Counted from the whole stretch's first letter, positions 1-59,657 are shown. The stretch is 59,657 nucleotides of DNA, filler included, from Pseudomonadota bacterium (GCA_043820105.1; 4 parts of 4 records of this genome joined end to end with filler, not necessarily neighbours in it); one strand, 5' to 3'. Notes: generated from the sequence alone by a model not told the origin. Made by a program: numbers and translations.

Positions 1-324
1 GGTATTTCTTGTGATAAATGTGAATTTGGAATCATGCTTCCCAGAAAATATCGTAATTTGAAAGGAAAACTATTTATAAACTCACCCAAGATTTATTGAT
101 TTAGTTTAATTTCTCCTCTTGCTCCTTAATCCCTTATACAGAACAACTCTTTTCAAATTTCCTTAATTGTAAAATATTTCTATAAACATACTGTTAAAAT
201 AATTTGCTATTTAAGCGTTTAGAATTTTGAATTTAACAAAGACACCATTGATTCATGATTTCTCTTTACAAATTTATAATAAATATTATAAAAAGAATAT
301 TCATTACATCCCCTCCAAATTAGC

Positions 325-409
325 ATTCAGTATTCAGTATTTGGTATTCAGTATTTGGTTTTGACAAATCCTTACAGTTTACCACTTACAGCTTACCACT
401 TACCACTTA
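325..409 (+). repeat. Two adjacent heptamer arrays: (ATTCAGT/ATTTGGT)x5 at 325-359 and (CTTACCA/CTTACAG)x5.5 at 371-409, ending 3 nt before the SD AAGGAGG of the C25 gene
   Basis: 7-bp periodicity read directly from the sequence. Confidence 0.9.
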
Positions 410-424
410 AACAAGGAGGGACAA

Positions 425-2239
425 ATGAAAAAAACAATATATCTAAGCTTGATTTTTTTACTTACTCTAACAAACTTCATCTATGCAACAGTAATAGAAA
501 AAACATATAGATTTGAAAATTATAGAATCAAGCCTATGGGTTATTTTGATATTATTGAACTTGAAAATACTAAAGTTATTGGAGAAACTGGAAAACCCAG
601 TATTCCATATCACAGCATTGCTTTATTGCTACCACCAACAGAAGCAGCTGTATCAATTGAAATTGAAAGAACAGAGGAAGTAAAAATCCCCTACCCTGTA
701 AATCTTTTTCCAAAGCAATTGAGCATACCCCTTTCATCAGACAAACAAATACATTTTATGTATAATCCCAATCTATATGAATCTGATATTTCTTACCCGG
801 AAAATCCTCTGGGTGAAATTTCAACTCATTTTATGAATGGACATTCAATAGCACTTTCTGTTTTTACTCCACTAAAATATAATCCAAAAACAAAGCAGGC
901 ATCTTATTATAAAAATGTTAAAATAAAAATTATCAGCGAATATACTGAAAAAGCACATGCAGCTCTATACAATTTAAGTTCAAAAGAAAGTGTAATAAAA
1001 AGAATTGAGACCTTTTCCCATAATCCCGAAATGCTTCAGGTTTATCCAACAAACAACGAAACAAAAGAAAATAACTTCGACCTGCTAATTGTAACTCCAT
1101 GGAAGTATGAAGATCAGTTTTTAGAGTTTTCAGAAAACTATGAAGAACTGGGAATAAAAGCTAACATTGTTTCAACTGATTTAATACAAAGAAATGGCCA
1201 GGGTCAAGATTTGGCAGAAAAAATTAGAAATTATATAATAAGCACATATCAAGAATCACAAATTGAATATGTACTGCTTGGGGGCGATGTTGAACATGTA
1301 CCATATAGAGGATTTTATGCAACTGTTCAATCAGATAGCCTGATGAAGGATAATAATATACCAGCAGATATTTACTTTTCAGCACTTGATGGCACATGGA
1401 ATGATGACAATGATAGCCTCTGGGGTGAAAAAAATGAAGACGACCTTCTACCCGAAATTGCAGTTGGCAGATTACCCTTTTCAGACGCAGATGAACTTGA
1501 AAACATACTTCACAAAATATATAGCTATCAATTTAAACCAGTGCCTGGTGAAATTCGAAAACCATTATTTGTGGGAGAGCACCTCTGGGATAACCCGGAA
1601 ACCTGGGGATCAGACTATCTTGAGCTTTTAATTGGATATAAAGATGACAATGGATATAACACCCGGGGAATTCCTGAAGATTTTGAAATAATGAAAATGT
1701 ATGAATCTGAATTTAATTGGTCAAAAAAAGACCTGTTAAAGGCAATCAATTCAGGCACAAGTTTTATCCACCATGTTGGTCATTCCCATTATTATTTTAA
1801 TATGAAATTCTATTTAACAGATATTAATAATTCTAATTTCCAAGATGTTGATGGAGTAAAACACAACTATCCCCTGGTTTATTCACATGGCTGTATAAGT
1901 GGAGCTTTTGATAAAAATGATTGTATCGGTGAAAGAATGTTAACAATTGATAATTTCGCAGTAGCTTATATTGGCAATTCAAGATATGGCTGGTTTAATG
2001 AAGGACAAACAGATGGCCCATCTCAGCATCTGCACAGAGAATTTTTAGATGCGATCTATGGTGAAGGTTTCTTTAATCTAGGAACAGTGCATATGAAATC
2101 AAAAATTGATACAGCACCCTGGGTAAATGCTCCTGGTCAACACGAAGATGGAGCATTAAGATGGTGCTTTTATGACAATAATGTCCTTGGAGATCCCTCG
2201 ATGTTCATCTGGCCAGATGAGCCAGAAAATTTATATTAA
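425..2239 (+). CDS. Secreted C25-family (gingipain-like) cysteine peptidase with propeptide
   Basis: Signal peptide, GKPSIPY propeptide motif, YVLLGGD, VGRLP, catalytic HVGH and HGC motifs, terminal LGDP; SD AAGGAGG. Confidence 0.9.
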   Translation: MKKTIYLSLIFLLTLTNFIYATVIEKTYRFENYRIKPMGYFDIIELENTKVIGETGKPSIPYHSIALLLPPTEAAVSIEIERTEEVKIPYPVNLFPKQLSIPLSSDKQIHFMYNPNLYESDISYPENPLGEISTHFMNGHSIALSVFTPLKYNPKTKQASYYKNVKIKIISEYTEKAHAALYNLSSKESVIKRIETFSHNPEMLQVYPTNNETKENNFDLLIVTPWKYEDQFLEFSENYEELGIKANIVSTDLIQRNGQGQDLAEKIRNYIISTYQESQIEYVLLGGDVEHVPYRGFYATVQSDSLMKDNNIPADIYFSALDGTWNDDNDSLWGEKNEDDLLPEIAVGRLPFSDADELENILHKIYSYQFKPVPGEIRKPLFVGEHLWDNPETWGSDYLELLIGYKDDNGYNTRGIPEDFEIMKMYESEFNWSKKDLLKAINSGTSFIHHVGHSHYYFNMKFYLTDINNSNFQDVDGVKHNYPLVYSHGCISGAFDKNDCIGERMLTIDNFAVAYIGNSRYGWFNEGQTDGPSQHLHREFLDAIYGEGFFNLGTVHMKSKIDTAPWVNAPGQHEDGALRWCFYDNNVLGDPSMFIWPDEPENLY

Positions 2240-2241
2240 AC

Positions 2242-2472
2242 CTATTTCTTGTCTAACATCTTTTTTATTTTAGCCTTTATTTTATCCTTAGTCTTGCCAG
2301 ATAATTTTTCTGAAATATTCTGTTCAATATATTGATCTTCTAAAGATTCAATAAATTTATCTTGAGTATTTGTGCTTGTTACAAAAGAAACTCCTCCCGC
2401 TAAAACTAAACATCCTACAAGAATTATTGAATAGCTTTTTAAAACCTCTTTTATTTTATGTTTTATTTTCAA
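2242..2472 (-). CDS. Small hypothetical single-pass membrane protein
   Basis: 76-aa ORF (TTG start) with one hydrophobic segment, fills an intergenic gap. Confidence 0.5.
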   Translation of the reverse strand: MKIKHKIKEVLKSYSIILVGCLVLAGGVSFVTSTNTQDKFIESLEDQYIEQNISEKLSGKTKDKIKAKIKKMLDKK

Positions 2473-2822
2473 AAAATTATTCTGCCTAAATTTTTCTATT
2501 ACTTTATTATAACAAATTAAAGAAAAAACTCTAATAAAAATTTAAAAAGAGTATTTTACTAATAAACAGCTCATCCCCTTTCAACATATTTACCTTTAAT
2601 GTCTGTTACTTACTAAATAGCAGCCAAAGGATTCTTGACATTTTGCAATAAATTTTATTCAAATAAAAATTGGCTTGAGGCAGAATCCCTTATTGTATGG
2701 AACAAGAACATCTAAAATACTCTTTCTTGAGCATTTCGAACAGTATCGTAAGCTGATACAAAAAAGCAGACACTCTATATTTTTTTTAAATTAATCCGTA
2801 GGGGTTTAATTTAGGGGGTGAC

Positions 2823-4505
2823 ATGGATAAAAATTCCAAAGGTAACAAGAGGTTTATCCTAATCTTGGGTTTCGCACTTTTCTCAATGTTTTTTGGAGCT
2901 GGCAATCTAATTTTTCCACCAAGCCTTGGTCGCATATCTGGAGATATGTATTTTTTAGCCATCCTGGGTTTTATTATAACAGCAGCTGGACTCCCCTTTT
3001 TAGGCATCCTTGCTGTATCACAGGCAGATGGAGGAATCGATAAGATTGCAAGCAAAGTCCATCCCAACTTTGGAAAATTTCTCTTAATAGTAATACTTCT
3101 GATAATAGGTCCAATGTTAGCAATTCCCAGAACTTGTGCAACAACCTATGAACTTGGAGTTATACCTAATGCTCCATGGTTAGGATCATGGACTTTTTCA
3201 GGAATATTTTTCGCAATTGTACTATACTTTTCTTTAAATCCTAAAAAGGTTGTTAAAAGAATTGGTAAAATTCTTACACCTATTTTACTTCTGGCCCTAA
3301 CATCATTAATACTTACTGGAATATTTCTTCCCATTGGATCTCCAGCTGACCTGGGTGTTGGAATAAAGATTTTTGGCACTAGTTTTACAGAAGGCTACCA
3401 AACAATGGACATGCTTGCTGCAACTATATTTGGAATAATTATTTTAAATGAATTGAAAAATAAAAATATTACCGATCGAAAAACACAAATGTCTATGATT
3501 GTTAAAGCTGGAGGCATTGCGATCATTGGACTAGCTGTTATTTATGCAGGATTACTATATCTTGGATCTAGCACCACGTCTATCGCAGGCGATTTTACAA
3601 GAACCTCTTTATTAACCTCAATCGCTACAATGCTTTTAGGTAAAGCAGGAGCAAGCACTCTGGGAATCGCGGTCTCAATGGCCTGTCTTACAACAGCTAT
3701 AGCCTTAACTGTTTGCTGTGCTCAATATTTTAGCAAAATGACAAATAATAAATTAAGTTATAGAAATATTTGTTTCATAGTCTCTGGAATTTCTTTATTT
3801 ATCTCAAATGCAGGTGTTGAATTAATCATTAAATTCGCGGTTCCTCCACTAGTTACACTTTATCCAGTTGTTATGGTATTAGTTATTATGACAATATTTA
3901 ATAAACACCTAAAAGACAGACCTTTATGGATAGCAACAACATTGGGTGCTTTTATTTTTGGACTTTTAGAAACTGCTATGGCCCTTGGAATTAACAAGCA
4001 AGTTCTAACTCAAGTATATTCGGCTCTACCTTTATCTAATTATGGTTTAGGTTGGATTCTTCCATGTGTTTTCTTTGGAATAATTGGTTCTACCTTCAAT
4101 GTATACAGAAAGAAAAATGTACTGGTAATCCACTCCTTACAAAATGATCTTGAAGCGACCCTTTTCAATGATACAAAGGAAATATTTAAAATCAATATTA
4201 GTCCATTAATTTTTAATGATTCAAGTCAAGCAAATGACACGATTCAATACCTATATTTAAAAAGTACTTTGATAAAAAAACTAAAAAAATTGGAAGTTGA
4301 CTTTAAGTCAATAGATTCAATAACAATAGATCATAGAATCACAGCTGACTCACATCCCTGGGTGCATCAATTCGCTGATACCTTCTTAGAAAAAGTTGAC
4401 AAAGAAACTCTCGGACTAAATAAAGAAATCATTTCAATGAATGTTATTTTGGATATTGCCGAAGAAATTAAAGTAAACACTTATGTCTTAAATACATCTC
4501 TCTAA
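2823..4505 (+). CDS. brnQ: Branched-chain amino acid:cation symporter BrnQ with ~130-aa extra C-terminal soluble domain
   Basis: GFALFSMFFGAGNLIFPP, GPMLAIPRT, EGYQTMD, ACLTTA motifs; ~12 TM segments. Confidence 0.93.
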   Translation: MDKNSKGNKRFILILGFALFSMFFGAGNLIFPPSLGRISGDMYFLAILGFIITAAGLPFLGILAVSQADGGIDKIASKVHPNFGKFLLIVILLIIGPMLAIPRTCATTYELGVIPNAPWLGSWTFSGIFFAIVLYFSLNPKKVVKRIGKILTPILLLALTSLILTGIFLPIGSPADLGVGIKIFGTSFTEGYQTMDMLAATIFGIIILNELKNKNITDRKTQMSMIVKAGGIAIIGLAVIYAGLLYLGSSTTSIAGDFTRTSLLTSIATMLLGKAGASTLGIAVSMACLTTAIALTVCCAQYFSKMTNNKLSYRNICFIVSGISLFISNAGVELIIKFAVPPLVTLYPVVMVLVIMTIFNKHLKDRPLWIATTLGAFIFGLLETAMALGINKQVLTQVYSALPLSNYGLGWILPCVFFGIIGSTFNVYRKKNVLVIHSLQNDLEATLFNDTKEIFKINISPLIFNDSSQANDTIQYLYLKSTLIKKLKKLEVDFKSIDSITIDHRITADSHPWVHQFADTFLEKVDKETLGLNKEIISMNVILDIAEEIKVNTYVLNTSL

Positions 4506-4514
4506 TCCCCTCAT

Positions 4515-4535
4515 CGTTACCGTTACCGTTACCGT
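4515..4535 (+). repeat. Hexamer array (CGTTAC)x3.5 between convergent stop codons
   Basis: Direct reading. Confidence 0.75.
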
Positions 4536-4538
4536 CCC

Positions 4539-5561
4539 CTATATAACAAAATCCCCAGCTTTCATAATCATTTTGCCATCAATTTCAATTGTAGTTTTTT
4601 GAATTACCATATCAAGATGAGCAGCACTTGTCCAATCTGAACCAGTTTTTTCAGGATATCCGTGCCCCATTGCAATATGGACACCAGGAAATTTTTCGTC
4701 TTGGAGTAAATTTCCAACAAGTCTTTCTAGCCCAAGGTTTGTACCAATAGCAAATTCTCCAATCCTATTAGCATTTTCATCAATTTTCATATATTCAAGT
4801 ATATCATTTTCTATATCCTTATTGTTTTCACAAATTACTGATATAACTCTTCCATCTTTAATTTCACAAACAACAGGAGATGCACTTATCTCACCATATT
4901 TTGCATTCATAAAATCGCCTAAAACACCGTCAATAACAACTTTACCGTTAATATCCCTTGCACAGGTAAAAACCTCTCCATCAGGAAGATTTGACCAGTT
5001 ATCAGCTTGAATATTTCCATCACAATTTACCCATTTCCAATTTGGGTCTAGTGTTACGGTAAAATTGCTACCAGCTTCTGTTGTAACTTTTGCCTCTTTT
5101 GCTCCTGTAACAATTTTCATAATATTTGCATTTGTTTCTTTTATTTTAGCATAGTCAGCTGCCATTCCCATTTCCATTAACATGTCATTTACATTTGGCA
5201 TATGTCCATGTCTAATAGTATTTGCTTCATCAATAATTGTAAGCATAGGCACTCTAAAGGTTTGTAGTTCTCCTTTTTTGCTCATTGCTGCATAAACAGA
5301 AACATCAGAAGTCTTTAAATATTCGCCTATTTCCTCAGGAAATACCAAAGCATTTGTGCCATCTTCAGGCCTTTGACCATAGTCTTCCATTTTAAAAAGT
5401 TTTACTTTATCAGTAATCTTTAAAAACTGTTCTTTAATGGCTTCAGCAATATGCAGAGTTTTTTCATCAGTAGTAATACATACCTTTTCACTGGGTTGTG
5501 TTCTAAGACAATTTACAACTACCTGGTAAGCGCCATAATCTAGTGTTTCTTTACTAATCAT
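4539..5561 (-). CDS. M29-like metallo-aminopeptidase (AmpS/aminopeptidase T type)
   Basis: NLPDGEVF, GEFAIGTN, DEK..GVHIAMG, HLD motifs. Confidence 0.88.
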   Translation of the reverse strand: MISKETLDYGAYQVVVNCLRTQPSEKVCITTDEKTLHIAEAIKEQFLKITDKVKLFKMEDYGQRPEDGTNALVFPEEIGEYLKTSDVSVYAAMSKKGELQTFRVPMLTIIDEANTIRHGHMPNVNDMLMEMGMAADYAKIKETNANIMKIVTGAKEAKVTTEAGSNFTVTLDPNWKWVNCDGNIQADNWSNLPDGEVFTCARDINGKVVIDGVLGDFMNAKYGEISASPVVCEIKDGRVISVICENNKDIENDILEYMKIDENANRIGEFAIGTNLGLERLVGNLLQDEKFPGVHIAMGHGYPEKTGSDWTSAAHLDMVIQKTTIEIDGKMIMKAGDFVI

Positions 5562-5578
5562 AGATTTCTCCTTGCTAA

Positions 5579-5668
5579 TAAGTGGTAAGTGATAAGTGGT
5601 AAGTGGTAAGTAAATTACAGTGTTTATTTCTTACGACTTACGACTTACGACTTACGACTTACGACTTA
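5579..5668. repeat. Inverted pair of heptamer arrays: (TAAGTGG/A)x4.7 - 18 nt - (CTTACGA)x5.5
   Basis: 5579-5611 and 5630-5668; arms complementary at 6 of 7 positions per unit. Confidence 0.92.
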
Positions 5669-5674
5669 TGTCTA

Positions 5675-5986
5675 CTAACTATCTTTGTTAATAATAACCG
5701 GATACTCCTTAAGTTTCTTCCTTGTAGGTTTTATTACCTTAAAATTATGCTCTTTTTGTTTATCATTGACCTCTTCTATTAATGCTAAAGACTGAAGAGG
5801 AATCATAATAAACTTACTAGCTTCAAATCTTTTTTTTGATTCATTGCCAGATGGAGATATAACAATTGCTGATTGGTCTTCAAAATGTAAATCTTTTATT
5901 GTTACAAAATATGGATGGCTCATATCTAAGGTTTTAGCCATTACTTCATAATTTTTAGTCTCTAATTTAAAGGATACTCGATACAT
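5675..5986 (-). CDS. Hypothetical protein, DUF1820-like
   Basis: MYRVSF...YEVMAK...FVTIKDLHF...IPLQSLALIEEV pattern resembles DUF1820. Confidence 0.65.
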   Translation of the reverse strand: MYRVSFKLETKNYEVMAKTLDMSHPYFVTIKDLHFEDQSAIVISPSGNESKKRFEASKFIMIPLQSLALIEEVNDKQKEHNFKVIKPTRKKLKEYPVIINKDS

Positions 5987-6110
5987 GCTGTGTCCTAATT
6001 TTTATGTAAAAACAAGTTTCTAGAAAGAAAGCAGGTCTTTGTCAATAAATTTAGTAAACTAGTAAAGACTTAACATAAAGATCTTTACACATGTTAATAT
6101 ATTTACCATA

Positions 6111-6122
6111 TTTAACATAAAA
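6111..6122 (+). promoter_or_regulatory. Conserved upstream motif TTTAACATAAAA (-97..-86 of sRNA copy 1); candidate enhancer site
   Basis: Identical sequence and spacing upstream of all three sRNA copies. Confidence 0.7.
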
Positions 6123-6181
6123 AATCGAAATATCGCCACGTAACATTCTAATTTAATTACGTTAACCAAAAGCTGGCGAAA

Positions 6182-6197
6182 TGGCACCAAGTCTGCA
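6182..6197 (+). promoter_or_regulatory. Sigma54 (-24/-12) promoter TGGCACCAAGTCTGCA
   Basis: GG-N10-GC with TGGCAC; predicted +1 at 6208. Confidence 0.8.
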
Positions 6198-6207
6198 ATA
6201 GTATCTT

Positions 6208-6276
6208 AATAGTTTCATAATATGCTCCCCTAAAGAAAACTACAGGGTGTCATCGAGTTCGATGACACCCTTTTTT
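6208..6276 (+). ncRNA. Candidate sigma54-dependent small RNA, copy 1 (~69 nt)
   Basis: Promoter + 22-nt core GTTTCATAATATGCTCCCCTAA (6212-6233) shared with two other loci + terminator. Confidence 0.75.
6245..6276 (+). terminator. Rho-independent terminator GGGTGTCATCG-agtt-CGATGACACCC-T6
   Basis: Perfect 11-bp stem followed by T6. Confidence 0.9.
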
Positions 6277-6285
6277 AGTCCCAAA

Positions 6286-6353
6286 ATTAATTATTAATTA
6301 TTATTTGTTAATTATTGATTATTTTTTATTGATTATTGATTATTGATTATTGA
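6286..6353. repeat. ATTAATT/ATTGATT heptamer array
   Basis: 7-bp periodic AT-rich array related to those at 12293, 14909, 16247, 18728, 25388 and 54587. Confidence 0.8.
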
Positions 6354-6363
6354 AATTTAAGAC

Positions 6364-7869
6364 TTAATTAGCAACATTCACATAAACATAATTCGACTCA
6401 TAAGTAGCAAGCTCTCCAACTTTCCCAATCCCAAACAACTCATATTCACCATCTGCATAATAATTTGTCCTCCAGCCTATCAGTGTTTGAGGACAAGGAT
6501 CTTTTACTTCTATTATTTTTTCACCATCAGGCCCTTTAATATAAAAGTCCATTGAGGACAATGGAACTGTAATGTCTTGACAGGAAAATTCAATGTATAC
6601 TTTTTCTTTTAAGGTATCACCACTACTTGGAGAATTTATAGTGAGTCTTAAATCCTGTTTATTATTTAAGACATAAAAACGCTTAAATTCTGAATAATAA
6701 GAAAATTCCCCATCAGAAACAACGATTGTTGCATCATACATTCCATCAGGAACATTTAGTGTATCAATTTCAAAAATAAGCTCACTAGGATCTATATTAG
6801 CAGAAAAAACTTCACTATTAGTCTGGTGAACATATAGTTTAAAAATCGCACTTGTTATATTGGGATGTGTGTTTTCTGCAAATAAAGTAACTTTTCCAGC
6901 AAATGCATTTTCCTCAGATAATTGAGGCAGACTTACAAAGCCATTGAATTTTGGAACATCGAAGTTATAAGCAGATTTTCCAACCCCAGATGCATCATAC
7001 CAGTCAATTTTAAAATAACCCTGGTCACCCCAATCTTCACCCCAACTATTTCTAACTATCCAGGCTTTATTTTCATCTTCCCAGCCAACAATCACAATTG
7101 CGTGGCCTCCCAGCGCTTCACCTGTAACATGCTTATATACACCACTTTTATATGCTAAAAAATCTTCGTACACTGTCATTCCAGTTAATAGTGGTCCATG
7201 AGCAAGGGCTGCCTTAACTTTCTGCACATCATATGACCAGGAATTCACAGAGGTATAGTCTATAATTCCAAGAGTCCTATCATCCATATTATAGCAACTT
7301 AAAGCGCTGCACTCAAAATCCGCACCCATTTTTCCACTTTCATACGGAACACAAGCCTCATCACAAGTTCCTGTTCTTTTTAAATGAGAAGCACCTCCAG
7401 ATAAATACATGCCTTGATTACAAGCACCACCTCCACAGTGAAAAAGTTGCTGCTCAGAAAGATCAAAATCATAATCAGGATATAAATTGCTAATCCTCAG
7501 CTGGGCTTCAAATGCACCTAAAGTTGCAAAAGCAACACAGCTTCCACATCTTCCCTGATCACGAATTGGGCTCATCCAATTAGTACCATCAACATCTCTC
7601 CAATCAAACTCTGCAGATCTACTCAGATAATTTTCATATGGTGAAAAAGTATAAATCTCAAAAGCAAGCATAGATTCATCTTGGATTAAACCCATATGTG
7701 GTTTTTCGCCTGAATCTAAATATTTGCTCATAGAAGTTATGCCTGCTTGCCAATTGCCACCCTTGGCACTAATAGCTTCATTAATTTTGTCAGTGGACAA
7801 GTTAGTAGCAATTAAGTGAGTTGTTAGTAGAAAAGAAATGACCAGGAAAGACAGAGTGATTTTTTTCAT
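6364..7869 (-). CDS. Secreted papain-family (C1A) cysteine peptidase with C-terminal Ig-like extension
   Basis: Signal peptide, DWR, QGRCGSCVAFA, LSEQQL, GGHAIVIVGW, RNSWG. Confidence 0.93.
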   Translation of the reverse strand: MKKITLSFLVISFLLTTHLIATNLSTDKINEAISAKGGNWQAGITSMSKYLDSGEKPHMGLIQDESMLAFEIYTFSPYENYLSRSAEFDWRDVDGTNWMSPIRDQGRCGSCVAFATLGAFEAQLRISNLYPDYDFDLSEQQLFHCGGGACNQGMYLSGGASHLKRTGTCDEACVPYESGKMGADFECSALSCYNMDDRTLGIIDYTSVNSWSYDVQKVKAALAHGPLLTGMTVYEDFLAYKSGVYKHVTGEALGGHAIVIVGWEDENKAWIVRNSWGEDWGDQGYFKIDWYDASGVGKSAYNFDVPKFNGFVSLPQLSEENAFAGKVTLFAENTHPNITSAIFKLYVHQTNSEVFSANIDPSELIFEIDTLNVPDGMYDATIVVSDGEFSYYSEFKRFYVLNNKQDLRLTINSPSSGDTLKEKVYIEFSCQDITVPLSSMDFYIKGPDGEKIIEVKDPCPQTLIGWRTNYYADGEYELFGIGKVGELATYESNYVYVNVAN

Positions 7870-7885
7870 TTTTCCCCCTCGTTAA

Positions 7886-7998
7886 TAAGTGGTAAGTGAT
7901 AAGTGGTAAGTGGTAAGTGGTAAGAAAAATTGTATAAAACATATAGAAAAAACTATATGATCTAAAACTTACGACTTACGACTTACAACTTACGACTT
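7886..7998. repeat. Inverted pair of heptamer arrays: (TAAGTGG/A)x5.5 - 43 nt - (CTTACGA)x4.4
   Basis: 7886-7924 and 7968-7998; same layout as 5579-5668. Confidence 0.92.
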
Positions 7999-8084
7999 GT
8001 TTATGAGGGGGTTATATTTTTCGGTGAGGGGTAAATTGAGTAAATTTTATATAAAATTAATAAGAGAAAAGCAAAGGAAAAAGT

Positions 8085-9089
8085 TTATTCAATACAACTA
8101 GTAGTTATTTCACCACAATTAATATTATTCTTATTTGAATCCCAGCAGATTTCTGAATCGTCAGTTCTTAAAAACATTCCTTCACCAGACTCAATATCTT
8201 CATCAATTTCCCAATCAGTATCCTCGCTCGTATTATGAACACTCAATTCAAAACATGTTCCATCAGCATGTTTTCTATAATTTATATAGCTTCCATAATT
8301 ATCATTGTCCTCATCTATAACATCAAACCTCAAGTTTCTATCATTTTCATCTGTAATTGAAAAAGCAATGCTAATAAATTCTTCTCCTGTTTCAGGTGAA
8401 TATAAAGTACAAGTTCCTGTACCTCCCTGATCAACATTACCAAGATAATCAAAGGAATCTGCTGAAAGTTCATATTTAACAAAATCAGTACCTGATTGAA
8501 TTGCTGTTCCCACACATTCTGAACAGGTTATATTTAAGGTTAAAGTTGTATCTCCATCATCATCCTTTTCAGCGGTAAAAACAATGTCAGGATTATATGT
8601 TGTTCCATTGTGTGTTGTTGTCAGAGAAAAAGATAAAACAGCCTTTGTTACGTTTTCACTGGAATCAACTGTAAGTTCAAAATCAATATCTTCTGCATTT
8701 CCTGTAGCAAGTTGAGTTAATATTGCCTGAAAAACCAATCTATGAAGAATTGTTGTAGTAGTGGCGATAGCAGTTACAGTTAAATATGCCACTGCAGCCA
8801 AAGGTCGATTTGTTCGTAAATTCTTATAAAGACCACTCTCTGAAATTGATTGGTCAATCTCCATAGTTGAAATTCCTGGAATTGCAAAGGTTCCAATTGC
8901 TTCTTCAATGGAGGCAACTTCTGTAGTAACATCGTCACCAAGCCCATCTCCTGAAGTGGAGCCATCACCAGAGTCATCCCCAGCATCATCACAAGAACCT
9001 GCAGAATCGTCACCTGTTAAACAAGCTGGAAAAATTGAAAGTGAAATTATAATTAGGATAGCTAACGATATATTAAGTAAATTCTTCAT
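8085..9089 (-). CDS. Hypothetical acidic lipoprotein
   Basis: Lipobox-like FPAC after hydrophobic leader, Gly/Asp/Ser linker, SD GGAGGA. Confidence 0.75.
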   Translation of the reverse strand: MKNLLNISLAILIIISLSIFPACLTGDDSAGSCDDAGDDSGDGSTSGDGLGDDVTTEVASIEEAIGTFAIPGISTMEIDQSISESGLYKNLRTNRPLAAVAYLTVTAIATTTTILHRLVFQAILTQLATGNAEDIDFELTVDSSENVTKAVLSFSLTTTHNGTTYNPDIVFTAEKDDDGDTTLTLNITCSECVGTAIQSGTDFVKYELSADSFDYLGNVDQGGTGTCTLYSPETGEEFISIAFSITDENDRNLRFDVIDEDNDNYGSYINYRKHADGTCFELSVHNTSEDTDWEIDEDIESGEGMFLRTDDSEICWDSNKNNINCGEITTSCIE

Positions 9090-9102
9090 ATCTTCCTCCA
9101 GT

Positions 9103-9135
9103 TAAGTGGTAAGTGTTAAGTGGTAAGCTGTAAGT
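9103..9135 (-). repeat. CTTACCA-type heptamer array (4.7 units) ending 3 nt before the SD of the lipoprotein gene
   Basis: Plus strand TAAGTGG TAAGTGT TAAGTGG TAAGCTG TAAGT. Confidence 0.9.
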
Positions 9136-9230
9136 ATCAAAAACACAAATAATATGCAACAATTTTGTAAACCACTAAATTCAAAATCCCACCAGCAACC
9201 AGCAAGCACCCACTACTTCACCTAACTGAT

Positions 9231-9399
9231 CACCAGTGCACCAAAGCACCAGAAAGATAATGAAACCAAATACTAAATACAAATCTTACCACTTACCACT
9301 TACCACTTACCACTTACCACTTACCACTTATATCCTAGCACCAGTGCGCCAGAGCACCAGAAAGATAATGAAACCAAATACTGAATACAAATCTTACCA
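9231..9399 (+). repeat. 108-bp higher-order tandem repeat containing (CTTACCA)x6.5; second copy cut by contig end
   Basis: 9231-9291 vs 9339-9399 differ at 3 of 61 positions. Confidence 0.9.
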
Positions 9400-9499
9400 N
9401 NNNNNNNNNNNNNNNNNNNNNNNNNNNNNNNNNNNNNNNNNNNTTAATTAATTAANNNNNNNNNNNNNNNNNNNNNNNNNNNNNNNNNNNNNNNNNNNN
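9400..9499. other. Artificial assembly linker (N44-TTAATTAATTAA-N44)
   Basis: Ns plus six-frame stop spacer, identical three times. Confidence 0.98.
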
Positions 9500-10794
9500 A
9501 TAAGCATGAAAATAATAACCAAAATAGCTCCAATTAATAAAGCATTCTTTCCTTTCGTGATGGAGTCTTTTCCCAGACTTGGACCAACTGTTCTGTTTTC
9601 TTCAACAATAACAGGGGCTGGCAAAGAACCAGCTCGCAAAACAACTACTAAATCTGATGCTTCTTTAAACATATCTTCTGCATTCATTCCTGAACCTAAA
9701 GTAATTCTTGCTCTGCCTGAAGGAATCTTTTCGTTAATAATCGGTGCTGATGAAACATTGCCATCTAAGATAATTGCAAGTTGGTTTCCAACATTGGCTC
9801 CTGTAATTCTTCCAAAGATTTTAGCACCTTCTCTGTTGAATTCCATGGAAACAGCATATTGATTAAAACCAGTGTTATCCTGCATTACCCTTGCATCTTC
9901 AATAACTTCACCTGTTAATAGGGTTTTCTTTTGAATTAAATATGGTATTTTGGTAACTTCCCCAGTTGTTTTATCTCTTTCAATTTGATAGGCAATTTCG
10001 CAGCCTTCTGGGAGAGTTTCTTTCATAACATTATTTAAAGTTTTATTGTCATGTTCTTTTTCAAGCTTACCTTCTTTAATAGCTTTATCTATAGCTTTTT
10101 CTAAAGTAAGCCTATCCATTGTTTTATCAACGAGTTTAAATTCAAGTAGGGCTGTTCTTCTAATAATATTTAAAGCCCTGGCAGGATCTTTAACCCCTGG
10201 TAGTTGAACAAGTATTCTTTTATCGCCTTGAATTTGAATATTAGGTTCCGTAACGCCAAATTCATCAATTCTATTTCGAATTGTTTCAATTGCTTGATCA
10301 ATAGCTTGTTTCTTAATGCGATTTGCCCATTCTTCTTTAGGGGCAAGAACTATAAAATTATCACCTTTAGTTGAAGCCGTTTCATTATCAAAATCTAAAA
10401 TTTCAAAGTAATCATTTTTTATTTTGCTATAGCCTTTTTCCTGGGATTTGCCTGTAGCAAATTCTAAAATTATCTTCATCTCTATGCTATCAATATCAAC
10501 GTTCTTAACAAAAATGGAATCCTTTTTTAGATATTCCTTCATATTGTCGCCGATTCTGGTAATTTCATTCTCTAAGGCAACATTAACATCAACCCCCAAA
10601 ACAAGGTGAATTCCGCCTTGAAGATCTAGACCTAGTTTTATTAATTCTTTTGGAAAAAACGAACTTTCTGTATCTACAGTCGAAAAATCTGCTCCCATTT
10701 TATTCCAGTTTGTAATTGTTGGAATTAAATAGTAAACAGAAAATAATATGGCTATAATAACCAATGAGACCTTTGTCCACCACCACTTGGCCAT
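9500..10794 (-). CDS. secD: Protein translocase subunit SecD (3' truncated by gap)
   Basis: LGLDLQGG, RNRIDEFGVTEP, LRAGSLPAP, VGPSLG. Confidence 0.96.
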
Positions 10795-10815
10795 AACAAT
10801 CTCCTTTAATAAAAT

Positions 10816-11178
10816 TTATTTTTTATTGTTAGCATTTTGCTGTGCAGCCGGTTCAGAGCTTTCAATTTTACCAGAAGCTGCAACTGATGATTTTGATATC
10901 CTTATTCTAACATTATTTGCAATTTCTAAGGTAATGAATTCATCTGTAACGCCCGCTACTTTTCCGTATATTCCACCCGCTGTAATAACTTCATCTCCTC
11001 GTTTTAAAGCGCTAACAAAGTTTTGATGTGTTTTTTGCTTTTTTGTTTGAGGTCTTATTACAATAAAATAAAAAACTGCAATCATTAATATGATTGGTAA
11101 CAACATCTGTAACAATCCCGGGCTTTCTCCGCCAGCTTGACCATTTGATGCCATTGCATAAGCTACGTCTATAAACAT
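10816..11178 (-). CDS. yajC: Preprotein translocase subunit YajC
   Basis: FYFIVIRPQ, GDEVITAGGIYG; tgt-yajC-secD synteny. Confidence 0.96.
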   Translation of the reverse strand: MFIDVAYAMASNGQAGGESPGLLQMLLPIILMIAVFYFIVIRPQTKKQKTHQNFVSALKRGDEVITAGGIYGKVAGVTDEFITLEIANNVRIRISKSSVAASGKIESSEPAAQQNANNKK

Positions 11179-12278
11179 TTCTTAAATTCCTTATAAAAAT
11201 TATCAAAATTTTTAAACTCTATATTTTGCTGAATTTTTTTAATAAGTCCACTATAATAATGCAAATTATGCAAAGAATTTAAAATACATGCTGAAATTTC
11301 TTTTGCCATAAAAAGATGTCTTAAATATGATTTTGAGAAATTTTGACAGGTATAACAGGCACAATTTTCATCAAGCGGGCTATTGTCTTTTAAATATTTA
11401 TTATTTTTAATATTAACTGTGCCTTTTGAAGTAAACAAGGTGCCGTTTCTAGCGTTTCGCGTTGGCATTACACAGTCAAACATATCAATTCCAAATCGAA
11501 CACATTCAACTAGATCAAGAGGGGTACCAACTCCCATTAAATATCTTGGTTTATTTGTTGGCAATAGTTTTGCGGTAAGCTCTGCAATTCTATACATGTC
11601 TTCTTTTGCTTCTCCAACTGATAAGCCCCCAATTGAATAAGCATCAAAATCAAGCTCACATAAACCCTTAGCTGAAACTTTTCGAAATTCTTCTGAAACA
11701 CCACCTTGAACGATTCCAAATAAAGTTTGTCTTTCATCGCAAACCTTTTTAAACTCAATTTGTGATCTTTCGGCCCATCTCAAGCTAAGATTAGTAGAAT
11801 TTAATACATATTCATCTTCATTTGGCAGGCTTACACATTCATCAAGCTGCATCATAAAATCAGAACCCAGGTCCTTTTGGATATTCACAACCTTTTCAGG
11901 TGTAAAAAAATGCCTTGAACCATCAATATGAGAGGCAAATTCTACCCCATTTTCTGAAAGTTTTTTTAAAGCAGCCAAAGAATGAACCTGAAAACCACCA
12001 GAATCAGTTGCAATATGACCATTCCAGCCTACAAATTTATGCAACCCTCCTTGAGATTTTATTACATCAGAACCCGGTCTTAAGTATAAATGATAAGTAT
12101 TACTGATAAAAATATTAAACCCAGCTCCTGTAAGATCTCTAGGCAAAATCGCCTTAACAGACCCAGCTGTCGAAACAGGCATAAAAAGGGGCGTTTTAAC
12201 TTTACCACGAGAAGTTTCAATTGTGCCTGTCCTGGCTTTGGAATGAGGATCTTTTGCATCAATCGTAAAATTCAGCAT
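11169..12278 (-). CDS. tgt: Queuine tRNA-ribosyltransferase
   Basis: NTYHLYLRPG, TDSGGFQV, DMFDCVMPTR, CACYTC zinc motif. Confidence 0.97.
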   Translation of the reverse strand: MLNFTIDAKDPHSKARTGTIETSRGKVKTPLFMPVSTAGSVKAILPRDLTGAGFNIFISNTYHLYLRPGSDVIKSQGGLHKFVGWNGHIATDSGGFQVHSLAALKKLSENGVEFASHIDGSRHFFTPEKVVNIQKDLGSDFMMQLDECVSLPNEDEYVLNSTNLSLRWAERSQIEFKKVCDERQTLFGIVQGGVSEEFRKVSAKGLCELDFDAYSIGGLSVGEAKEDMYRIAELTAKLLPTNKPRYLMGVGTPLDLVECVRFGIDMFDCVMPTRNARNGTLFTSKGTVNIKNNKYLKDNSPLDENCACYTCQNFSKSYLRHLFMAKEISACILNSLHNLHYYSGLIKKIQQNIEFKNFDNFYKEFKKCL

Positions 12279-12292
12279 ATTTTTGTATTCAC

Positions 12293-12331
12293 ATTAATTA
12301 TTATTTATTAATTATTGATTATTATTTATTT
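12293..12331. repeat. ATTAATT/ATTGATT array just upstream of tgt start
   Basis: Direct reading. Confidence 0.75.
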
Positions 12332-12398
12332 CAAAAAACCGTTACCTATCTATAATCATTTGAAATATCAAGGAAAAAGTTGATTGCAAAGTGTTATG

Positions 12399-12434
12399 GA
12401 GAACAAGAGCGCAGGAGAACAAGGGAACAAGGGA
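12399..12434 (+). repeat. Octamer array GAGAACAA GAGCGCAG GAGAACAA GGGAACAA downstream of queA
   Basis: 8-bp periodicity; inverted relative to 13536-13583. Confidence 0.88.
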
Positions 12435-12459
12435 GATCAAGAAGTCGTTTCAGGTTGTA

Positions 12460-13536
12460 TTATAGGATTAGCATACAATCCCCATAAGAAAAAAGCCGAT
12501 ATTTTTCACGAATTGCTTCTTCATAAGCATTTTGCATGAGCTTTTGAGATGCAAATGCTGAGACCATGATAAAAAGGGAGGATTTGGGTTGGTGAAAGTT
12601 TGTTAAAAGACCACCTACTGCCTTAAATTCATATCCTGGATAAATGTACATTTCTGTCTTATTCCAAGAATCTAGTTTTGCTTCTTTATTAGTAAAAAAG
12701 CTTTCAATAGTTCTAACTGATGTGGTACCTATTGCTATTATTTTATTTCTATTTTCTTTGGCAATTTTGATAGCATCATATGTGGGTGTTGAAATAAAAT
12801 ATTCCTCATAATGCATTTTGTGTTCTAATATATTTTCACTTCTAACTGGCAAAAATGTTCCAATACCAACATTTAATGTAACAGGATGCATTTTAATGTT
12901 TTTTTCTTTTAATATATTAAGAATATTTTCAGTGAAATGCAGGCCAGCAGTTGGAGCAGCGCAAGCAAGACCTTTTTGAGCATAGACAGTTTGATATCTT
13001 GAGCCATCAAGATCTTTATCATAATCGCGTTTCAAATATGGTGGGATTGGCATTTGACCAAAATAATCTATCCAATTTAAATGATATTCTATAAAATCTT
13101 TATTTATTGAGTTTTCATAAGTGGAATTGCTGTGATCAAAATATATTTGATAGGACATATTTACTTTTTCTTTTATTACAATCACTGTTGTATTATCTTC
13201 AAGTATTAAGTTTTCATCTTTTCGTAAACTTCTTGAAGAATTTACCATTGCCTCCCAAAGCCTATCATTTTGATTTATTTGCTTTAATAAAAGGATTTCA
13301 ACTTTTCCACCTGTTTGTCTTTTTGCAAAAAAACGAACCTTTTCAACCCTCACATCATTATAAACAATTATATCATTTTCATTAATATAGTTTGGAAATT
13401 GTTTAAACGTATTGTGTGAAAAAGACTGGTTTTCTCTATCAACAATAAGCATTTTAGAATCATCACGGTTTTTATTAGGATATTTAGCGATAAGCTCTTC
13501 TGGAAACATATAATTATAATTTTTAATATTATTCAT
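12460..13536 (-). CDS. queA: S-adenosylmethionine:tRNA ribosyltransferase-isomerase
   Basis: PIPPY, YQTVYA, AAPTAGLHF, GTTSVR, TNFHQP, YRLFSYGD. Confidence 0.97.
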   Translation of the reverse strand: MNNIKNYNYMFPEELIAKYPNKNRDDSKMLIVDRENQSFSHNTFKQFPNYINENDIIVYNDVRVEKVRFFAKRQTGGKVEILLLKQINQNDRLWEAMVNSSRSLRKDENLILEDNTTVIVIKEKVNMSYQIYFDHSNSTYENSINKDFIEYHLNWIDYFGQMPIPPYLKRDYDKDLDGSRYQTVYAQKGLACAAPTAGLHFTENILNILKEKNIKMHPVTLNVGIGTFLPVRSENILEHKMHYEEYFISTPTYDAIKIAKENRNKIIAIGTTSVRTIESFFTNKEAKLDSWNKTEMYIYPGYEFKAVGGLLTNFHQPKSSLFIMVSAFASQKLMQNAYEEAIREKYRLFSYGDCMLIL

Positions 13537-13583
13537 TGTTCTCTTGTTCCCTTGCGCTCTTGTTCTCTTATTCCCTTGTTCTC
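13536..13583 (-). repeat. Six-unit octamer array (GAGAACAA/GGGAACAA/GAGCGCAA) forming the whole spacer before the queA ATG
   Basis: Runs from the upstream TAG into the ATG. Confidence 0.92.
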
Positions 13584-14893
13584 TATTTTTCTTCTTTCAA
13601 AGATCCAAGCGACTCCTGCAACTTATCCAAGTCTTTTTTATATTTTATTGATTCAATCATTTTACTCTTATTATCAGAAGCTACTGATAAAGAAAGTTCT
13701 TTTAAGACTTCAAGAAACTCTTTTATCTTTTTATTTAACAATGAATATTCATTGGTTTTTTGAATAATTATTTTATCTTTTTTAGAAAGCTTTTCAATAT
13801 AGGATTTATAGAATCCAAAATCTTGTTTTAATTGCACTTCTAATTTATTAAGATTACCTAAACTATTCTTTCCTTCTAAAATATTTTCAGAAACAAAATC
13901 TAAAGCTTCGCTAATTTTTCCATTTAAATCTGACTCTTTTATTTCATTTTTTAGAGTTAGAATTAAGATATCCATACTATTTAATTTATTTTCAATTATT
14001 AGTTTATTATTATCAATTCCTTTAAAAATAATTTCAAGTTGTTCAAATCCTTTTGATAAGTTAAGCATTTGATCAATATCCATTTTTAGGCTTTTTGTAA
14101 GGTTTGCAAAAAATTGATCACATTTTTCATTATAAACATTTATATCATTAAATTTATTTTTCATGTTTCTTATTTCCAAGAAACTTCTTTCTGCATCCTT
14201 TGCATGATCAATTGTTTTGGAAATCAACTCATTGCCAAGAGTTGTACCGCTCTCATGGACTTCGTTACTTTTTCTTGTTAGTAATTTAAGTTTTTTAATA
14301 ATATCTGCCAAAACTTCCACAAGTTCATTTAATGGATTTTGATATGGGCCTGGAATTAGTTCAGCGCTTTCCTGGCGTATGATTTCATTAATTTGGTCTT
14401 TTAATAAGGCAATATCTCCAATGAGATTTCTTGATACATCTTGATATTTAATATTTTTTTCAATTAAATCTGAAATGGAAACCATTGATCTTTCAAGGTC
14501 CTCAATTTCATCTGATGTGAAAATAAAATATTCCTTAATATAATTAAGGTTAAGCAGCGAGCTTGCATGATTCCTAATTAGTTTTATTGGAATAATTACT
14601 CTGAAGTAGATGTATAATAAGGAAAAGAATAATAATATTAAAAAAACAAAAGAAGTAATAACAATATTTTTTCTAACTGATAAAACTAAAACTTTTGAAA
14701 TTGAATATGTTTTTTCAAGATTTTCTTCACTGGTATCTTCAATTTTTAATGAATCAATGGCTCTTTGAGCTTCAACATAAGAAAAGTAACTCAAAGTAAG
14801 CAAGGTTCCCACTGTAATAATACTTGTAAAAATCACCGGCAATAATAACTTAATAAATAACCTTTTCTTATATTTCCTTTTTTTCTGCGTCAT
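13583..14893 (-). CDS. Membrane protein with two TM helices, HAMP-like linker and long coiled coil (degenerate chemoreceptor-like)
   Basis: TM-loop-TM, PIKLI...DEIEDL HAMP pattern, helical C-terminus. Confidence 0.65.
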   Translation of the reverse strand: MTQKKRKYKKRLFIKLLLPVIFTSIITVGTLLTLSYFSYVEAQRAIDSLKIEDTSEENLEKTYSISKVLVLSVRKNIVITSFVFLILLFFSLLYIYFRVIIPIKLIRNHASSLLNLNYIKEYFIFTSDEIEDLERSMVSISDLIEKNIKYQDVSRNLIGDIALLKDQINEIIRQESAELIPGPYQNPLNELVEVLADIIKKLKLLTRKSNEVHESGTTLGNELISKTIDHAKDAERSFLEIRNMKNKFNDINVYNEKCDQFFANLTKSLKMDIDQMLNLSKGFEQLEIIFKGIDNNKLIIENKLNSMDILILTLKNEIKESDLNGKISEALDFVSENILEGKNSLGNLNKLEVQLKQDFGFYKSYIEKLSKKDKIIIQKTNEYSLLNKKIKEFLEVLKELSLSVASDNKSKMIESIKYKKDLDKLQESLGSLKEEK

Positions 14894-14908
14894 TTTCTTC
14901 CTAAACCA

Positions 14909-14946
14909 TTAATTATTAATTATTATTTATTGATTATTAATTATTC
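14909..14946. repeat. 38-bp AT-rich heptamer-based element downstream of serS
   Basis: 36/38 identical to 16247-16284. Confidence 0.82.
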
Positions 14947-14949
14947 TCA

Positions 14950-16221
14950 TTATTTAGGCTCTATCACCTCTATCCCCATCATATAAGGCCTCAAAACCTC
15001 AGGCACAACAACAGAGCCATCTTTTTGCTGATTCATTTCCAAAATTGGTATCAATATTCTTGGAGAAGCAATAGCTGTATTATTTAAGGTATGGACGAAT
15101 CTTATTTTTCCTTCTTTATCTCTATATCTTATGTTAAGCCGTCTTGCCTGGAACTCGTGTAATGTTGAGCATGAGTGAGTTTCACAATAAAAGTTCCTTG
15201 AAGGCATCCATGTTTCAATTTCATGCTTCATAACTTGCCCAAGTCCGATTTCTCCCGTACAAGCTAAAGCAACTCTATATGGAAGTTTTAAGGCCTGCAT
15301 TATTTCTTCTGCATTGTTTAAAATAAAATTATGTTCTTTTTCTGATCCCTCAATACAGTTTTTAGAAATTACGACTTGTTCAACTTTTGTAAATTGATGA
15401 ACCCTGTAAAAACCTTTTGTGTCTTTTCCATAACTTCCGGCTTCTCTTCTAAAACATGGCGATAATCCAACAAATCTTAAAGGAAGTTCGTCTTCTGATA
15501 ATATTTCATTGAGTCGGGTTGAAACCAAAGAAACTTCACTAGTCCCAACGAGATTTAATTCATCTTTCTCCATTCTATAAGTATCTTCTACACCTAATGG
15601 AAAAAAGCCTGTTCCAAACATTGCAATATCTTTTACCAAAACAGGAACATGATGATAAGAAAAGCCCTTTTTAATTATATGCTCAACAACATATCTGCAA
15701 ATTGCTTGTTCTAAAAGCGCTCCTTCATTTTTTAATAAATATGATCTTCCCCCTGCAAACTTAGAAGCTCTTTCAAAGTCAACAATATCAAGCGAATGCG
15801 CAAGCTCTATATGATCTTTTAGTTCAAAATCAAACTCTGGAATTTCACCGACTTTTCGCAGTTCAACATTATCTTCATCAGAAACTCCTTCAGGTACAGA
15901 GGGATGAGGTATGCCAGGAACCATTAACATTATATCATTTATTTGATTTTCATATTCTTTTAATTCGGGCTCTAGCCCTTCAAGACTTTGTTTTAATTCT
16001 TTACCTTGGCTTATAGCTTCTTGCCTTTTTTCAGGAGAAAGTGTGCCAATGCTTTTTGCAATAATATTTCTTTTATTTCTAATCTCTTCAACTTCACCAA
16101 GTAATTTTCTTCTTTTTTCATCAATATTAATTAGCTTATCAACATCTACTTTAATTCTTTTTTTCCTAGCAGCTTCTTTAACAATTTCAACATTTCCCCT
16201 AATAAAATTAATATCAAGCAT
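14950..16221 (-). CDS. serS: Seryl-tRNA synthetase
   Basis: MLDINFIR, GTSEV, CFRREAGS, RVHQFTKVEQ, HTLNNT. Confidence 0.97.
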   Translation of the reverse strand: MLDINFIRGNVEIVKEAARKKRIKVDVDKLINIDEKRRKLLGEVEEIRNKRNIIAKSIGTLSPEKRQEAISQGKELKQSLEGLEPELKEYENQINDIMLMVPGIPHPSVPEGVSDEDNVELRKVGEIPEFDFELKDHIELAHSLDIVDFERASKFAGGRSYLLKNEGALLEQAICRYVVEHIIKKGFSYHHVPVLVKDIAMFGTGFFPLGVEDTYRMEKDELNLVGTSEVSLVSTRLNEILSEDELPLRFVGLSPCFRREAGSYGKDTKGFYRVHQFTKVEQVVISKNCIEGSEKEHNFILNNAEEIMQALKLPYRVALACTGEIGLGQVMKHEIETWMPSRNFYCETHSCSTLHEFQARRLNIRYRDKEGKIRFVHTLNNTAIASPRILIPILEMNQQKDGSVVVPEVLRPYMMGIEVIEPK

Positions 16222-16246
16222 TTTCAGGCCTTCCTAATTTATTTTG

Positions 16247-16284
16247 TTAATTATTAATTATTATTTATTAGTTATTAATTATTC
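16247..16284. repeat. 38-bp AT-rich heptamer-based element upstream of serS, overlapping the gyrA stop
   Basis: Direct repeat of 14909-14946. Confidence 0.82.
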
Positions 16285-18708
16285 ACACTCTTCATCTTCT
16301 TTAGCTATAGCAATATCTGTAACCAGCTCATTCTTATTAACACTAATCAACTTAACCCCTTGAGTATTTCTTCCTATTGTTGAAATATCTTGTACTCGCA
16401 TCTTAATAAGCTTTCCGCCATTTGTAATGATCATAATTCTATCTTTATCAAAAACAGAGGCTGTTCCAACGACATGTCCATTTTTTTCTGTAACTTTAAT
16501 TGTAAATATTCCTGTTCCGCCTCTGGATTGAATTCTATAATGTTGAAGCAGAGTGCACTTGCCAAAACCCTTTTCTGTAACAGTCAAAATCTTTGAATCA
16601 GCATCAAGAATTTCCATTCCAACTACTTTATCATCCTTTTTAAGATTAATACCTTTTACACCAGCAGCTGTGCGACCCATTGGCCTAACACCAGCTTCTT
16701 TAAACCTAATAGACATTCCATTTCTGGTTGTAATGAAAATATCTTGCTTTCCATTTGTGAGATCAGCTGACATTAGTTGATCATCATCTTTAATATTAAG
16801 AGCAATAATACCGCCAGATCTCGGATTTGAAAAACTCATGAGATCTGTTTTCTTTATTATTCCTTTTTTGGTGAGCATTACAATATAACTACCTTCTGTG
16901 AATTCTCTAACTGTTAATATTGCTGAAATTATTTCACCTTCAGAAAGATTTAAAAGATTAACAATTGGCTTTCCTTTGGCTATTCTTGCTCCTTCTGGAA
17001 TATTGTGAACTTTTAACCAATAAAGTTTTCCTCTATTTGTAATAGCCAAAATATATGAATGCATGGATGCAATGAATAGATTTTTCAAGAAGTCTTCATC
17101 CTTGGTTGTCATACCTGTCACGCCTTTTCCGCCCCTTTTTTGACTCTTAAAGGAAGATATGCTATTTCTTTTTATATATCCAGTATGAGAAATTGTAACA
17201 ACCATTTCCTCATCTTGAATTAGGTCCTCTAAGCTCATATCTTTAATTTCAGATGTTATTTCAGTTCTTCGATCGTCATTATATAATTTTTTTATAGCTA
17301 TAAGCTCTTCTTTTATTATATTAAATAAGAGTTTTTCATCTGCTAAAATTTCTTTATATTCTTTTATTTTCTGAATTACTTCTTCATATTCAGTAACTAG
17401 TTTATCTTGTTCAAGACCTGTGAGTCTATGTAATCTCATATCTAAGATTGCTTGAGATTGTTTATCTGATAAATCAAAACGTTTTATTAATTTTTCTTTT
17501 GCAACTTTTGCATCTGCTGATTTTTTTATAATTTCGATAACTTCATCAATATTTTCAATGGCTATTTTTAAACCTTCTAATATATGAAGCCTTGCTTCTG
17601 CTTTTTTAAGTTCAAAAATTGTTCGTCTAGTTACAATCTCTTTTCTATGTTCAACAAAATAGACTAAAACTTCTTTTAAATTTAACACCCTTGGCATTTT
17701 GTCCACAATAGCTAACATGATAATACCGAAAGTAGATTCAAGAGCTGTATGTTTAAAAAGTTGATTTAAAATAACTGTTGAGATAATATCTTTTTTAAGC
17801 TCAATAACCATTCTCATTCCGGTTCTATCAGACTCATCTCTAATATCTGAAATACCTTCAATCTTTTTATCTTTAGCAAGCTCTGCTATTTTTTCAACTA
17901 ATCTGGCTTTATTTACTTGATAAGGAAGCTCTGTAATAACAATTCTTTCCCTATCATTTATTCCCATTGGCTCAACGTTTGCCTTTCCACGCATTCTTAC
18001 AATACCGCGACCTGTTTTATAGGCACTAACTATTCCATCTTTACCGCAAATATAACCGCCTGTTGGAAAATCAGGGCCAGGAACTATTTTAATTAAATCT
18101 TTTATTTCACAATCTGCATTATCAATTAAATAAATAATAGCATCAACAATTTCACCAAGATTATGAGGAGGAATATTTGTTGCCATACCTACTGCTATTC
18201 CTGAAGATCCATTTATTAACAGATTTGGAAGCTTAGATGGCAAAACAGAAGGTTCAAAAAGTGATTCATCATAGTTTGGTGTAAAATCAACTGTTTCTTT
18301 GTCAAGATCTTCCAGCATTTCTGACGCAATTCTATCCAGGCGAACTTCTGTATACCTCATAGCAGCAGGTGAATCGCCATCAACTGAGCCAAAATTACCC
18401 TGGCCATCTACAAGTGGATATCTTAAAGAAAAATCCTGAGCCATTCTAACAATAGTATCATAAACAGCTGTATCTCCATGGGGGTGATACTTACCAATTA
18501 CATCACCAACTACACGTGCGGATTTTTTATAGGATTTATTCCAGTAATTATTCATTTCGCTCATAGCGTACATAACACGCCTATGAACAGGTTTAAAGCC
18601 ATCTCTGACATCTGGTAATGCTCGACCTACAATAACACTCATTGCATAGCTCATGTATGAGGTCTTCATTTCATCTTCAATATTAACTCTTATGAGGTTT
18701 GTTTCCAT
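16279..18708 (-). CDS. gyrA: DNA gyrase subunit A
   Basis: YHPHGD, AAMRYTE, GyrA-box QKRGGKG. Confidence 0.98.
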
Positions 18709-18727
18709 CTATTTTTAATCCTTTAAA

Positions 18728-18796
18728 AATAATTGAGAATTGATTATTAATTATTGATTATTTTAATCCTCAATAATCAATGGTTAATGGTCAATT
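18728..18796. repeat. Inverted pair of ATTGATT / TCAATAA-type heptamer arrays between gyrB and gyrA
   Basis: 18728-18762 and 18770-18796 are in opposite orientation. Confidence 0.75.
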
Positions 18797-18809
18797 TAAC
18801 TCTAAAATT

Positions 18810-21227
<2,418 letters not shown>

Positions 21228-21280
21228 TTACTTATCCTTAATTGAAAAAATTGACCCATATTTTACACTAAAAAACTATC

Positions 21281-22369
21281 TTATGTCACCTGTAAAAAGG
21301 CGAATTTAGAAGAAAATTTATTTTTTTTATATGTGTCAATTTCAGTGGTTGTACATAAAACTTGAATATCTAAATCAGCTAAAATTGAAGATAACCTATC
21401 TCTTTTTATAATATCAAGCTCAGCTCCTAAATCATCCCATAAAAATATGGGTTTATTGTTAAAATTGTTTCTCAAAATATATAATTCTGCTAGTTTTAAT
21501 AAGACAGCTAGCTCCTTTGTTTCACCCTGTGAAGTAAAAAACCTGGCTTCCTTATTATTTCTAATAAAAATTATATCATCTCTATGAGGACCAATTAAAG
21601 ATTTTTGTCTAATTACTTCTTTTTCCTTAAGCTTATCAAAAAGCAGCTTAAAAGCTTCTTTATTTTCCCAATAATTGAAATCAAATTCCTTGTTTTCATA
21701 ATAGTTCACATTTATTTTGAGATCATCATAATATTTTAATAAAATTTCATTTAGATTAAGGTTTAATAATTCAACATATTTAAGTCGTTTTTCTAATAAT
21801 TTTGAAGAATATGTAAAAAGCTGTTCATTCCAAATATAAATTTCATCAAAAGAACATGATCTTTGATAAATTCTTATTAAAACAGCATTTCTATTTTTAA
21901 CAATTTTTTTATATATTAGAAGATCTTTTAAATAAATATTATCTAATCTGGAAAGAGCTGAGTCTATAAAATTTCTTCTTTCTTGCGGAGATCCTTTAAT
22001 TGTCCAAAAGTCATTTGGAGCAGATAAAACAATGGGAGTATTTTTTATAGAATTTGTTATGCTTCTTTCAATATTACCATTTATCAGAAATTTCTTTTGT
22101 TTTCCATTAAATATAGAATTGTATTGGGTATCGCCAAATGAATGATTTGCATGAACTTCTATATCAAAACCATCCCTACCTTCTTTTATTAAATGATCTT
22201 TATTTTTTGTTCTAAATGAGGTTTGATGAAAATTATAATAAACAGCTTCAATAATATTTGTTTTTCCAATTCCATTTAAACCCCAAAAAAAGTTAACACC
22301 TTTTTGCAGATTTAATGAAAGGTTTTCATGATTTCTGAAATTTTTTATATTTATAGTTTTTATAATCAA
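21281..22369 (-). CDS. recF: DNA replication/repair protein RecF
   Basis: GLNGIGKTN, GPHRDD, SQGE; between dnaN and gyrB. Confidence 0.93.
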   Translation of the reverse strand: MIIKTINIKNFRNHENLSLNLQKGVNFFWGLNGIGKTNIIEAVYYNFHQTSFRTKNKDHLIKEGRDGFDIEVHANHSFGDTQYNSIFNGKQKKFLINGNIERSITNSIKNTPIVLSAPNDFWTIKGSPQERRNFIDSALSRLDNIYLKDLLIYKKIVKNRNAVLIRIYQRSCSFDEIYIWNEQLFTYSSKLLEKRLKYVELLNLNLNEILLKYYDDLKINVNYYENKEFDFNYWENKEAFKLLFDKLKEKEVIRQKSLIGPHRDDIIFIRNNKEARFFTSQGETKELAVLLKLAELYILRNNFNNKPIFLWDDLGAELDIIKRDRLSSILADLDIQVLCTTTEIDTYKKNKFSSKFAFLQVT

Positions 22370-22400
22370 CGTTTAGTCTCATTTTAAGAATGATTTATTA

Positions 22401-22435
22401 CTGTACGCCGTACTCTGTACGCAGTACGCTGTACC
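22401..22435. repeat. Heptamer array (CTGTACG-like)x5 with palindromic GTAC core between dnaN and recF
   Basis: CTGTACG CCGTACT CTGTACG CAGTACG CTGTACC. Confidence 0.88.
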
Positions 22436-22453
22436 AAAGGATTTATTAAACTC

Positions 22454-23584
22454 TTATAGTCTCACTGGCATAATTACATTCAAATATTCTTCATTATCAT
22501 TAAACTGAAGCAAAACAGGGCTAACTTCGTCACTCAAGAAAATAGATACATTTTCATCAACTATATTTGTTAGTACATCCAGAAAGAATTTGGAGTTAAA
22601 ACCAAGATTCATTTCAACATCTCCATTTACATTTTGAATTTCTTCTTTTGATTCACCTATTTCTGGGTGTCTGTAAGAAAGCTCAATAGCGCCTCTTTTA
22701 AAATTAAAATTAATACATTTAATTTTATCTTGAGTATGCGATGAAATAGAAGAAACTCTTTTTAAAGTATTAAAAAGATCTTCTCTTTTTAAATCAAATT
22801 TTCTATCTGTTTTTTGTGGAATTATTCTTCTATAGTCTGGAAATTTCCCATCAATAACTCTCATTACTAAAAAAGTATCATCTTTTGCAAAAACAGCCTG
22901 ATTTTTCTTTAATTGAAAATATATTTTATCTCCACCTTCATCAAGAAGCTTTTTAAGTTCTAAAAGACCTTTTTTAGGCAAAATAACTCCGCCTTTTGCC
23001 TTTATATCAAAAGCTTTATTCATTTCTTTTTCAATTAATGCTAGCCTATGGCCATCTGTTGCTACCATTCTTAACATATTTTTTGAAGTATCATCCATTT
23101 TTTCAAGATAAACACCATTTAGATTATATCTTGTTTCTTCTTGAGAAGTGGCATAAATAGTTTTTGTAATCATTTCTTTAAAAGAATCTAAATCAAATTC
23201 CAAAAGATCCTCTTTATTATTTTCTTCAATTTTAGGAAATTCAGTAACAGGCATGGTAACAAGTTTAAAAACTGATTTTCTACTTGAAACAATAACTCTA
23301 TTATCAGGATCTAATAAAATACTAACCTTTCCTTCCGGAAGCTCTCTGACAATATCACATAAATGTCTTGAAGAAACTAAAACAGCTCCTTCTTCTTGAA
23401 TTTCAGCATCATACATTGTTTGAAAAACAATATCTAAATCAGTGGCTTTAAGTTCTATTTTACCTTTACCTTTTGTGGCTAAATATACATTTGTTAATAC
23501 AGGTAAGGTTCCTTTTTTATCTGTAATTGATTGTATCTTTGATAATCCATTTAAAAAAGAATTTCTTTCAATTGAAAACTTCAT
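22454..23584 (-). CDS. dnaN: DNA polymerase III beta sliding clamp
   Basis: ATDL, VATDGHRLA, FPDY, C-terminal IMPVRL. Confidence 0.97.
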   Translation of the reverse strand: MKFSIERNSFLNGLSKIQSITDKKGTLPVLTNVYLATKGKGKIELKATDLDIVFQTMYDAEIQEEGAVLVSSRHLCDIVRELPEGKVSILLDPDNRVIVSSRKSVFKLVTMPVTEFPKIEENNKEDLLEFDLDSFKEMITKTIYATSQEETRYNLNGVYLEKMDDTSKNMLRMVATDGHRLALIEKEMNKAFDIKAKGGVILPKKGLLELKKLLDEGGDKIYFQLKKNQAVFAKDDTFLVMRVIDGKFPDYRRIIPQKTDRKFDLKREDLFNTLKRVSSISSHTQDKIKCINFNFKRGAIELSYRHPEIGESKEEIQNVNGDVEMNLGFNSKFFLDVLTNIVDENVSIFLSDEVSPVLLQFNDNEEYLNVIMPVRL

Positions 23585-23600
23585 TTTAAAGCTCCTAATA

Positions 23601-23674
23601 CAAGTAGTAAGCTGTAAGTGATAAGTTATAAGTAAAAAACTTAAAACCTAATACATAAAGCTTAAAACTTTAAA
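23601..23674. repeat. Degenerate inverted heptamer pair upstream of dnaN: (TAAGNNN)x5 then (CTTAAAA-like)x5
   Basis: 23601-23635 and 23640-23674; first array ends 4 nt from SD AGGAG. Confidence 0.75.
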
Positions 23675-23726
23675 TTTAAATTATGCTTAATTATAGTTCA
23701 AAATATTTTTTATACTTATATTATAT

Positions 23727-23826
23727 NNNNNNNNNNNNNNNNNNNNNNNNNNNNNNNNNNNNNNNNNNNNTTAATTAATTAANNNNNNNNNNNNNNNNNN
23801 NNNNNNNNNNNNNNNNNNNNNNNNNN
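23727..23826. other. Artificial assembly linker
   Basis: N44-TTAATTAATTAA-N44. Confidence 0.98.
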
Positions 23827-23913
23827 TTTTATCCCAATTTATTAAGAACAGTTCTTAATTTGGTCCACATTGTATCAAGTATCGTTATATCTTATTATTT
23901 AGAAACAGTGCTT

Positions 23914-24009
23914 GCTAAAAGTTTTAACAGATCTCTTTTATAAAATGCATTAAAAGCAAGGAGATCGGTGCTTAGCATTTTATAAAAAAGATCTGTTAAA
24001 ACTTTTAGC
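23914..24009. repeat. 96-bp hairpin: 35-bp inverted repeat (34/35) with 26-bp loop
   Basis: Arms 23914-23948 and 23975-24009. Confidence 0.93.
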
Positions 24010-24687
24010 TTGGGTACGCAATTCGGAGATGATCCAAAAATATATTATTATTCTGAATTAATGTGTGTTTTACTTCTTCTATTAAAGAAAGAATATTTAA
24101 AACATTATTACTGTCATCCAATTTCATTAGTCTTTCATCTGAAATTATCATTCCATAGATTAAATTTTCTTTTGCTTTGAAAAAAGATAAATCAGATCCA
24201 TCATATTTAAGTTGGTCCATTGTACGTAAAAGAATCTGGTTCAAAACAGCAAGGTATGGGAATATTTTTTTATACTGATTTCTTTTCCTTTTTGCTTTTT
24301 CTATTATTTTTAAATATTCGGTGTATTTTTGAAGCCATTCTGGCGGTATTGCATTAGCTGCACTTTCAAATTCTCCTTTCAGGAATAATACTCTTGATTG
24401 AGTAAATATCCTTCCTTCTTCGCTATTATTTTCAATATAAAGATCTTTAATTCCACCTAATAGGTTAAGGTTTTCTTCTGTTTTACCAATTGAAAGTAAA
24501 TATAAATATAGCTCTTCTGAAAGAGATAAAAGTGTGCTTCGATCAATTTCAGACTTGTTGTTCTTGATTTCATCAAGGAGTATCTGGGAAATATTATTAT
24601 CAATAATGTCTGTTTTTGAATAAGAAAATAAATTGCTATGTAAAATCAGACAGAAAATGAAAAATATCCAGTGTCTCTTAAATTCAT
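24005..24687 (-). pseudogene. Probable exported protein (~227 aa) with 1-nt frameshift right after the ATG (or an assembly error)
   Basis: Frame open from 24721 to 24005 with signal-like FKRHWIFFIFCLILHSNLFS; ATG at 24687 is one base out of frame. Confidence 0.6.
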
Positions 24688-24819
24688 AGGAACTTTCTGA
24701 GACATCGTTAAAGTATAAAACTTAAAATAATTCAAAACAGGAAGAAATCAACAAGAAAAGCATGACAAGATGATCAGAATAATCTAGTCTTATTTATGGT
24801 GACATTATAATGCTTTTTT

Positions 24820-25336
24820 GATGATTCATTTTTAGATTCTTTTGATGATCCATATAGTGAAAGTGATAATGACCTTTCAATAGCAATAGTTGGTTTCAAC
24901 AGAAATCTTTTTGTCTTAACAACAGAATGGTCTGATTTGCAGGCATACGGAACTGCTGCTGAATTTGAACAATGTCAATAATTATTAAATCCCACGCAAT
25001 CTAAGGCATCATTGTCATAATAAAAAAACAATCTAGCCCGTCGTGTTGTGATTATTGATATGATAATTCCAACAGATGTATTAACACAGGATTTTGATAA
25101 ATTTTTATATGGAATTATAGTTGGAGTAGATGGAGATATAATTCACACAGATAAATCATGTTGCTCAGCTTAAAGGAATTATAATGGAACTATTAACAAC
25201 AGATCAAGTGGCAAGCGCTTTAGAAACAGGAAATTTGGAAGAATTTACACGCCAATTAAATGAAAATTTAACAAGTAAATTAGCTGATACAATTCTTTCT
25301 TCAAATGTTACAATAAAAAATATCAGAGTTGAATAA
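24820..25336 (+). pseudogene. Fragmented coding-like remnant of unknown function
   Basis: Successive protein-like stretches (DSFLDS...IAIVGFN; RRVVIID...; ...KNIRVE*) broken by stops and frameshifts. Confidence 0.4.
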
Positions 25337-25348
25337 GCCTCTATCTTA

Positions 25349-25404
25349 CTGGTGACTGGTGCTCTGGCGACTGGCGACCAAGTATTCATTGATTATTGAT
25401 TATT
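25349..25404. repeat. (CTGGYGA)-type array followed by short ATTGATT array
   Basis: Reverse complement resembles CACCAGTGCGCCAGAGCACCAG at 9339. Confidence 0.7.
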
Positions 25405-25595
25405 TTCAACGAAATGTGGGAGTACCTGGATGTGAACGGGAGCTCTTTAAATAAAGTCAAGGTTCGTTCTGTTTAATTATTCAGACCTGGCTATAAGCAA
25501 GTCGTTGCAAGTCCGGCTGTTTATTTTTTTAATCTATGTTCATCTGGGGGATCGGCTTCAAGCTAAATAGAGCAAGAAACTTGGAAATTAATTTT

Positions 25596-26723
25596 TTAAA
25601 CAAGTATCTCAGAAAATTTATGAAATGGGATAACGTGAGTTCTAAGCTCTTTTTTTTCATAATCATCATCACCTAAATGAACCTGATAAAATTGAGGGAT
25701 CTTAGATCTTTTGGAAAAATAGGCAATGTGTTTGGAAATGGATTTAGCTGAGTGTTTTGTTTCAACTGCAAAACATGGCTTAGAATTTTTTAGAACAATA
25801 AAATCAATTTCTCTTTTATCTGCATCTCTAATGAAATTAAGCTCCATTTTATCGCCTTGGGTATCCTCAATAAAGTGGCAATATTTTAATAAATGTGAGG
25901 CAACCAGGTTTTCAAATCTGCTTCCTTGATCTTGAACCATTGACCAATCCCATAAGTATAATTTCTTTTCTTTTTTAGCACATCTTAATTTATTTATTCC
26001 AAAAGGTGATATTCTATAGCAATAATATAGATTTTCTAAGATACTGATCCAGGTGTCAACAGTTTCAAAGGCAACATTTAAGTCTTCCCTAAGGCTGTTT
26101 AGGGAAAGGATTGATCCAACTTTTTCATGCAATATCGAAGATAGTAAAGACAGTTGTGAAATTTCTCTTACTTTTTCTAGATTTACTAAATCATCCTGGA
26201 TCACTCTAGTATTTCTTTCAAGCTGCCATCTTTTCCATGATCTTTTATTTGCTTTAAGAAATGGTTCTGGAAATCCACCATACTCTAAAAGCAAAGAAAG
26301 ATCGTTTTTGTTTGGTTTCTTGTTTATTTCCAGAAGTGATAAGGGATGAAGTCTATAATAATGATATCTGCCCAAAAGAGAATCACCGCCTCTTCTATAA
26401 TAATCTAGTCTAGCAGAGCCAGTTATTAGAAATTGTTTTTCAGATTTATATTCATCATAGATGCCTTTAATTAAATTTCTCCAATCTTTATATTTGTGTA
26501 TTTCATCAAATACTATCAAGTTTTCTTCTTTGGGAATTTGAGCATTTTTAATTTTTCTTTTGTTGTCTAAAATATCCCAGTTTAAATAAGCAGGATGTTT
26601 TTCATTTTTGGCATTTAAAACACTTAGTGCCATTGTTGTTTTGCCAACTTGCCGCGCACCACCAACAAATACCATTTTTTCTTTTAAATCATTTTTAATA
26701 TATTTTTTTAAATATCGATCCAT
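25596..26723 (-). CDS. AAA_14 family ATPase with DUF4143 domain
   Basis: GARQVGKTT, FDEIH, ITGS, GGFPE, KLYLWD, FEN, EIDF...ETK. Confidence 0.92.
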   Translation of the reverse strand: MDRYLKKYIKNDLKEKMVFVGGARQVGKTTMALSVLNAKNEKHPAYLNWDILDNKRKIKNAQIPKEENLIVFDEIHKYKDWRNLIKGIYDEYKSEKQFLITGSARLDYYRRGGDSLLGRYHYYRLHPLSLLEINKKPNKNDLSLLLEYGGFPEPFLKANKRSWKRWQLERNTRVIQDDLVNLEKVREISQLSLLSSILHEKVGSILSLNSLREDLNVAFETVDTWISILENLYYCYRISPFGINKLRCAKKEKKLYLWDWSMVQDQGSRFENLVASHLLKYCHFIEDTQGDKMELNFIRDADKREIDFIVLKNSKPCFAVETKHSAKSISKHIAYFSKRSKIPQFYQVHLGDDDYEKKELRTHVIPFHKFSEILV

Positions 26724-26769
26724 TTTAAAATCCTAATAAATTCGAATTAACTCTAATAGAAACACGTAT

Positions 26770-26799
26770 ATTTTAGACTAAAATCTAGTATATTGTCAA
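26770..26799 (-). promoter_or_regulatory. Sigma70-like promoter TTGACA-N18-TAAAAT with overlapping palindrome ATTTTAG-A-CTAAAAT
   Basis: Consensus -35, near-consensus -10, 46 nt upstream of the ATPase start. Confidence 0.55.
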
Positions 26800-27027
26800 T
26801 GGAAATATGAATGTTATTAAATTATAATTCCTTTTGCAGGCTTTCTTTGATTATTATTTAAACTCATTGAATAACTATAAGCTCCAGTATTAGCTATCAA
26901 CACGAAATTTACATGAAAATCAGTGTTGAATTTTTAAGATTGTCCTAGAAAGATCCTACAGATTAAATGATGCTTACTTATTAAAATATTATGATTAAGA
27001 TAGGGAATTAGGATTAAAATTTATTGC

Positions 27028-28827
27028 TTATTCAATAGCCATACAAGGACAAACGCCAAAACATATCCTGCATTTTGTACATTTATCTCTGTCGATTTCG
27101 GCTATTTCTTTCTTTTCCCATTTTATTGCACCAAATTCGCAAGCTTTTTTGCACAGACCGCATTTAATACATTTATCAGGAATAACTTTGTATTTTAGGA
27201 AGTGTGAACAAACATGAGCAGGACATTCCTTGTCAATTATGTGAGCTTCATATTCATGTCTAAAATATTTTAAGGTTGTTAAAACAGGATTTGGTGCTGT
27301 TTTTCCTAGGCCACATAATGAAGCGTCAATAATTGTTTTTGAAAGATCTTCTAATGTGTCCAGGTCTTCTATTCTGCCTTTTCCTTCACTAATTCTATGA
27401 AGGATTTCTAATAAGACCTTTGAGCCTACTCTACAAGGGGTACATTTACCGCAGCTTTCTTCTGCTGTAAATTCTAAGAAAAATTTTGCAATATCAACCA
27501 TGCAGCTTGATTCATCCATAATAACTACACCACCAGAGCCCATAATGGCGCCAGTTTTATTAATGGAGTCATAGTCAATAGGAAGGTCAAACATTGAAGC
27601 TGGAATACATCCACCGGAAGGACCTCCCAGTTGAACTGCTTTAATTTTTCTTCTTTTATTAACAGCTCCACCACCAACTTCATAAATGAGTTCTTTTAAA
27701 GTGGTTCCCATTGGAACTTCAGCAAGGCCTGTGTATTTAACTTTACCAGCTAATGCAAAAACCTTTGAACCACTTGATTTTTCTGTGCCAATGGCTGCAA
27801 ACTTTTCAGGTCCATCATAAATAATTCTTGGAAGGTTTGCGAGGGTTTCAACATTATTAACAACTGTGGGTCTTGCCCATAATCCCTTAACCGGTGGAAA
27901 TGGAGGGCGAGGTCTAGGCATTCCACGTTGATCTTCAATTGAAGCAATAAGTGCTGTTTCTTCACCACAAACAAAGGCTCCAGCACCTTCACGAATGCTG
28001 ATATCAAAACTGAAATCTGAACCTAAAATATTTTTGCCAAGGAATTTTTTTTCTCTAGCGTCTTGTAAGGCTTTGTCCAGAGTTTCAAGGGCCAAAGGAT
28101 ATTCAGCTCTGCAATATATAAAGCCTTCTGTTGCTCCAATTGCATAACCAGCAATAATCATTCCTTCCAGGACTGAATGTGGATCGCCTTCTAGTAATGA
28201 TCTATCCATGAATGCACCTGGATCGCCTTCATCAGCATTACAGATAACATATTTAACATCACCTGGAGCATTTTTACAGAAAGTCCATTTAAGAAATGTA
28301 GGGAAGCCTCCGCCGCCTCTACCTCTAACATTTGAAATTTTAACCCAATCAATTACATTATCAGGTGTGGCTTTTAGCATTTTATCAATAGCTTTATAAC
28401 CATCTCTATCCATATATTCTTGGATCGAAAATGGATTAATTACTCCAGCATTTTTCAATGCTATTCTGTGTTGATTTTTAATAACTGAAAATTCATCATC
28501 AAAAGGAACATCTTCATATGGTTTAATATTTTCATCAGCACTTCGATATTGGAACAAGGCATTCTTTTTAATTATTTCACCATTTTTTATAGTTTTTTCA
28601 AAAATATCTGGAACTTTTTCAGGATCAATTGATCCATATGTTAATTGACATCTTCCATCAACTTTTATTTCAGCAATAACTTCTTGTGCGCAAAATCCAA
28701 TGCAACCGGTTTTTAATAATTTGATATCAATATTTTCTTTTTCAATGTAATCTTTAATTGCATTATAAACATCTTCGGCTCCTGCGGCTCTTCCACAAGT
28801 TGCCATTCCTACTGTAATACTAGACAT
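27028..28827 (-). CDS. NuoF/HydB-like NAD(H)-binding flavin Fe-S subunit
   Basis: RGRGGGGFPT, CNADEGDPGAFMDR, GAFVCGEETAL, CGKCTPC, C-terminal 2x[4Fe-4S], N-terminal thioredoxin-like domain. Confidence 0.93.
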   Translation of the reverse strand: MSSITVGMATCGRAAGAEDVYNAIKDYIEKENIDIKLLKTGCIGFCAQEVIAEIKVDGRCQLTYGSIDPEKVPDIFEKTIKNGEIIKKNALFQYRSADENIKPYEDVPFDDEFSVIKNQHRIALKNAGVINPFSIQEYMDRDGYKAIDKMLKATPDNVIDWVKISNVRGRGGGGFPTFLKWTFCKNAPGDVKYVICNADEGDPGAFMDRSLLEGDPHSVLEGMIIAGYAIGATEGFIYCRAEYPLALETLDKALQDAREKKFLGKNILGSDFSFDISIREGAGAFVCGEETALIASIEDQRGMPRPRPPFPPVKGLWARPTVVNNVETLANLPRIIYDGPEKFAAIGTEKSSGSKVFALAGKVKYTGLAEVPMGTTLKELIYEVGGGAVNKRRKIKAVQLGGPSGGCIPASMFDLPIDYDSINKTGAIMGSGGVVIMDESSCMVDIAKFFLEFTAEESCGKCTPCRVGSKVLLEILHRISEGKGRIEDLDTLEDLSKTIIDASLCGLGKTAPNPVLTTLKYFRHEYEAHIIDKECPAHVCSHFLKYKVIPDKCIKCGLCKKACEFGAIKWEKKEIAEIDRDKCTKCRICFGVCPCMAIE

Positions 28828-28846
28828 AATATTTTATCATCCTTTA

Positions 28847-29344
28847 TTATTGTGATGCATTTCTATAATCATCAATGACCTTTTTAACACTGTTTGAATC
28901 AAGCTTGCCAAAAACCTTGTTATTGACCATAACAGCTGGTGCAAGTGCACAGCAACCAAGGCAGGCAACATCTTGAATAGTAAAAAGACCATCTTCAGTT
29001 GTATCTTTTGTTTCATCTAATTTCAAATATGACTTTAAACTTTCACCTAAAACTTTTGCTCCAGCAACGTGGCATGCAGTTCCCATGCAAACTTTAACAA
29101 GGTTTTTGCCAACTGGTGTGGTTCTAAATTGTGAGTAAAAAGTTAAAACACCAAAGATATGACTTTCAGAAAGGTTTAGCTTTTCTGAAAGATAACCTAC
29201 TGCGTATTCTGGAACATAACCAAATTTAACTTGAACTTGTTGTAAAAAAATCATCAAAGAATTTTTATCTTTGAATTTATCATATAGCTCATCAAGAATT
29301 GCAAAGTCTTGAGTGTTTGCAGCTGTGGTTGATTCTGTTTGCAT
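28847..29344 (-). CDS. NuoE/HydC-like [2Fe-2S] subunit (start at MQTES)
   Basis: TFYSQF, CMGTAC, CLGCC; SD AGGAG before ATG at 29344. Confidence 0.92.
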   Translation of the reverse strand: MQTESTTAANTQDFAILDELYDKFKDKNSLMIFLQQVQVKFGYVPEYAVGYLSEKLNLSESHIFGVLTFYSQFRTTPVGKNLVKVCMGTACHVAGAKVLGESLKSYLKLDETKDTTEDGLFTIQDVACLGCCALAPAVMVNNKVFGKLDSNSVKKVIDDYRNASQ

Positions 29345-29345
29345 C

Positions 29346-31340
29346 TTAGTTTTTCTCCTTGGCAAGTTTGTGTGCAGCCTTTGCAAGGCCTGTGCAATTT
29401 TCAGAAAAAATATTTTTATAATCAGGGCAATCAATGTAGTCAGGAATTGAAAATTTATTATCAAAAGCAATTTCAAATGCCTCAGTGCTTTTTAAATTTC
29501 CAGCTTTAATCATGCTTGAAGAAAGGTTTTTGAAGTGTGAAAACTTTTCAGTAATTTCTTTATCCCATAATTCTTCTGCTGAATTATAATTAAAGCTTGC
29601 ATTAAATTTAGCGGCTAAGGTTTTAAAAACACAAAAGGGTGATTTTGCTTCAAAAGTAGGCTCTATTGATTTAGATGTCTTGTTTACATGGTAATCATTG
29701 CTTATGTAAGTTCCATCTGTTTCAATCCAAACTGCAGATGGCAGTATTAGGTCCGCGTTTTGATTACTATCATTTAGGAAAATATCTTGAACAACAAGAA
29801 ATTGGCCATCTTTCTTTTCTTTTAATGAAGCGCTCATTGTATAAATGAATTTCATTTTAGAAAAATCTAAAGCTTTTGGTTCAATTCCTAATAAATATAG
29901 GCCTAAAGAGTTATTATTTGAGCTTAAACCAAAACACTTAATATTATTTATTTCCTTAACTTTGGAAATATCATCTCCTGCTTTATAAAATAAATAAGTT
30001 GCACCTTTTGCATGTTCTGCTAGTGACTCAGCGTCTTTTAAGTTAATGCTTGCATATTTTGAAAGCTCATTCTTGTTCTTATCAACAACAATAAGATTAA
30101 CCTTATTTTTTATAATTGCTTGCTTAATATAAGAGGCAGCAACTGGATTTTCTTTTGTTATATTGTAATTATATATTACTATTGTATCTAGATTTTTTAA
30201 ATCAGCATAATTTTTATTAAAAGCGCCAAAAGCTTCAAAATGAGTAATGTTTTGAGTTTTGATTACTTCTGTAAAGAATTTATTCGCGCTAAATAAATCT
30301 TCACATGAATACTTAGGAGATAAAATGGCTGCTGTCGAATCCTTGCCAGCTTCTTTTAGTTTAGAGCTAATTAAATCAAAAGCCTCATCCCAGGAAGCCA
30401 CAACAAAGTCGCCATCTTTTTTAATTAATGGAGTTTTAACTCTTTTATCAGAATTAACAAAACTGAAGCCAAAGCGGCCATTGATACAAAGCCTTCCATT
30501 ATTTGGATTTAAGTTTTCATTGCCATTTACTTTTACAACCTTGCCATCAATAATTTTTAAATCTAGTTGGCAGCCTGTGCCACAATAGTAACAAGTGGCT
30601 TTTGCCCATTCCCCGCTCCACATTCTTGAATCAAATCTTTCTTGTTTTTCAAAGAGGGCGCCAACTGGACAAACTTGTATACATTCTCCACAATAGACAC
30701 AGTCTGAGGTTGGTAAAGTCTTGTCACCTTTTACAACTATTTTTGATATGTTTCCTCGATAGCCATAAGAGATAGCGTTATTAACTTGAATATCATTACA
30801 AGCTTGAACACATCTTCCACAAAGAATACATCTTGAATGGTCTCTACCAATAAGATCATCATCAAGTTCAATTTGATATTTAGGTTTCATACCATCTAGT
30901 CTGCGATAGTTAACTTGATATTTATAGGCTAAAGCCTGGAGATCGCATGTTCCATATGCAACACAAATATCATTGGCTTTATCATATTCACAAGTCTTTT
31001 CCTGAAACTCTGTCCAATCATTTTCTTTAAGACCTCTGATAGAACAGTTATGATTGCCTGAAATAAGCAGTAATTCAATTACCAGCTTTCTGCATTTTCT
31101 AATTTCAGGGGTTTCAGTTTTAATATCCATATTTTTTTCAGCGGGTGTAGAACAAGCTGTCAGAAGAGCTCTGCCGCCTTTTGCTTCAACAAGACAAATT
31201 CTGCAAGCTCCTGTTGGATGAGCACCCTTTAGGTGACAAAGAGTTGGAATCCAAACATTATTTCTCCTTGCTACATCCAGAATGGTTTCGCCTGGAGTGA
31301 AGGTATAAACATGTCCATTTAATTTAATAGTATTTTCCAT
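29346..31340 (-). CDS. NuoG/FdhA-like poly-Fe-S subunit with shortened molybdopterin-fold domain
   Basis: IPTLCH, GACRIC, CILCGRC, CVYCGEC, CYYCGTGC...LC; abbreviated C-terminal half. Confidence 0.85.
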   Translation of the reverse strand: MENTIKLNGHVYTFTPGETILDVARRNNVWIPTLCHLKGAHPTGACRICLVEAKGGRALLTACSTPAEKNMDIKTETPEIRKCRKLVIELLLISGNHNCSIRGLKENDWTEFQEKTCEYDKANDICVAYGTCDLQALAYKYQVNYRRLDGMKPKYQIELDDDLIGRDHSRCILCGRCVQACNDIQVNNAISYGYRGNISKIVVKGDKTLPTSDCVYCGECIQVCPVGALFEKQERFDSRMWSGEWAKATCYYCGTGCQLDLKIIDGKVVKVNGNENLNPNNGRLCINGRFGFSFVNSDKRVKTPLIKKDGDFVVASWDEAFDLISSKLKEAGKDSTAAILSPKYSCEDLFSANKFFTEVIKTQNITHFEAFGAFNKNYADLKNLDTIVIYNYNITKENPVAASYIKQAIIKNKVNLIVVDKNKNELSKYASINLKDAESLAEHAKGATYLFYKAGDDISKVKEINNIKCFGLSSNNNSLGLYLLGIEPKALDFSKMKFIYTMSASLKEKKDGQFLVVQDIFLNDSNQNADLILPSAVWIETDGTYISNDYHVNKTSKSIEPTFEAKSPFCVFKTLAAKFNASFNYNSAEELWDKEITEKFSHFKNLSSSMIKAGNLKSTEAFEIAFDNKFSIPDYIDCPDYKNIFSENCTGLAKAAHKLAKEKN

Positions 31341-31349
31341 ATTATTTTT

Positions 31350-33344
31350 TTAATTCCTTATGCACTTTAAATTGTCATTGTTTAATGATTTTTTATAACA
31401 AAGTAAGCCACAGTTTAAGCATCTTTCTGCTTCACTTATAGCTTCGCCTTCATTAAGATTATCCATTGGATCAAGCTTGCCTTTTGAGCTTAGAAGATTT
31501 TTATTCTCATCAATGCTATGAATGTTTTGTAAGAGTTTTTCATCTAATATTACAGCATCTTCAGGTTTTATTTCCTCTCCCTTAGAAAATAGGTGCAAAG
31601 CTTTTGCCATCTTTCGTCCTCTGCCCACTGACACAACAACACCAGAATAATCACTTGGTCTGCCAATGTTATTTACTGTAAAAATACCAAGGTCTTTGTC
31701 TTGAGGAAGTACTTTGAAAATATCTACAGTTTTCCATTTTGTATCATCAAATTTTTCAAAGAGCATTTCAGGATATCTTCCTGAGCCTACAATAAGAGTA
31801 TTTAAAGAGATAGTTTTAAGTTCATTATCTACCATAATTTGAATTTCTGATAATTTATTATTGTCACCACTTAACTCTGTAACTTTAGATGAAAATAATA
31901 TTTCAGTATTCTCAGGCAATTCAAGATTAATGTTTTGAAATTTTGCTTCTTTTTCAGAATATGGAAAGACAATAGTAACCTTACTTGCCCCATTGTTTAG
32001 GCAAATGTTTGCAGCCTTTGAAGCGGTATTGCCACCACCAACAATAACAGCATGATCACCAATATCTTTTTTGCTTCCTTTTATAAAACATTGTAAAAAG
32101 TCTAACATTAAATAGGTATTTGGAATAATTTGAGGTCTAGCTGAATTTTTATTTATAATTTGAAAAGAATCCCAGCCACCTGTTGTCAAAAGTACAAATT
32201 CAGAATCTTCTTTGATTAAGGAACCTAAAGTATAATCTTTACCAATTGTTTTTTCAGTATAAGCTTCAACCCCAAGATCCAGGATTCCTTGAATATCCCA
32301 GTTTATAACATCTCTTGGTAATCTTTCTTCAGTAATAACATATCTTAAAATTCCACCCAGTTTGCTGCTTGCCTCATAAACAGTTGGTTTGTGACCAAGT
32401 CTTCTTAGGTAATATGCAGATGTTAGTCCTTCTACACCACCACCAATAATAGAGACTTTTTTGCCTTTTGCTTCAGGTAGATATGGTTTAATTCTTTCAT
32501 TTTTATCTTTTTCAAAAGTAGCAACAAATTTTTTCAAATGATTAATAGAAACTGGGGCATCAAGTAAATTTCTTCTGCATTCAGATTCACATGGAGCAGG
32601 GCAAATCCATCCACAAACTGATGGGAAAGGATTTTTTTCTTTAATAATCTTTATTGCTTCAGCATAATTTTTGCTAGATATAGATCGAATATAAGCTGGA
32701 ATGTCAATTTCAGCAGGACAGTGTCTTTGACAAGGAGCTGTGCAATCTGTGTACTTTTGATCTGATAAAAGTCTTGTTGTTGAAGATGTTAGTGTAATAA
32801 TATCTTTTGGACAAACATCAGCACAAATTCCACAGGATACGCATTTTTCTTTGTTAACAACTGGAAGATTATTTTCTCCCATTGATAAGGCATTAAAGGG
32901 ACATGCTCTAACACAAGTTGCAAGACCCAAACAACCAATTTGGCATTCTTTGCTGCCTCCATAAAGCAAGGTTGCAGCTCTACAGTCCATTGTTCCATTA
33001 TAGTTAAACTTAAGTTCAGCTTCATTATAACCATAGAAGCAACCTGGTGTTGATATCTCAGGTTCTTTTTCTTCAACTTCCACACCCATAGCCTTTGCTA
33101 CTTGTTTTGCTATTTCAAATCCACCAGCTGAGCAAATATCAACCTTTGCTTTGCCTTTTACAACCGCTTCAGCAGCTGCAGAGCAACCAGCATATCCACA
33201 ACCACCGCAGTTAGCGCCAAGCATTGCATCAGTTACTTCTTCGATTTTAGGATCTTCATATACATAAAATACTTTAGCAGCAATTGATAACATAATTGCT
33301 GATATAAAACCTAATACTAATAAAAATATTGTTGCAGTAAGCAT
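31350..33344 (-). CDS. rnfB: RnfB fused to a GltD/Nfn-like FAD-dependent oxidoreductase domain
   Basis: N-terminal TM + NCGGCGYAGC, ferredoxin motifs, then APCQRHCP, CGWICPAPCESEC, GGGVEG and GGGNTA, EAERCLNCG. Confidence 0.88.
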   Translation of the reverse strand: MLTATIFLLVLGFISAIMLSIAAKVFYVYEDPKIEEVTDAMLGANCGGCGYAGCSAAAEAVVKGKAKVDICSAGGFEIAKQVAKAMGVEVEEKEPEISTPGCFYGYNEAELKFNYNGTMDCRAATLLYGGSKECQIGCLGLATCVRACPFNALSMGENNLPVVNKEKCVSCGICADVCPKDIITLTSSTTRLLSDQKYTDCTAPCQRHCPAEIDIPAYIRSISSKNYAEAIKIIKEKNPFPSVCGWICPAPCESECRRNLLDAPVSINHLKKFVATFEKDKNERIKPYLPEAKGKKVSIIGGGVEGLTSAYYLRRLGHKPTVYEASSKLGGILRYVITEERLPRDVINWDIQGILDLGVEAYTEKTIGKDYTLGSLIKEDSEFVLLTTGGWDSFQIINKNSARPQIIPNTYLMLDFLQCFIKGSKKDIGDHAVIVGGGNTASKAANICLNNGASKVTIVFPYSEKEAKFQNINLELPENTEILFSSKVTELSGDNNKLSEIQIMVDNELKTISLNTLIVGSGRYPEMLFEKFDDTKWKTVDIFKVLPQDKDLGIFTVNNIGRPSDYSGVVVSVGRGRKMAKALHLFSKGEEIKPEDAVILDEKLLQNIHSIDENKNLLSSKGKLDPMDNLNEGEAISEAERCLNCGLLCYKKSLNNDNLKCIRN

Positions 33345-33370
33345 AAAATTTATTTTCCCTTTTTTTATTA

Positions 33371-33967
33371 TTACATTGTCAAAGTTTTAAGAGAGGCATC
33401 AATTCCCATAAAGCCAAAGAAGGCCAAGGCCATTAAACCAGCCATTACAAGCGCTATTGCAGTGTCTTGGAGCGCTCTTGGAATATATGCGATTTCAAAT
33501 CTTTCACGAATTCCAGCGAATAATATTAAGGCCAGAGCGAATCCTGATCCTGATGCAACAGCGTAAACCAGGCTATCAACAGAATTCATGCCATCTTTAA
33601 CACAAATTAAAGCAACGCCTAATACAGCGCAGTTTGTTGTGATAAGTGGCAAAAATATGCCAAGGGCTTGATATAAAGGAGGAATGGCTTTTTTCAAAAA
33701 CATTTCCACCAATTGAACCAAAGCTGCTATAACCAGGATGAAAACAATGGTTTGTAGGTATTCTAGTTTAAAAGCTACCAAAAAATAATTATGTACAACC
33801 CAGGTTATTATTGTAGCAAAGGTCATTACAAAAATAACAGCTATTCCCATGCCAAAGGCTGTTGATGTTTTTTTAGAAACACCTAAGAATGGACAGTTGC
33901 CAAGATATTGGGCCAGTAAGATATTTTTAACCAGCATAGCATTTATTATAATTACAAGATATTCCAT
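33371..33967 (-). CDS. rnfA: Rnf complex subunit A
   Basis: LGNCPFLGVS, LPLITTNCAVLG. Confidence 0.95.
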   Translation of the reverse strand: MEYLVIIINAMLVKNILLAQYLGNCPFLGVSKKTSTAFGMGIAVIFVMTFATIITWVVHNYFLVAFKLEYLQTIVFILVIAALVQLVEMFLKKAIPPLYQALGIFLPLITTNCAVLGVALICVKDGMNSVDSLVYAVASGSGFALALILFAGIRERFEIAYIPRALQDTAIALVMAGLMALAFFGFMGIDASLKTLTM

Positions 33968-33986
33968 AAAAATTCCTTAAATTCTT

Positions 33987-34580
33987 TTATTTTTTTGTTA
34001 TAAGATTCATTAAAGCTAGTAGTAAGCCAAGACATACAAAGGCTCCTGGAGCTTCAACCATAAAATTAAATGGTTTAAAGGATGCACCAAATACTGACAT
34101 TCCCAAGAAAGTGCCATATCCAAATACTTCTCTTAATCCACCTAATACAAATAATGAGATTGTAAATCCCAGGCCAATTCCTAGACCATCAGCAGCTGAT
34201 TTGATAACAGTGTTTTTTGAGGCAAAAGCTTCTGCTCTTCCTAGAATAATGCAGTTAACAACTATAAGTGGAATAAATATGCCTAGTTTTGTAAAGAGTG
34301 TATAGAAATAGGCTTGCATTAATAATTCAACCATAACAACAAAGGAAGCGATAACCACAACGTAGCTAGCGATTCTAACTTTTTTAGGTATGATCGATTT
34401 AATTGACGAAATAATAACATTGGAACATAGTAAAACAAAAGTTGTAGCAAGGCCCATTCCAATTCCATTTTCAGCGTATTTTGTAACAGCAAGAGTTGGA
34501 CACAGACCAAGCACAAGTCTAAAAGGCGGGAGCACCTCCCAGAAACCTTTAAAAAATTCATGTGTAATAGATTTGCTCAT
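33987..34580 (-). CDS. rnfE: Rnf complex subunit E
   Basis: LGLCPTLAVT, PLIVVNCIILGRAEAFA. Confidence 0.95.
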   Translation of the reverse strand: MSKSITHEFFKGFWEVLPPFRLVLGLCPTLAVTKYAENGIGMGLATTFVLLCSNVIISSIKSIIPKKVRIASYVVVIASFVVMVELLMQAYFYTLFTKLGIFIPLIVVNCIILGRAEAFASKNTVIKSAADGLGIGLGFTISLFVLGGLREVFGYGTFLGMSVFGASFKPFNFMVEAPGAFVCLGLLLALMNLITKK

Positions 34581-34621
34581 AAAAAGTATATCCTGTCAAA
34601 TTAAGTTAATTATTTATTTGT

Positions 34622-35185
34622 TTAAAGTTTTTCTTTTAATTCTTTATAAATTGGTATTGCTTTTTCAACTGCATTACAAACCGCTTTTGATGAAATTGTC
34701 GCACCAGTGATAGCATCAATAACACCACCATCTGCTTTGACCTTAAAGGTGTCATCAATAGATTTATCTTTGAATGCATTTGAAAATGTTGGTTCTCCTA
34801 TTTTAGATCCAACTCCTGGTGTTTCTTTATGTGTTGTGATTCCAATGCCTGTGAGGGTGTCATCTTCCAGGTTAAAACCAACTACAACTCCAACATCTCC
34901 ACCAAATCCTCCTGCAAATGTTTCAAAAGCTACAGCCCAGGGAGCATTTGATTTATTACCTGTAAATACCTGGAGTTTTCCAGAATCTACATCATATTCT
35001 TTTCTATCTTTGATCAGTTCATTTTCGGAGCCAGATAATACTGTTTCAACAGCTGGGCCTTTAACATTAATAAGAACCTGTTCTTGGATTCGTTCTTTGG
35101 TTCCTTTATGAATAAAGGCTAGTACAAAGCTGCATACTGCACAAATCAATGACAGTACCATTATCATTTTTATTGATTCTTTCAT
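34622..35185 (-). CDS. rnfG: Rnf complex subunit G
   Basis: GFGG, HKETPGVG, FMN site DAITGATISS. Confidence 0.95.
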   Translation of the reverse strand: MKESIKMIMVLSLICAVCSFVLAFIHKGTKERIQEQVLINVKGPAVETVLSGSENELIKDRKEYDVDSGKLQVFTGNKSNAPWAVAFETFAGGFGGDVGVVVGFNLEDDTLTGIGITTHKETPGVGSKIGEPTFSNAFKDKSIDDTFKVKADGGVIDAITGATISSKAVCNAVEKAIPIYKELKEKL

Positions 35186-36156
35186 AATACCTTATTTCTT
35201 TCTAAATAATTCACATTAATTTTCTTTATTTTAGGAGCAATTTTATCAAGTAAAGGGGTGAATAATGACATAATCATAATTGCAAAAACTACACCATCTG
35301 GGTAAGAAGACCATGCTCTTAAGATGACTGTAAGCATTCCGCAACCAAGACCAAAAATAATCAGTCCCCATTTCGAATATGGACTTGATCCATAGTCTGT
35401 TGATAAAAAGAAAAGCCCAATAAGTAAGTTTCCAGTTAAAATATGAAATAAACCATTGGCATATAATGAAGGATTCATAACATTATATATGGTGGCCATT
35501 ATGAGTGTTCCAATTAGGAAAAATAATGAAATTTCCCAGGATATAATTTTTCTAATAATTAGATAAGCTCCACCAATTAGTAATAAAAGACCATTTGTGC
35601 TTCCTAAACCACCAGCTTGTTTACCCATGAAAAGATCCATCATTGTATATGTAGCAATAGAATCAGTTCCTGATGATTTAACAAGTGCTAATGGGTATTG
35701 CCAGTCATAAGCTAGATCATAAGGCGCAAGCACAAAGTTGAGATTAAAATATTCTGGCCAGGAAATTCTTAAAATGGCCCATCCAACAAGTACAGGAGCT
35801 ATTGGATTGCTTCCTAGACCGCCAAAAACTTCTTTTCCAGTGAATATGCATAAGAAAGCTCCAAAAATAACAATCCAGTAAGGCATACTAGCTGGTAAGA
35901 TTAATGCAAATAATAAACCAGTTAACAAGGCAAAGCCATTATCTGTTTCAAAATCTTTTTTAAATAGCTTTCTGATAAGAACTTCTGAAAGCATGGCAGA
36001 AGCGCATGATAAGGCTATGACTCTAACAGCATGCATTCCAAAAGAATAAATAGCAAAAGCTACAACTGGTAATAGGGCAATGATAATGTTATAGTAGATC
36101 TTTTTTATTGAACTACCATCATGCCAATGTGGCGAAGAACTAACAATTAATTTCAT
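35182..36156 (-). CDS. rnfD: Rnf complex subunit D
   Basis: SSPH, KEVFGGLGSNP, TDYGSSP, YPDGVVFAI. Confidence 0.93.
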   Translation of the reverse strand: MKLIVSSSPHWHDGSSIKKIYYNIIIALLPVVAFAIYSFGMHAVRVIALSCASAMLSEVLIRKLFKKDFETDNGFALLTGLLFALILPASMPYWIVIFGAFLCIFTGKEVFGGLGSNPIAPVLVGWAILRISWPEYFNLNFVLAPYDLAYDWQYPLALVKSSGTDSIATYTMMDLFMGKQAGGLGSTNGLLLLIGGAYLIIRKIISWEISLFFLIGTLIMATIYNVMNPSLYANGLFHILTGNLLIGLFFLSTDYGSSPYSKWGLIIFGLGCGMLTVILRAWSSYPDGVVFAIMIMSLFTPLLDKIAPKIKKINVNYLERNKVL

Positions 36157-36176
36157 TGTAAATAACTCTTTCTTAT

Positions 36177-37364
36177 TTAAATTTCAGTATTTGTATTTAA
36201 TGCAATCTGCCTTTTTGCATGCTGCATAAGTTGTAGCAAAGATCTTTTGGCAGGGCATTTATATGAGCAATATGCACATTCAATGCAATCATTAACTCCA
36301 AGTTCATCACAGGTTTCAAAATTTGAAAATTCAGCAAAACGACCAATTAGATTTACATGTAAGTTAACTGGGCAGGCATTAACACATTTCCCACAGTTAA
36401 TGCATTGATTAGACTCATATTTATAAACATCTTTTGCATCTTGAACGTAAATCATATCAATATCACTATTAACTGGATAATTAAGGTCATAACAAGTATG
36501 TCCTTTCATTGGTCCGCCTAGAATAACTTTATCATTATCTTTTAGTTCTGTATTCTCTAAAAGTTTTGAAATTGGAGTTCCGATTCTAACTTTAAGGTTT
36601 TTCTTTTCATTTTTTGTTATTAGGCTTATAACCTTATATATATATGGCTGTCCTTTAATAACAGAATTATAAGCAGCAAGCACTTTTTCAAAAGTAATAA
36701 AAGCATGACTGCTTCTAGAGGCCGCATCTGAAAAAGAAGAAATAATCATTGCTGGATCAGCTTTTAGATATAATCCATCAAGCCCGATTACTTTTGCATT
36801 AGTTAAAACTTTTTGCTTTGTTTTATCCTCTAGAACCTTAGGTACTATTAAAACAATTTCATTAGCTTGATATAGTTTTTTAATAAAAGTAAGGGCTTCA
36901 GTTAACTTATCTTGGGATTCAGTAAAAATTTGTGAGTTTACTGAGCAAAGCGGTTCTAAGTCAATAGCATAAATGAAGATTGTATTAATATTAGATTCTG
37001 TTGAGAAATTAAAACCACTTTTATTGATTATTGAAAGAAGTTCATCTCTCGTTTTTGATGAAATGTTTTCATGTTCCTTAAAAGAGCTATGTACTTTATC
37101 TTCTGAATTAACATGAACTTTTAGAACACTAAGCTCACCAGTAATACCAGTCATTTTTTCTACTGATTTAATTTCACCTGTAACAGTTGAAATAAAACCA
37201 GGGAAAAGTTCTTCACCTGTCTCTAAACTTTGTAAAGCTTTGAATTTTGTGCACGCCTCGTCATAGGAACAAGTTCCAAGCAGTAAATTTACTTCATCGC
37301 ATTCTGGTAATTCTGTGATTTTTAAATCTTTGAAATTGAGGTTTAAGTTTTTTTGAATTTTCAT
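36177..37364 (-). CDS. rnfC: Divergent RnfC-like subunit
   Basis: GTPI, GGPMKG, CINCGKCVNACP, CIECAYCSYKCP; position before rnfD. Confidence 0.8.
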   Translation of the reverse strand: MKIQKNLNLNFKDLKITELPECDEVNLLLGTCSYDEACTKFKALQSLETGEELFPGFISTVTGEIKSVEKMTGITGELSVLKVHVNSEDKVHSSFKEHENISSKTRDELLSIINKSGFNFSTESNINTIFIYAIDLEPLCSVNSQIFTESQDKLTEALTFIKKLYQANEIVLIVPKVLEDKTKQKVLTNAKVIGLDGLYLKADPAMIISSFSDAASRSSHAFITFEKVLAAYNSVIKGQPYIYKVISLITKNEKKNLKVRIGTPISKLLENTELKDNDKVILGGPMKGHTCYDLNYPVNSDIDMIYVQDAKDVYKYESNQCINCGKCVNACPVNLHVNLIGRFAEFSNFETCDELGVNDCIECAYCSYKCPAKRSLLQLMQHAKRQIALNTNTEI

Positions 37365-37377
37365 TTTCTATCCATTG

Positions 37378-37758
37378 TTATTTGTGACAAAATTTACAGC
37401 CTTGTTCTTCGGCTGCATCTGCGTGGCAGTCATAGCAATTTTTACCTACGCATCGGGTGTGAATGGGATCGTCTGCACAGACGCTTTCAAGTTTTTTATC
37501 ATAATGACATTTTCTACAATTTGATTCCTGTTTTTCCTTTGTATCTGGATCATAATTATGGTGGCATTCAGAACATTCAACTGCTGCAGCATCTTCTGAT
37601 GAATGCATTTTATGATCAAATACAACTGGACCGCCTTTGGAGTTCATTAAAACTCTAATTGGGTCTTGCTTTTTTTCAGCCAGATAGCCGAATATTCCAA
37701 TAAAACCAAGAGCTAAGATTATGATAAAAACTATGATTTTTGAATTACATTTTTTCAT
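37378..37758 (-). CDS. Membrane-anchored tetraheme cytochrome c3-like protein (start probably MKKCNS)
   Basis: N-terminal TM, GGPVVFDHKMH, four CxxCH motifs (CSECH, CRKCH, CYDCH, CKFCH). Confidence 0.9.
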   Translation of the reverse strand: MKKCNSKIIVFIIILALGFIGIFGYLAEKKQDPIRVLMNSKGGPVVFDHKMHSSEDAAAVECSECHHNYDPDTKEKQESNCRKCHYDKKLESVCADDPIHTRCVGKNCYDCHADAAEEQGCKFCHK

Positions 37759-37934
37759 TTTCTTCTGATACACCTTTTTTTGAATTTGAATTCGAGCCTC
37801 AAATAAAACTAAAAATTAAAGATTGCAAGAAAAAATTTATGATCTTTAAAATAAAATTTCCTTTAAATTATCAATAACTAAAGGTGTTTGCAAGTGGATG
37901 AAAATAAAGGTTAAATTAAAATTAGGATGTTCAG

Positions 37935-38774
37935 CTAAATTTGAATTTCCATGCCCTGGAAAACAGCATAACAATTTAAATTAGATTTTTTGTCTTTTAT
38001 TATTTGTTTACAATCATTTTCAATTTCCTGAACCTGAGCATCGTTGCGATTTTGGTTGTGATGAAAGAGGCCGAAGTTTTTAACATTAGCTTTTATAGCA
38101 AGGTTTAAACTATCTGTGTAGACTGTATGCCCCCATGTTTTTGTGTAAGAATACTCTTCTTTATTATATTCAGAATCATGAAATAAGACATCAGCATTTC
38201 TGCAAAATTTGGTGTATTCTTCAAATGACAATCCAGTAGGGTGAGTATATGTTAATTCATTATCAGTTAAAAATACGAAAGATTTGCCATCTTCAGTGAA
38301 TTTAAAACCAGTTCCCCCATTTGGATGACTTAAGTTTATTGGTGTTATTTCAATGGGACCAATGTTAAAAATATTACAGCATGCAGATTTAAATTTAACA
38401 GCAGCCCTTATGTCGTCAAACTTAATTGGAAAGGTTGGAGGAGACATTGTTTTTGATATTATCTTTCTAATTGAATCTTGTGAAGTTACACATCCATAAA
38501 TGCACAAAGTTGCTTTTTCGTTATAAATAGGCTTAAAAAATGGAAAACCAAGGACATGATCTAAATGAGCGTGAGTAAAAAGAATGCTTATAGCCTTTAA
38601 GTCATCGCCAGAAATAAGATTTCCAAGAGGACGAATACCTGACCCTGCATCAATAATAATTAGGTCATTGTTTTTGCTTCTAATTTCAATGCAAGTAGTG
38701 TCCCCACCATATTTTAAAAACTCTTTGCCTGAAACCGGAATTGAGCCACGGCAACCCCAAACCTTTATTTTCAT
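37935..38774 (-). CDS. MBL-fold metallo-hydrolase
   Basis: WGCRGSIP, DAGSG, THAHLDH, WGH. Confidence 0.92.
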   Translation of the reverse strand: MKIKVWGCRGSIPVSGKEFLKYGGDTTCIEIRSKNNDLIIIDAGSGIRPLGNLISGDDLKAISILFTHAHLDHVLGFPFFKPIYNEKATLCIYGCVTSQDSIRKIISKTMSPPTFPIKFDDIRAAVKFKSACCNIFNIGPIEITPINLSHPNGGTGFKFTEDGKSFVFLTDNELTYTHPTGLSFEEYTKFCRNADVLFHDSEYNKEEYSYTKTWGHTVYTDSLNLAIKANVKNFGLFHHNQNRNDAQVQEIENDCKQIIKDKKSNLNCYAVFQGMEIQI

Positions 38775-38795
38775 TTTATATACCTTTATTTTAAA

Positions 38796-39230
38796 TTATT
38801 CTTTGTCATAATTTTCAAATAACTCAAGGTTTTCTTTTACATAGGGAAATAGTTTTTGATCTTCTTTATGAGCGTGATCCAAAATTTCATCTTGGATATC
38901 CATAAAAAGAAGTATAAGCCTAGCAGAGGAATCTGGAGATTTTGTCTCAGCATTATTTTCAACAATTTTCCAAAAGCTGGTAATTCTTTCAGTTATTATG
39001 CCATGGTCTTTTTGTAGACTTAAAACATATTTTACTAACTTTAAATCAGTAGTATGTGCTAAAACTCTTGAAAAGATATGGTCTTCTTCAAATTGAAAAT
39101 GAAGCATTAGATTTCGATCAAACATTGCTTCAATTTCTGATAAGTGATTCCATATCTCTTGCTTATCTTTAATATTTGGTAATTTATCTAAGTTACTAAA
39201 CCATTCAGAAACATCTTGATGATCTTCAAT
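38796..39230 (-). CDS. Hemerythrin-like (HHE) domain protein, 5' truncated by gap
   Basis: Frame open to the contig edge; EDH, HFQFEE, KDH, HAHKED motifs. Confidence 0.8.
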   Translation of the reverse strand: MEDHQDVSEWFSNLDKLPNIKDKQEIWNHLSEIEAMFDRNLMLHFQFEEDHIFSRVLAHTTDLKLVKYVLSLQKDHGIITERITSFWKIVENNAETKSPDSSARLILLFMDIQDEILDHAHKEDQKLFPYVKENLELFENYDKE

Positions 39231-39330
39231 NNNNNNNNNNNNNNNNNNNNNNNNNNNNNNNNNNNNNNNNNNNNTTAATTAATTAANNNNNNNNNNNNNN
39301 NNNNNNNNNNNNNNNNNNNNNNNNNNNNNN
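39231..39330. other. Artificial assembly linker
   Basis: N44-TTAATTAATTAA-N44. Confidence 0.98.
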
Positions 39331-39419
39331 TTTCATTATTTTTAACATATTAATGTAAGGAGTTTTAATTTATGAGTTGCAATTTTTATAAAAATTTTAG
39401 ATAAAAATTTTTGGGCTAG

Positions 39420-39470
39420 GTGGACCACTTTTGCGTCCGATTCGTGGACCAGTTTTCAATCCGATTGGCA
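39420..39470. mobile_element. Probable IS21-family terminus (two 23-bp tandem binding repeats ending ...GGCA)
   Basis: GTGGACCACTTTTGCGTCCGATT and GTGGACCAGTTTTCAATCCGATT at 24-bp period, terminal CA, near contig start; no transposase visible. Confidence 0.6.
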
Positions 39471-39471
39471 T

Positions 39472-39503
39472 AAAAAAAAGGAGACCGAATATTTTCGGCC
39501 TCC
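39472..39503 (-). terminator. Rho-independent terminator GGAGGCCGAA-aata-TTCGGTCTCC-T8
   Basis: 10-bp stem with a G-U pair only on the minus strand, T8 tail. Confidence 0.88.
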
Positions 39504-39533
39504 TTAATTAGGGGAGCATATTATGAAACTATT
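39472..39533 (-). ncRNA. Candidate sigma54-dependent small RNA, copy 2 (~62 nt)
   Basis: Same 22-nt core (39508-39529), own promoter and terminator. Confidence 0.75.
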
Positions 39534-39543
39534 AATATACTAT

Positions 39544-39559
39544 TGCATATGTGGTGCCA
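39544..39559 (-). promoter_or_regulatory. Sigma54 promoter TGGCACCACATATGCA
   Basis: GG-N10-GC; predicted +1 at 39533. Confidence 0.8.
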
Positions 39560-39618
39560 TTTCAGCAGATATCGTTTTGTTAAATATTATCTTGCGCTTA
39601 GAGCGGTTGGATTGTTTT

Positions 39619-39630
39619 TTTTATGTTAAA
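39619..39630 (-). promoter_or_regulatory. TTTAACATAAAA motif at -97..-86 of copy 2
   Basis: Identical sequence and spacing. Confidence 0.7.
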
Positions 39631-39778
39631 ATGGATGAATTTAGTGCAAAAAGTAAATTTTTTACAAGAAAAATATGTAAAATAATTGGGATATTCCGAT
39701 GTCTCCTAAAATCAAAAGCACTTTTTATGTTAAATTAGATAAAAGTGTAAAAAGTGTAAAATTTAAATAAAAGGCAAT

Positions 39779-39813
39779 AAAAAATGGGAAGCCCCACACA
39801 AGGGAGCTTCCCA
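39779..39813 (-). terminator. Rho-independent terminator TGGGAAGCTCC-N7-GGGGCTTCCCA-T6
   Basis: 11-bp stem with a U-G pair only on the minus strand, T6 tail. Confidence 0.88.
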
Positions 39814-39846
39814 AACCAAATTTAGGGGAGCATATTATGAAACATT
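39779..39846 (-). ncRNA. Candidate sigma54-dependent small RNA, copy 3 (~68 nt)
   Basis: Same 22-nt core (39822-39843), own promoter and terminator. Confidence 0.75.
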
Positions 39847-39856
39847 AAGATATAGA

Positions 39857-39872
39857 AGCAAACTCTGTGCCA
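39857..39872 (-). promoter_or_regulatory. Sigma54 promoter TGGCACAGAGTTTGCT
   Basis: Matches TGGCAC-N5-TTGC; predicted +1 at 39846. Confidence 0.88.
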
Positions 39873-39931
39873 AAAAGACAGGGCGATTTTTTGTCTTTTA
39901 TTACATGAAACTATAAAGATATTACATTAAA

Positions 39932-39943
39932 TTTTATGTTAAA
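39932..39943 (-). promoter_or_regulatory. TTTAACATAAAA motif at -97..-86 of copy 3
   Basis: Identical sequence and spacing. Confidence 0.7.
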
Positions 39944-40026
39944 ACGTATGGTTTTTTGACGCGAGCTTATCAAAGTGTAAAGTTATTGTTCAGAATAATG
40001 TGTGAGGGGACAACAAACAAGGAGGT

Positions 40027-42345
40027 TTAATTTTCTTTTAAAGCTTTTAAAACCTTTTCTGGAGAATAAGGTGGTTCCTTTAAACGAATACCACAGGCAT
40101 TAAAAATCGCATTTGATATAACTGATTGAGCTCCATTTATACAAAGTTCAGACACAGATTTTGCTCCAAATGGACCTGTTTCTTCATAAGTTGGAACTAA
40201 GATTGTTTTTAACTCAGGTAAATCACGAGTTGTGAATATTTTATAGCGCTTGAAATTATCATTTAACATTTTACCTTTGTCGTTAAAAACATATTCTTCT
40301 GTAAGAGCATAAGAAATTGCGTTTAGAACCCCACCCTCAGTTTGACCTTCTGCCAATTGTGGATTAATTGGCGTACCACAGTCAACAGCAGCAATATACT
40401 TTAAAACCGTTACAAAACCTGTTTCAGTGTCAACCTCCACTTCAGCAAAATGAGCAGAAAAAGGAGGGGGTGATTTATATGAAATACTAGATTCAACAGC
40501 TGCGATCTGATGCTGATCTTGAGCGTAAAGAGCATCCAGGCAAATATCTGCAAAAGTGACAGCATTTTTATTGTCTGAGGTGCATACTCTTCCATCACCT
40601 ACAATTAATGCTTCTTCAGTAACATCAAGCAGCAAAGAAGCCCTCGCAAGAATCTGTTTTTTAATCTTTTCAGCTGTTTTTATAACTGCATTACCAGTAA
40701 GATAAGTTGTGCTTGAAGCATAAGCCCCAACATCAAAAGGAGTCATATCTGTATCTGAGGAATACACTGTAAAGTCTTCACATGAACATCCAATAGTATC
40801 AGCCGCTATTTGAGCCATAATCGTATCAGATCCTGTTCCCAAATCAGTTGCACCAAGATTAAGGTTAAATGATCCATCATCATTCATTTTAATAAAACAA
40901 GAACCCATGTCAATGTGAGGAATAGATGAACCTTGCATTAAGGCAACAACACCAACTCCTCTTTTTATTGGTCCCTTGTCTTTTCTTGAGTATTTTTCAT
41001 TCCAATTGATTTCTTTAGCACCTAATTCTAAACATTCCGCTAAACCACAGCTTCCCATAACTTGCTTAACACCTTCTCGGCCTTCACCAAAAATCTCAAA
41101 TAAAGGTGTTGTTTCACCTGTCTTAATATGATTGATTTCTCTAAGTTTTACGGGGTCCATATTCATTTTATGAGCTAGTTCATCCATAACACATTCCATA
41201 GCCAGGCAAGCTTGAGTTACGCCATAACCTCTATAAGCTCCACCAACTGGTAGATTTGTATAAACTGTTGTTGCTTCATAGTAAACATGATCACAAGGAT
41301 ATAATGGCAGAGTCTTGCTTCCATTGTTTGTGGCAACAGTCAAGGCATGAGAACCATAGGCACCAGTATTACTTAAAATCTTCATGCTCATGGCTTCTAT
41401 TTTTCCCATAGAATTAGCACCTAGTTTTACCTCAATATTCATTGGATGCCTGGTTCTGGATGAAACAAATTCTTCGCTTCTGGTCATAAAAAGCCTAACT
41501 GGCTTCCTTGATTTTAAGGTCAGGGCAGCAGCAACTTGCTCGTAAAAAACTTCTTGTTTAGCTCCAAAGCCGCCACCAATTCGTGGTTTAATAACCCTAA
41601 TATTTTTAACTGGAATATTTAAAGCACTTGAAACGATTCTTCTAACATGAAAAGGAACTTGTGTTGAGGTCCTAATTATCATTCTTCCCATTTCATCGTA
41701 ATATGTAATGCAGGTGTGGGGTTCAATAGGAGTATGCTGTGCATATTGAGACTTATATAAACCTTCAGCTTTGTATTTACACTCAGAATAAGCCTTATCA
41801 AAATCGCCCAATGAAGCCTCTTTATATGAAGCTATATTTTTCTTGGGATTAAAACCAATTGGAAAAAGCTCCATAGCCTCTTCTTCATCATGAATAATTG
41901 GCGCTCCATCATCCATAGCTTTTTCTAAATCTAAAACAGCATCTAAAACTTCATAATCAACTTCAATTAATGAAAGTGCTTTTATTGCAATTTCCTCAGT
42001 TTCAGCTGCTACTGCTGCAACTCTATCACCAACAAATCTAACCTTCTTGTCAAAAACAAAAGTATCATAAGGAGAAGGTTCTGGATAACCCTGACCAGCA
42101 GTTGTATGAACAATTCGAGGAACAGACCTAAAATCAACAACAGCATGAACTCCAGGAAGGGCTTCTGCTTTTGCTGTATCTATCCTTTTAATAATAGCAT
42201 GAGCATGTGGAGAATATAATATTTTTCCATAAAGCATTCCTCGAAGTTCAATATCATCCACAAACATTGGTTTGCCGGCTGCTAAAGCATAACCATCAAC
42301 TTTTTTAACACTGTGTCCAACATTTTTCCAATCTTTATTAATCAT
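40027..42345 (-). CDS. Xanthine dehydrogenase-family molybdopterin-binding subunit (XdhD-like)
   Basis: TSTQVPF, IGGGFGAK, GAYRGYG, DLGTG, GAKSVSE. Confidence 0.93.
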   Translation of the reverse strand: MINKDWKNVGHSVKKVDGYALAAGKPMFVDDIELRGMLYGKILYSPHAHAIIKRIDTAKAEALPGVHAVVDFRSVPRIVHTTAGQGYPEPSPYDTFVFDKKVRFVGDRVAAVAAETEEIAIKALSLIEVDYEVLDAVLDLEKAMDDGAPIIHDEEEAMELFPIGFNPKKNIASYKEASLGDFDKAYSECKYKAEGLYKSQYAQHTPIEPHTCITYYDEMGRMIIRTSTQVPFHVRRIVSSALNIPVKNIRVIKPRIGGGFGAKQEVFYEQVAAALTLKSRKPVRLFMTRSEEFVSSRTRHPMNIEVKLGANSMGKIEAMSMKILSNTGAYGSHALTVATNNGSKTLPLYPCDHVYYEATTVYTNLPVGGAYRGYGVTQACLAMECVMDELAHKMNMDPVKLREINHIKTGETTPLFEIFGEGREGVKQVMGSCGLAECLELGAKEINWNEKYSRKDKGPIKRGVGVVALMQGSSIPHIDMGSCFIKMNDDGSFNLNLGATDLGTGSDTIMAQIAADTIGCSCEDFTVYSSDTDMTPFDVGAYASSTTYLTGNAVIKTAEKIKKQILARASLLLDVTEEALIVGDGRVCTSDNKNAVTFADICLDALYAQDQHQIAAVESSISYKSPPPFSAHFAEVEVDTETGFVTVLKYIAAVDCGTPINPQLAEGQTEGGVLNAISYALTEEYVFNDKGKMLNDNFKRYKIFTTRDLPELKTILVPTYEETGPFGAKSVSELCINGAQSVISNAIFNACGIRLKEPPYSPEKVLKALKEN

Positions 42346-42346
42346 T

Positions 42347-42817
42347 TTATTCTGACCCTCCCTTCAGATATTCACTTGCTTTTTTGACTGCATCAATAAC
42401 TTTAACATATCCTGTACATCTGCAAAGATTTCCATCAAGCTCTCGCTTAATCTCTAATTCAGTGGGATTTGGATTTTCCTTTAATAGTGCATAAGTTGTT
42501 AAAATCATGCCTGGAGTACAATAACCACACTGGACAGCACCTGATTCAACAAAAGCTTTTTGAATTTCATTTGGCTCATGAGCGCTTCCGATTCCTTCAA
42601 TAGTTGTAATTTCACAACCAGCAACAGCGGCAGTGTACAATATACAAGAATTGTGTGGCTTGCCATCAACTAAAACAGTACAGGCACCGCAAAGACCATC
42701 ATCACAACCTTTTTTAGCACCCAAATAACCATTGGCCCTTAAAAAATCCAAAAGATTCACATTCGCATCTATCTCATAATCTTTTTTTTCACCATTTATA
42801 GATAAATTAATTTTCAT
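42347..42817 (-). CDS. Xanthine dehydrogenase-family 2x[2Fe-2S] subunit
   Basis: GCDDGLCGAC, QCGYCTPG, GNLCRCTGY. Confidence 0.95.
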   Translation of the reverse strand: MKINLSINGEKKDYEIDANVNLLDFLRANGYLGAKKGCDDGLCGACTVLVDGKPHNSCILYTAAVAGCEITTIEGIGSAHEPNEIQKAFVESGAVQCGYCTPGMILTTYALLKENPNPTELEIKRELDGNLCRCTGYVKVIDAVKKASEYLKGGSE

Positions 42818-43643
42818 TTGAAAACTCCTCTAATGTTCTTTTAACATAAACTTGAATAAGTTCTTTTCTGTATTCAGCATTAGCCCTAAAGTCAGATAAT
42901 GTTTGAACTTCTTCTTTTGCTCGTAAAGATGCTTTTTCAATATTGGCGACCCCCAATCCATTCGCAATAATTGTATCCTCGCAACTTCTGCATCTAACAG
43001 GCTTTGCTGTGCAACCTCCGACAACGACTCTTATTTTTCGAATTTTACTGTTTTCATCAGAATCTAACAAAATGGCTGAGGTAAAAATCGCATAATCATT
43101 TTTGGTTTTAGCGAATTTAATAAACTTAGTTTTTATTTTAGAAGAAACCCTAGGAATAATTACCTTTGTAATAATCCCATAATCACCTGCTGGATTTTCA
43201 ATAAAATCTAAAATGCACATTTTTTTCAAGGTTCCATCAAAAACCTCCACTAAAGCGTCAAGAGCCATTAAAGCAACTGGCAAATCTGACCAGGAAAATA
43301 TTTGAGCCAGGTTTCCACCAATAGTAATTGCATTTCTCAATTGATTGGTACCAATAAAACAACCAGCATCTATTAAAAGCTGAAGTTCTTCTTTCTTTAA
43401 TAGCTGTGATTTATATATTTCATTTGCTGTAACATTAGCTCCAATTTCAATTGAATCATCAAAAATTCCAATTTCCTTCATTGGAATCTTCTTTAAATTA
43501 ATTAGCTGCTCAATTTTTGCTGAGCGACTAAAATAAAGACTTGTGCAACCAGAAACATAAGCTGAAGTTTCACTATGTTCTTTTTTTAGCGCATAAGCTT
43601 CTTCAACACTTGTAGGATGAAAAACATTTTTAATAGGGTTCAT
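42807..43643 (-). CDS. Xanthine dehydrogenase-family FAD-binding subunit
   Basis: QLRNAITIGGN, SDLPVALMAL, DFRANAEYR. Confidence 0.92.
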   Translation of the reverse strand: MNPIKNVFHPTSVEEAYALKKEHSETSAYVSGCTSLYFSRSAKIEQLINLKKIPMKEIGIFDDSIEIGANVTANEIYKSQLLKKEELQLLIDAGCFIGTNQLRNAITIGGNLAQIFSWSDLPVALMALDALVEVFDGTLKKMCILDFIENPAGDYGIITKVIIPRVSSKIKTKFIKFAKTKNDYAIFTSAILLDSDENSKIRKIRVVVGGCTAKPVRCRSCEDTIIANGLGVANIEKASLRAKEEVQTLSDFRANAEYRKELIQVYVKRTLEEFSNEN

Positions 43644-43655
43644 TTTTTACTTCCT

Positions 43656-45059
43656 CTACTTTCTTTTTAAAAAATTTATTCCTGAATTTTTTTCTGCTCT
43701 ATCAAGCATTTCTTTTGCTTTTTTATTCATCATCTCTGTTAATTCTAAAGTATCAAAATTAATAATTTTTTTGTTTTCCACTAGCAGCTTTCCATTAACA
43801 ATCACATATTCAGCTCTTGTATCATGGCCACAAAATAGCAAGGCTGCTAAAGGGTCAGATAAGCTTCCTGCATAGGCTAAATCATCTAATTTGAAAATTG
43901 CAATATCTGCTGCCATTCCTTTTTTAAGCTGACCAATATCTTTTCTATTAAAAATAGAAGCTCCGCCTGTTGTCGCAATTTGCAAAGCTTTTCTTGCTGG
44001 CATTGACTCAACAGAAGTGCCAATTCTATGAACAAGCATTGACATTTTAACTTCAGCTAGCAAGCTTGATGAATCATTTGATGCTGATCCATCTACAGCT
44101 ATGCCAACTTTGCCGCCCATTTCAAGAAATTGAGGGATTTTTGCAATACCAGAACCTAATCTTAAATTTGAAACAGGACAGTGAGCAATGCCAGTCCCAG
44201 CTTCTGCTAAAACTTTTAATTCATCCTCATTAAAATGAATACCATGAGCGTACCACACATCATTGCCAAGCCAATCAACAGATTCCATATACTTAAGGGG
44301 GCGCATCCCTAAGTTTGAAATACAATAATCTTCTTCATCCATTGTTTCACAAAGATGAGTGTGTAGAAGTACATTCTTCTTTCTAGCCAATTCAGCAGTT
44401 TGTTTCATTAGCTCAGGAGTAACTGAAAAAGGTGAACATGGAGCAAGTGAAACTCTACACATAGAAAAATCACTTGAATCATGATACTGGTTGATCAATC
44501 TTTCAGAATCAGTTAGAATCTCATCTTCAGTCTGAATTACATCATCAGGGGGTAATCCTCCCTGAGATTTTCCTCTGCTCATACTTCCACGAGTTGCATT
44601 AAATCTAATGCCCATTTCTTGAGCAGCCTTTATTTCAACATCAATAAGATTTTTAGCTCCCTTTGGAAATAAATAAAGATGATCAGATGTTGTTGTACAA
44701 CCAGTTAACAAAAGCTCTGCAATTCCAGCTTTTGCGCTAATATAAAAGCCCTCTTCATCAATTTCCCTCCAAAGCTCATATAAATTGGTAAGCCAATCAA
44801 AAAGCTTAGCATCTTGCACCAAAGGTATAGCTCTTGTAAGAGTCTGATATAAATGATGATGAGTGTTAATTAAGCCTGGCAAAACAAGACATCCTGTTGC
44901 ATCAATAACCCTTGCCGCTTCGAATTCAAGGTCAAGTCCAGTTCCAATTGCTATTATTTTATTGTCTTTTATAGCAAGCTGCCCATTAACAATTTCCCTA
45001 TCATCATCCATTGTTGCAAGTAACAAAGAATTTTTTATTAAAATATCTACTTTTTCCAT
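43656..45059 (-). CDS. Amidohydrolase, 8-oxoguanine deaminase/AtzB-like
   Basis: PGLINTHHHLYQTLTR, PCSPFSV, HTHLCE, HCPVSNLRLGSG, VDGSASND. Confidence 0.9.
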   Translation of the reverse strand: MEKVDILIKNSLLLATMDDDREIVNGQLAIKDNKIIAIGTGLDLEFEAARVIDATGCLVLPGLINTHHHLYQTLTRAIPLVQDAKLFDWLTNLYELWREIDEEGFYISAKAGIAELLLTGCTTTSDHLYLFPKGAKNLIDVEIKAAQEMGIRFNATRGSMSRGKSQGGLPPDDVIQTEDEILTDSERLINQYHDSSDFSMCRVSLAPCSPFSVTPELMKQTAELARKKNVLLHTHLCETMDEEDYCISNLGMRPLKYMESVDWLGNDVWYAHGIHFNEDELKVLAEAGTGIAHCPVSNLRLGSGIAKIPQFLEMGGKVGIAVDGSASNDSSSLLAEVKMSMLVHRIGTSVESMPARKALQIATTGGASIFNRKDIGQLKKGMAADIAIFKLDDLAYAGSLSDPLAALLFCGHDTRAEYVIVNGKLLVENKKIINFDTLELTEMMNKKAKEMLDRAEKNSGINFLKRK

Positions 45060-45399
45060 CAATTTCTTTCCATTATTAATAATTTGAATTAATAGACTGG
45101 ATATAATGTGTTTTTTAAAAATGCAAAATAAAAATGCCCTTTTTAAAATAACTTCCCTGAGATTTTCCTATATAAAAAATACACATCTTGATGTATTATT
45201 AAGACTGTTAATTTTACTTATACTTGGAAAATAGCGCGGTGAGATCAAGGCCAAAATTCCGCAGGGAATTTTGAGCCGTCTTTTTTTGAAATGAAGACAC
45301 GATTTCCTTTTCTAAAATCAGGCAAGTGTGCCCCCCCTTTTTTCATTTGACTTTTTTACCAAGTGAGTCCAAGGAAGGCCTTGAAATTAAAAGAAAACA

Positions 45400-46995
45400 G
45401 TGGGAGATAAGCATTTGAAAAATAAATTTGAAATAGTAATTGAAGACAACCTTGAGATAATGGATGCTGATCATCTATTGTCATTAAATAATCCTTTGGA
45501 AGTTATCCAAAAACTTCCATATAATACTCTTTACTTTACCATTAAAGAATGTGGCCCCAAAAAAGGACTTGACTTAGTAAGATATTCTTCAACAAAACAA
45601 ATCATTGGCTATATGGATCTTGATATCTGGAAGGCAGACCAAATAGAAGGTAAAAACTTAACCATGTGGTTATCATCCCTGTGCCAATGCGGAGTTGAGA
45701 AACTCAAAGGTGTTGTTGCAAAGATGGATTTTGAGCTGCTATCATATTACCTTTATGACTTAACACTTATTAGAGAAAATGATGATGATAATTATGCAAA
45801 TACTAATTGGGATGTCTCATTTTTAAGCCCAGATTTCGCTTTTATAATATCTTGCTTAGAAAATGCAAAAAGAACTACAATTCAAAAAGTTATTGAAGCC
45901 GTTTATTTTAATGATGTAAACACTGGTTTTAATACTTTATCACTTCTTTCACAAGCCGTAAAAGCCGAGCTTTTAGAAGATGCCTATTGCTTAAGAAACG
46001 CGAGACTTGCAGATATTGGAATGCTTGAATACGAAGAATCCATGCAAATATATAGGGTAAAAAACAAAAGAGAAAAAGATAAAATCTTAAAAACCATGGA
46101 TATTCAAAAATTGCCAGGGCAAAACTCAAACCTTCCTGTTTCCTTTGCCAAGCTTTTTGAAAACTCAAGTCCCTTAAAGGAATTATTGTCTAAAATAATA
46201 GACCAAGAAAAACTGGAAAGTTTTATTTTTCATATTGTTTGGCTATTAAATAAGGCAATCGCCGCCAATATCGCGAATCCATCTAATAAAAAAGATATTG
46301 ATTTGATAATGAATGAAACCTATTCAAATTTGTGTAATGGCATACAAATCCTAGAAGAAGATGGATTTACAAGTGAACAAATTTCCCAAATCAATCCACA
46401 GATAATTTTCACTGAAGGTTTCACAATTTTAGTACATTTAAAAAGCAAGTTAAGAAAAATATTAGCTTCAAATCTTTATAAAAAATTAAGTGAATATGAC
46501 ATTTCCCCTCTTAATGAGAAAGAAAGCGAAATCGCTAAAACCCTGAACAAACCTATTCCAAAACTTTACAATTATTCACAAAATAACAATTATAAAACAA
46601 TAGGAACTAAGCTTGAACACCTTCTGGATAAAATAAATTTTCTTGAAAATACTATTGAATGTAATTTGTCAGGACTAGAAAAAGTGGCTTTTACAAAATG
46701 TAATATCGATCCCAATAATCTTAGCTTTGAAACAATTATACTTACTTTGTGGATAAAACACAGATTGCATGGCAATAACACACTCGAACCTATAAACAGT
46801 GATGATCTGTCTGTATTTATTAATAAATACTTTAAAAGTCCAGAAACCGAAATTCAAAACATCCAAACAAAATTTCCAGATATTTCTTTACTAATAATAA
46901 AAATCTTCACAGAGCAATTAACACAACTTCAACAAATAGCCCATAACAAGATATTGGACACAAGATTTATTGACATTATATGGATGTATTTATAA
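45400..46995 (+). CDS. DUF6178-like protein
   Basis: LYFTIKECG...Q...DLDIW and LLEDAY.LR.ARLADIG patterns recalled from this deltaproteobacterial family. Confidence 0.65.
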   Translation: MGDKHLKNKFEIVIEDNLEIMDADHLLSLNNPLEVIQKLPYNTLYFTIKECGPKKGLDLVRYSSTKQIIGYMDLDIWKADQIEGKNLTMWLSSLCQCGVEKLKGVVAKMDFELLSYYLYDLTLIRENDDDNYANTNWDVSFLSPDFAFIISCLENAKRTTIQKVIEAVYFNDVNTGFNTLSLLSQAVKAELLEDAYCLRNARLADIGMLEYEESMQIYRVKNKREKDKILKTMDIQKLPGQNSNLPVSFAKLFENSSPLKELLSKIIDQEKLESFIFHIVWLLNKAIAANIANPSNKKDIDLIMNETYSNLCNGIQILEEDGFTSEQISQINPQIIFTEGFTILVHLKSKLRKILASNLYKKLSEYDISPLNEKESEIAKTLNKPIPKLYNYSQNNNYKTIGTKLEHLLDKINFLENTIECNLSGLEKVAFTKCNIDPNNLSFETIILTLWIKHRLHGNNTLEPINSDDLSVFINKYFKSPETEIQNIQTKFPDISLLIIKIFTEQLTQLQQIAHNKILDTRFIDIIWMYL

Positions 46996-47034
46996 ACTTT
47001 CATTTTTAAAAATCAAAGGTATAAAAGGTATAAA

Positions 47035-47547
47035 ATGTTAAGACCAAATCAAAAAACAGGTATTTTAATAGACGCAGAAAATGTTGAAACATCTGCTGCA
47101 AAAGTTTATAAGGCAAAATTAAATTATAAGACCATAGTTGAGCGTTTAAAAGATAGAAAGTTAGTAAAATGTCTTTATTATAAACCAGAATACCTGTCAA
47201 TTACCAAAGAAACTGAAGACTATATTGTGAAAATTGGTGGTGAAATTAAACAACCACAAAAAAATGTTGATTTATACTTGGCAGTTGATGCAGTTACTCT
47301 AGCAGATAAGCTAGATGTTTATATTTTAGTTGGTGGTGATAAAGACTATGCACCTTTAGTTTGGTATCTTAAATCAAAAGGATGTACAGTTGAAATTTGG
47401 GCATTCCCAGATTCAACTGCAAATGAATTAATAGAAGTAGCTGATAACTATGTGCCTCTTGATGAGAGCTTTTTGATTTCAGAAAATAAAAAACTGGATA
47501 TTAACAAGCCTAGAAAGCCATTTAGAAGGAAAAATATAAGGAATTAA
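47035..47547 (+). CDS. NYN (LabA/DUF88) PIN-fold protein
   Basis: IDAEN, KNVDLYLAVD, GGDKDYAPL. Confidence 0.9.
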   Translation: MLRPNQKTGILIDAENVETSAAKVYKAKLNYKTIVERLKDRKLVKCLYYKPEYLSITKETEDYIVKIGGEIKQPQKNVDLYLAVDAVTLADKLDVYILVGGDKDYAPLVWYLKSKGCTVEIWAFPDSTANELIEVADNYVPLDESFLISENKKLDINKPRKPFRRKNIRN

Positions 47548-47557
47548 CTTATAGCCA

Positions 47558-49168
47558 ATGAAATTGAAAAAAAACCTCCAAACATATTGTTATTTCTATT
47601 TGGCAATCATTATTTCTATGCTTTATGCCTGTACTCTTCAAAAACAAGATAAGCTTAAAAATAATTCCTCCTATAATTCAGAATTCAATGTAAGCATAGG
47701 CAATGAGCCAGAATCCATTGATCCTGCTAAAATAGTTGGAACAATTGGCATGGATATAGCTATAAATATTTTTGAAGGCCTGACAACTCATGACCCAAGA
47801 ACTTTAAATCGGGTTCCTGGTATAGCCCAATCCTGGTCAGTTTCTGAAGACGCCACACAATATATTTTTCAATTAAGAAAAAATGCAATTTGGACTGATG
47901 GCAAACCAGTAACAGCTTTGGATTTTATTAGTTCATGGGAACGAGTCCTTAATCCAAAAACTTCTTCTGCATATGCTTTTTTAATGTATTCCATCAAAGG
48001 AGCAAGAGAATATAATCAGGGTAAATATAATGACTTTTCCAAAGTTTCCATTAAAGCAATTGATCATTTCACCTTGCAAGTAGACCTTGTTAAACCAACA
48101 CATTATTTTTTAGATCTAACCTCATTTGTTACCTTTTTACCAATTAGAATAGATATTATAAATAAGTATCAAGATAATTGGACAAAGCCAGAAAATATTA
48201 TCACAAATGGTCCTTTTAGACTTACAAGTTGGCAGCCAAACCAAAAACTAACAATTGAAAAATCGCCCAGATACTGGGATAGCGATTTCGTTAGAATGAG
48301 CAGAATCAATTTTCATATTGTAGAAGATGTAAATACAGAAGAAAAAATGTTTCAAACAGGCGCTTTAGATATGACAAGCCAAATACTTGGAATCAAAATT
48401 GATAAGCATCTCAAAAACCCAGAGTTTCATTATTCTCCCTTTTTAGGTAATTTATTTATTCGCTTTAATACAACAAAAAAGCCATTTAATGATATTAAAG
48501 TGAGAAAAGCTTTTTCATTAGCTATTGATAGAGATAAGCTATGTAAATTTGTAGCCAAAGGAAGGGTTCCTGCCTATTCTCTTACACCACCAGGCATTGA
48601 AGACTATTCTCCTCCGAATGTCATTGAATACGATATCGAAAAAGCAAAAGCTCTGCTCAAAGAAGCAGGCTATGAAAATGGCAAAGATTTTCCAGAGTTC
48701 GAAATTCTTTATAATACCGAACAAGATATTAAAAAAATTATGCTCGCGATTCAGGAAATGTGGAAAAAAAATCTGGGCATTGATGTAACACTGATCAATC
48801 AAGAATGGAAAGTATATTTATCAAATCTATTCAGGATGAACTTTGATTTAGTTAGGTCAAGCTGGATTGGTGATTACTTAGATCCGAATACCTTCCTAGA
48901 TTTATGGGTTTCCAAAGGTGATAATAATTTAACAGCTTGGTCTAATTTAAACTTCGATAAACTAATAGAAGAAGCAAGCATTGAAGTAAACCCTCGCAAT
49001 AGATTTAATTTACTAAAAAAAGCTGAAAAAATTCTTCTTGAAGAAATGCCAATTATTCCTATATACTATTACACTTCACAGTTTTTGTTAAAAGCTAATG
49101 TTAAAGGAATATATCCAAATCTTAAAAATTTACATCCATTAAAATATGTTTTTTTTGAGTCACAATAA
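47558..49168 (+). CDS. oppA: Oligopeptide ABC transporter substrate-binding lipoprotein
   Basis: Lipobox LYAC, IDPA, FEGL, WTDGKPVTALDF, NGPF, WIGDYLDP. Confidence 0.9.
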   Translation: MKLKKNLQTYCYFYLAIIISMLYACTLQKQDKLKNNSSYNSEFNVSIGNEPESIDPAKIVGTIGMDIAINIFEGLTTHDPRTLNRVPGIAQSWSVSEDATQYIFQLRKNAIWTDGKPVTALDFISSWERVLNPKTSSAYAFLMYSIKGAREYNQGKYNDFSKVSIKAIDHFTLQVDLVKPTHYFLDLTSFVTFLPIRIDIINKYQDNWTKPENIITNGPFRLTSWQPNQKLTIEKSPRYWDSDFVRMSRINFHIVEDVNTEEKMFQTGALDMTSQILGIKIDKHLKNPEFHYSPFLGNLFIRFNTTKKPFNDIKVRKAFSLAIDRDKLCKFVAKGRVPAYSLTPPGIEDYSPPNVIEYDIEKAKALLKEAGYENGKDFPEFEILYNTEQDIKKIMLAIQEMWKKNLGIDVTLINQEWKVYLSNLFRMNFDLVRSSWIGDYLDPNTFLDLWVSKGDNNLTAWSNLNFDKLIEEASIEVNPRNRFNLLKKAEKILLEEMPIIPIYYYTSQFLLKANVKGIYPNLKNLHPLKYVFFESQ

Positions 49169-49179
49169 AGGAAAATTGC

Positions 49180-50388
49180 ATGTTAGTTGATAAAATTAAA
49201 AAGTCATTGTTCATTGAAGCCGATGAAGCTCTCTTTTCAAGCCTAATACCTAAATTCAATTTAAGGAAATATGGCAAAGGTGACATAATCCTTAAAGAAG
49301 GCTTTAATGTTGAAAATTTATATCTCATAAATAAAGGCTTTGTTGATGCTATTATTATAGAAGAAAACAAAAAAATAAAAATCGCGGTCTTGACTGAAAA
49401 TGATGTTTTTGGTGAAATGGCGCTTATCAGTAATTTAAAAGCATCTGCAACTGTTGTTGCAACAGATGATGTTGAAATTTATGAAATTAAATCAAATGAC
49501 TTTCTTGAAGCCATAAATACAGATAAAGATTTAAAACAATCTTTCTATGAATCAATCCTACAGACTCTTACAAAAAGATTAAGATTAACAAGTGCAAACT
49601 ATGCAATGAATGACTACCTCTTAAAAATCATTAAAGATAAAAACTACCAACTGAGCCAACTCAACACAAAACTAACAGAGGTTTCCAAGCAAAAAGATTA
49701 TTACCTTGGAATAGCTGCACATGACATAAGAAATCCGATTTCTGTTGTACTTGTTTATCTATCACTCCTTTGTGATGGAAATTATGGACATTTAAATGAT
49801 GAAGGCATGCATATAATTTCCAGAATATCAAAAGAAATGTATGCTTTGACAAACCTTCTAAATGACCTTTTAGATGTGTCTCAGATTGAATCAGGAAATA
49901 TAATTCTAAATAAATCAGAAGTGAATTTTTTAAAACTTGTTCAAGACTCTGTTGATTTTCACAATATCACTGCTTCTAAAAAAGAAATTAAAATAAACGT
50001 TGAATCACAGATTAATGAAGCAATTCTAGTAAACATGGATAAAACAAAAATTACTTCTGTACTAAATAACTTATTTTCAAATGCAATAAAATACTCAAAT
50101 AGAAATAGTGAAGTATTTAGTACAGTTAAAGCTGATCAAGATTATGCCTATCTTATAATAAAAGACTCTGGAGTAGGCATAAAAGATGTAGATAGAGATA
50201 ATATTTTTAAACCTTTTGCCAGAACCAATACAAAACCAACAGAAGGTGAAAAATCAACACGCCTTGGACTTTCCATCACAAAAAAAATCTTACTTGCCCA
50301 TGATGGCGAGATTTGGTTTGAAAGTAAAGAAGGAGAAGGTTCAAGCTTTTCAATAAAACTACCATTAGGAGAAAAAAAGAATGGATAA
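49180..50388 (+). CDS. Soluble sensor histidine kinase with N-terminal cyclic-nucleotide-binding domain
   Basis: FGEMAL cNMP motif; H-box AHDIRNP, N-box NAIKY, G1 DSGVGI. Confidence 0.92.
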   Translation: MLVDKIKKSLFIEADEALFSSLIPKFNLRKYGKGDIILKEGFNVENLYLINKGFVDAIIIEENKKIKIAVLTENDVFGEMALISNLKASATVVATDDVEIYEIKSNDFLEAINTDKDLKQSFYESILQTLTKRLRLTSANYAMNDYLLKIIKDKNYQLSQLNTKLTEVSKQKDYYLGIAAHDIRNPISVVLVYLSLLCDGNYGHLNDEGMHIISRISKEMYALTNLLNDLLDVSQIESGNIILNKSEVNFLKLVQDSVDFHNITASKKEIKINVESQINEAILVNMDKTKITSVLNNLFSNAIKYSNRNSEVFSTVKADQDYAYLIIKDSGVGIKDVDRDNIFKPFARTNTKPTEGEKSTRLGLSITKKILLAHDGEIWFESKEGEGSSFSIKLPLGEKKNG

Positions 50389-51529
50389 AATTTGCCTGAA
50401 AAAATTTCCGCTTGTTAAACCAACGAATATTGATGGTTCTGAAAATATTGCAAGCTTAATTGATAAATCATTTTATGCATATAATGCTGGCAGATTAAAG
50501 GAATCTTGTCGATTGCTATGTGAGAAAATGTTAACAGAAGATAACCTTGTTGCAATGAGCATAGCTGGAGCATTAACACCAGCTGGTATTGGAACTTCTT
50601 GCATAGTACCTTTAATAAAAGCTGGCTTCATTGATTGGATTGTATCAACAGGCGCAAACCTATATCATGATGCACATTATTCACTTGGCCTAAATCTACA
50701 TCAAGGCTCACCTTTTATGAACGATACTTCCCTAAGAGAATCTCAAATAGTAAGAATATATGATGTGCTATTTGATTTTAACGTGCTTTTAGATACTGAT
50801 GCTTATATTACAAAAACCATAGCCAGTCATAAGGAATTTCACAAAACAATGGGATCTGCTGAATTTCATTATCTCCTTGGAAAACACTTAACTGAAAGGG
50901 AAAAGGCCTTAGACCTGGACAATATTTCCATATTAACCACTGCATATAAGTACAAGGTTCCAGTTTATACTTCCTCTCCTGGCGATAGTTCAATTGGAAT
51001 GAATGCAGCAATTTTAAATTTAATTGGTTCTGAATGCAGAGTTGACCCAAGTGTTGACGTAAATGAAACATCAGCAATTGTCTATAATTATAAAAAAGAT
51101 GATAAGAAAAGTGGCGTAGTGATCTTAGGTGGAGGTTCTCCTAAAAACTTCATTTTACAAACTGAGCCATATATTCAAGAGATCATGAAGTTGGAAGAAA
51201 AAGGTCATAATTACTTTTTACAAATCACAGACGCCAGACCAGACACTGGCGGCTTATCAGGAGCAACACCTTCTGAGGCTGTTAGTTGGGGTAAAATAGA
51301 TCCTGAAAATTTACCAGATTCAATAGTTACGTATGCAGACACAACAATTGCTCTTCCCCTAATCACTTCATATATTTTAAACAAAATTGATCCAAGGGAA
51401 CATAAAAAACTCTATGACAAGCGTGAAGAATTTATGAGTAAAATGAAAAAAGACTTTCTTGAAATAAACACTAAAAACACACCCCCTGCATATATTAAGC
51501 AATTTTTGAAAAATGATGTTAAATCTTAA
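50381..51529 (+). CDS. Deoxyhypusine synthase-like protein (possibly homospermidine synthesis)
   Basis: STGANLYHD, GGGSPKNF, GGLSGATPSEAVSWGK. Confidence 0.92.
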   Translation: MDKICLKKFPLVKPTNIDGSENIASLIDKSFYAYNAGRLKESCRLLCEKMLTEDNLVAMSIAGALTPAGIGTSCIVPLIKAGFIDWIVSTGANLYHDAHYSLGLNLHQGSPFMNDTSLRESQIVRIYDVLFDFNVLLDTDAYITKTIASHKEFHKTMGSAEFHYLLGKHLTEREKALDLDNISILTTAYKYKVPVYTSSPGDSSIGMNAAILNLIGSECRVDPSVDVNETSAIVYNYKKDDKKSGVVILGGGSPKNFILQTEPYIQEIMKLEEKGHNYFLQITDARPDTGGLSGATPSEAVSWGKIDPENLPDSIVTYADTTIALPLITSYILNKIDPREHKKLYDKREEFMSKMKKDFLEINTKNTPPAYIKQFLKNDVKS

Positions 51530-51558
51530 GCATTATTAAAAGAATCTGCTTAGCCTTT

Positions 51559-52191
51559 TTATCCATTGGAATATATATATGGATTGCTTTCTTTTTCATA
51601 TGCAACACTTGTTTGCTGACCATGTCCCGGAAAAATGATTATTTCACCTGGCAAGCTAAATATTTTATCCTGTATTGTTTTAAGTAAAGTACCCTCATGT
51701 CCACCTGGCAAATCACAACGACCAATACTTTCAAAGAAAATCGTATCACCTGAAAAGAGTTTTTCATCTATTAATAAAGAGATTCCACCTGCTGTGTGTC
51801 CTGGTGTAGAGATAATTTTTATTGCAACATTGCCAATTGATAATTGTGTGTTTTCATTTAAGTCAAAGTAAACTTCAGGAATTTCAAAGTCTAGATAACC
51901 ATATTTCGGAGCAACTAATTTCGACAACTCAAGATTATTAAGTTCAAGGCTATTTAAGTAAAAGGGGAGATTAAGTTCATTACAAAGTTCTTTGGCTCCT
52001 GCTACATGGTCAATATGTCCATGTGTAGCTATAATGAATTCTGTTTGAAGATTATTTTCATTCAAATATTGTAAAATAAGCTCATTTTCTCCACCAGGAT
52101 CAATGATAATCGCTTTTTTTGTTTTAAAATCATTAACTATATATGTATTTACATAAATTGGACCTACACAGAATTTTTTTATGTTTATCAT
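51559..52191 (-). CDS. Glyoxalase II-like MBL-fold hydrolase
   Basis: THGHIDH, TPGHTAG, FSGD, PGHG. Confidence 0.92.
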   Translation of the reverse strand: MINIKKFCVGPIYVNTYIVNDFKTKKAIIIDPGGENELILQYLNENNLQTEFIIATHGHIDHVAGAKELCNELNLPFYLNSLELNNLELSKLVAPKYGYLDFEIPEVYFDLNENTQLSIGNVAIKIISTPGHTAGGISLLIDEKLFSGDTIFFESIGRCDLPGGHEGTLLKTIQDKIFSLPGEIIIFPGHGQQTSVAYEKESNPYIYSNG

Positions 52192-52290
52192 TCTTTTTCC
52201 TTTTTTTGCTTAAAATTTCCTTATCTAATCAATGTTAAATAAAATCAATTAAATTCATATGATAAAAATATATTCTAATTTTATTTTGGA

Positions 52291-52328
52291 TCTCAGATTT
52301 TTGATATATTAGTCTCAGTTAATTGAGA
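52291..52328. promoter_or_regulatory. Tandem palindromic sites TCTCA-N6-TGA(T/G)A, 22 bp apart; candidate enhancer for the wcaJ sigma54 promoter
   Basis: 52291-52306 and 52313-52328, about -133..-96. Confidence 0.65.
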
Positions 52329-52397
52329 TTTTAGCTTCACATACTTAAAATCGTTGCAAATAACCGTAACAATTCAAACACTTAACGACATGTCCAT

Positions 52398-52413
52398 TGG
52401 CATGTTTATTGCA
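52398..52413 (+). promoter_or_regulatory. Sigma54 promoter TGGCATGTTTATTGCA
   Basis: GG-N10-GC consensus upstream of wcaJ. Confidence 0.8.
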
Positions 52414-52507
52414 TCTAAACAATACCATTTAAATAAGGAGGGGACAAGCCCCTCCACTACAGAGGACATTAAAATAAACCAACTCGTATGAGAGGTTTAT
52501 AAAAATA

Positions 52508-53944
52508 ATGTTTTCAAAATTTAAAAGGATAATATACATGTTTAAAAACGGCTCATTTTCAAAAAGATATGGAAGCCAGTTGCGTCTTGGAGTAAAGATA
52601 ATTGATATAACCCTAATAATATTATCTTGGGTTTTATCCTATTTGATTTTTAATGGTTTTACTTTTGAAGGTGCCTATAAGTCGATATTTGAAATTAATT
52701 CAGCTATTCCAATCATTGTAACAATTTTTGTTGTGACAATAACCATGGCCTGGTCGGGCTTATATGGAGCAAGAAGAACAGCACATCTTTCTAGTGAATA
52801 TGCTTTGATTTTCAAATCAATATCAATATCAGTATTATTTTTATTATCCACATCCTTTTTTCTAAAAAGTAACCTTTCAAGAATTACCATTGCATATTTC
52901 TTTGTTTTTTCAAATATAAGTTTAATTTCATTTAGAACTTGTCTTAGATTGCTTTTGCAGCACCTGAGGAAAAAAGGCTTAAATACTCGCCATGTGCTTA
53001 TTATCGGTTCTGGTGATATGGGAAGAAAACTTCTTGAGAAGATTCAAAAGAACTCCTGGATGGGATTAAAGGTTGTTGGTTTTTTAGATGATAAATACAA
53101 ATTAAATCAAAAGATAAATAATGTTCCTGTGATTGGTAAAATAGAACAGGTCAAAGATATTTTAAAAGTTTATAATATTGATCAGATTTTTATTTCCTTG
53201 CCTCTTGGAGCCTATAAAAAAGTAGATTATATAATGAAAAAACTACATGATGAGCTAGTTACGATCAGGCTTGTACCTCAAATTAGCTATATGATCAGTG
53301 CGGCTGTTGAAAATATTGAGGGTATTCCAATAATTACACTTGTTGAGAATCCAACTCTAGGTTTTGATGCAGTTTCAAAAAGAATTTTTGATATATGTTT
53401 CTCATTTTTTGTTTTAATTTTGATTTCACCAATAATGCTAATAATAGCTCTGCTAGTTATGCTTACATCAAGAGGCCCCATTTTTTATAAACAAGAAAGA
53501 ATGGGACTTGATGGAAGAGTATTCGGAATGCTTAAATACAGATCTATGTCTGTTGGTGCTGAAAAAGGTATTGGTGCCGTGTGGGCCATAAAAGATGATC
53601 CAAGAACAACAAAAATAGGGGCATTCTTAAGGAAAACCAGCCTGGATGAGCTTCCCCAATTTATTAATGTATTAAAGGGTGATATGTCCATTGTTGGTCC
53701 AAGACCAGAAAGACCACCTCTAATTGATAAATTTAAAAAAGAAATTCCTATGTACATGTGGAGACATAAAATAAAAACTGGTATTACTGGTTGGGCTCAA
53801 GTAAATGGCTGGAGAGGAAATACATCTTTATCAAAGAGAATTGAGTGTGATCTTTATTATATCGAAAACTGGAGCTTTCTATTTGATATAAAAATTATAT
53901 TCCTAACAGTCTTTAAAGGATTTGTTAATAAAAACGCTTATTGA
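52508..53944 (+). CDS. wcaJ: Undecaprenyl-phosphate glucose phosphotransferase (WcaJ-like); true start may be 52538
   Basis: N-terminal TMs, KRIFD, KYRSM, DDPR, SLDELPQ, GPRPE, GITGWAQVNG. Confidence 0.9.
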   Translation: MFSKFKRIIYMFKNGSFSKRYGSQLRLGVKIIDITLIILSWVLSYLIFNGFTFEGAYKSIFEINSAIPIIVTIFVVTITMAWSGLYGARRTAHLSSEYALIFKSISISVLFLLSTSFFLKSNLSRITIAYFFVFSNISLISFRTCLRLLLQHLRKKGLNTRHVLIIGSGDMGRKLLEKIQKNSWMGLKVVGFLDDKYKLNQKINNVPVIGKIEQVKDILKVYNIDQIFISLPLGAYKKVDYIMKKLHDELVTIRLVPQISYMISAAVENIEGIPIITLVENPTLGFDAVSKRIFDICFSFFVLILISPIMLIIALLVMLTSRGPIFYKQERMGLDGRVFGMLKYRSMSVGAEKGIGAVWAIKDDPRTTKIGAFLRKTSLDELPQFINVLKGDMSIVGPRPERPPLIDKFKKEIPMYMWRHKIKTGITGWAQVNGWRGNTSLSKRIECDLYYIENWSFLFDIKIIFLTVFKGFVNKNAY

Positions 53945-53966
53945 TAAGTGCTTATTAAGAATTATA

Positions 53967-53987
53967 GTTGCAGGTTGCTGGTTGCTT
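53967..53987. repeat. Short (GTTGCNN)x3 heptamer array between convergent genes
   Basis: Reverse complement of the CCAGCAA units near 9192. Confidence 0.55.
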
Positions 53988-53997
53988 CTTTTAAGGC

Positions 53998-54516
53998 TTA
54001 ATACTTTAGTTTAGCGTCGAAATCACCGTATAAGGTTCCTTCTGGAAAATATGCTTCAAAATATCCTGAAACCTTATCATTATAATAATAGCCAATTCTA
54101 TCAAAATAAATTTGACCACCTGCTGCATAGCTTGTGAATGATTGACCATTATTATTATAGTTTAATTCAATCTGATAGTTGCGTGTTATATCTTGATACG
54201 TATAAGGTGTAATAGCATATAAATCATAGATTGTAATTTCCATGCTATTGTAATCATATACATCTCCAATATAAATAGTCGCGCTTGATCCCATTGATGA
54301 ACCATAGCTTGAAGATCCCATATAAGAACTTCCATAATAACTAGATGCATAAGCATTATTGCTTCCAATAAATGCATAAGTATCATGTTTAAAATTATAA
54401 TATGTTCCGTTTAATGTCCCTTCAACTGTCCCATGATTGCCACAACCTGTCACAAAAAAGGCTAAAGACAACACAAAACAACATATTGATATTACATAGA
54501 TTAACTTATTTTTCAT
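53998..54516 (-). CDS. Hypothetical Tyr/Ser-rich lipoprotein (start probably MKNKL)
   Basis: Lipobox VTGC; GGAG upstream of ATG 54516. Confidence 0.75.
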   Translation of the reverse strand: MKNKLIYVISICCFVLSLAFFVTGCGNHGTVEGTLNGTYYNFKHDTYAFIGSNNAYASSYYGSSYMGSSSYGSSMGSSATIYIGDVYDYNSMEITIYDLYAITPYTYQDITRNYQIELNYNNNGQSFTSYAAGGQIYFDRIGYYYNDKVSGYFEAYFPEGTLYGDFDAKLKY

Positions 54517-54559
54517 CTCTTTGCACTCCATGGAAAATTGTTTTATATATGATTATGGT

Positions 54560-54575
54560 TGCAAATTTGATGCCA
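54560..54575 (-). promoter_or_regulatory. Sigma54 promoter TGGCATCAAATTTGCA
   Basis: GG-N10-GC consensus, +1 about 54549, upstream of the lipoprotein. Confidence 0.78.
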
Positions 54576-54586
54576 GTTTAATTTTC

Positions 54587-54625
54587 ATTGAGAATTAATT
54601 ATTAATTGTTGATTATTGATTATTT
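54587..54625. repeat. ATTGATT/ATTAATT heptamer array downstream of folC
   Basis: Five phased units. Confidence 0.78.
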
Positions 54626-54651
54626 AAATTCCCCAAACTAAGAATTGTCAT

Positions 54652-55914
54652 TCACCTATTCAATATATAATTACGCAAATCCCCAGCAAGGAAAAATGAT
54701 CCTGTAACAATCAAAGGAAGCCTTTTTTTATTTATATAATCTTCATAAGCATCTTCTGGATCTATTTTAATATGAACTTCTTTCCCAAATTTTTTATTAA
54801 TATAATTATAAGCAGAAGCCAAATCCCAAGTTGCTCTAAATGGATTATTAAACCTTGTTATATAATATGTAGAAACAAATGGATCCAACTTATTTAATAT
54901 TTTTCTAAAATCTTTATTATTAGCCATAGCGATTATAAGATCAAACTTTGAAATCTCTTTATATTTTAAATAATCAATCAAAGCTTCAATTTTTGACTCA
55001 TTATGGGCACCATCAACGAGAATAAAGGGGTCCGTTGACAAAATCTCATGACGAGCGGGTAATTTATATTCTCTTTTTAATTTTGATTCATTTTTTAGTG
55101 AATACAATCTCGCAACAGTATCAATAATTTCCTTATTTGCTTGTAGAAAATAAGGAAGCTCTGATTTATTATTTCTCTTAGGTCCCACAAAACAAACATC
55201 TGCTTTTTTTAGCTTAGCTTGATGCAGGAATATTTTTTTAATTTTAGACCTAGGTTCAGTAGTAATTAAAATTCCATTTTTTTTAATAATACCTGATTTA
55301 TCCCAGGCTATTTCCTCAAGCGTGTTTCCCAAAATATGCATATGATCATAGTCAACATTTGTTATAATAGAAATTCCAGAATCACTAACAGCATTTGTTG
55401 CATCATACCTTCCTCCACATCCCACTTCTAAAGTAACTAATTCGCATTTTGCTTTTTGGAAAATAACAAGAGCTTGAGCAAGCAAAACCTCAAAGGTTGA
55501 AGGTAAGCCCCATTTGCTCGTTGCCATCATTGGCATAATTTTAACAACTTCCTTTAGGGAGTGAAGAAAGACTGATGGACTTATTTCACAGCCATTTACC
55601 ACAAACCTTTCACAAAAACTAGAGACGTGTGGCGAAAAATAGGACCCTACTTTCATGTTTGAATTTAAAAATAAATTATGTAGGCCGCCATTAACAGATC
55701 CTTTTCCACTGGTTCCACCAACAAGTAAAATATCCATATCTTTTTCGGGTTTTTCCAGTAAGTCAAGCAGGGCTCGCATTCTATTTAAAAACAATCTGTT
55801 TCTTTTTCTAGTTTGCATATATTCTTTTCTTCTTATGTTAGATAAAGAATATATTATTTCCTGAGCCTTTAAATAATCCTTATTAAATAAAATATTATTG
55901 CTTTTTTTCTTCAT
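54652..55914 (-). CDS. folC: Folylpolyglutamate/dihydrofolate synthase
   Basis: GGTSGKGS, SPH, FE, EVGCGGRYDATN, DH...LG, DGAHN, TGSFFL. Confidence 0.92.
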   Translation of the reverse strand: MKKKSNNILFNKDYLKAQEIIYSLSNIRRKEYMQTRKRNRLFLNRMRALLDLLEKPEKDMDILLVGGTSGKGSVNGGLHNLFLNSNMKVGSYFSPHVSSFCERFVVNGCEISPSVFLHSLKEVVKIMPMMATSKWGLPSTFEVLLAQALVIFQKAKCELVTLEVGCGGRYDATNAVSDSGISIITNVDYDHMHILGNTLEEIAWDKSGIIKKNGILITTEPRSKIKKIFLHQAKLKKADVCFVGPKRNNKSELPYFLQANKEIIDTVARLYSLKNESKLKREYKLPARHEILSTDPFILVDGAHNESKIEALIDYLKYKEISKFDLIIAMANNKDFRKILNKLDPFVSTYYITRFNNPFRATWDLASAYNYINKKFGKEVHIKIDPEDAYEDYINKKRLPLIVTGSFFLAGDLRNYILNR

Positions 55915-55935
55915 AAATTTTTTCCATAAATAAAA

Positions 55936-58900
55936 TTATTTTGGTCTATAGGTGGGTCTTTGGATAATTGGATTTTTCTTAACAATAAAATTAACTTTGC
56001 TTCCTGGGATTGAATCCTCAATTTCCAGGGCAGTCTGAAGTGAAGCAGTTATTTTATGATCATCAGAAGCCTTAATTTTTACTTTATACTTATCATCTTC
56101 TACAATTATATTTAAAAATGCCTCACCTGGACGATTTTCAATTATTTTATTCAGCTTTGAAATACTATCGTTTTTTATATTTTCTTTTAACAAACACACT
56201 TCGCAGCTTTCAATATTGACTTTCATTGCATCTTTAATAGTAAATATTTTATTTGCTATTACTTTATGAAGGTCTGACTCAACTTGTAGGTTTCCATTAA
56301 TAAAAATAGGTTCATCACTTTGTAGAGACTCGGCAGACTCTTCGAAAACTTTTGGAAAAACAATAAGTTCAATATTTCCACTAAGATCTTCAATTGAAGC
56401 AAAAGCCATTTTGGACTGTGATTTAGTTAATAAAACCTTAAGAGTTGAAACTACTCCAATAAAATTAATTTCCATTGCAGATTTTTCTCTTTTTAAATCG
56501 CTTATTTTAAAAACAGATAATCTTTTTAATAAGCTTTCATGCTCATCTAGTGGATGTCCTGACAAATAAAAACCCAAAAGTTCTTTTTCATTTTTTAAGA
56601 TTATTGCTTTTGACCATTCTTCTGTAATACCCGTGCATTCTGTCTTTCTACTTTGATCTTCTTTAAAGGCTTCATGAAAGGAATCAAACATATTTAGCTG
56701 GCCAGACTCTCTATCACTCTGAATAATTGAAGAATGTTCTATAGCTGTATCAATTTCGCTAAATATCTTGGCTCTGTTATCTTCAATTGAATCAAAGGTT
56801 CCGCATTTAATTAAACTTTCAATAACTTTTTTATTAACTTTCCTGGTGTCTATTTGTTCGCAAAAGTGAAAAAATGTTTTAAATTTTCCCTTTTTTCTAG
56901 TTTCTAAAATTGAGGCAATAGCAGCTGTACCCATGTTTTTAATAGCACCTAAGCCAAAGCGAATCTTTCCATTAATAATTGTAAAATCTTCTTCACTTTC
57001 GTTTATATCAGGAGGAAGCAAGGCAATGCCTAATCTTTTTGACTCATCAAGATACCTGACAACCTTATCTGTGTTATCCATTTCATTTGAAATTAAAGCA
57101 GCTAAAAATTCAACAGGATAAAATGTTTTTAAATATGCAGTTTGATAGGCAATAAGAGCATAAGCAGCTGAGTGAGACTTATTAAAACCATAACCTGCAA
57201 AGTAGTTAATTAATTCAAATATTTCTGAAGCCTTCTTCTTTGACACATTATTTTTTATAGCCCCTCCAACAAAAAGTTCTTTTTGCTGCCTCATAACTTC
57301 AATTTTTTTCTTACCCATAGCCCTACGCAAGATATCTGCTTGTCCTAATGTATAACTAGCCAGACGTGAGGCAATCTGCATAACTTGCTCTTGATAAACA
57401 ATAATACCATAAGTTTCTTTTAGAATTTCAGCAAGAGCTGGGTGTGGATATTCTACCTCAATAAGCTTATGTTTTCTTTTCCAAAAATCTTCAACCATAC
57501 CGCTACCAAGTGGGCCTGGTCTATATAGAGCAACCGCTGCAATAATATCTTCAAAACAATCTGGTTTAATCTTTTTGAGAAGATCTTGAAAGCCTGAACT
57601 TTCTAGCTGGAAAACACCACAGCTTTGACCTGAGGAAATTAAATCAAAAACTTCTTTTTTATCAAGAGGAATGTAGCGAATATCAATAACTTTTTCAGAC
57701 TCAGATCGATTTCTATTAATATGTGCACAGGCATGTTCAATTACAGTAAGTGTTTTTAGACCCAAGAAATCAAATTTAACCAGACCAACTTCTTCTACTT
57801 CTTCCTTGGCAAACTGAGTGATTTGTTCACCATTTGTACCTCTATATAAAGGAACATATTCTATTAAGGGTTCGCGTGAAATAACGATTCCAGCTGCATG
57901 CATACCTGCATGTCTATTTAAACCTTCTAAAGACAAAGCATATCTAATTAAATCTGCATAAGCTTTATTGTCTTGTTGAATTTTGATAAGCTGTGGTTCT
58001 GTTTCTAAAGCTTTTTCCAATGTTATTTCCAAAACTTCTGGAACAAGTTTTGCGATCTTATCAACTTCAGAATATGGAATGTTTAAAACACGTCCAACAT
58101 CTCTAATTACTCCCCTGGCCCTTAAAGAACCATAAGTGATAATTTGAGCTACATGATCTTTTCCATATTTTAAAGTTACATAATCAATAACTTCATCACG
58201 CCTTTTCATGCAAAAATCTATATCAAAATCAGGCATTGACACTCTTTCAGGGTTCAAAAACCGCTCAAATAAAAGTCCATATTGAATGGGATCAAGGTCA
58301 GTAATACTAAGACAGTATGCAACCAAGGACCCCGCACCAGACCCGCGGCCAGGCCCAACTGCAATATTATTTTCTCTGGCAAATTTAATAAAATCCCAAA
58401 CAATAAGAAAATAACCAGCAAAGCCCATGTTATTAATAACTTCAAGTTCAACCTTCAAACGATCTACATATTCTTGTTTGTCTACATCTTTTAAAATAAT
58501 TTCAAATTTTTCTGAAAGTCCATCAAAGGCAACTTGTTCAAGATATGATTTTAGATCATAGCCTTCTGGTACGTTATAATCAGGCAAATAAGTACTGCCT
58601 AGATCAAGCTCAAGATTACATTGCTCTGCAATTTTGCAGGTATTTTCCAAAGCTTCAGGATAGTTTGCAAAACTTGCCTGCATTTCTTGAGGGCTTTTTA
58701 AGAAGAATTCACTTGTCTCATGAGTCATTCTGTTTTGATCAGTTATAACTTTTCCTGTTTGAATGCACATTAAAATTTCATGAGCCATGTAATCTTCACG
58801 GTTAATATAATGGCAGTCATTTGTAGCTACTAAAGGAATATTAGTTTCTTTTGAGATTTGCACTAAGGAATCATTGACCTTCTCTTGGCCAGGAAGCTTT

Positions 58901-59424
58901 GAGTCCATCATTTCAAGATAGAATGAACCTTCTCCTAAAATAGTTTGATATTCTAAAGCACAAAGCTTTGCCTCATCGTATCTTTCAGCTAAAATAAATG
59001 AGGGAATTTCTCCACCCATACAAGCAGAAAGTCCAATTATACCTTCAGCATGTTTTCTTAAAACCTCTTTATCAATCCTGGGATTATAATAAAATCCCTC
59101 TAAATATCCAATACTAACTAATTTAATTAGATTTTTATACCCAATATTATTCTTTGCAAGTAAAACCAAATGATGTGAAAGCCTTTCAGATCTATCAAAT
59201 CTACCAAGTGGAGCTAAGTAGACCTCTGAACCAATAATTGGCTTAATTCCAGCCTTTTTTGCTTTTTTATAAAAATCAACAGTGCCAAACAGATTTCCAT
59301 GATCAGTCATGGCCAAAGCTTTCATACCAAAGCTTTTAGCTTTTTCCAAAACTTTATCAATCCTATTTGCACCGTCTAATAAGCTATATTGAGTGTGTAA
59401 ATGTAGATGAACATAGTTGGACAT
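55936..59424 (-). CDS. dnaE: DNA polymerase III alpha subunit (start at MSNYVH)
   Basis: HLHLHTQYSLLDG, GRGSGAGS, PDFDIDF, KFDFLGL, FNKSHS; no intein seen. Confidence 0.98.
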   Translation of the reverse strand: MSNYVHLHLHTQYSLLDGANRIDKVLEKAKSFGMKALAMTDHGNLFGTVDFYKKAKKAGIKPIIGSEVYLAPLGRFDRSERLSHHLVLLAKNNIGYKNLIKLVSIGYLEGFYYNPRIDKEVLRKHAEGIIGLSACMGGEIPSFILAERYDEAKLCALEYQTILGEGSFYLEMMDSKLPGQEKVNDSLVQISKETNIPLVATNDCHYINREDYMAHEILMCIQTGKVITDQNRMTHETSEFFLKSPQEMQASFANYPEALENTCKIAEQCNLELDLGSTYLPDYNVPEGYDLKSYLEQVAFDGLSEKFEIILKDVDKQEYVDRLKVELEVINNMGFAGYFLIVWDFIKFARENNIAVGPGRGSGAGSLVAYCLSITDLDPIQYGLLFERFLNPERVSMPDFDIDFCMKRRDEVIDYVTLKYGKDHVAQIITYGSLRARGVIRDVGRVLNIPYSEVDKIAKLVPEVLEITLEKALETEPQLIKIQQDNKAYADLIRYALSLEGLNRHAGMHAAGIVISREPLIEYVPLYRGTNGEQITQFAKEEVEEVGLVKFDFLGLKTLTVIEHACAHINRNRSESEKVIDIRYIPLDKKEVFDLISSGQSCGVFQLESSGFQDLLKKIKPDCFEDIIAAVALYRPGPLGSGMVEDFWKRKHKLIEVEYPHPALAEILKETYGIIVYQEQVMQIASRLASYTLGQADILRRAMGKKKIEVMRQQKELFVGGAIKNNVSKKKASEIFELINYFAGYGFNKSHSAAYALIAYQTAYLKTFYPVEFLAALISNEMDNTDKVVRYLDESKRLGIALLPPDINESEEDFTIINGKIRFGLGAIKNMGTAAIASILETRKKGKFKTFFHFCEQIDTRKVNKKVIESLIKCGTFDSIEDNRAKIFSEIDTAIEHSSIIQSDRESGQLNMFDSFHEAFKEDQSRKTECTGITEEWSKAIILKNEKELLGFYLSGHPLDEHESLLKRLSVFKISDLKREKSAMEINFIGVVSTLKVLLTKSQSKMAFASIEDLSGNIELIVFPKVFEESAESLQSDEPIFINGNLQVESDLHKVIANKIFTIKDAMKVNIESCEVCLLKENIKNDSISKLNKIIENRPGEAFLNIIVEDDKYKVKIKASDDHKITASLQTALEIEDSIPGSKVNFIVKKNPIIQRPTYRPK

Positions 59425-59462
59425 AGAGCATCCTATTTTTAACAATCGAAATAAAGTATAAT

Positions 59463-59657
59463 AGTATTCAGTATTCTGTAGTCAGTATTCAGTCAAGAAA
59501 TTAAACCTAACACGAAAAATATCACTGAATACTGAATACTGAATACTGAATACTGAATACTGAATACTGAATACTGAATACTGAATACTGAATACTGAAT
59601 ACTGAATACTGAATACTGAATACTGAATACTGAATACTGAATACTGAATACTGAATA
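59463..59657. repeat. Inverted heptamer pair upstream of dnaE: (AGTATTC)x4.5 - 29 nt - (ACTGAAT)x19 running off the window end
   Basis: 59463-59494 and 59524-59657. Confidence 0.95.

Follow-up and report, generated by a model that had tools for sequence, protein, structure and literature searches.

Heptamer arrays in the leaders of five genes

The window, i.e. the whole stretch of DNA analysed, comprises 59,657 nt, filler included, of Pseudomonadota bacterium GCA_043820105.1, in four parts joined with filler. Genes for a C25 peptidase, an M29 aminopeptidase, a C1A peptidase, a 334-aa putative lipoprotein and DnaN are each preceded in it by an array of heptamers lying close to the Shine-Dalgarno sequence (SD). 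Arrays of the CTTACCA family in mRNA sense are termed C-type and those of the complementary TGGTAAG family G-type. The leaders contained the following features.

320..359, + strand: upstream heptamer array of the C25 leader, units ATTCAGT/ATTTGGT, with more G than C
371..409, + strand: C-type arm of the C25 peptidase gene (ATG 425; Pfam PF01364), units CTTACAG/TTTACCA/CTTACCA, 3-4 nt from the SD AGGAGG
5576/5579..5611, - strand: C-type arm of the M29 aminopeptidase gene (start 5561), CTTACCA in mRNA sense, 5 nt from the SD AAGGAG
5630..5668, - strand: partner G-type arm of the M29 leader, TCGTAAG x5.6 in mRNA sense, starting 6 nt past the stop codon of a DUF1820 gene (5675-5986)
7883/7886..7924, - strand: C-type arm of the C1A peptidase gene (start 7869), 5 nt from the SD GAGGGGG
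7963..7998, - strand: partner G-type arm of the C1A leader, TCGTAAG/TTGTAAG in mRNA sense, with a 38-nt loop to the C-type arm
9101/9103..9135, - strand: C-type arm of the 334-aa gene (start 9089), 3 nt from the SD GGAGG
9285..9330, - strand: partner G-type arm of the 334-aa gene leader, TGGTAAG x6.6 in mRNA sense, 150 nt upstream of the C-type arm
9231-9291 and 9339-9399, + strand: two copies (95%) of a 61-nt direct repeat, each ending in a CTTACCA array, the second entering masked sequence (N)
23601..23635, - strand: degenerate C-type arm of dnaN (start 23584; Pfam DNA_pol3_beta), CTTATAA/CTTATCA/CTTACAG/CTTACTA in mRNA sense, 4 nt from the SD AGGAG
23636..23680, - strand: degenerate partner array of the dnaN leader, AAGTTTT-type in mRNA sense, abutting the C-type arm; period 7, 73% matches

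The five arrays listed in the first-pass annotation were all present, far beyond chance. Each read CTTANNN on the coding strand, whichever genomic strand carried the gene, and ended just before the SD, the gap to the SD core being 3-4 nt (C25), 5 nt (M29 and C1A), 3 nt (334-aa gene) or 4 nt (dnaN). Every CTTACCA-family array adjoining an SD in the window was C-type in sense (5/5). The 334-aa product matched no Pfam family.

A period scan of the window detected 15 arrays at period 7 and 0-1 at periods 3-6 and 8-13. Period-7 sequence covered 660 of 6,822 intergenic nt vs 57 of 52,872 nt in ORFs, and 50 of these 57 belonged to one spurious ORF lying over an array. The unit families were CTTACCA/CTTACGA, ATTNATT, ATTCAGT/ACTGAAT, CTGTACG and GTTGCTG. 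The excess of 7-nt units, the intergenic preference and the several unit families are those of the heptanucleotide SSR/STRR class; the arrays are thus STRR-like and non-randomly oriented, as had been proposed. Another G-poor array type, reading AATNAAT in sense, stands ahead of the SD at tgt, serS, gyrA and the 13583 gene. A purine-rich array of 8-nt period abuts the queA start codon; it is an exception, within the window, to the strand rule described below. No Rfam family matched the window at gathering thresholds. A promoter scan of positions 1-9399 gave 38 sites vs 42.0 +/- 6.3 in shuffled sequences. One bidirectional terminator-like hairpin was seen in the same segment, at 6244-6271.

Predicted folding of the leaders

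The orientation that had been described as constant holds for the SD-proximal array and not for the leaders as a whole. Opposite arrays of the CTTACCA family (5630-5668, 7963-7998 and 9285-9330), which the first-pass annotation does not list, lie further upstream in the same leaders, by 18 nt (M29), 38 nt (C1A) and 150 nt (334-aa gene), and another starts at 9394 in the 334-aa gene leader and runs into the masked stretch. With the dnaN leader, the window thus contains three clear inverted pairs and one degenerate pair. None of the three loops (18, 38 and 150 nt) holds an ORF.

The M29 cassette takes up all 113 nt of the spacer between the two genes. Its arms pair with one C-C mismatch per unit, and the predicted hairpin (-32.3 kcal/mol, z -5.29) was equalled by 0/200 shuffles. 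The C1A cassette gave a similar prediction (-36.8 kcal/mol, z -5.67, 0/200 shuffles), with the C-C mismatch recurring every 7 bp in both stems. In the 334-aa gene leader the arms are 91-96% complementary and the predicted fold reaches -80.3 kcal/mol (z -5.43, 0/200 shuffles). At these three leaders the predicted stems leave the stop codon and the SD unpaired. The dnaN hairpin is weak (-21.7 kcal/mol, z -2.10, 4/200 shuffles). No hairpin is predicted for the C25 leader because its upstream array is not complementary to the SD-proximal one (z +0.46; 131/200 shuffles folded equally well). These last two leaders can therefore be accommodated solely as cassettes that have decayed or are heterologous.

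The segments 5576-5611 and 7883-7918 are identical over exactly 36 nt, variant units included, and have no exact extension on either side; the similarity runs on through the SD, at 91% over 47 nt. Both cassettes, 2.3 kb apart, also have a CCA arm facing a CGA arm. The claim that the M29 and C1A arrays share an origin is upheld by their identical variant units.

Four DNA metagenome runs (three groundwater, one biofilm) matched parts of 4539-9399, and no RNA run was listed among the matches. No copy-number variant or empty site was seen over the arrays in their contigs, which are fragmentary and of about 2x depth; a piece covering 7889-8064, with part of the C1A C-type arm, the loop and the G-type arm, had no differences. 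Depth peaks at arrays in metagenome contigs came from arrays of other organisms. A GyrB-based scan of genome contigs returned 52 loci, the best with 55-56% identity over full length and 61-78% on partial matches only; no locus among them was suitable for comparing empty sites.

Handedness of cassettes in metagenome loci

The comparison sample consisted of 119 metagenome loci carrying (CTTACCA)3. ORFs were called by a crude longest-ORF rule, and arrays were masked in the ORF-context count, since ORFs otherwise run through the stop-free C-type arms. The unit was found in contigs of 33-68% G+C. Where neighbouring arrays of opposite type lay within 400 nt of each other, the order was TGGTAAG then CTTACCA in 31/31 pairs, and in 25/25 (p 6e-8) after 12 homologous loci had been dropped. 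For other heptamer units, in the metagenome loci and the window together, inverted pairs were G-first in 10/12.

The rule 'C-type before starts, G-type after stops' was followed by paired arrays at 47/50 gene-end contacts. The first-pass annotation had named absence of a bias in orientation or distance relative to ribosome-binding sites as the refuting outcome; in the 119 loci the result was mixed, unpaired arrays showing no orientation bias overall (62/128 conforming) and a lean towards the rule within 30 nt of a gene end (24/38, and 13/16 in loci below 55% G+C). Because these near-gene-end arrays lean to the rule, polarity attaches partly to single arrays, and the handedness of pairs is not the whole story.

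Cassettes abut codons: a stop TAG may be fused to the array, and in many loci 0-4 nt separate it from the ATG. The site of the cassette was kept between loci with 78-88% identical flanks; copy number and units varied between orthologous loci. A whole cassette was present in one locus (L111) and absent from another, 96% identical to it (L062).

The first-pass annotation had also suggested a search for co-occurring reverse transcriptases and Avd-like proteins. A Pfam scan of 35 window ORFs revealed no reverse transcriptase and no Avd/S23p-like (PF05635) gene. One of the 31 metagenome cassettes, that of L111, has arms that enclose a gene of PF05635 (Avd-like four-helix bundle; E 2.5e-26). A phmmer search with its protein against 6,772 ORF fragments returned only the self-match, and among the matches listed for PF05635/S23p/TIGR02436 in the literature no title or abstract ties the gene to heptamer arrays.

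Comparison with known repeats

The STRR heptamers of heterocystous cyanobacteria, attributed to Mazel and co-workers in 1990, reportedly occur as several families in tandem, scattered intergenically in one genome. The present arrays have other units and a non-cyanobacterial host.

The heptamers GGGAATC of Xanthomonas and GGGGA(C/T)T of Nostoc PCC 7120 are likewise dispersed and intergenic (Rehm et al., 2015; PMC4692102). Within 50 bp of an ORF, their G-rich strand is the antisense one on the upstream side and the sense one past the stop codon. Most of these repeats lie between genes of the same direction, and no function is assigned to them; convergent pairs number 70 and 75 in two Xanthomonas genomes. 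The CTTACCA arrays share the period of 7, the intergenic location, the strand rule and the convergent pairs. They differ in that the Rehm heptamers have G-tracts, whereas TGGTAAG has at most GG; G-quadruplexes cannot be invoked for a unit without a G-tract. The host also differs, being an uncultured groundwater bacterium of 32% G+C whose arrays stop 3-5 nt before a strong SD.

In marine Beggiatoaceae, cyanobacteria and Bacteroidetes, direct repeats of TAACTGA, for which a translational role was proposed, resemble the present arrays in being same-sense heptamers placed just before the start codon or SD of unrelated genes (MacGregor, 2015; PMC4679880). Of the 169 'Maribeggiatoa' sets, most are directed at a start codon, often stopping 1 nt short of it, and 15 stop 2-25 bp short of an SD; in the window the gaps to the SD are 3-5 nt. 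The TAACTGA sets are reported there not to fold and to be almost all direct, with one indirect repeat among 170, whereas the window units are CTTACCA/CTTACGA and 3/5 of the arrays are arms of predicted hairpins. The window unit nearest to TAACTGA, in an ACTGAAT array at 59521-59657, is not a rotation of it. The strand rule with convergent pairs (PMC4692102) and the start-proximal same-sense heptamers (PMC4679880) were therefore already published for other units.

In Haemophilus influenzae, hmw1A (PMC12721329) has an (ATCTTTC)n heptamer SSR in the 5'-UTR that is one arm of a long hairpin, has a G-rich partner and is cut by RNase III. Among the systems compared, this is the sole experimentally dissected case of the action of a heptamer arm in a leader hairpin. 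Its handedness is opposite (pyrimidine arm first, G-rich arm second), and it concerns a single phase-variable locus vs many loci, housekeeping genes included, here. The hmw1A-like feature, a repeat forming one arm of a long leader RNA hairpin, is predicted in three of the five leaders.

The intervening sequences (IVS) of 23S rRNA with an S23p/PF05635 ORF, in Coxiella and Leptospira, have a terminal inverted-repeat stem of about 28 bp that is cut by RNase III (PMC4990558), and the available portion of that source does not describe the stems as heptamer arrays. The likeness lies in a long stem formed by inverted terminal arms, which is predicted in the window, and in the TGGTAAG-type arms enclosing the PF05635 gene of L111. 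The window cassettes differ in having no loop ORF and in lying between protein genes, not in rRNA. REP, BIME and REPIN sequences are likewise short intergenic repeats that form hairpins and are copied around a genome, and they commonly occur as inverted pairs flanked by genes of the same direction. A REP, however, is not a tandem heptamer but a unique palindrome that a RAYT transposase recognises; the window showed no RAYT gene.

Interpretation

The CTTANNN arrays are probably the gene-proximal, G-poor arms of bipartite heptamer cassettes that form hairpins and have a fixed handedness. In mRNA sense, such a cassette would run from the upstream stop codon through a purine/G-rich (TNGTAAG)n arm, a loop, a (CTTACNA)n arm and 3-5 nt to the SD and the start codon, and the G-rich arm would come first on either DNA strand. 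From this handedness it follows that a gene starting beside a cassette sees CTTACCA in sense and a gene ending beside one sees TGGTAAG, on either strand. Handedness thereby accounts for the shared orientation of the five arrays, with no need to invoke translation. The cassettes belong to the STRR/long heptanucleotide SSR class, which has long been known and is itself unexplained; the unit and the host are new.

Cassettes may arise and spread by copying, to which the shared variant units and the CCA/CGA arm asymmetry point, together with slippage, and they would grow to limits set by selection, namely the stop codon and the SD. Arms co-transcribed with the flanking genes would fold into a partly mismatched stem of 30-40 bp, with a base that borders the stop codon and the SD without including them. 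The stem might serve as an RNase III substrate or as an exonuclease barrier and so separate or stabilise the two cistrons; we infer RNase III-type processing from the predicted hairpin. The G-free arm would be a harmless leader, since it contains no AUG, GUG or UUG.

It is unlikely that the arrays are plain slippage microsatellites with no structure-based role. These would arise anywhere and, harmful ones being removed, the survivors would look oriented. Read in sense, a G-type unit brings GUG starts, purine runs resembling an SD and TAA stops, none of which a C-type unit has: TAA occurs in every frame of (TGGTAAG)n, as does GTG at least once, and (CTTACCA)n has no stop, ATG, GTG or TTG in any frame. 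The near absence of arrays from ORFs and the differences in copy number and units between orthologous loci fit this explanation, and Rehm et al. (2015; PMC4692102) found no regulatory role. Independent slippage leaves unexplained, however, the 31/31 G-first pairs with loops of 0-16 nt, the lasting complementarity of the arms, the identical order of variant units in two cassettes 2.3 kb apart and the presence of a cassette in L111 vs its absence from L062.

It is also unlikely that the arrays are a dedicated mRNA-leader element, as the first-pass annotation suggested and MacGregor proposed for TAACTGA, in which a single-stranded, G-free CUUACCA array would bind a protein or ribosomal protein S1, or set spacing, and so tune initiation. 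All five window arrays lie in sense 3-5 nt before an SD, the AATNAAT arrays occupy the same place before other genes, and the TAACTGA sets mostly point to start codons (MacGregor, 2015; PMC4679880). Unpaired arrays within 30 nt of starts were C-type in 13/23 cases and in 7/8 below 55% G+C. Taken overall, however, unpaired arrays adjoining starts were 34 C-type vs 35 G-type, and the unit was equally frequent in the other orientation (82 G-type vs 92 C-type arrays), where it abuts stop codons. Nothing relates the downstream genes to one another (three peptidases, dnaN and one unknown), the array decays freely (dnaN and C25), and in three leaders it is predicted to be paired, not single-stranded. 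The arrays are not a translation-specific element. The proposed tie to translation-initiation regions as such is unsupported, the arrays being arms of inverted cassettes that extend from stop codon to SD and take their orientation from handedness (31/31).

An origin as scars of a polar process that writes repeats or inserts hairpins, as opposed to symmetric slippage, appears improbable. On each side of a cassette the G-rich strand is the one that runs 5'->3' away from the adjacent gene and towards the middle of the cassette (31/31), which is the arrangement of a head-to-head telomere fusion. An intergenic break might have received G-strand heptamers at each of its 3' ends before these were joined. 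Alternatively, a mobile hairpin element with heptamer termini might insert in the gap that separates a stop codon from the next start codon; its autonomous form would then be the PF05635/Avd-like cassette of L111, and the ORF-less window cassettes would be miniature derivatives.

Phase-variation (contingency) switching, in which the leader heptamer copy number would alter the expression of secreted or surface proteins, is very improbable: four of the five genes encode peptidases or a putative lipoprotein, and at hmw1A expression is set by the length of a heptamer SSR contained in a 5'-UTR hairpin (PMC12721329), but dnaN is a housekeeping gene, as are gyrA, serS and tgt with other heptamer arrays in their leaders, and Rehm et al. 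(2015; PMC4692102) argue against such switching for the heptamer class.

Significance

A tempting false lead is removed by reading the arrays as arms of two-armed cassettes: no translation mechanism is required for a constant orientation beside ribosome-binding sites, which the handedness of the cassette already produces. The TGGTAAG/CTTACCA unit adds a non-G-quadruplex member to a class for which the explanation in print depends on G4 formation. As a unit without quadruplex potential obeys the strand rule, that rule cannot depend on quadruplexes. The general point is partly in print; the handedness, the fit from stop to start codon and the occasional Avd-like cargo together give a concrete handle on why heptamers are common in bacteria.

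Heptamer arrays in the window

The window (59,657 nt, 32% G+C, six masked N blocks) was scanned for tandem repeats. Period 7 gave 15 arrays and each other period from 3 to 13 gave none or one; hits at period 14 were period-7 arrays detected again. Period-7 sequence covered 660 of 6,822 intergenic nt and 57 of 52,872 ORF nt; 50 of these 57 nt fall where a spurious ORF runs across an array. The operon for an Rnf-type complex with class III cytochrome c and NuoF/formate-dehydrogenase-like subunits (27028-38774) has tiny, array-free spacers, so that arrays are missing wherever the spacer is shorter than about 40 nt. Three masked blocks (9400-9499, 23727-23826 and 39231-39330) have a common layout of 44 N, 12 readable nt and 44 N; the first comes after a CTTACCA array, the second is upstream of the dnaN cassette (a cassette is a pair of inverted arms, the G-arm and the C-arm), and partner arms or other elements may be concealed in these blocks.

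All five arrays that the first-pass annotation had placed just before Shine-Dalgarno (SD) sequences were found, and read CTTANNN on the coding strand. The leaders were folded as RNA in the mRNA sense and compared with 200 shuffles.

Table. SD-proximal arrays, with the predicted fold of each leader
371-409, +, C25 peptidase gene: 3-4 nt before SD; -14.5 kcal/mol, z +0.46, 131/200 shuffles fold as well
5576-5611, -, M29 aminopeptidase gene: 5 nt before SD; -32.3 kcal/mol, z -5.29, 0/200
7883-7924, -, C1 peptidase gene: 5 nt before SD; -36.8 kcal/mol, z -5.67, 0/200
9101-9135, -, 334-aa gene without Pfam match: 3 nt before SD; -80.3 kcal/mol, z -5.43, 0/200
23601-23635, -, dnaN: 4 nt before SD; -21.7 kcal/mol, z -2.10, 4/200

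The 36-nt identity between 5576-5611 and 7883-7918 was exact, and the likeness of the M29 and C1 arrays extends across the SD (91% over 47 nt). A single orientation had been claimed for the arrays. It held for the SD-proximal ones, but the same leaders also contain opposite-orientation arrays farther upstream, which had gone unlisted:

5630-5668: CTTACGA on the + strand, TCGTAAG on the mRNA strand
7963-7998: CTTACGA on the + strand, TCGTAAG on the mRNA strand
9285-9330: TGGTAAG on the mRNA strand

Read in the mRNA sense, the M29 spacer consists of the DUF1820 stop codon, 6 nt, (TAAGTCG)5, an 18-nt loop, (CTTACCA)4-5, 5 nt and the SD; the cassette takes up the entire 113-nt spacer. The partner in the dnaN leader is degenerate only, and the upstream array of the C25 leader is of another unit (ATTCAGT/ATTTGGT), non-complementary to the C25 array. 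For three of the five arrays, the position as 3' arm of a long predicted hairpin is clear; the dnaN array is a decayed case of this, and the partner of the C25 array is heterologous. The predicted stems keep the stop codon and the SD unpaired, and those of M29 and C1 have a C-C mismatch each 7 bp.

Handedness of paired arms

Since a palindromic cassette is identical on both strands, its sole free property is which arm, G-rich or C-rich, leads. In all pairs of the window the G-arm leads on the + strand, which means that it leads on both strands: 5576/5630, 7883/7963, 9101/9285, 18738/18772, 59463/59524 and the 8-nt-period pair around queA. For an unbiased test, metagenome contigs were scanned for (CTTACCA)3 on either strand, which gave at least 119 loci with 33-68% G+C. 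Among the matches listed, there were 92 C-type and 82 G-type arrays, and neighbours at most 400 nt apart were ordered G-then-C in 31 cases, C-then-G in 0, C-C in 7 and G-G in 6. With only one locus kept from each of 12 homologous pairs, G-first versus C-first stood at 25:0 among the matches listed (p 6e-8). In these loci and the window, inverted pairs built of other heptamers were G-first in 10/12 cases among those listed. This handedness puts the C-arm in sense ahead of any gene starting at a cassette and the G-arm in sense behind any gene ending there. The orientation rule of the first-pass annotation therefore follows from cassette handedness, and translation is not needed.

Other repeats in the window

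The queA gene (12460-13536, -) is flanked by a 32-nt inverted repeat of 8-nt-period units (12399-12430 / 13536-13567), 91% complementary and 1,105 nt apart. In the mRNA sense, the purine-rich arm reaches from the TAG of the upstream gene up to the start codon (ATG) of queA, whose stop codon is followed by the pyrimidine arm. This pair violates 'G-poor before starts' yet is G-first, its loop being an entire housekeeping gene.

A second heptamer family has the unit ATTNATT on the + strand and AATNAAT when read as mRNA (6283-6353, 12293-12330, 14900-14945, 16244-16283, 18729-18762 and 54587-54624). Its arrays fill the spacer that follows the C1 peptidase stop codon as well as those preceding the starts of tgt, the 13583-gene, serS, gyrA and the 53998-gene. 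They are A-rich in sense in every case; all the genes beside them are on the - strand, which makes the directions of transcription and replication inseparable. A third family forms an inverted pair upstream of a 1,169-aa gene (55936-59445, -), with (AGTATTC)4 at 59463-59493 followed by (ACTGAAT)19 at 59521-59657; the latter arm is perfect and continues past the window end.

The dnaN-recF spacer contains a CTGTACG/CAGTACG array (22401-22434, period 7 and 14) whose polarity is not clear, as it holds both G and C. A single GTTGCTG array (53966-53988) lies between convergent genes; being G-rich in sense after the + gene stop, it is C-rich in sense after the - gene stop. Exceptions of this sort arise naturally with unpaired arrays. 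Between the DUF1820 gene and the array behind the C1 peptidase stop, a GC-rich hairpin (6244-6271) with a 12-bp stem and T-runs on both strands resembles a bidirectional terminator. The 377-nt spacer 5987-6363 had no match in Rfam.

Gene context in metagenome loci

ORF calling in the metagenome loci was crude (arrays masked, longest ORFs taken from 100 aa upward). The rule scored was C-type in sense before starts and G-type in sense after stops.

Table. Conformity of arrays in metagenome loci, among the matches listed
Paired arrays: starts C:G 27:2; stops G:C 20:1; conform 47/50
Unpaired, any distance: starts C:G 34:35; stops G:C 28:31; conform 62/128
Unpaired, at most 30 nt from gene end: starts C:G 13:10; stops G:C 11:4; conform 24/38 (p 0.14)
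Unpaired, at most 30 nt, loci below 55% G+C: starts C:G 7:1; stops G:C 6:2; conform 13/16 (p 0.02)

The bias in orientation and distance expected by the first-pass annotation was thus absent from the unpaired arrays listed as a whole and appeared in those within 30 nt of gene ends, most of all below 55% G+C. This lean, which agrees with the distance dependence in Rehm et al. 2015 (PMC4692102), indicates that single arrays also carry some polarity. ORFs were called within 300 nt on both sides of 7/31 pairs among the matches listed, and all seven lay between co-directional genes. In the usual layout, (TGGTAAG)n is fused to a stop TAG, and a 0-16-nt loop, (CTTACCA)n, 0-10 nt and ATG follow. The cassette site is kept between loci with flanks 78-88% identical (L087/L127, L131/L140 and L134/L159).

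Origin of the cassettes

The M29 and C1 cassettes have a common order of variant units and the same asymmetry, a CCA-type arm opposite a CGA-type arm, which argues for copying over independent slippage. Two copies of a 61-nt sequence (9231-9291 and 9339-9399, 95%) form a direct repeat that has a CTTACCA array at each end. PF05635 is the 23S rRNA intervening sequence (IVS) protein, an Avd-like four-helix bundle. One metagenome locus, L111, has a cassette (TGGTAAG-type arms, 3399-3861) whose loop holds a 119-aa PF05635 gene (E 2.5e-26) oriented like the two genes beside the cassette; the G-arm of this cassette overlaps the upstream TAG and its C-arm directly adjoins the start codon called for the downstream gene. 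Locus L062 (3416-3559), with flanks 96% identical, carries at the cassette site a 100-nt spacer of unrelated sequence that holds a plain hairpin. This contrast indicates that whole cassettes can be gained or replaced.

The PF05635 cargo gene was present in 1/31 pairs among the matches listed, and a phmmer search with the L111 protein found no further copy in 6,772 ORF fragments from the metagenome loci and the window. A Pfam scan of 35 window ORFs gave no reverse transcriptase and no Avd/S23p-like protein.

Proposed mode of action

The cassette would be co-transcribed with the flanking genes, and the transcript would fold into a 30-40 bp stem. This stem could be cut by RNase III or act as an exonuclease block, and the two cistrons would thereby be separated or stabilised. 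The proposal rests on two experimentally studied parallels. The (ATCTTTC)n heptamer hairpin of the hmw1A 5'-UTR is processed by RNase III, although its handedness is opposite to that of the cassettes here (PMC12721329). RNase III is also described as cutting 23S rRNA intervening sequences in the middle of their terminal stems (PMC4990558). The C-arm is free of G, AUG, GUG and UUG and would therefore be harmless beside an SD, which may explain its being tolerated there.

Relation to known repeats

Rehm et al. 2015 (PMC4692102) describe an identical strand rule for GGGAATC and GGGGA(C/T)T heptamers, of which two Xanthomonas genomes hold 70 and 75 convergent pairs, respectively, in their count; the repeats are given as under-represented between divergent genes, and no function was reported for them. 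In MacGregor 2015 (PMC4679880), sets of TAACTGA are described that point toward start codons and stop 1 nt short of them or 2-25 bp short of an SD, and a translational role is proposed. The arrays are part of this known kind of repeat. The repeat class and the non-random orientation recognized by the first-pass annotation stand, but a specific tie of the arrays to translation initiation does not. There is a low probability that a polar process, adding repeats or inserting hairpins, left the cassettes behind as scars. As TGGTAAG/CTTACCA is incapable of forming G-quadruplexes (G4), the strand rule is independent of G4. The novelty is modest and lies in a non-G4 unit, its presence in many unrelated metagenome contigs and its strict handedness.

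Follow-up and report, generated by a model that had tools for sequence, protein, structure and literature searches.

Three loci with sigma-54-type promoters and an invariant core antisense to a translation start: putative genes for paralogous small RNAs

Anatomy of the three loci

The DNA analysed (the window, 59,657 nt including filler) consists of four pieces joined by linkers of the form 44N-TTAATTAATTAA-44N, and it contains three loci sharing a 22-nt core, GTTTCATAATATGCTCCCCTAA (Table 1). The core occurs in three exact copies, with 0 expected from 100 shuffles, and allowing up to 3 mismatches brought up no additional site in the window. Since the window is made of four joined pieces, copy 1 lies on a different piece from copies 2 and 3. 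The latter two are arranged in tandem on one strand, 314 nt apart, in the order copy 3, copy 2, and the distance from the end of copy 2 to a piece boundary is 141 nt. No same-strand gene lies downstream of copy 1, the next gene being a convergent one encoding a papain-like protease, and copy 3 is followed by the candidate enhancer and promoter of copy 2, with no gene.

Table 1. Positions of the features assigned at the three loci
Feature	Position	Strand	Remarks
Copy 1 upstream block TTTAACATAAAA	6111..6122	+	candidate activator-binding (enhancer) site
Copy 1 sigma-54-type promoter TGGCACcaagtCTGCA	6182..6197	+	-24 GG, -12 GC
Copy 1 predicted sRNA	6208..6277	+	about 70 nt; core 6212-6233; terminator stem 6244-6271; U tail
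Copy 2 predicted sRNA	39470..39533	-	about 64 nt; core 39529-39508; terminator stem 39505-39478; U tail
Copy 2 sigma-54-type promoter TGGCACcacatATGCA	39544..39559	-	consensus match, one mismatch
Copy 2 upstream block TTTAACATAAAA	39619..39630	-	71 nt before TGGCAC
Extra TTTAACATAAAA block	39723..39734	-	104 nt before the block that belongs to copy 2; no promoter of its own
Copy 3 predicted sRNA	39779..39846	-	about 68 nt; core 39843-39822; terminator stem 39813-39785; U tail
Copy 3 sigma-54-type promoter TGGCACagagtTTGCT	39857..39872	-	perfect consensus match
Copy 3 upstream block TTTAACATAAAA	39932..39943	-	71 nt before TGGCAC

The first-pass annotation had claimed a common layout for these loci, namely a sigma-54 promoter of the GG-N10-GC kind, the 22-mer and an intrinsic terminator, with terminators unrelated in sequence that all form a stem and a U tail. 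All three elements were recovered at each locus. The only three TGGCAC-N6-TGC sites of the window (0.25 expected) precede the 22-mers, each with the -24 GG and -12 GC 10 nt apart as is characteristic of sigma-54 promoters, and the number of mismatches to TGGCAC-N5-TTGCW is one in copy 1, one in copy 2 and zero in copy 3. The start of copy 1 at 6208 is predicted from the promoter spacing. Sites with at most one mismatch number 9 in the window, 5 of them intergenic; besides those of the three copies, two intergenic near-consensus sites, at 52398 (+) and 54575 (-), are directed at genes.

To this layout we add a 12-nt block, TTTAACATAAAA, whose distance to the TGGCAC that follows it is exactly 71 nt in each copy. 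Sigma-54 promoters have an activator (enhancer) site about 80–150 bp before the start. The 71-nt spacing is fixed although the spacer has diverged, as would be expected of an activator site that must keep its face of the helix, and TTTAACATAAAA is a candidate site for the enhancer-binding activator. The extra block, lacking a promoter, is possibly a second activator site for copy 2. No Sigma54_activat domain was detected in the 40 window ORFs scanned, a set that does not include the ORFs 28847-29476, 33371-33967, 33987-34580, and 34622-35185, all four of which have 100 aa or more and are not overlapped by a larger ORF.

The core is antisense to a Shine-Dalgarno (SD) site (GGGGAG) followed by a 6-nt spacer, AUG and AAA. 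It is located near the 5' end of the predicted RNA and, in folding of the three copies, is unpaired or weakly paired; the z-scores for folding of the whole RNAs are -4.8, -4.4 and -2.3 for copies 1, 2 and 3, respectively. The terminator hairpins contain 11–12 pairs followed by a T run, which gives 6–8 U on the transcribed strand in 3/3 copies. Their sequences are mutually unrelated, and folding confirmed a stem with a U tail in each. It had further been argued that G-U pairs in two of the stems identify the transcribed strand; this holds for copy 2 (-18.6 vs -15.4 kcal/mol), but hardly for copy 3 (only -20.7 vs -20.0 kcal/mol), and copy 1 shows no difference. The U tail is the better strand marker, since the G-U effect is small or nil whereas the U tail is confined to the strand of the promoter in all three copies. 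The hairpin of copy 1 is symmetric and could also terminate the convergent papain-like protease gene.

Conservation falls in separate blocks. Invariant positions make up 12/12 of the upstream block, 6/6 of TGGCAC, 3/3 of TGC and 22/22 of the core, as compared with 9/59 of the 59-nt spacer, 1/6 of the promoter N6 and 4/50 of the 50 nt after the core, where about 9% is expected from base composition alone; these counts come from three paralogs of one assembly, in which gene conversion could exaggerate invariance. Conservation is thus confined to the parts that a sigma-54 sRNA unit needs, with the remainder near random, and this pattern and the sequence anatomy are established directly. A mobile element or a continuous repeat was rejected in view of the separation of the conserved blocks.

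Searches for relatives, targets and similar designs

The loci had not been recognised as a known family, in agreement with our Rfam scan, in which no family reached its gathering score in the whole window and only sub-threshold noise appeared at E<=10 around both loci. Exact matches to GTTTCATAATATGCTCCCCTAA numbered 0 in metagenome contigs and 0 in viral contigs. A 19-mer of the core was found at 5 loci in genome contigs, all of which were rejected as relatives: each is an ordinary gene start (SD+ATG AAA) on the opposite strand and lacks a sigma-54 promoter. Two groundwater DNA runs contain matching sequence in small shares, as short contigs identical to the window (e.g. 39590-39771 and 39728-39902, with 0 differences), which may derive from the source sample. 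No relatives were available for comparison: the best non-self match of GyrB has 61% identity, and its identity with the five compared genomes is 49–59%. The DUF6178 protein of the window matched only itself at E<=1e-20, and an Atlas look-up gave no reliable family for a neighbouring protein of 334 aa.

Pairing of the seed with the whole window gave no site beyond the shuffled-seed background, the best non-self site having -21.2 kcal/mol and the best per shuffle (10 shuffled seeds) ranging from -17.6 to -22.1. Among 60 gene starts of the window, which have strong SD sites, the best duplexes were with secD (-14.5) and brnQ (-14.3); the start of the divergent DUF1820 gene forms two short paired blocks with the seed, at only -11 kcal/mol.

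Among 401 genomes sampled from another phylum, 4 carry a family of the same design (loci L007-L010), with TGGCAC-N6-TGC, about 14 nt, an invariant 5' stretch and a terminator in this order. The invariant stretch is antisense to GGAGAG-spacer-ATG-AAG, and the terminator stem has been kept through G-U changes that pair only in the RNA sense and through one double change. The opposite strand is non-coding, with ORFs of 14, 45, 26 and 3 codons, and there is no match in Rfam 15. These loci differ from those of the window in core sequence and upstream motif, and each is present as a single copy per genome, always upstream of a DUF362 gene. Because the search pattern forced the letters that the two families have in common, the likeness is one of design and does not indicate homology. 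The pattern was absent from the genomes of other phyla that were searched (0/120 and 0/301). A looser search for the core of this family matched 144 of the 401 genomes, with matches in the reversed control as well, and these matches were rejected as members, none of 30 examined loci having a sigma-54 promoter in front.

Interpretation and comparison with known regulatory RNAs

The three loci are real and probably functional. We read them, with a probability of about 0.6, as three paralogous genes for trans-acting regulatory RNAs of about 64–70 nt that would be sigma-54-driven and lower translation. Transcription, dependence on sigma-54 and an activator, pairing and repression are what we infer from the sequence, as follows: i) RNA polymerase with sigma-54 would start from the TGGCAC-N5-xTGC promoter, ii) an enhancer-binding ATPase about 100 bp upstream, probably at TTTAACATAAAA, would activate the promoter, iii) the intrinsic terminator would end transcription, iv) the unpaired 5' end with its 22 nt would pair with the translation-initiation regions of one or more mRNAs encoded elsewhere, v) this pairing would block the ribosome and reduce translation or stability of the target, and vi) the three copies would give a redundant or additive output to one signal. 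Of the redundant set of trans-acting repressors proposed in the first-pass annotation, the anatomy of three sigma-54-type units with a shared 5' region antisense to a ribosome-binding site stands, and the repressor function keeps the conditional form given here.

The RNAs might instead be made without blocking ribosome-binding sites, their 5' region being a protein-binding site or sponge, or carrying a leader sensed by the ribosome. Such a role would suit the mini-ORF AUG-CUC-CCC-UAA, found in frame on the RNA strand within the core of 3/3 copies and shortly ahead of the terminator, and also the lack of a target in the window and of any 22-nt target with up to 3 mismatches in the four genomes carrying the analogous family. 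It is unlikely, however, as the mini-ORF is not preceded by an SD site, invariance of all 22 positions including its wobble positions suits pairing over coding, and downstream of copy 1 there is no gene that a leader could regulate. We regard as quite improbable a repeat that acts as DNA and yields no RNA, whether a protein-binding module or decayed promoter copies kept alike through gene conversion. There are just three copies in one assembly and the extra TTTAACATAAAA has no promoter, as such a repeat would allow, but the blocks obey sigma-54 rules (GG and GC kept, N positions free), the terminator differs from copy to copy yet looks functional and is on the same strand each time, and continuity would be expected of a repeat or conversion tract.

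Cis-acting leaders with a conditional terminator, or RNAs antisense to convergent or neighbouring transcripts, would be compatible with the tandem arrangement of copies 3 and 2, with the nearness of copy 2 to a piece boundary, which puts its true downstream gene out of view, and with the symmetric hairpin of copy 1 that could serve the protease gene too. The next gene after copy 1, however, is convergent and leaves it nothing to lead into, copy 3 precedes the enhancer and promoter of copy 2 and not a gene, and the terminators are strong, with no alternative anti-terminator fold seen in folding of the three RNAs, so that cis action is very improbable. The reverse complement of the core is a textbook SD-spacer-ATG, and the ORFs of copies 1 and 2 on that strand both start with MKLL-YYC--GAIS, as if small proteins (e.g. 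type I toxins) were conserved there and the sigma-54 RNA were their antisense partner. Translation confirmed the earlier statement that these ORFs have 18, 71 and 3 codons in copies 1 to 3 and that coding is not what is conserved: copy 3 stops after MKH, the common residues just reflect the conserved promoter, and the differences between copies 1 and 2, at the free positions of the promoter, alter amino acids. The conserved small hydrophobic ORF that characterizes type I toxin-antitoxin loci is thus missing, opposite-strand protein genes were rejected, and we give this explanation hardly any weight.

If the reading as translation-lowering sRNAs is confirmed, they would be the first regulatory RNA family for a deeply branching, uncultured groundwater bacterium, would provide a handle on its regulon (one enhancer motif, one sigma-54 promoter type, one seed), and would add a further lineage that routes sigma-54 signalling through multicopy sRNAs. 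With their conservation so cleanly divided into blocks, the loci are a good test case for sRNA discovery from paralogs alone, without relatives; the understanding of sRNAs or of sigma-54 would stay unchanged. It is a speculation, and a doubtful one, that sigma-54 RNAs whose bare 5' end imitates the 16S rRNA 3' end together with an anticodon-like CAU form a recurrent uncatalogued class, invented independently in sigma-54-rich anaerobes (the groundwater lineage and the 4/401 genomes), and that they broadly damp SD-led translation initiation, or silence targets as near-perfect antisense RNAs derived from an inverted target start, and are not narrow single-target regulators.

Several known systems resemble the window RNAs in part. 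Vibrio Qrr1-5 are multicopy RNAs with an identical core, pairing at ribosome-binding regions and an intrinsic terminator, but they are longer and have several stem-loops, whereas the window RNAs have a bare 5' seed and one hairpin. TTTAACATAAAA differs from LuxO sites, and the Qrr model gave no match to the window RNAs in Rfam cmscan, even at E<=10. Qrr are described as short sRNAs whose sigma-54 promoters are under the control of an activating enhancer-binding protein (PMC10162802). The myxobacterial Pxr is likewise expressed from a sigma-54 promoter, and in Cystobacter it has paralogs in tandem that are each equipped with a sigma-54 promoter, an arrangement resembling that of copies 3 and 2 (PMC5568312). 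Pxr adjoins nla19, a response-regulator gene, and its fold has two or three stem-loops; the window RNAs have no adjacent activator gene and a single terminator hairpin. In Desulfovibrio vulgaris, the sigma-54 regulome includes 4 ncRNAs under enhancer-binding response regulators, such as Dv_sRNA2 downstream of DVU0679 (PMC4641369, PMC3333781); these ncRNA genes directly follow those of their regulators, and the likeness to the window RNAs is one of description.

The streptococcal csRNAs are CiaR-dependent, occur as several highly similar paralogs per genome, and have a conserved unpaired region complementary to SD and AUG, for which a block of translation initiation was proposed (PMC3091779). 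By analogy they are the closest match in seed logic. Their regulation differs in relying on a two-component regulator at ordinary promoters and not on sigma-54, and their seed lies between two stem-loops. Copy 2 scored 24.6 bits with the csRNA model RF02379 (gathering 57, E 0.72) and the other copies gave no match, so the window RNAs are not csRNA members, the score being far below threshold. The novelty first claimed for the loci was too high, because Qrr, Pxr and csRNAs already represent sigma-54 sRNA paralogs and multicopy sRNAs directed against SD and AUG, and another phylum has a family built on the same plan. The window RNAs probably form a family that is new but belongs to a known type of regulatory RNA.

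Conserved blocks of the predicted sRNA loci

The core GTTTCATAATATGCTCCCCTAA, an invariant 22-mer near the 5' end of each predicted sRNA, occurs exactly three times in the window, where 0 occurrences are expected by chance, and no further core sites were found there when up to three mismatches were allowed. Each core is preceded by TGGCAC-N6-TGC at a distance of 29–30 nt. The 59.7-kb window contains three sites of this form, all at these loci (0.25 expected), with copy 3 matching the sigma-54 consensus TGGCAC-N5-TTGCW perfectly and copies 1 and 2 having one mismatch each. On the 3' side of each core lies a G+C-rich hairpin of 11–12 bp followed by a T run. Folding of the three predicted RNAs gave z-scores of -4.8, -4.4 and -2.3 against shuffled controls, with the first ~22 nt predicted to be unpaired or weakly paired. 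The window scan bears out the first-pass annotation, which described three loci with a common sigma-54-type promoter, an identical 22-mer and a terminator, and gave lengths of 18, 71 and 3 codons for the ORFs starting at the ATG on the opposite strand. Its argument for the strand from G-U pairs in the terminators holds in part, being worth 3.2 kcal/mol in copy 2 and 0.7 kcal/mol in copy 3 but nothing in copy 1; the firm marker of strand is the U tail 3' of the hairpin, present on the proposed strand only in all three copies.

Positions of features in the window
Feature	Position	Strand	Remarks
Predicted sRNA, copy 1	6208-6277	+	
Predicted sRNA, copy 2	39470-39533	-	
Predicted sRNA, copy 3	39779-39846	-	
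Core, copy 1	6212-6233	+	exact match
Core, copy 2	39508-39529	-	exact match
Core, copy 3	39822-39843	-	exact match
Fourth TTTAACATAAAA block	39734-39723		104 nt upstream of copy 2's own block
TGGCATgtttaTTGCA	52398-52413	+	TGGCAT-N5-TTGCA, intergenic, ~95 nt before sugar-transferase gene
TGGCATcaaatTTGCA	54560-54575	-	TGGCAT-N5-TTGCA, intergenic, ~30 nt before 177-aa ORF
Stretch 3' of copy 2	39403-39470		
Heptad arrays	378-409, 9285-9330	+	
Heptad arrays	5579-5610, 7886-7924, 9103-9127, 23615-23632	-	
(AAGTCGT)n arrays	5630-5668, 7968-7992		
Gaps between pieces	9400-9499, 23727-23826, 39231-39330		
Last piece	39331-59657		20,327 nt
GyrB	18810-21227		
DUF6178 protein	45400-46995		

An ungapped alignment of the three copies revealed an additional invariant block, TTTAACATAAAA, a candidate activator-binding site that begins exactly 71 nt before TGGCAC in every copy; its four exact occurrences in the window are all at the sRNA loci. 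In the three-way alignment, the upstream block (12/12), TGGCAC (6/6), the promoter TGC (3/3) and the core (22/22) are invariant throughout, and the invariant positions number 9/59 in the 59-nt spacer, 1/6 in the promoter N6 and 4/50 in the 50 nt 3' of the core. Base composition would by itself give a three-way identity of ~9%, so that outside the four blocks the paralogs are saturated with change. The positions left free by sigma-54 promoters vary among the copies, and the spacing of the upstream block is constant to the base. The conserved blocks appear to be those needed by a sigma-54 unit that depends on an enhancer and makes an RNA whose 5' segment is functional.

Genomic setting and possible sigma-54 use

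All three gaps consist of 44 N, TTAATTAATTAA and 44 N, and we take TTAATTAATTAA between the N runs to be an artificial six-frame-stop linker. The last piece has exactly the length of the contig on record for the sole database copy of its DUF6178 protein. As the window was joined from four pieces, copy 1 and copies 2 and 3 are on different pieces, and the genes for hemerythrin, cytochrome c3 and Rnf, apparently placed after copy 2, sit across a linker; gene neighbourhoods spanning linkers are not real adjacency. Copy 2 ends 141 nt from a piece boundary and, since assemblies often break at repeats, further sRNA copies may exist. The stretch 3' of copy 2 joins several different flanks in sequencing-run contigs and is also found, with 2 differences, inside longer run contigs, suggesting a dispersed repeat adjoining the piece boundary.

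Nine sites in the window are within one mismatch of the sigma-54 consensus, and the five intergenic ones are those of the three RNA loci plus 52398 (+) and 54575 (-). The latter two are oriented toward their downstream genes and would lend indirect support to the use of sigma-54 by this organism; because neither has the TTTAACATAAAA block, other activators are suggested to serve these promoters. The window lacks rpoN, and no Sigma54_activat domain was found in the 40 window ORFs scanned.

The window has a G+C content of ~31%. Among its genes are dnaN, recF, gyrB and gyrA, those of several peptidases, and an Rnf cluster that includes a class III cytochrome c gene. GyrB shares no more than 61% identity with other proteins, as scored for 8000 candidates drawn from a collection of 5.8 billion proteins, and the DUF6178 protein has no relatives at E ≤ 1e-20. 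The source lineage is very isolated, which explains why exact core matches were absent from metagenome and viral contigs and why the five matches of a 19-mer of the core in species-representative genomes are ordinary starts of genes encoded on the other strand. It also makes comparison of orthologues impossible, so that the case rests on the paralogs.

Possible function of the core

The reverse complement of the core reads GGGGAG, six bases, ATG and AAA, and the window genes use strong SD sites. On the most economical reading, each locus would encode a base-pairing sRNA whose 5' end would occlude translation-initiation regions. The best seed duplexes among 60 gene starts were those of secD (-14.5 kcal/mol) and brnQ (-14.3 kcal/mol). 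When the entire window was scanned for targets, ten shuffled seeds gave best sites ranging from -17.6 to -22.1, a span that includes the -21.2 of the strongest non-self site of the seed itself.

Other roles were considered for these loci. A leader or attenuator would act on a gene behind it; copy 1 has no co-oriented gene downstream, its neighbours being a DUF1820 gene (divergent) and a papain-like protease gene (convergent), and copy 3, which comes after a xanthine-dehydrogenase-type operon, is itself followed by copy 2. For these two copies at least, this argues against such a role. On the RNA strand the core also spells AUG CUC CCC UAA, and a part played by this mini-ORF, or by protein binding, is a minor alternative. 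Repeats, mobile elements and conversion tracts were rejected as explanations, because conservation would then be continuous and is here split into blocks. The feature is real and probably functional; the best reading, to which we assign a probability of about 0.6, is that of three sRNA genes that depend on sigma-54 and an enhancer and have an anti-initiation-region seed in common.

The window also contains tandem heptads, CTTA(C/T)CA, with 36 matches to the two-unit pattern versus 3.5 expected. They are sense-oriented and lie directly before the SD of dnaN, of the gene for a 334-aa protein and of the C25, M29 and C1 peptidase genes. In two such leaders the heptads have upstream of them (AAGTCGT)n, an array almost complementary to them. 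The heptad arrays may form a structure in the 5' UTR or serve as binding sites for a protein, and there is no pairing between the heptads and the sRNA seed.

A similar design in other genomes and known regulatory RNAs

The pattern TGGCAC-N6-TGC-N15-19-TTCAT-N5-7-CTCC, run on 401 genomes sampled from one phylum, matched in 7 (reversed control, 0), and in two other phyla it matched in 0/120 and 0/301 genomes. Two of the 7 matches are real gene starts, one is unclassified and four form one family of sRNA candidates (L007–L010), single-copy in their genomes, in which a sigma-54 promoter is followed by the invariant TAATTCTTCATCTCTTCTCTCC, antisense to GGAGAG-spacer-ATG-AAG, and a terminator whose stem is kept via G-U-compatible changes and one double change. 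These four loci have a common upstream motif, GTTCAGTTAATTAAA, and opposite-strand ORFs of 14, 45, 26 and 3 codons; a DUF362 gene lies downstream in both loci examined (L007 and L009). They had no match in Rfam 15, and no 22-nt targets within three mismatches were found in the four genomes. The family shows that the predicted sRNA design recurs outside the lineage of the window; since the search pattern forced the shared letters, it is not evidence of homology with the window sRNAs.

The Rfam scan proposed in the first-pass annotation left the predicted window sRNAs without a described family, as none of the Rfam 15 families matched at the gathering threshold, and at E ≤ 10 there was noise alone, the most telling being csRNA with copy 2 (24.6 bits versus 57). 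Qrr sRNAs are multicopy and act by pairing. Qrr is described as an established sigma-54-driven sRNA (PMC10162802), Pxr as sigma-54-driven, with tandem paralogs each having its own sigma-54 promoter (PMC5568312), and the sigma-54 regulome of Desulfovibrio vulgaris as including four ncRNAs (PMC4641369, PMC3333781). The csRNAs are described as multicopy streptococcal sRNAs with a conserved unpaired region antisense to SD and AUG, and have been proposed as blockers of initiation (PMC3091779). The predicted window sRNAs, which appear to belong to none of the csRNA, Qrr, Pxr and Desulfovibrio ncRNA families, bring together two themes already described. Their sequence family is new, the kind of regulatory RNA being known.

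Follow-up and report, generated by a model that had tools for sequence, protein, structure and literature searches.

The two complementary octamer arrays that enclose queA are most probably (we put the probability at about 70%) independent members of a dispersed octamer family, and their inverted arrangement a chance juxtaposition. The original prediction had taken the octamer for a rare repeat type whose copies act as matched brackets, and the pairing was to be regarded as coincidental if the octamer proved frequent in both orientations genome-wide. It is frequent in both: at least 123 GRGAACAA-type arrays of 3–9 units were found in the source genome, 56 on the plus and 67 on the minus strand. 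Forty-nine other arrays would pair with the leader array of queA better than its actual trailer does. A striking local picture, one gene between complementary arrays, can arise from such a dense genome-wide repeat family.

The window, i.e. the whole stretch of DNA analysed (59,657 nt), consists of four contigs joined by N linkers: C98, C102:64826-79052, a 15.4-kb piece and C105. The queA locus lies wholly inside one of them, C102:64826-79052, which corresponds to window positions 9500-23726.

Layout of the queA locus

A Pfam search placed queA in a minus-strand housekeeping cluster with the order dnaN-recF-gyrB-gyrA-serS-ORF(436 aa)-queA-tgt-yajC-secD. The features of the locus and of its surroundings, in window coordinates, are:

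5579-5668, 7886-7998 and 9103-9330: heptamer hairpins, TAAGTGG arrays followed by reverse-complement CTTACCA/CTTACGA arrays
9400-9499, 23727-23826 and 39231-39330: contig joints, N linkers around a 12-nt filler
11169..12278, minus strand: tgt (queuine tRNA-ribosyltransferase; Pfam PF01702, E 1.4e-152), the next gene downstream of queA
12293..12330, minus strand: ATTAATT-type heptamer array in the leader of tgt, a different family, within the queA-tgt spacer
12399-12430, plus strand: trailer array of four octamers, GAGAACAA GAGCGCAG GAGAACAA GGGAACAA, then a partial GGGA (to 12434)
12460..13536, minus strand: queA, S-adenosylmethionine:tRNA ribosyltransferase-isomerase, 358 aa (Pfam PF02547, E 3.8e-111)
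12460-12462, minus strand: TAA stop codon of queA
13534-13536, minus strand: ATG start codon of queA
13536..13583, minus strand: leader array of six octamers, GAGAACAA GGGAATAA GAGAACAA GAGCGCAA GGGAACAA GAGAACAA, purine-rich on the mRNA
13583..14893, minus strand: upstream ORF of 436 aa without a Pfam family, whose TAG stop (13583-13585) shares one base with the leader array
14908-14956 and 16243-16283: ATTAATT-type heptamer arrays just upstream of the starts of the 436-aa ORF and of serS

Six octamers had been described as the whole spacer before the queA ATG, and this is what we find at 13536-13583. The leader array takes up all 47 nt between the upstream ORF, which ends in TAG, and the ATG of queA; its first G is the G of the stop codon and its last A the A of the start codon, and no further start codon occurs inside it. 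The trailer array reads UUGUUCCC UUGUUCUC CUGCGCUC UUGUUCUC on the minus-strand mRNA, where it is pyrimidine-rich. The gap between the queA stop and the trailer is 29 nt; counting the partial fifth unit shortens it to 25 nt, the distance given before. Another 120 nt separate the trailer from the tgt start, within a queA-tgt spacer of 181 nt. The best inverted repeat is formed by 12399-12430 and 13536-13567 (32 nt, 91% complementary, arms 1105 nt apart). A two-unit pattern with at most two mismatches had six matches in the window, where shuffles expect 0.18; all six fall inside the two queA arrays, in agreement with the earlier remark that no such array was seen elsewhere in the window.

The relatives of QueA share 33-45% identity with it, the best one 45%, and a QueA query against metagenomes returned one locus with 37% identity. 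tgt adjoins queA in five of 11 distant genomes or loci, three of which also have yajC. The GC3 of queA is 0.195 and that of its neighbours 0.19-0.23. With this widespread gene order and neighbour-like GC3, queA is native to its context. Consensus scans of 11100-15000 revealed no terminator-like sites and no excess of promoter-like sites over shuffles, and no Rfam match was found in 11000-15200 at E up to 1. In the Pfam search, the dnaN-secD run of ten ORFs comprised housekeeping families and one family-less ORF, with no recombinase or transposase among them. We infer that both arrays are co-transcribed with queA.

A dispersed octamer family with positional rules

The source genome is a 3.81-Mb draft in 113 contigs, with 32% G+C and 93% completeness. 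In the whole genome, TRF detected arrays of three or more copies with period 7 (869) and period 8 (179), the commonest octamer units being AACAAGGG (47 rows) and AACAAGAG (40 rows). The most frequent heptamer family, AAGTGGT, counts 157 arrays genome-wide and includes the TAAGTGG hairpins of the window; the AATAATT heptamer class counts 98. The 123 octamer arrays come from a dedicated scan that accepted the units GRGAACAA and GAGCRCAA in runs of at least three. Exactly four units make up 56 of these arrays, and a stereotyped four-unit layout, GRGAACAA GAGCGCAA GRGAACAA GRGAACAA, recurs. The GAGCGCA variant, which had been read as a feature linking the two queA arrays, is common property of the family: it is present in 63 of the 123 arrays, and in 43 it is the second unit.

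An (GAGAACAA)n array, 7/8 purine, is a mirror repeat, and mirror-repeat purine tracts are of the kind able to form triplex (H-)DNA. Because the unit read backwards is its own rotation, reversed-pattern controls are invalid for such arrays; a scan of the reversed genome gave 64 'control' arrays. Shuffles and permutations served as controls in place of the reversed genome.

Array context was counted with a crude gene model built from longest ORFs (3016 ORFs; 86% of the genome coding), by which 97 of the 123 octamer arrays are intergenic. In 36 of these 97, a stop codon on the same strand precedes the start of the array by no more than 12 nt (mostly 0-7 nt), and the array is purine-rich on the mRNA. 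At the junctions with the stop codon, TAA or TA|G replaces the CAA|G of a unit. By comparison, not one of the 39 arrays that have an opposite-strand start as upstream neighbour lies within 12 nt of it. Co-directional spacers hold 31 arrays in sense and 18 in antisense orientation, the queA trailer being one of the 18. Five arrays, the queA leader included, fill the whole spacer from stop to start, and only seven of 52 end within 12 nt of a start codon. That the mRNA carries the purine strand just after stop codons may reflect a constraint that acts on the repeats at the RNA level or is linked to transcription.

The octamer family is an 8-nt companion of the ~870 STRR-like heptamer arrays that fill gene spacers in this genome, and slippage is the probable origin of the arrays. 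The leader array obeys the family rule, as it begins at the preceding same-strand stop and is purine-rich on the mRNA, and it could act as an intercistronic linker, an unstructured A/G-rich leader that offers a Shine-Dalgarno contact of median strength through its AAGGG. This SD-like motif, 12 nt before the queA ATG, gives -5.5 kcal/mol with the anti-SD, computed against the genome's own standard 16S tail (genome median, -4.7 kcal/mol); the tgt leader makes essentially no SD contact (+0.4 kcal/mol). The trailer array is an antisense-oriented copy in a co-directional spacer.

Some octamer arrays have further features in common. Five of them (C19:1820, C46:47, C46:2796, C79:6290 and C84:23316) share near-identical 25-nt 3' flanks, and some of these five also share 5' flanks; they belong to a longer dispersed repeat that has several of its copies at contig ends. 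Contig ends lie in repeats, since several contigs share their first 60 nt. Two further groups of octamer arrays with common flanks were observed. Arrays are also present deep inside long ORFs, unconfirmed as single genes, at C43:4965-7931, C83:24845-26893, C83:29242-30924, C88:66554-67654 and C99:73716-74711. These are always in the purine sense and would encode stretches rich in E/Q/N/K/G/T/R.

Leader-trailer pairing and the bracket question

The expectation that the 3' trailer can pair with the leader was borne out in silico. The predicted leader-trailer RNA duplex has an energy of -47.8 kcal/mol, and when the minus-strand RNA of 1221 nt is folded, the stem is present in the MFE structure and in the centroid structure alike. 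The queA-tgt spacer has no significant local structure (z = 0.77), which leaves the trailer with no competing fold. Long-range pairing between leader and trailer is, on these models, physically plausible. It is not specific to the partner: the duplexes of the leader with the 122 other arrays have a median energy of -46.6 kcal/mol, and the actual trailer comes 50th in the ranking. Any two oppositely oriented arrays are nearly complementary, so leader and trailer can pair if they are co-transcribed, and the complementarity of the queA arrays follows from the uniformity of the octamer family.

Neighbouring arrays do not favour the queA arrangement. Consecutive octamer arrays 251-3000 nt apart form 18 pairs: 12 direct, four inverted with the pyrimidine arm first and two inverted with the purine arm first, the latter enclosing queA and a MiaB/RimO-type gene. 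Uniform random placement predicts 9.9 +/- 2.9 pairs at these distances, a quarter of which, ~2.5, would by arithmetic be of the queA type. An orientation rule does exist at short range, where seven arrays with inverted partners within 250 nt have the purine arm first and none the reverse, but it is gone at 250-3000 nt (6-7 versus 8-9 arrays).

A test blind to repeat family took 2965 ORFs and matched the 130 nt on one side of each against the 130 nt on its other side, with a score of at least 20 required. The genome-wide check for inverted repeats around single genes came out positive in one respect, as inverted flank matches were found at 12 genes against 4.9 +/- 2.25 in shuffled flank pairs (5 of 1446 rounds reach 12). 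It failed to single out inversion, as direct matches were found at 16 genes against 5.3 +/- 2.26 (none of 1446 rounds); these 16 were obtained with the 9-mer seeding used for the permutation, and full alignment gave 17. Same-family arrays exceed shuffled flanks around single genes, so array placement is not fully independent. Local clustering occurs whether the arrays are direct or inverted, with no preference for inverted brackets. The idea that the repeats act as matched brackets is not supported, given the partner rank (50/122), the count of queA-like pairs (2/18) and direct flank matches being as enriched as inverted ones. Partner rank, orientation of neighbouring pairs and shuffled flanks together provide a reusable test for bracket claims.

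The second purine-first octamer bracket, at C95:17355-18915 (positions 855-2416 of locus L137), encloses a methylthiotransferase with UPF0004, Radical_SAM and TRAM domains. Its pyrimidine-reading arm ends 15 nt before the next gene, which has a bifunctional nuclease domain. Both purine-first octamer brackets enclose tRNA-modification genes, which counts against coincidence, as does the strength of the queA stem as the predicted ground state of a 1.2-kb RNA. Members of the S23p/23S-IVS protein family (PF05635) served as a positive control: the genome has 16 matches (e.g. C88:61956-62267, C30:10214-10534 and C43:9396-9692), 11 of them over the Pfam cut-off and three of these 11 with in-frame stops. 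Inverted heptamer arrays lie on both sides of three of these 11 small genes, showing that a gene-in-loop architecture exists here. The remaining genes with bracketing flanks have no common function.

It is unlikely, though worth weighing, that the two arrays form a functional long-range stem, in which the trailer would hide the queA ribosome-binding region and start, RNase III would cut the duplex, and queA would be down-tuned or excised in the manner of rRNA/IVS stems. Such a stem would be consistent with its place in the MFE and centroid structures, with a predicted duplex that reaches the base before the AUG, and with a locally unstructured trailer. The genome encodes RNase III, as well as Rho, and no terminator lies between the genes; another tRNA-modification gene sits in the second purine-first bracket, and the S23p cassettes have the same layout with heptamers. 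The likeness to 23S rRNA IVS/S23p elements lies in the inverted arms that enclose an ORF and could form a long RNase III-substrate stem, here a near-perfect flanking duplex of 32 nt (91%). However, the gene enclosed here, queA, is a conserved housekeeping gene that keeps its usual place in the operon, the loop measures 1.1 kb, and the arms are not mutually specific. The 50th rank of the true partner, queA-like inverted pairs at or below chance, the loss of the hairpin orientation rule beyond 250 nt and the equal enrichment of direct flank matches all argue against a selected stem, and the leader would already have undergone transcription and translation well before the trailer is made. A bolder version, which we consider a long shot, would make purine-first inverted octamers a reusable RNA bracket: short loops would give spacer hairpins, long loops would remove or switch off single cistrons by way of an RNase III stem, and queA and the MiaB/RimO-type gene, both for modification of the tRNA anticodon loop and both within housekeeping operons, would be co-tuned by the logic of S23p/23S IVS elements. 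Under the preferred reading of independent family members, pairing of leader and trailer, if co-transcribed, would most likely be an unselected by-product.

Two further explanations place the function of the arrays in a binding protein or in the DNA itself. We see only a small chance that the arrays are sites for a repeat-reading protein, a nucleoid-associated or RNA-binding regulator, at which opposite-strand pairs might cooperate as proposed for Geobacter metallireducens. The stereotyped layout (GAGCGCA as second unit in 43 of 123 arrays, four units in 56) suggests something beyond pure slippage. In the sections of the G. metallireducens report that concern them, the Class 1 'global regulator binding sites' are described as 24 opposite-strand pairs at variable distance, each site with four tandem octanucleotides GTTGCTYN, and are guessed to bind IHF/HU (PMC2700814). 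These sites resemble the present arrays in their four tandem octamers (56 of 123 here), in dozens of copies per genome and in being species-specific; they differ in consensus and in being paired as a rule (24 pairs); the 123 octamer arrays here are mostly single and form four pairs within 250 nt and six inverted ones at 251-3000 nt. Likewise, the TAACTGA direct repeats of marine Beggiatoaceae, located just upstream of start codons, have been proposed in the corresponding passages to have a translational role and to be S1/Csp/CsrA sites (PMC4679880). They too are intergenic, end a few nt from the start codon and are patchy across phyla, and their spacers are said in those passages to be without canonical ribosome-binding sites (PMC4679880). 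Our octamers, by contrast, mainly begin at a stop (36/97), few end at a start (7/52), and unit and period are different. Furthermore, the CsrA family was not found in the 93%-complete source genome; most octamer arrays are unpaired, and the stop-codon strand rule points to RNA or transcription, not to symmetric DNA binding.

It is very improbable that the arrays delimit DNA able to invert, or a cassette with which queA was inserted, as the original prediction had offered at the DNA level. The 32-nt inverted repeats do flank exactly one gene, and S23p cassettes at other places in the genome likewise lie between inverted arms. Against this stand the widespread queA-tgt-yajC order (tgt in 5/11, yajC in three of them) and the native GC3, which give no sign of a foreign cargo, and the ten neighbouring ORFs, which include no recombinase. 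Among public sequencing runs, the stretch was found in four groundwater DNA runs and in no RNA run. In these four, where the source organism is present at only ~2x and in short contigs, a single 158-nt read contig spans the right junction (13467-13624) with 0 differences and in the assembled orientation. An apparent queA-skipping joint (12430 to 13537, with 27 intervening letters) proved to come from elsewhere in the genome, the hairpin at C83:35061-35150.

Relation to known repeats and occurrence in other genomes

STRR heptanucleotide repeats are said to have been first described by Mazel et al. in 1990, in heterocystous cyanobacteria. The octamers share with STRR the short tandem arrays (3-9 units), the hundreds of dispersed copies that are almost all intergenic, the strand asymmetry, and the hairpins formed by adjacent inverted arrays. 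Units are arranged head to tail (six and four at queA), and dispersed intergenic copies account for 97 of the 123 arrays. They differ from STRR in the 8-nt unit (7 in STRR), the stereotyped variant GAGCGCAA and the non-cyanobacterial host. As the period is 8 and not 7, we file them as an octamer member of a wider STRR-like class and not as STRR proper. Heptameric repeats have been described in Xanthomonas and Nostoc, as presented in part of a further report (PMC4692102); a literature search found no paper on GRGAACAA arrays. The durable result of this work is an 8-nt counterpart of the STRR heptamers that starts at the stop codon with its purine strand in the mRNA.

No octamer arrays were found in the three nearest genomes (two of the same order, one of the same class), nor any tandem arrays beside their queA fragments. 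The composite GRGAACAA-GAGCGCAR-GRGAACAA had no exact match among genome and metagenome contigs outside the source genome. Unrelated phyla carry the plain (GRGAACAA)3 array at 118 or more sites, and there too it keeps its post-stop bias: among 80 loci, with four double-listed loci counted once, a stop lies at most 15 nt before the array in 24 loci in the purine sense and in six in the pyrimidine sense.

Several (GRGAACAA)n loci each were observed in Acidobacteriota MAGs. One Roseiflexaceae MAG includes ten or more such loci (L037, L038, L050, L051, L080, L087 and others), several of which directly adjoin GAACCRA-type heptamer arrays.
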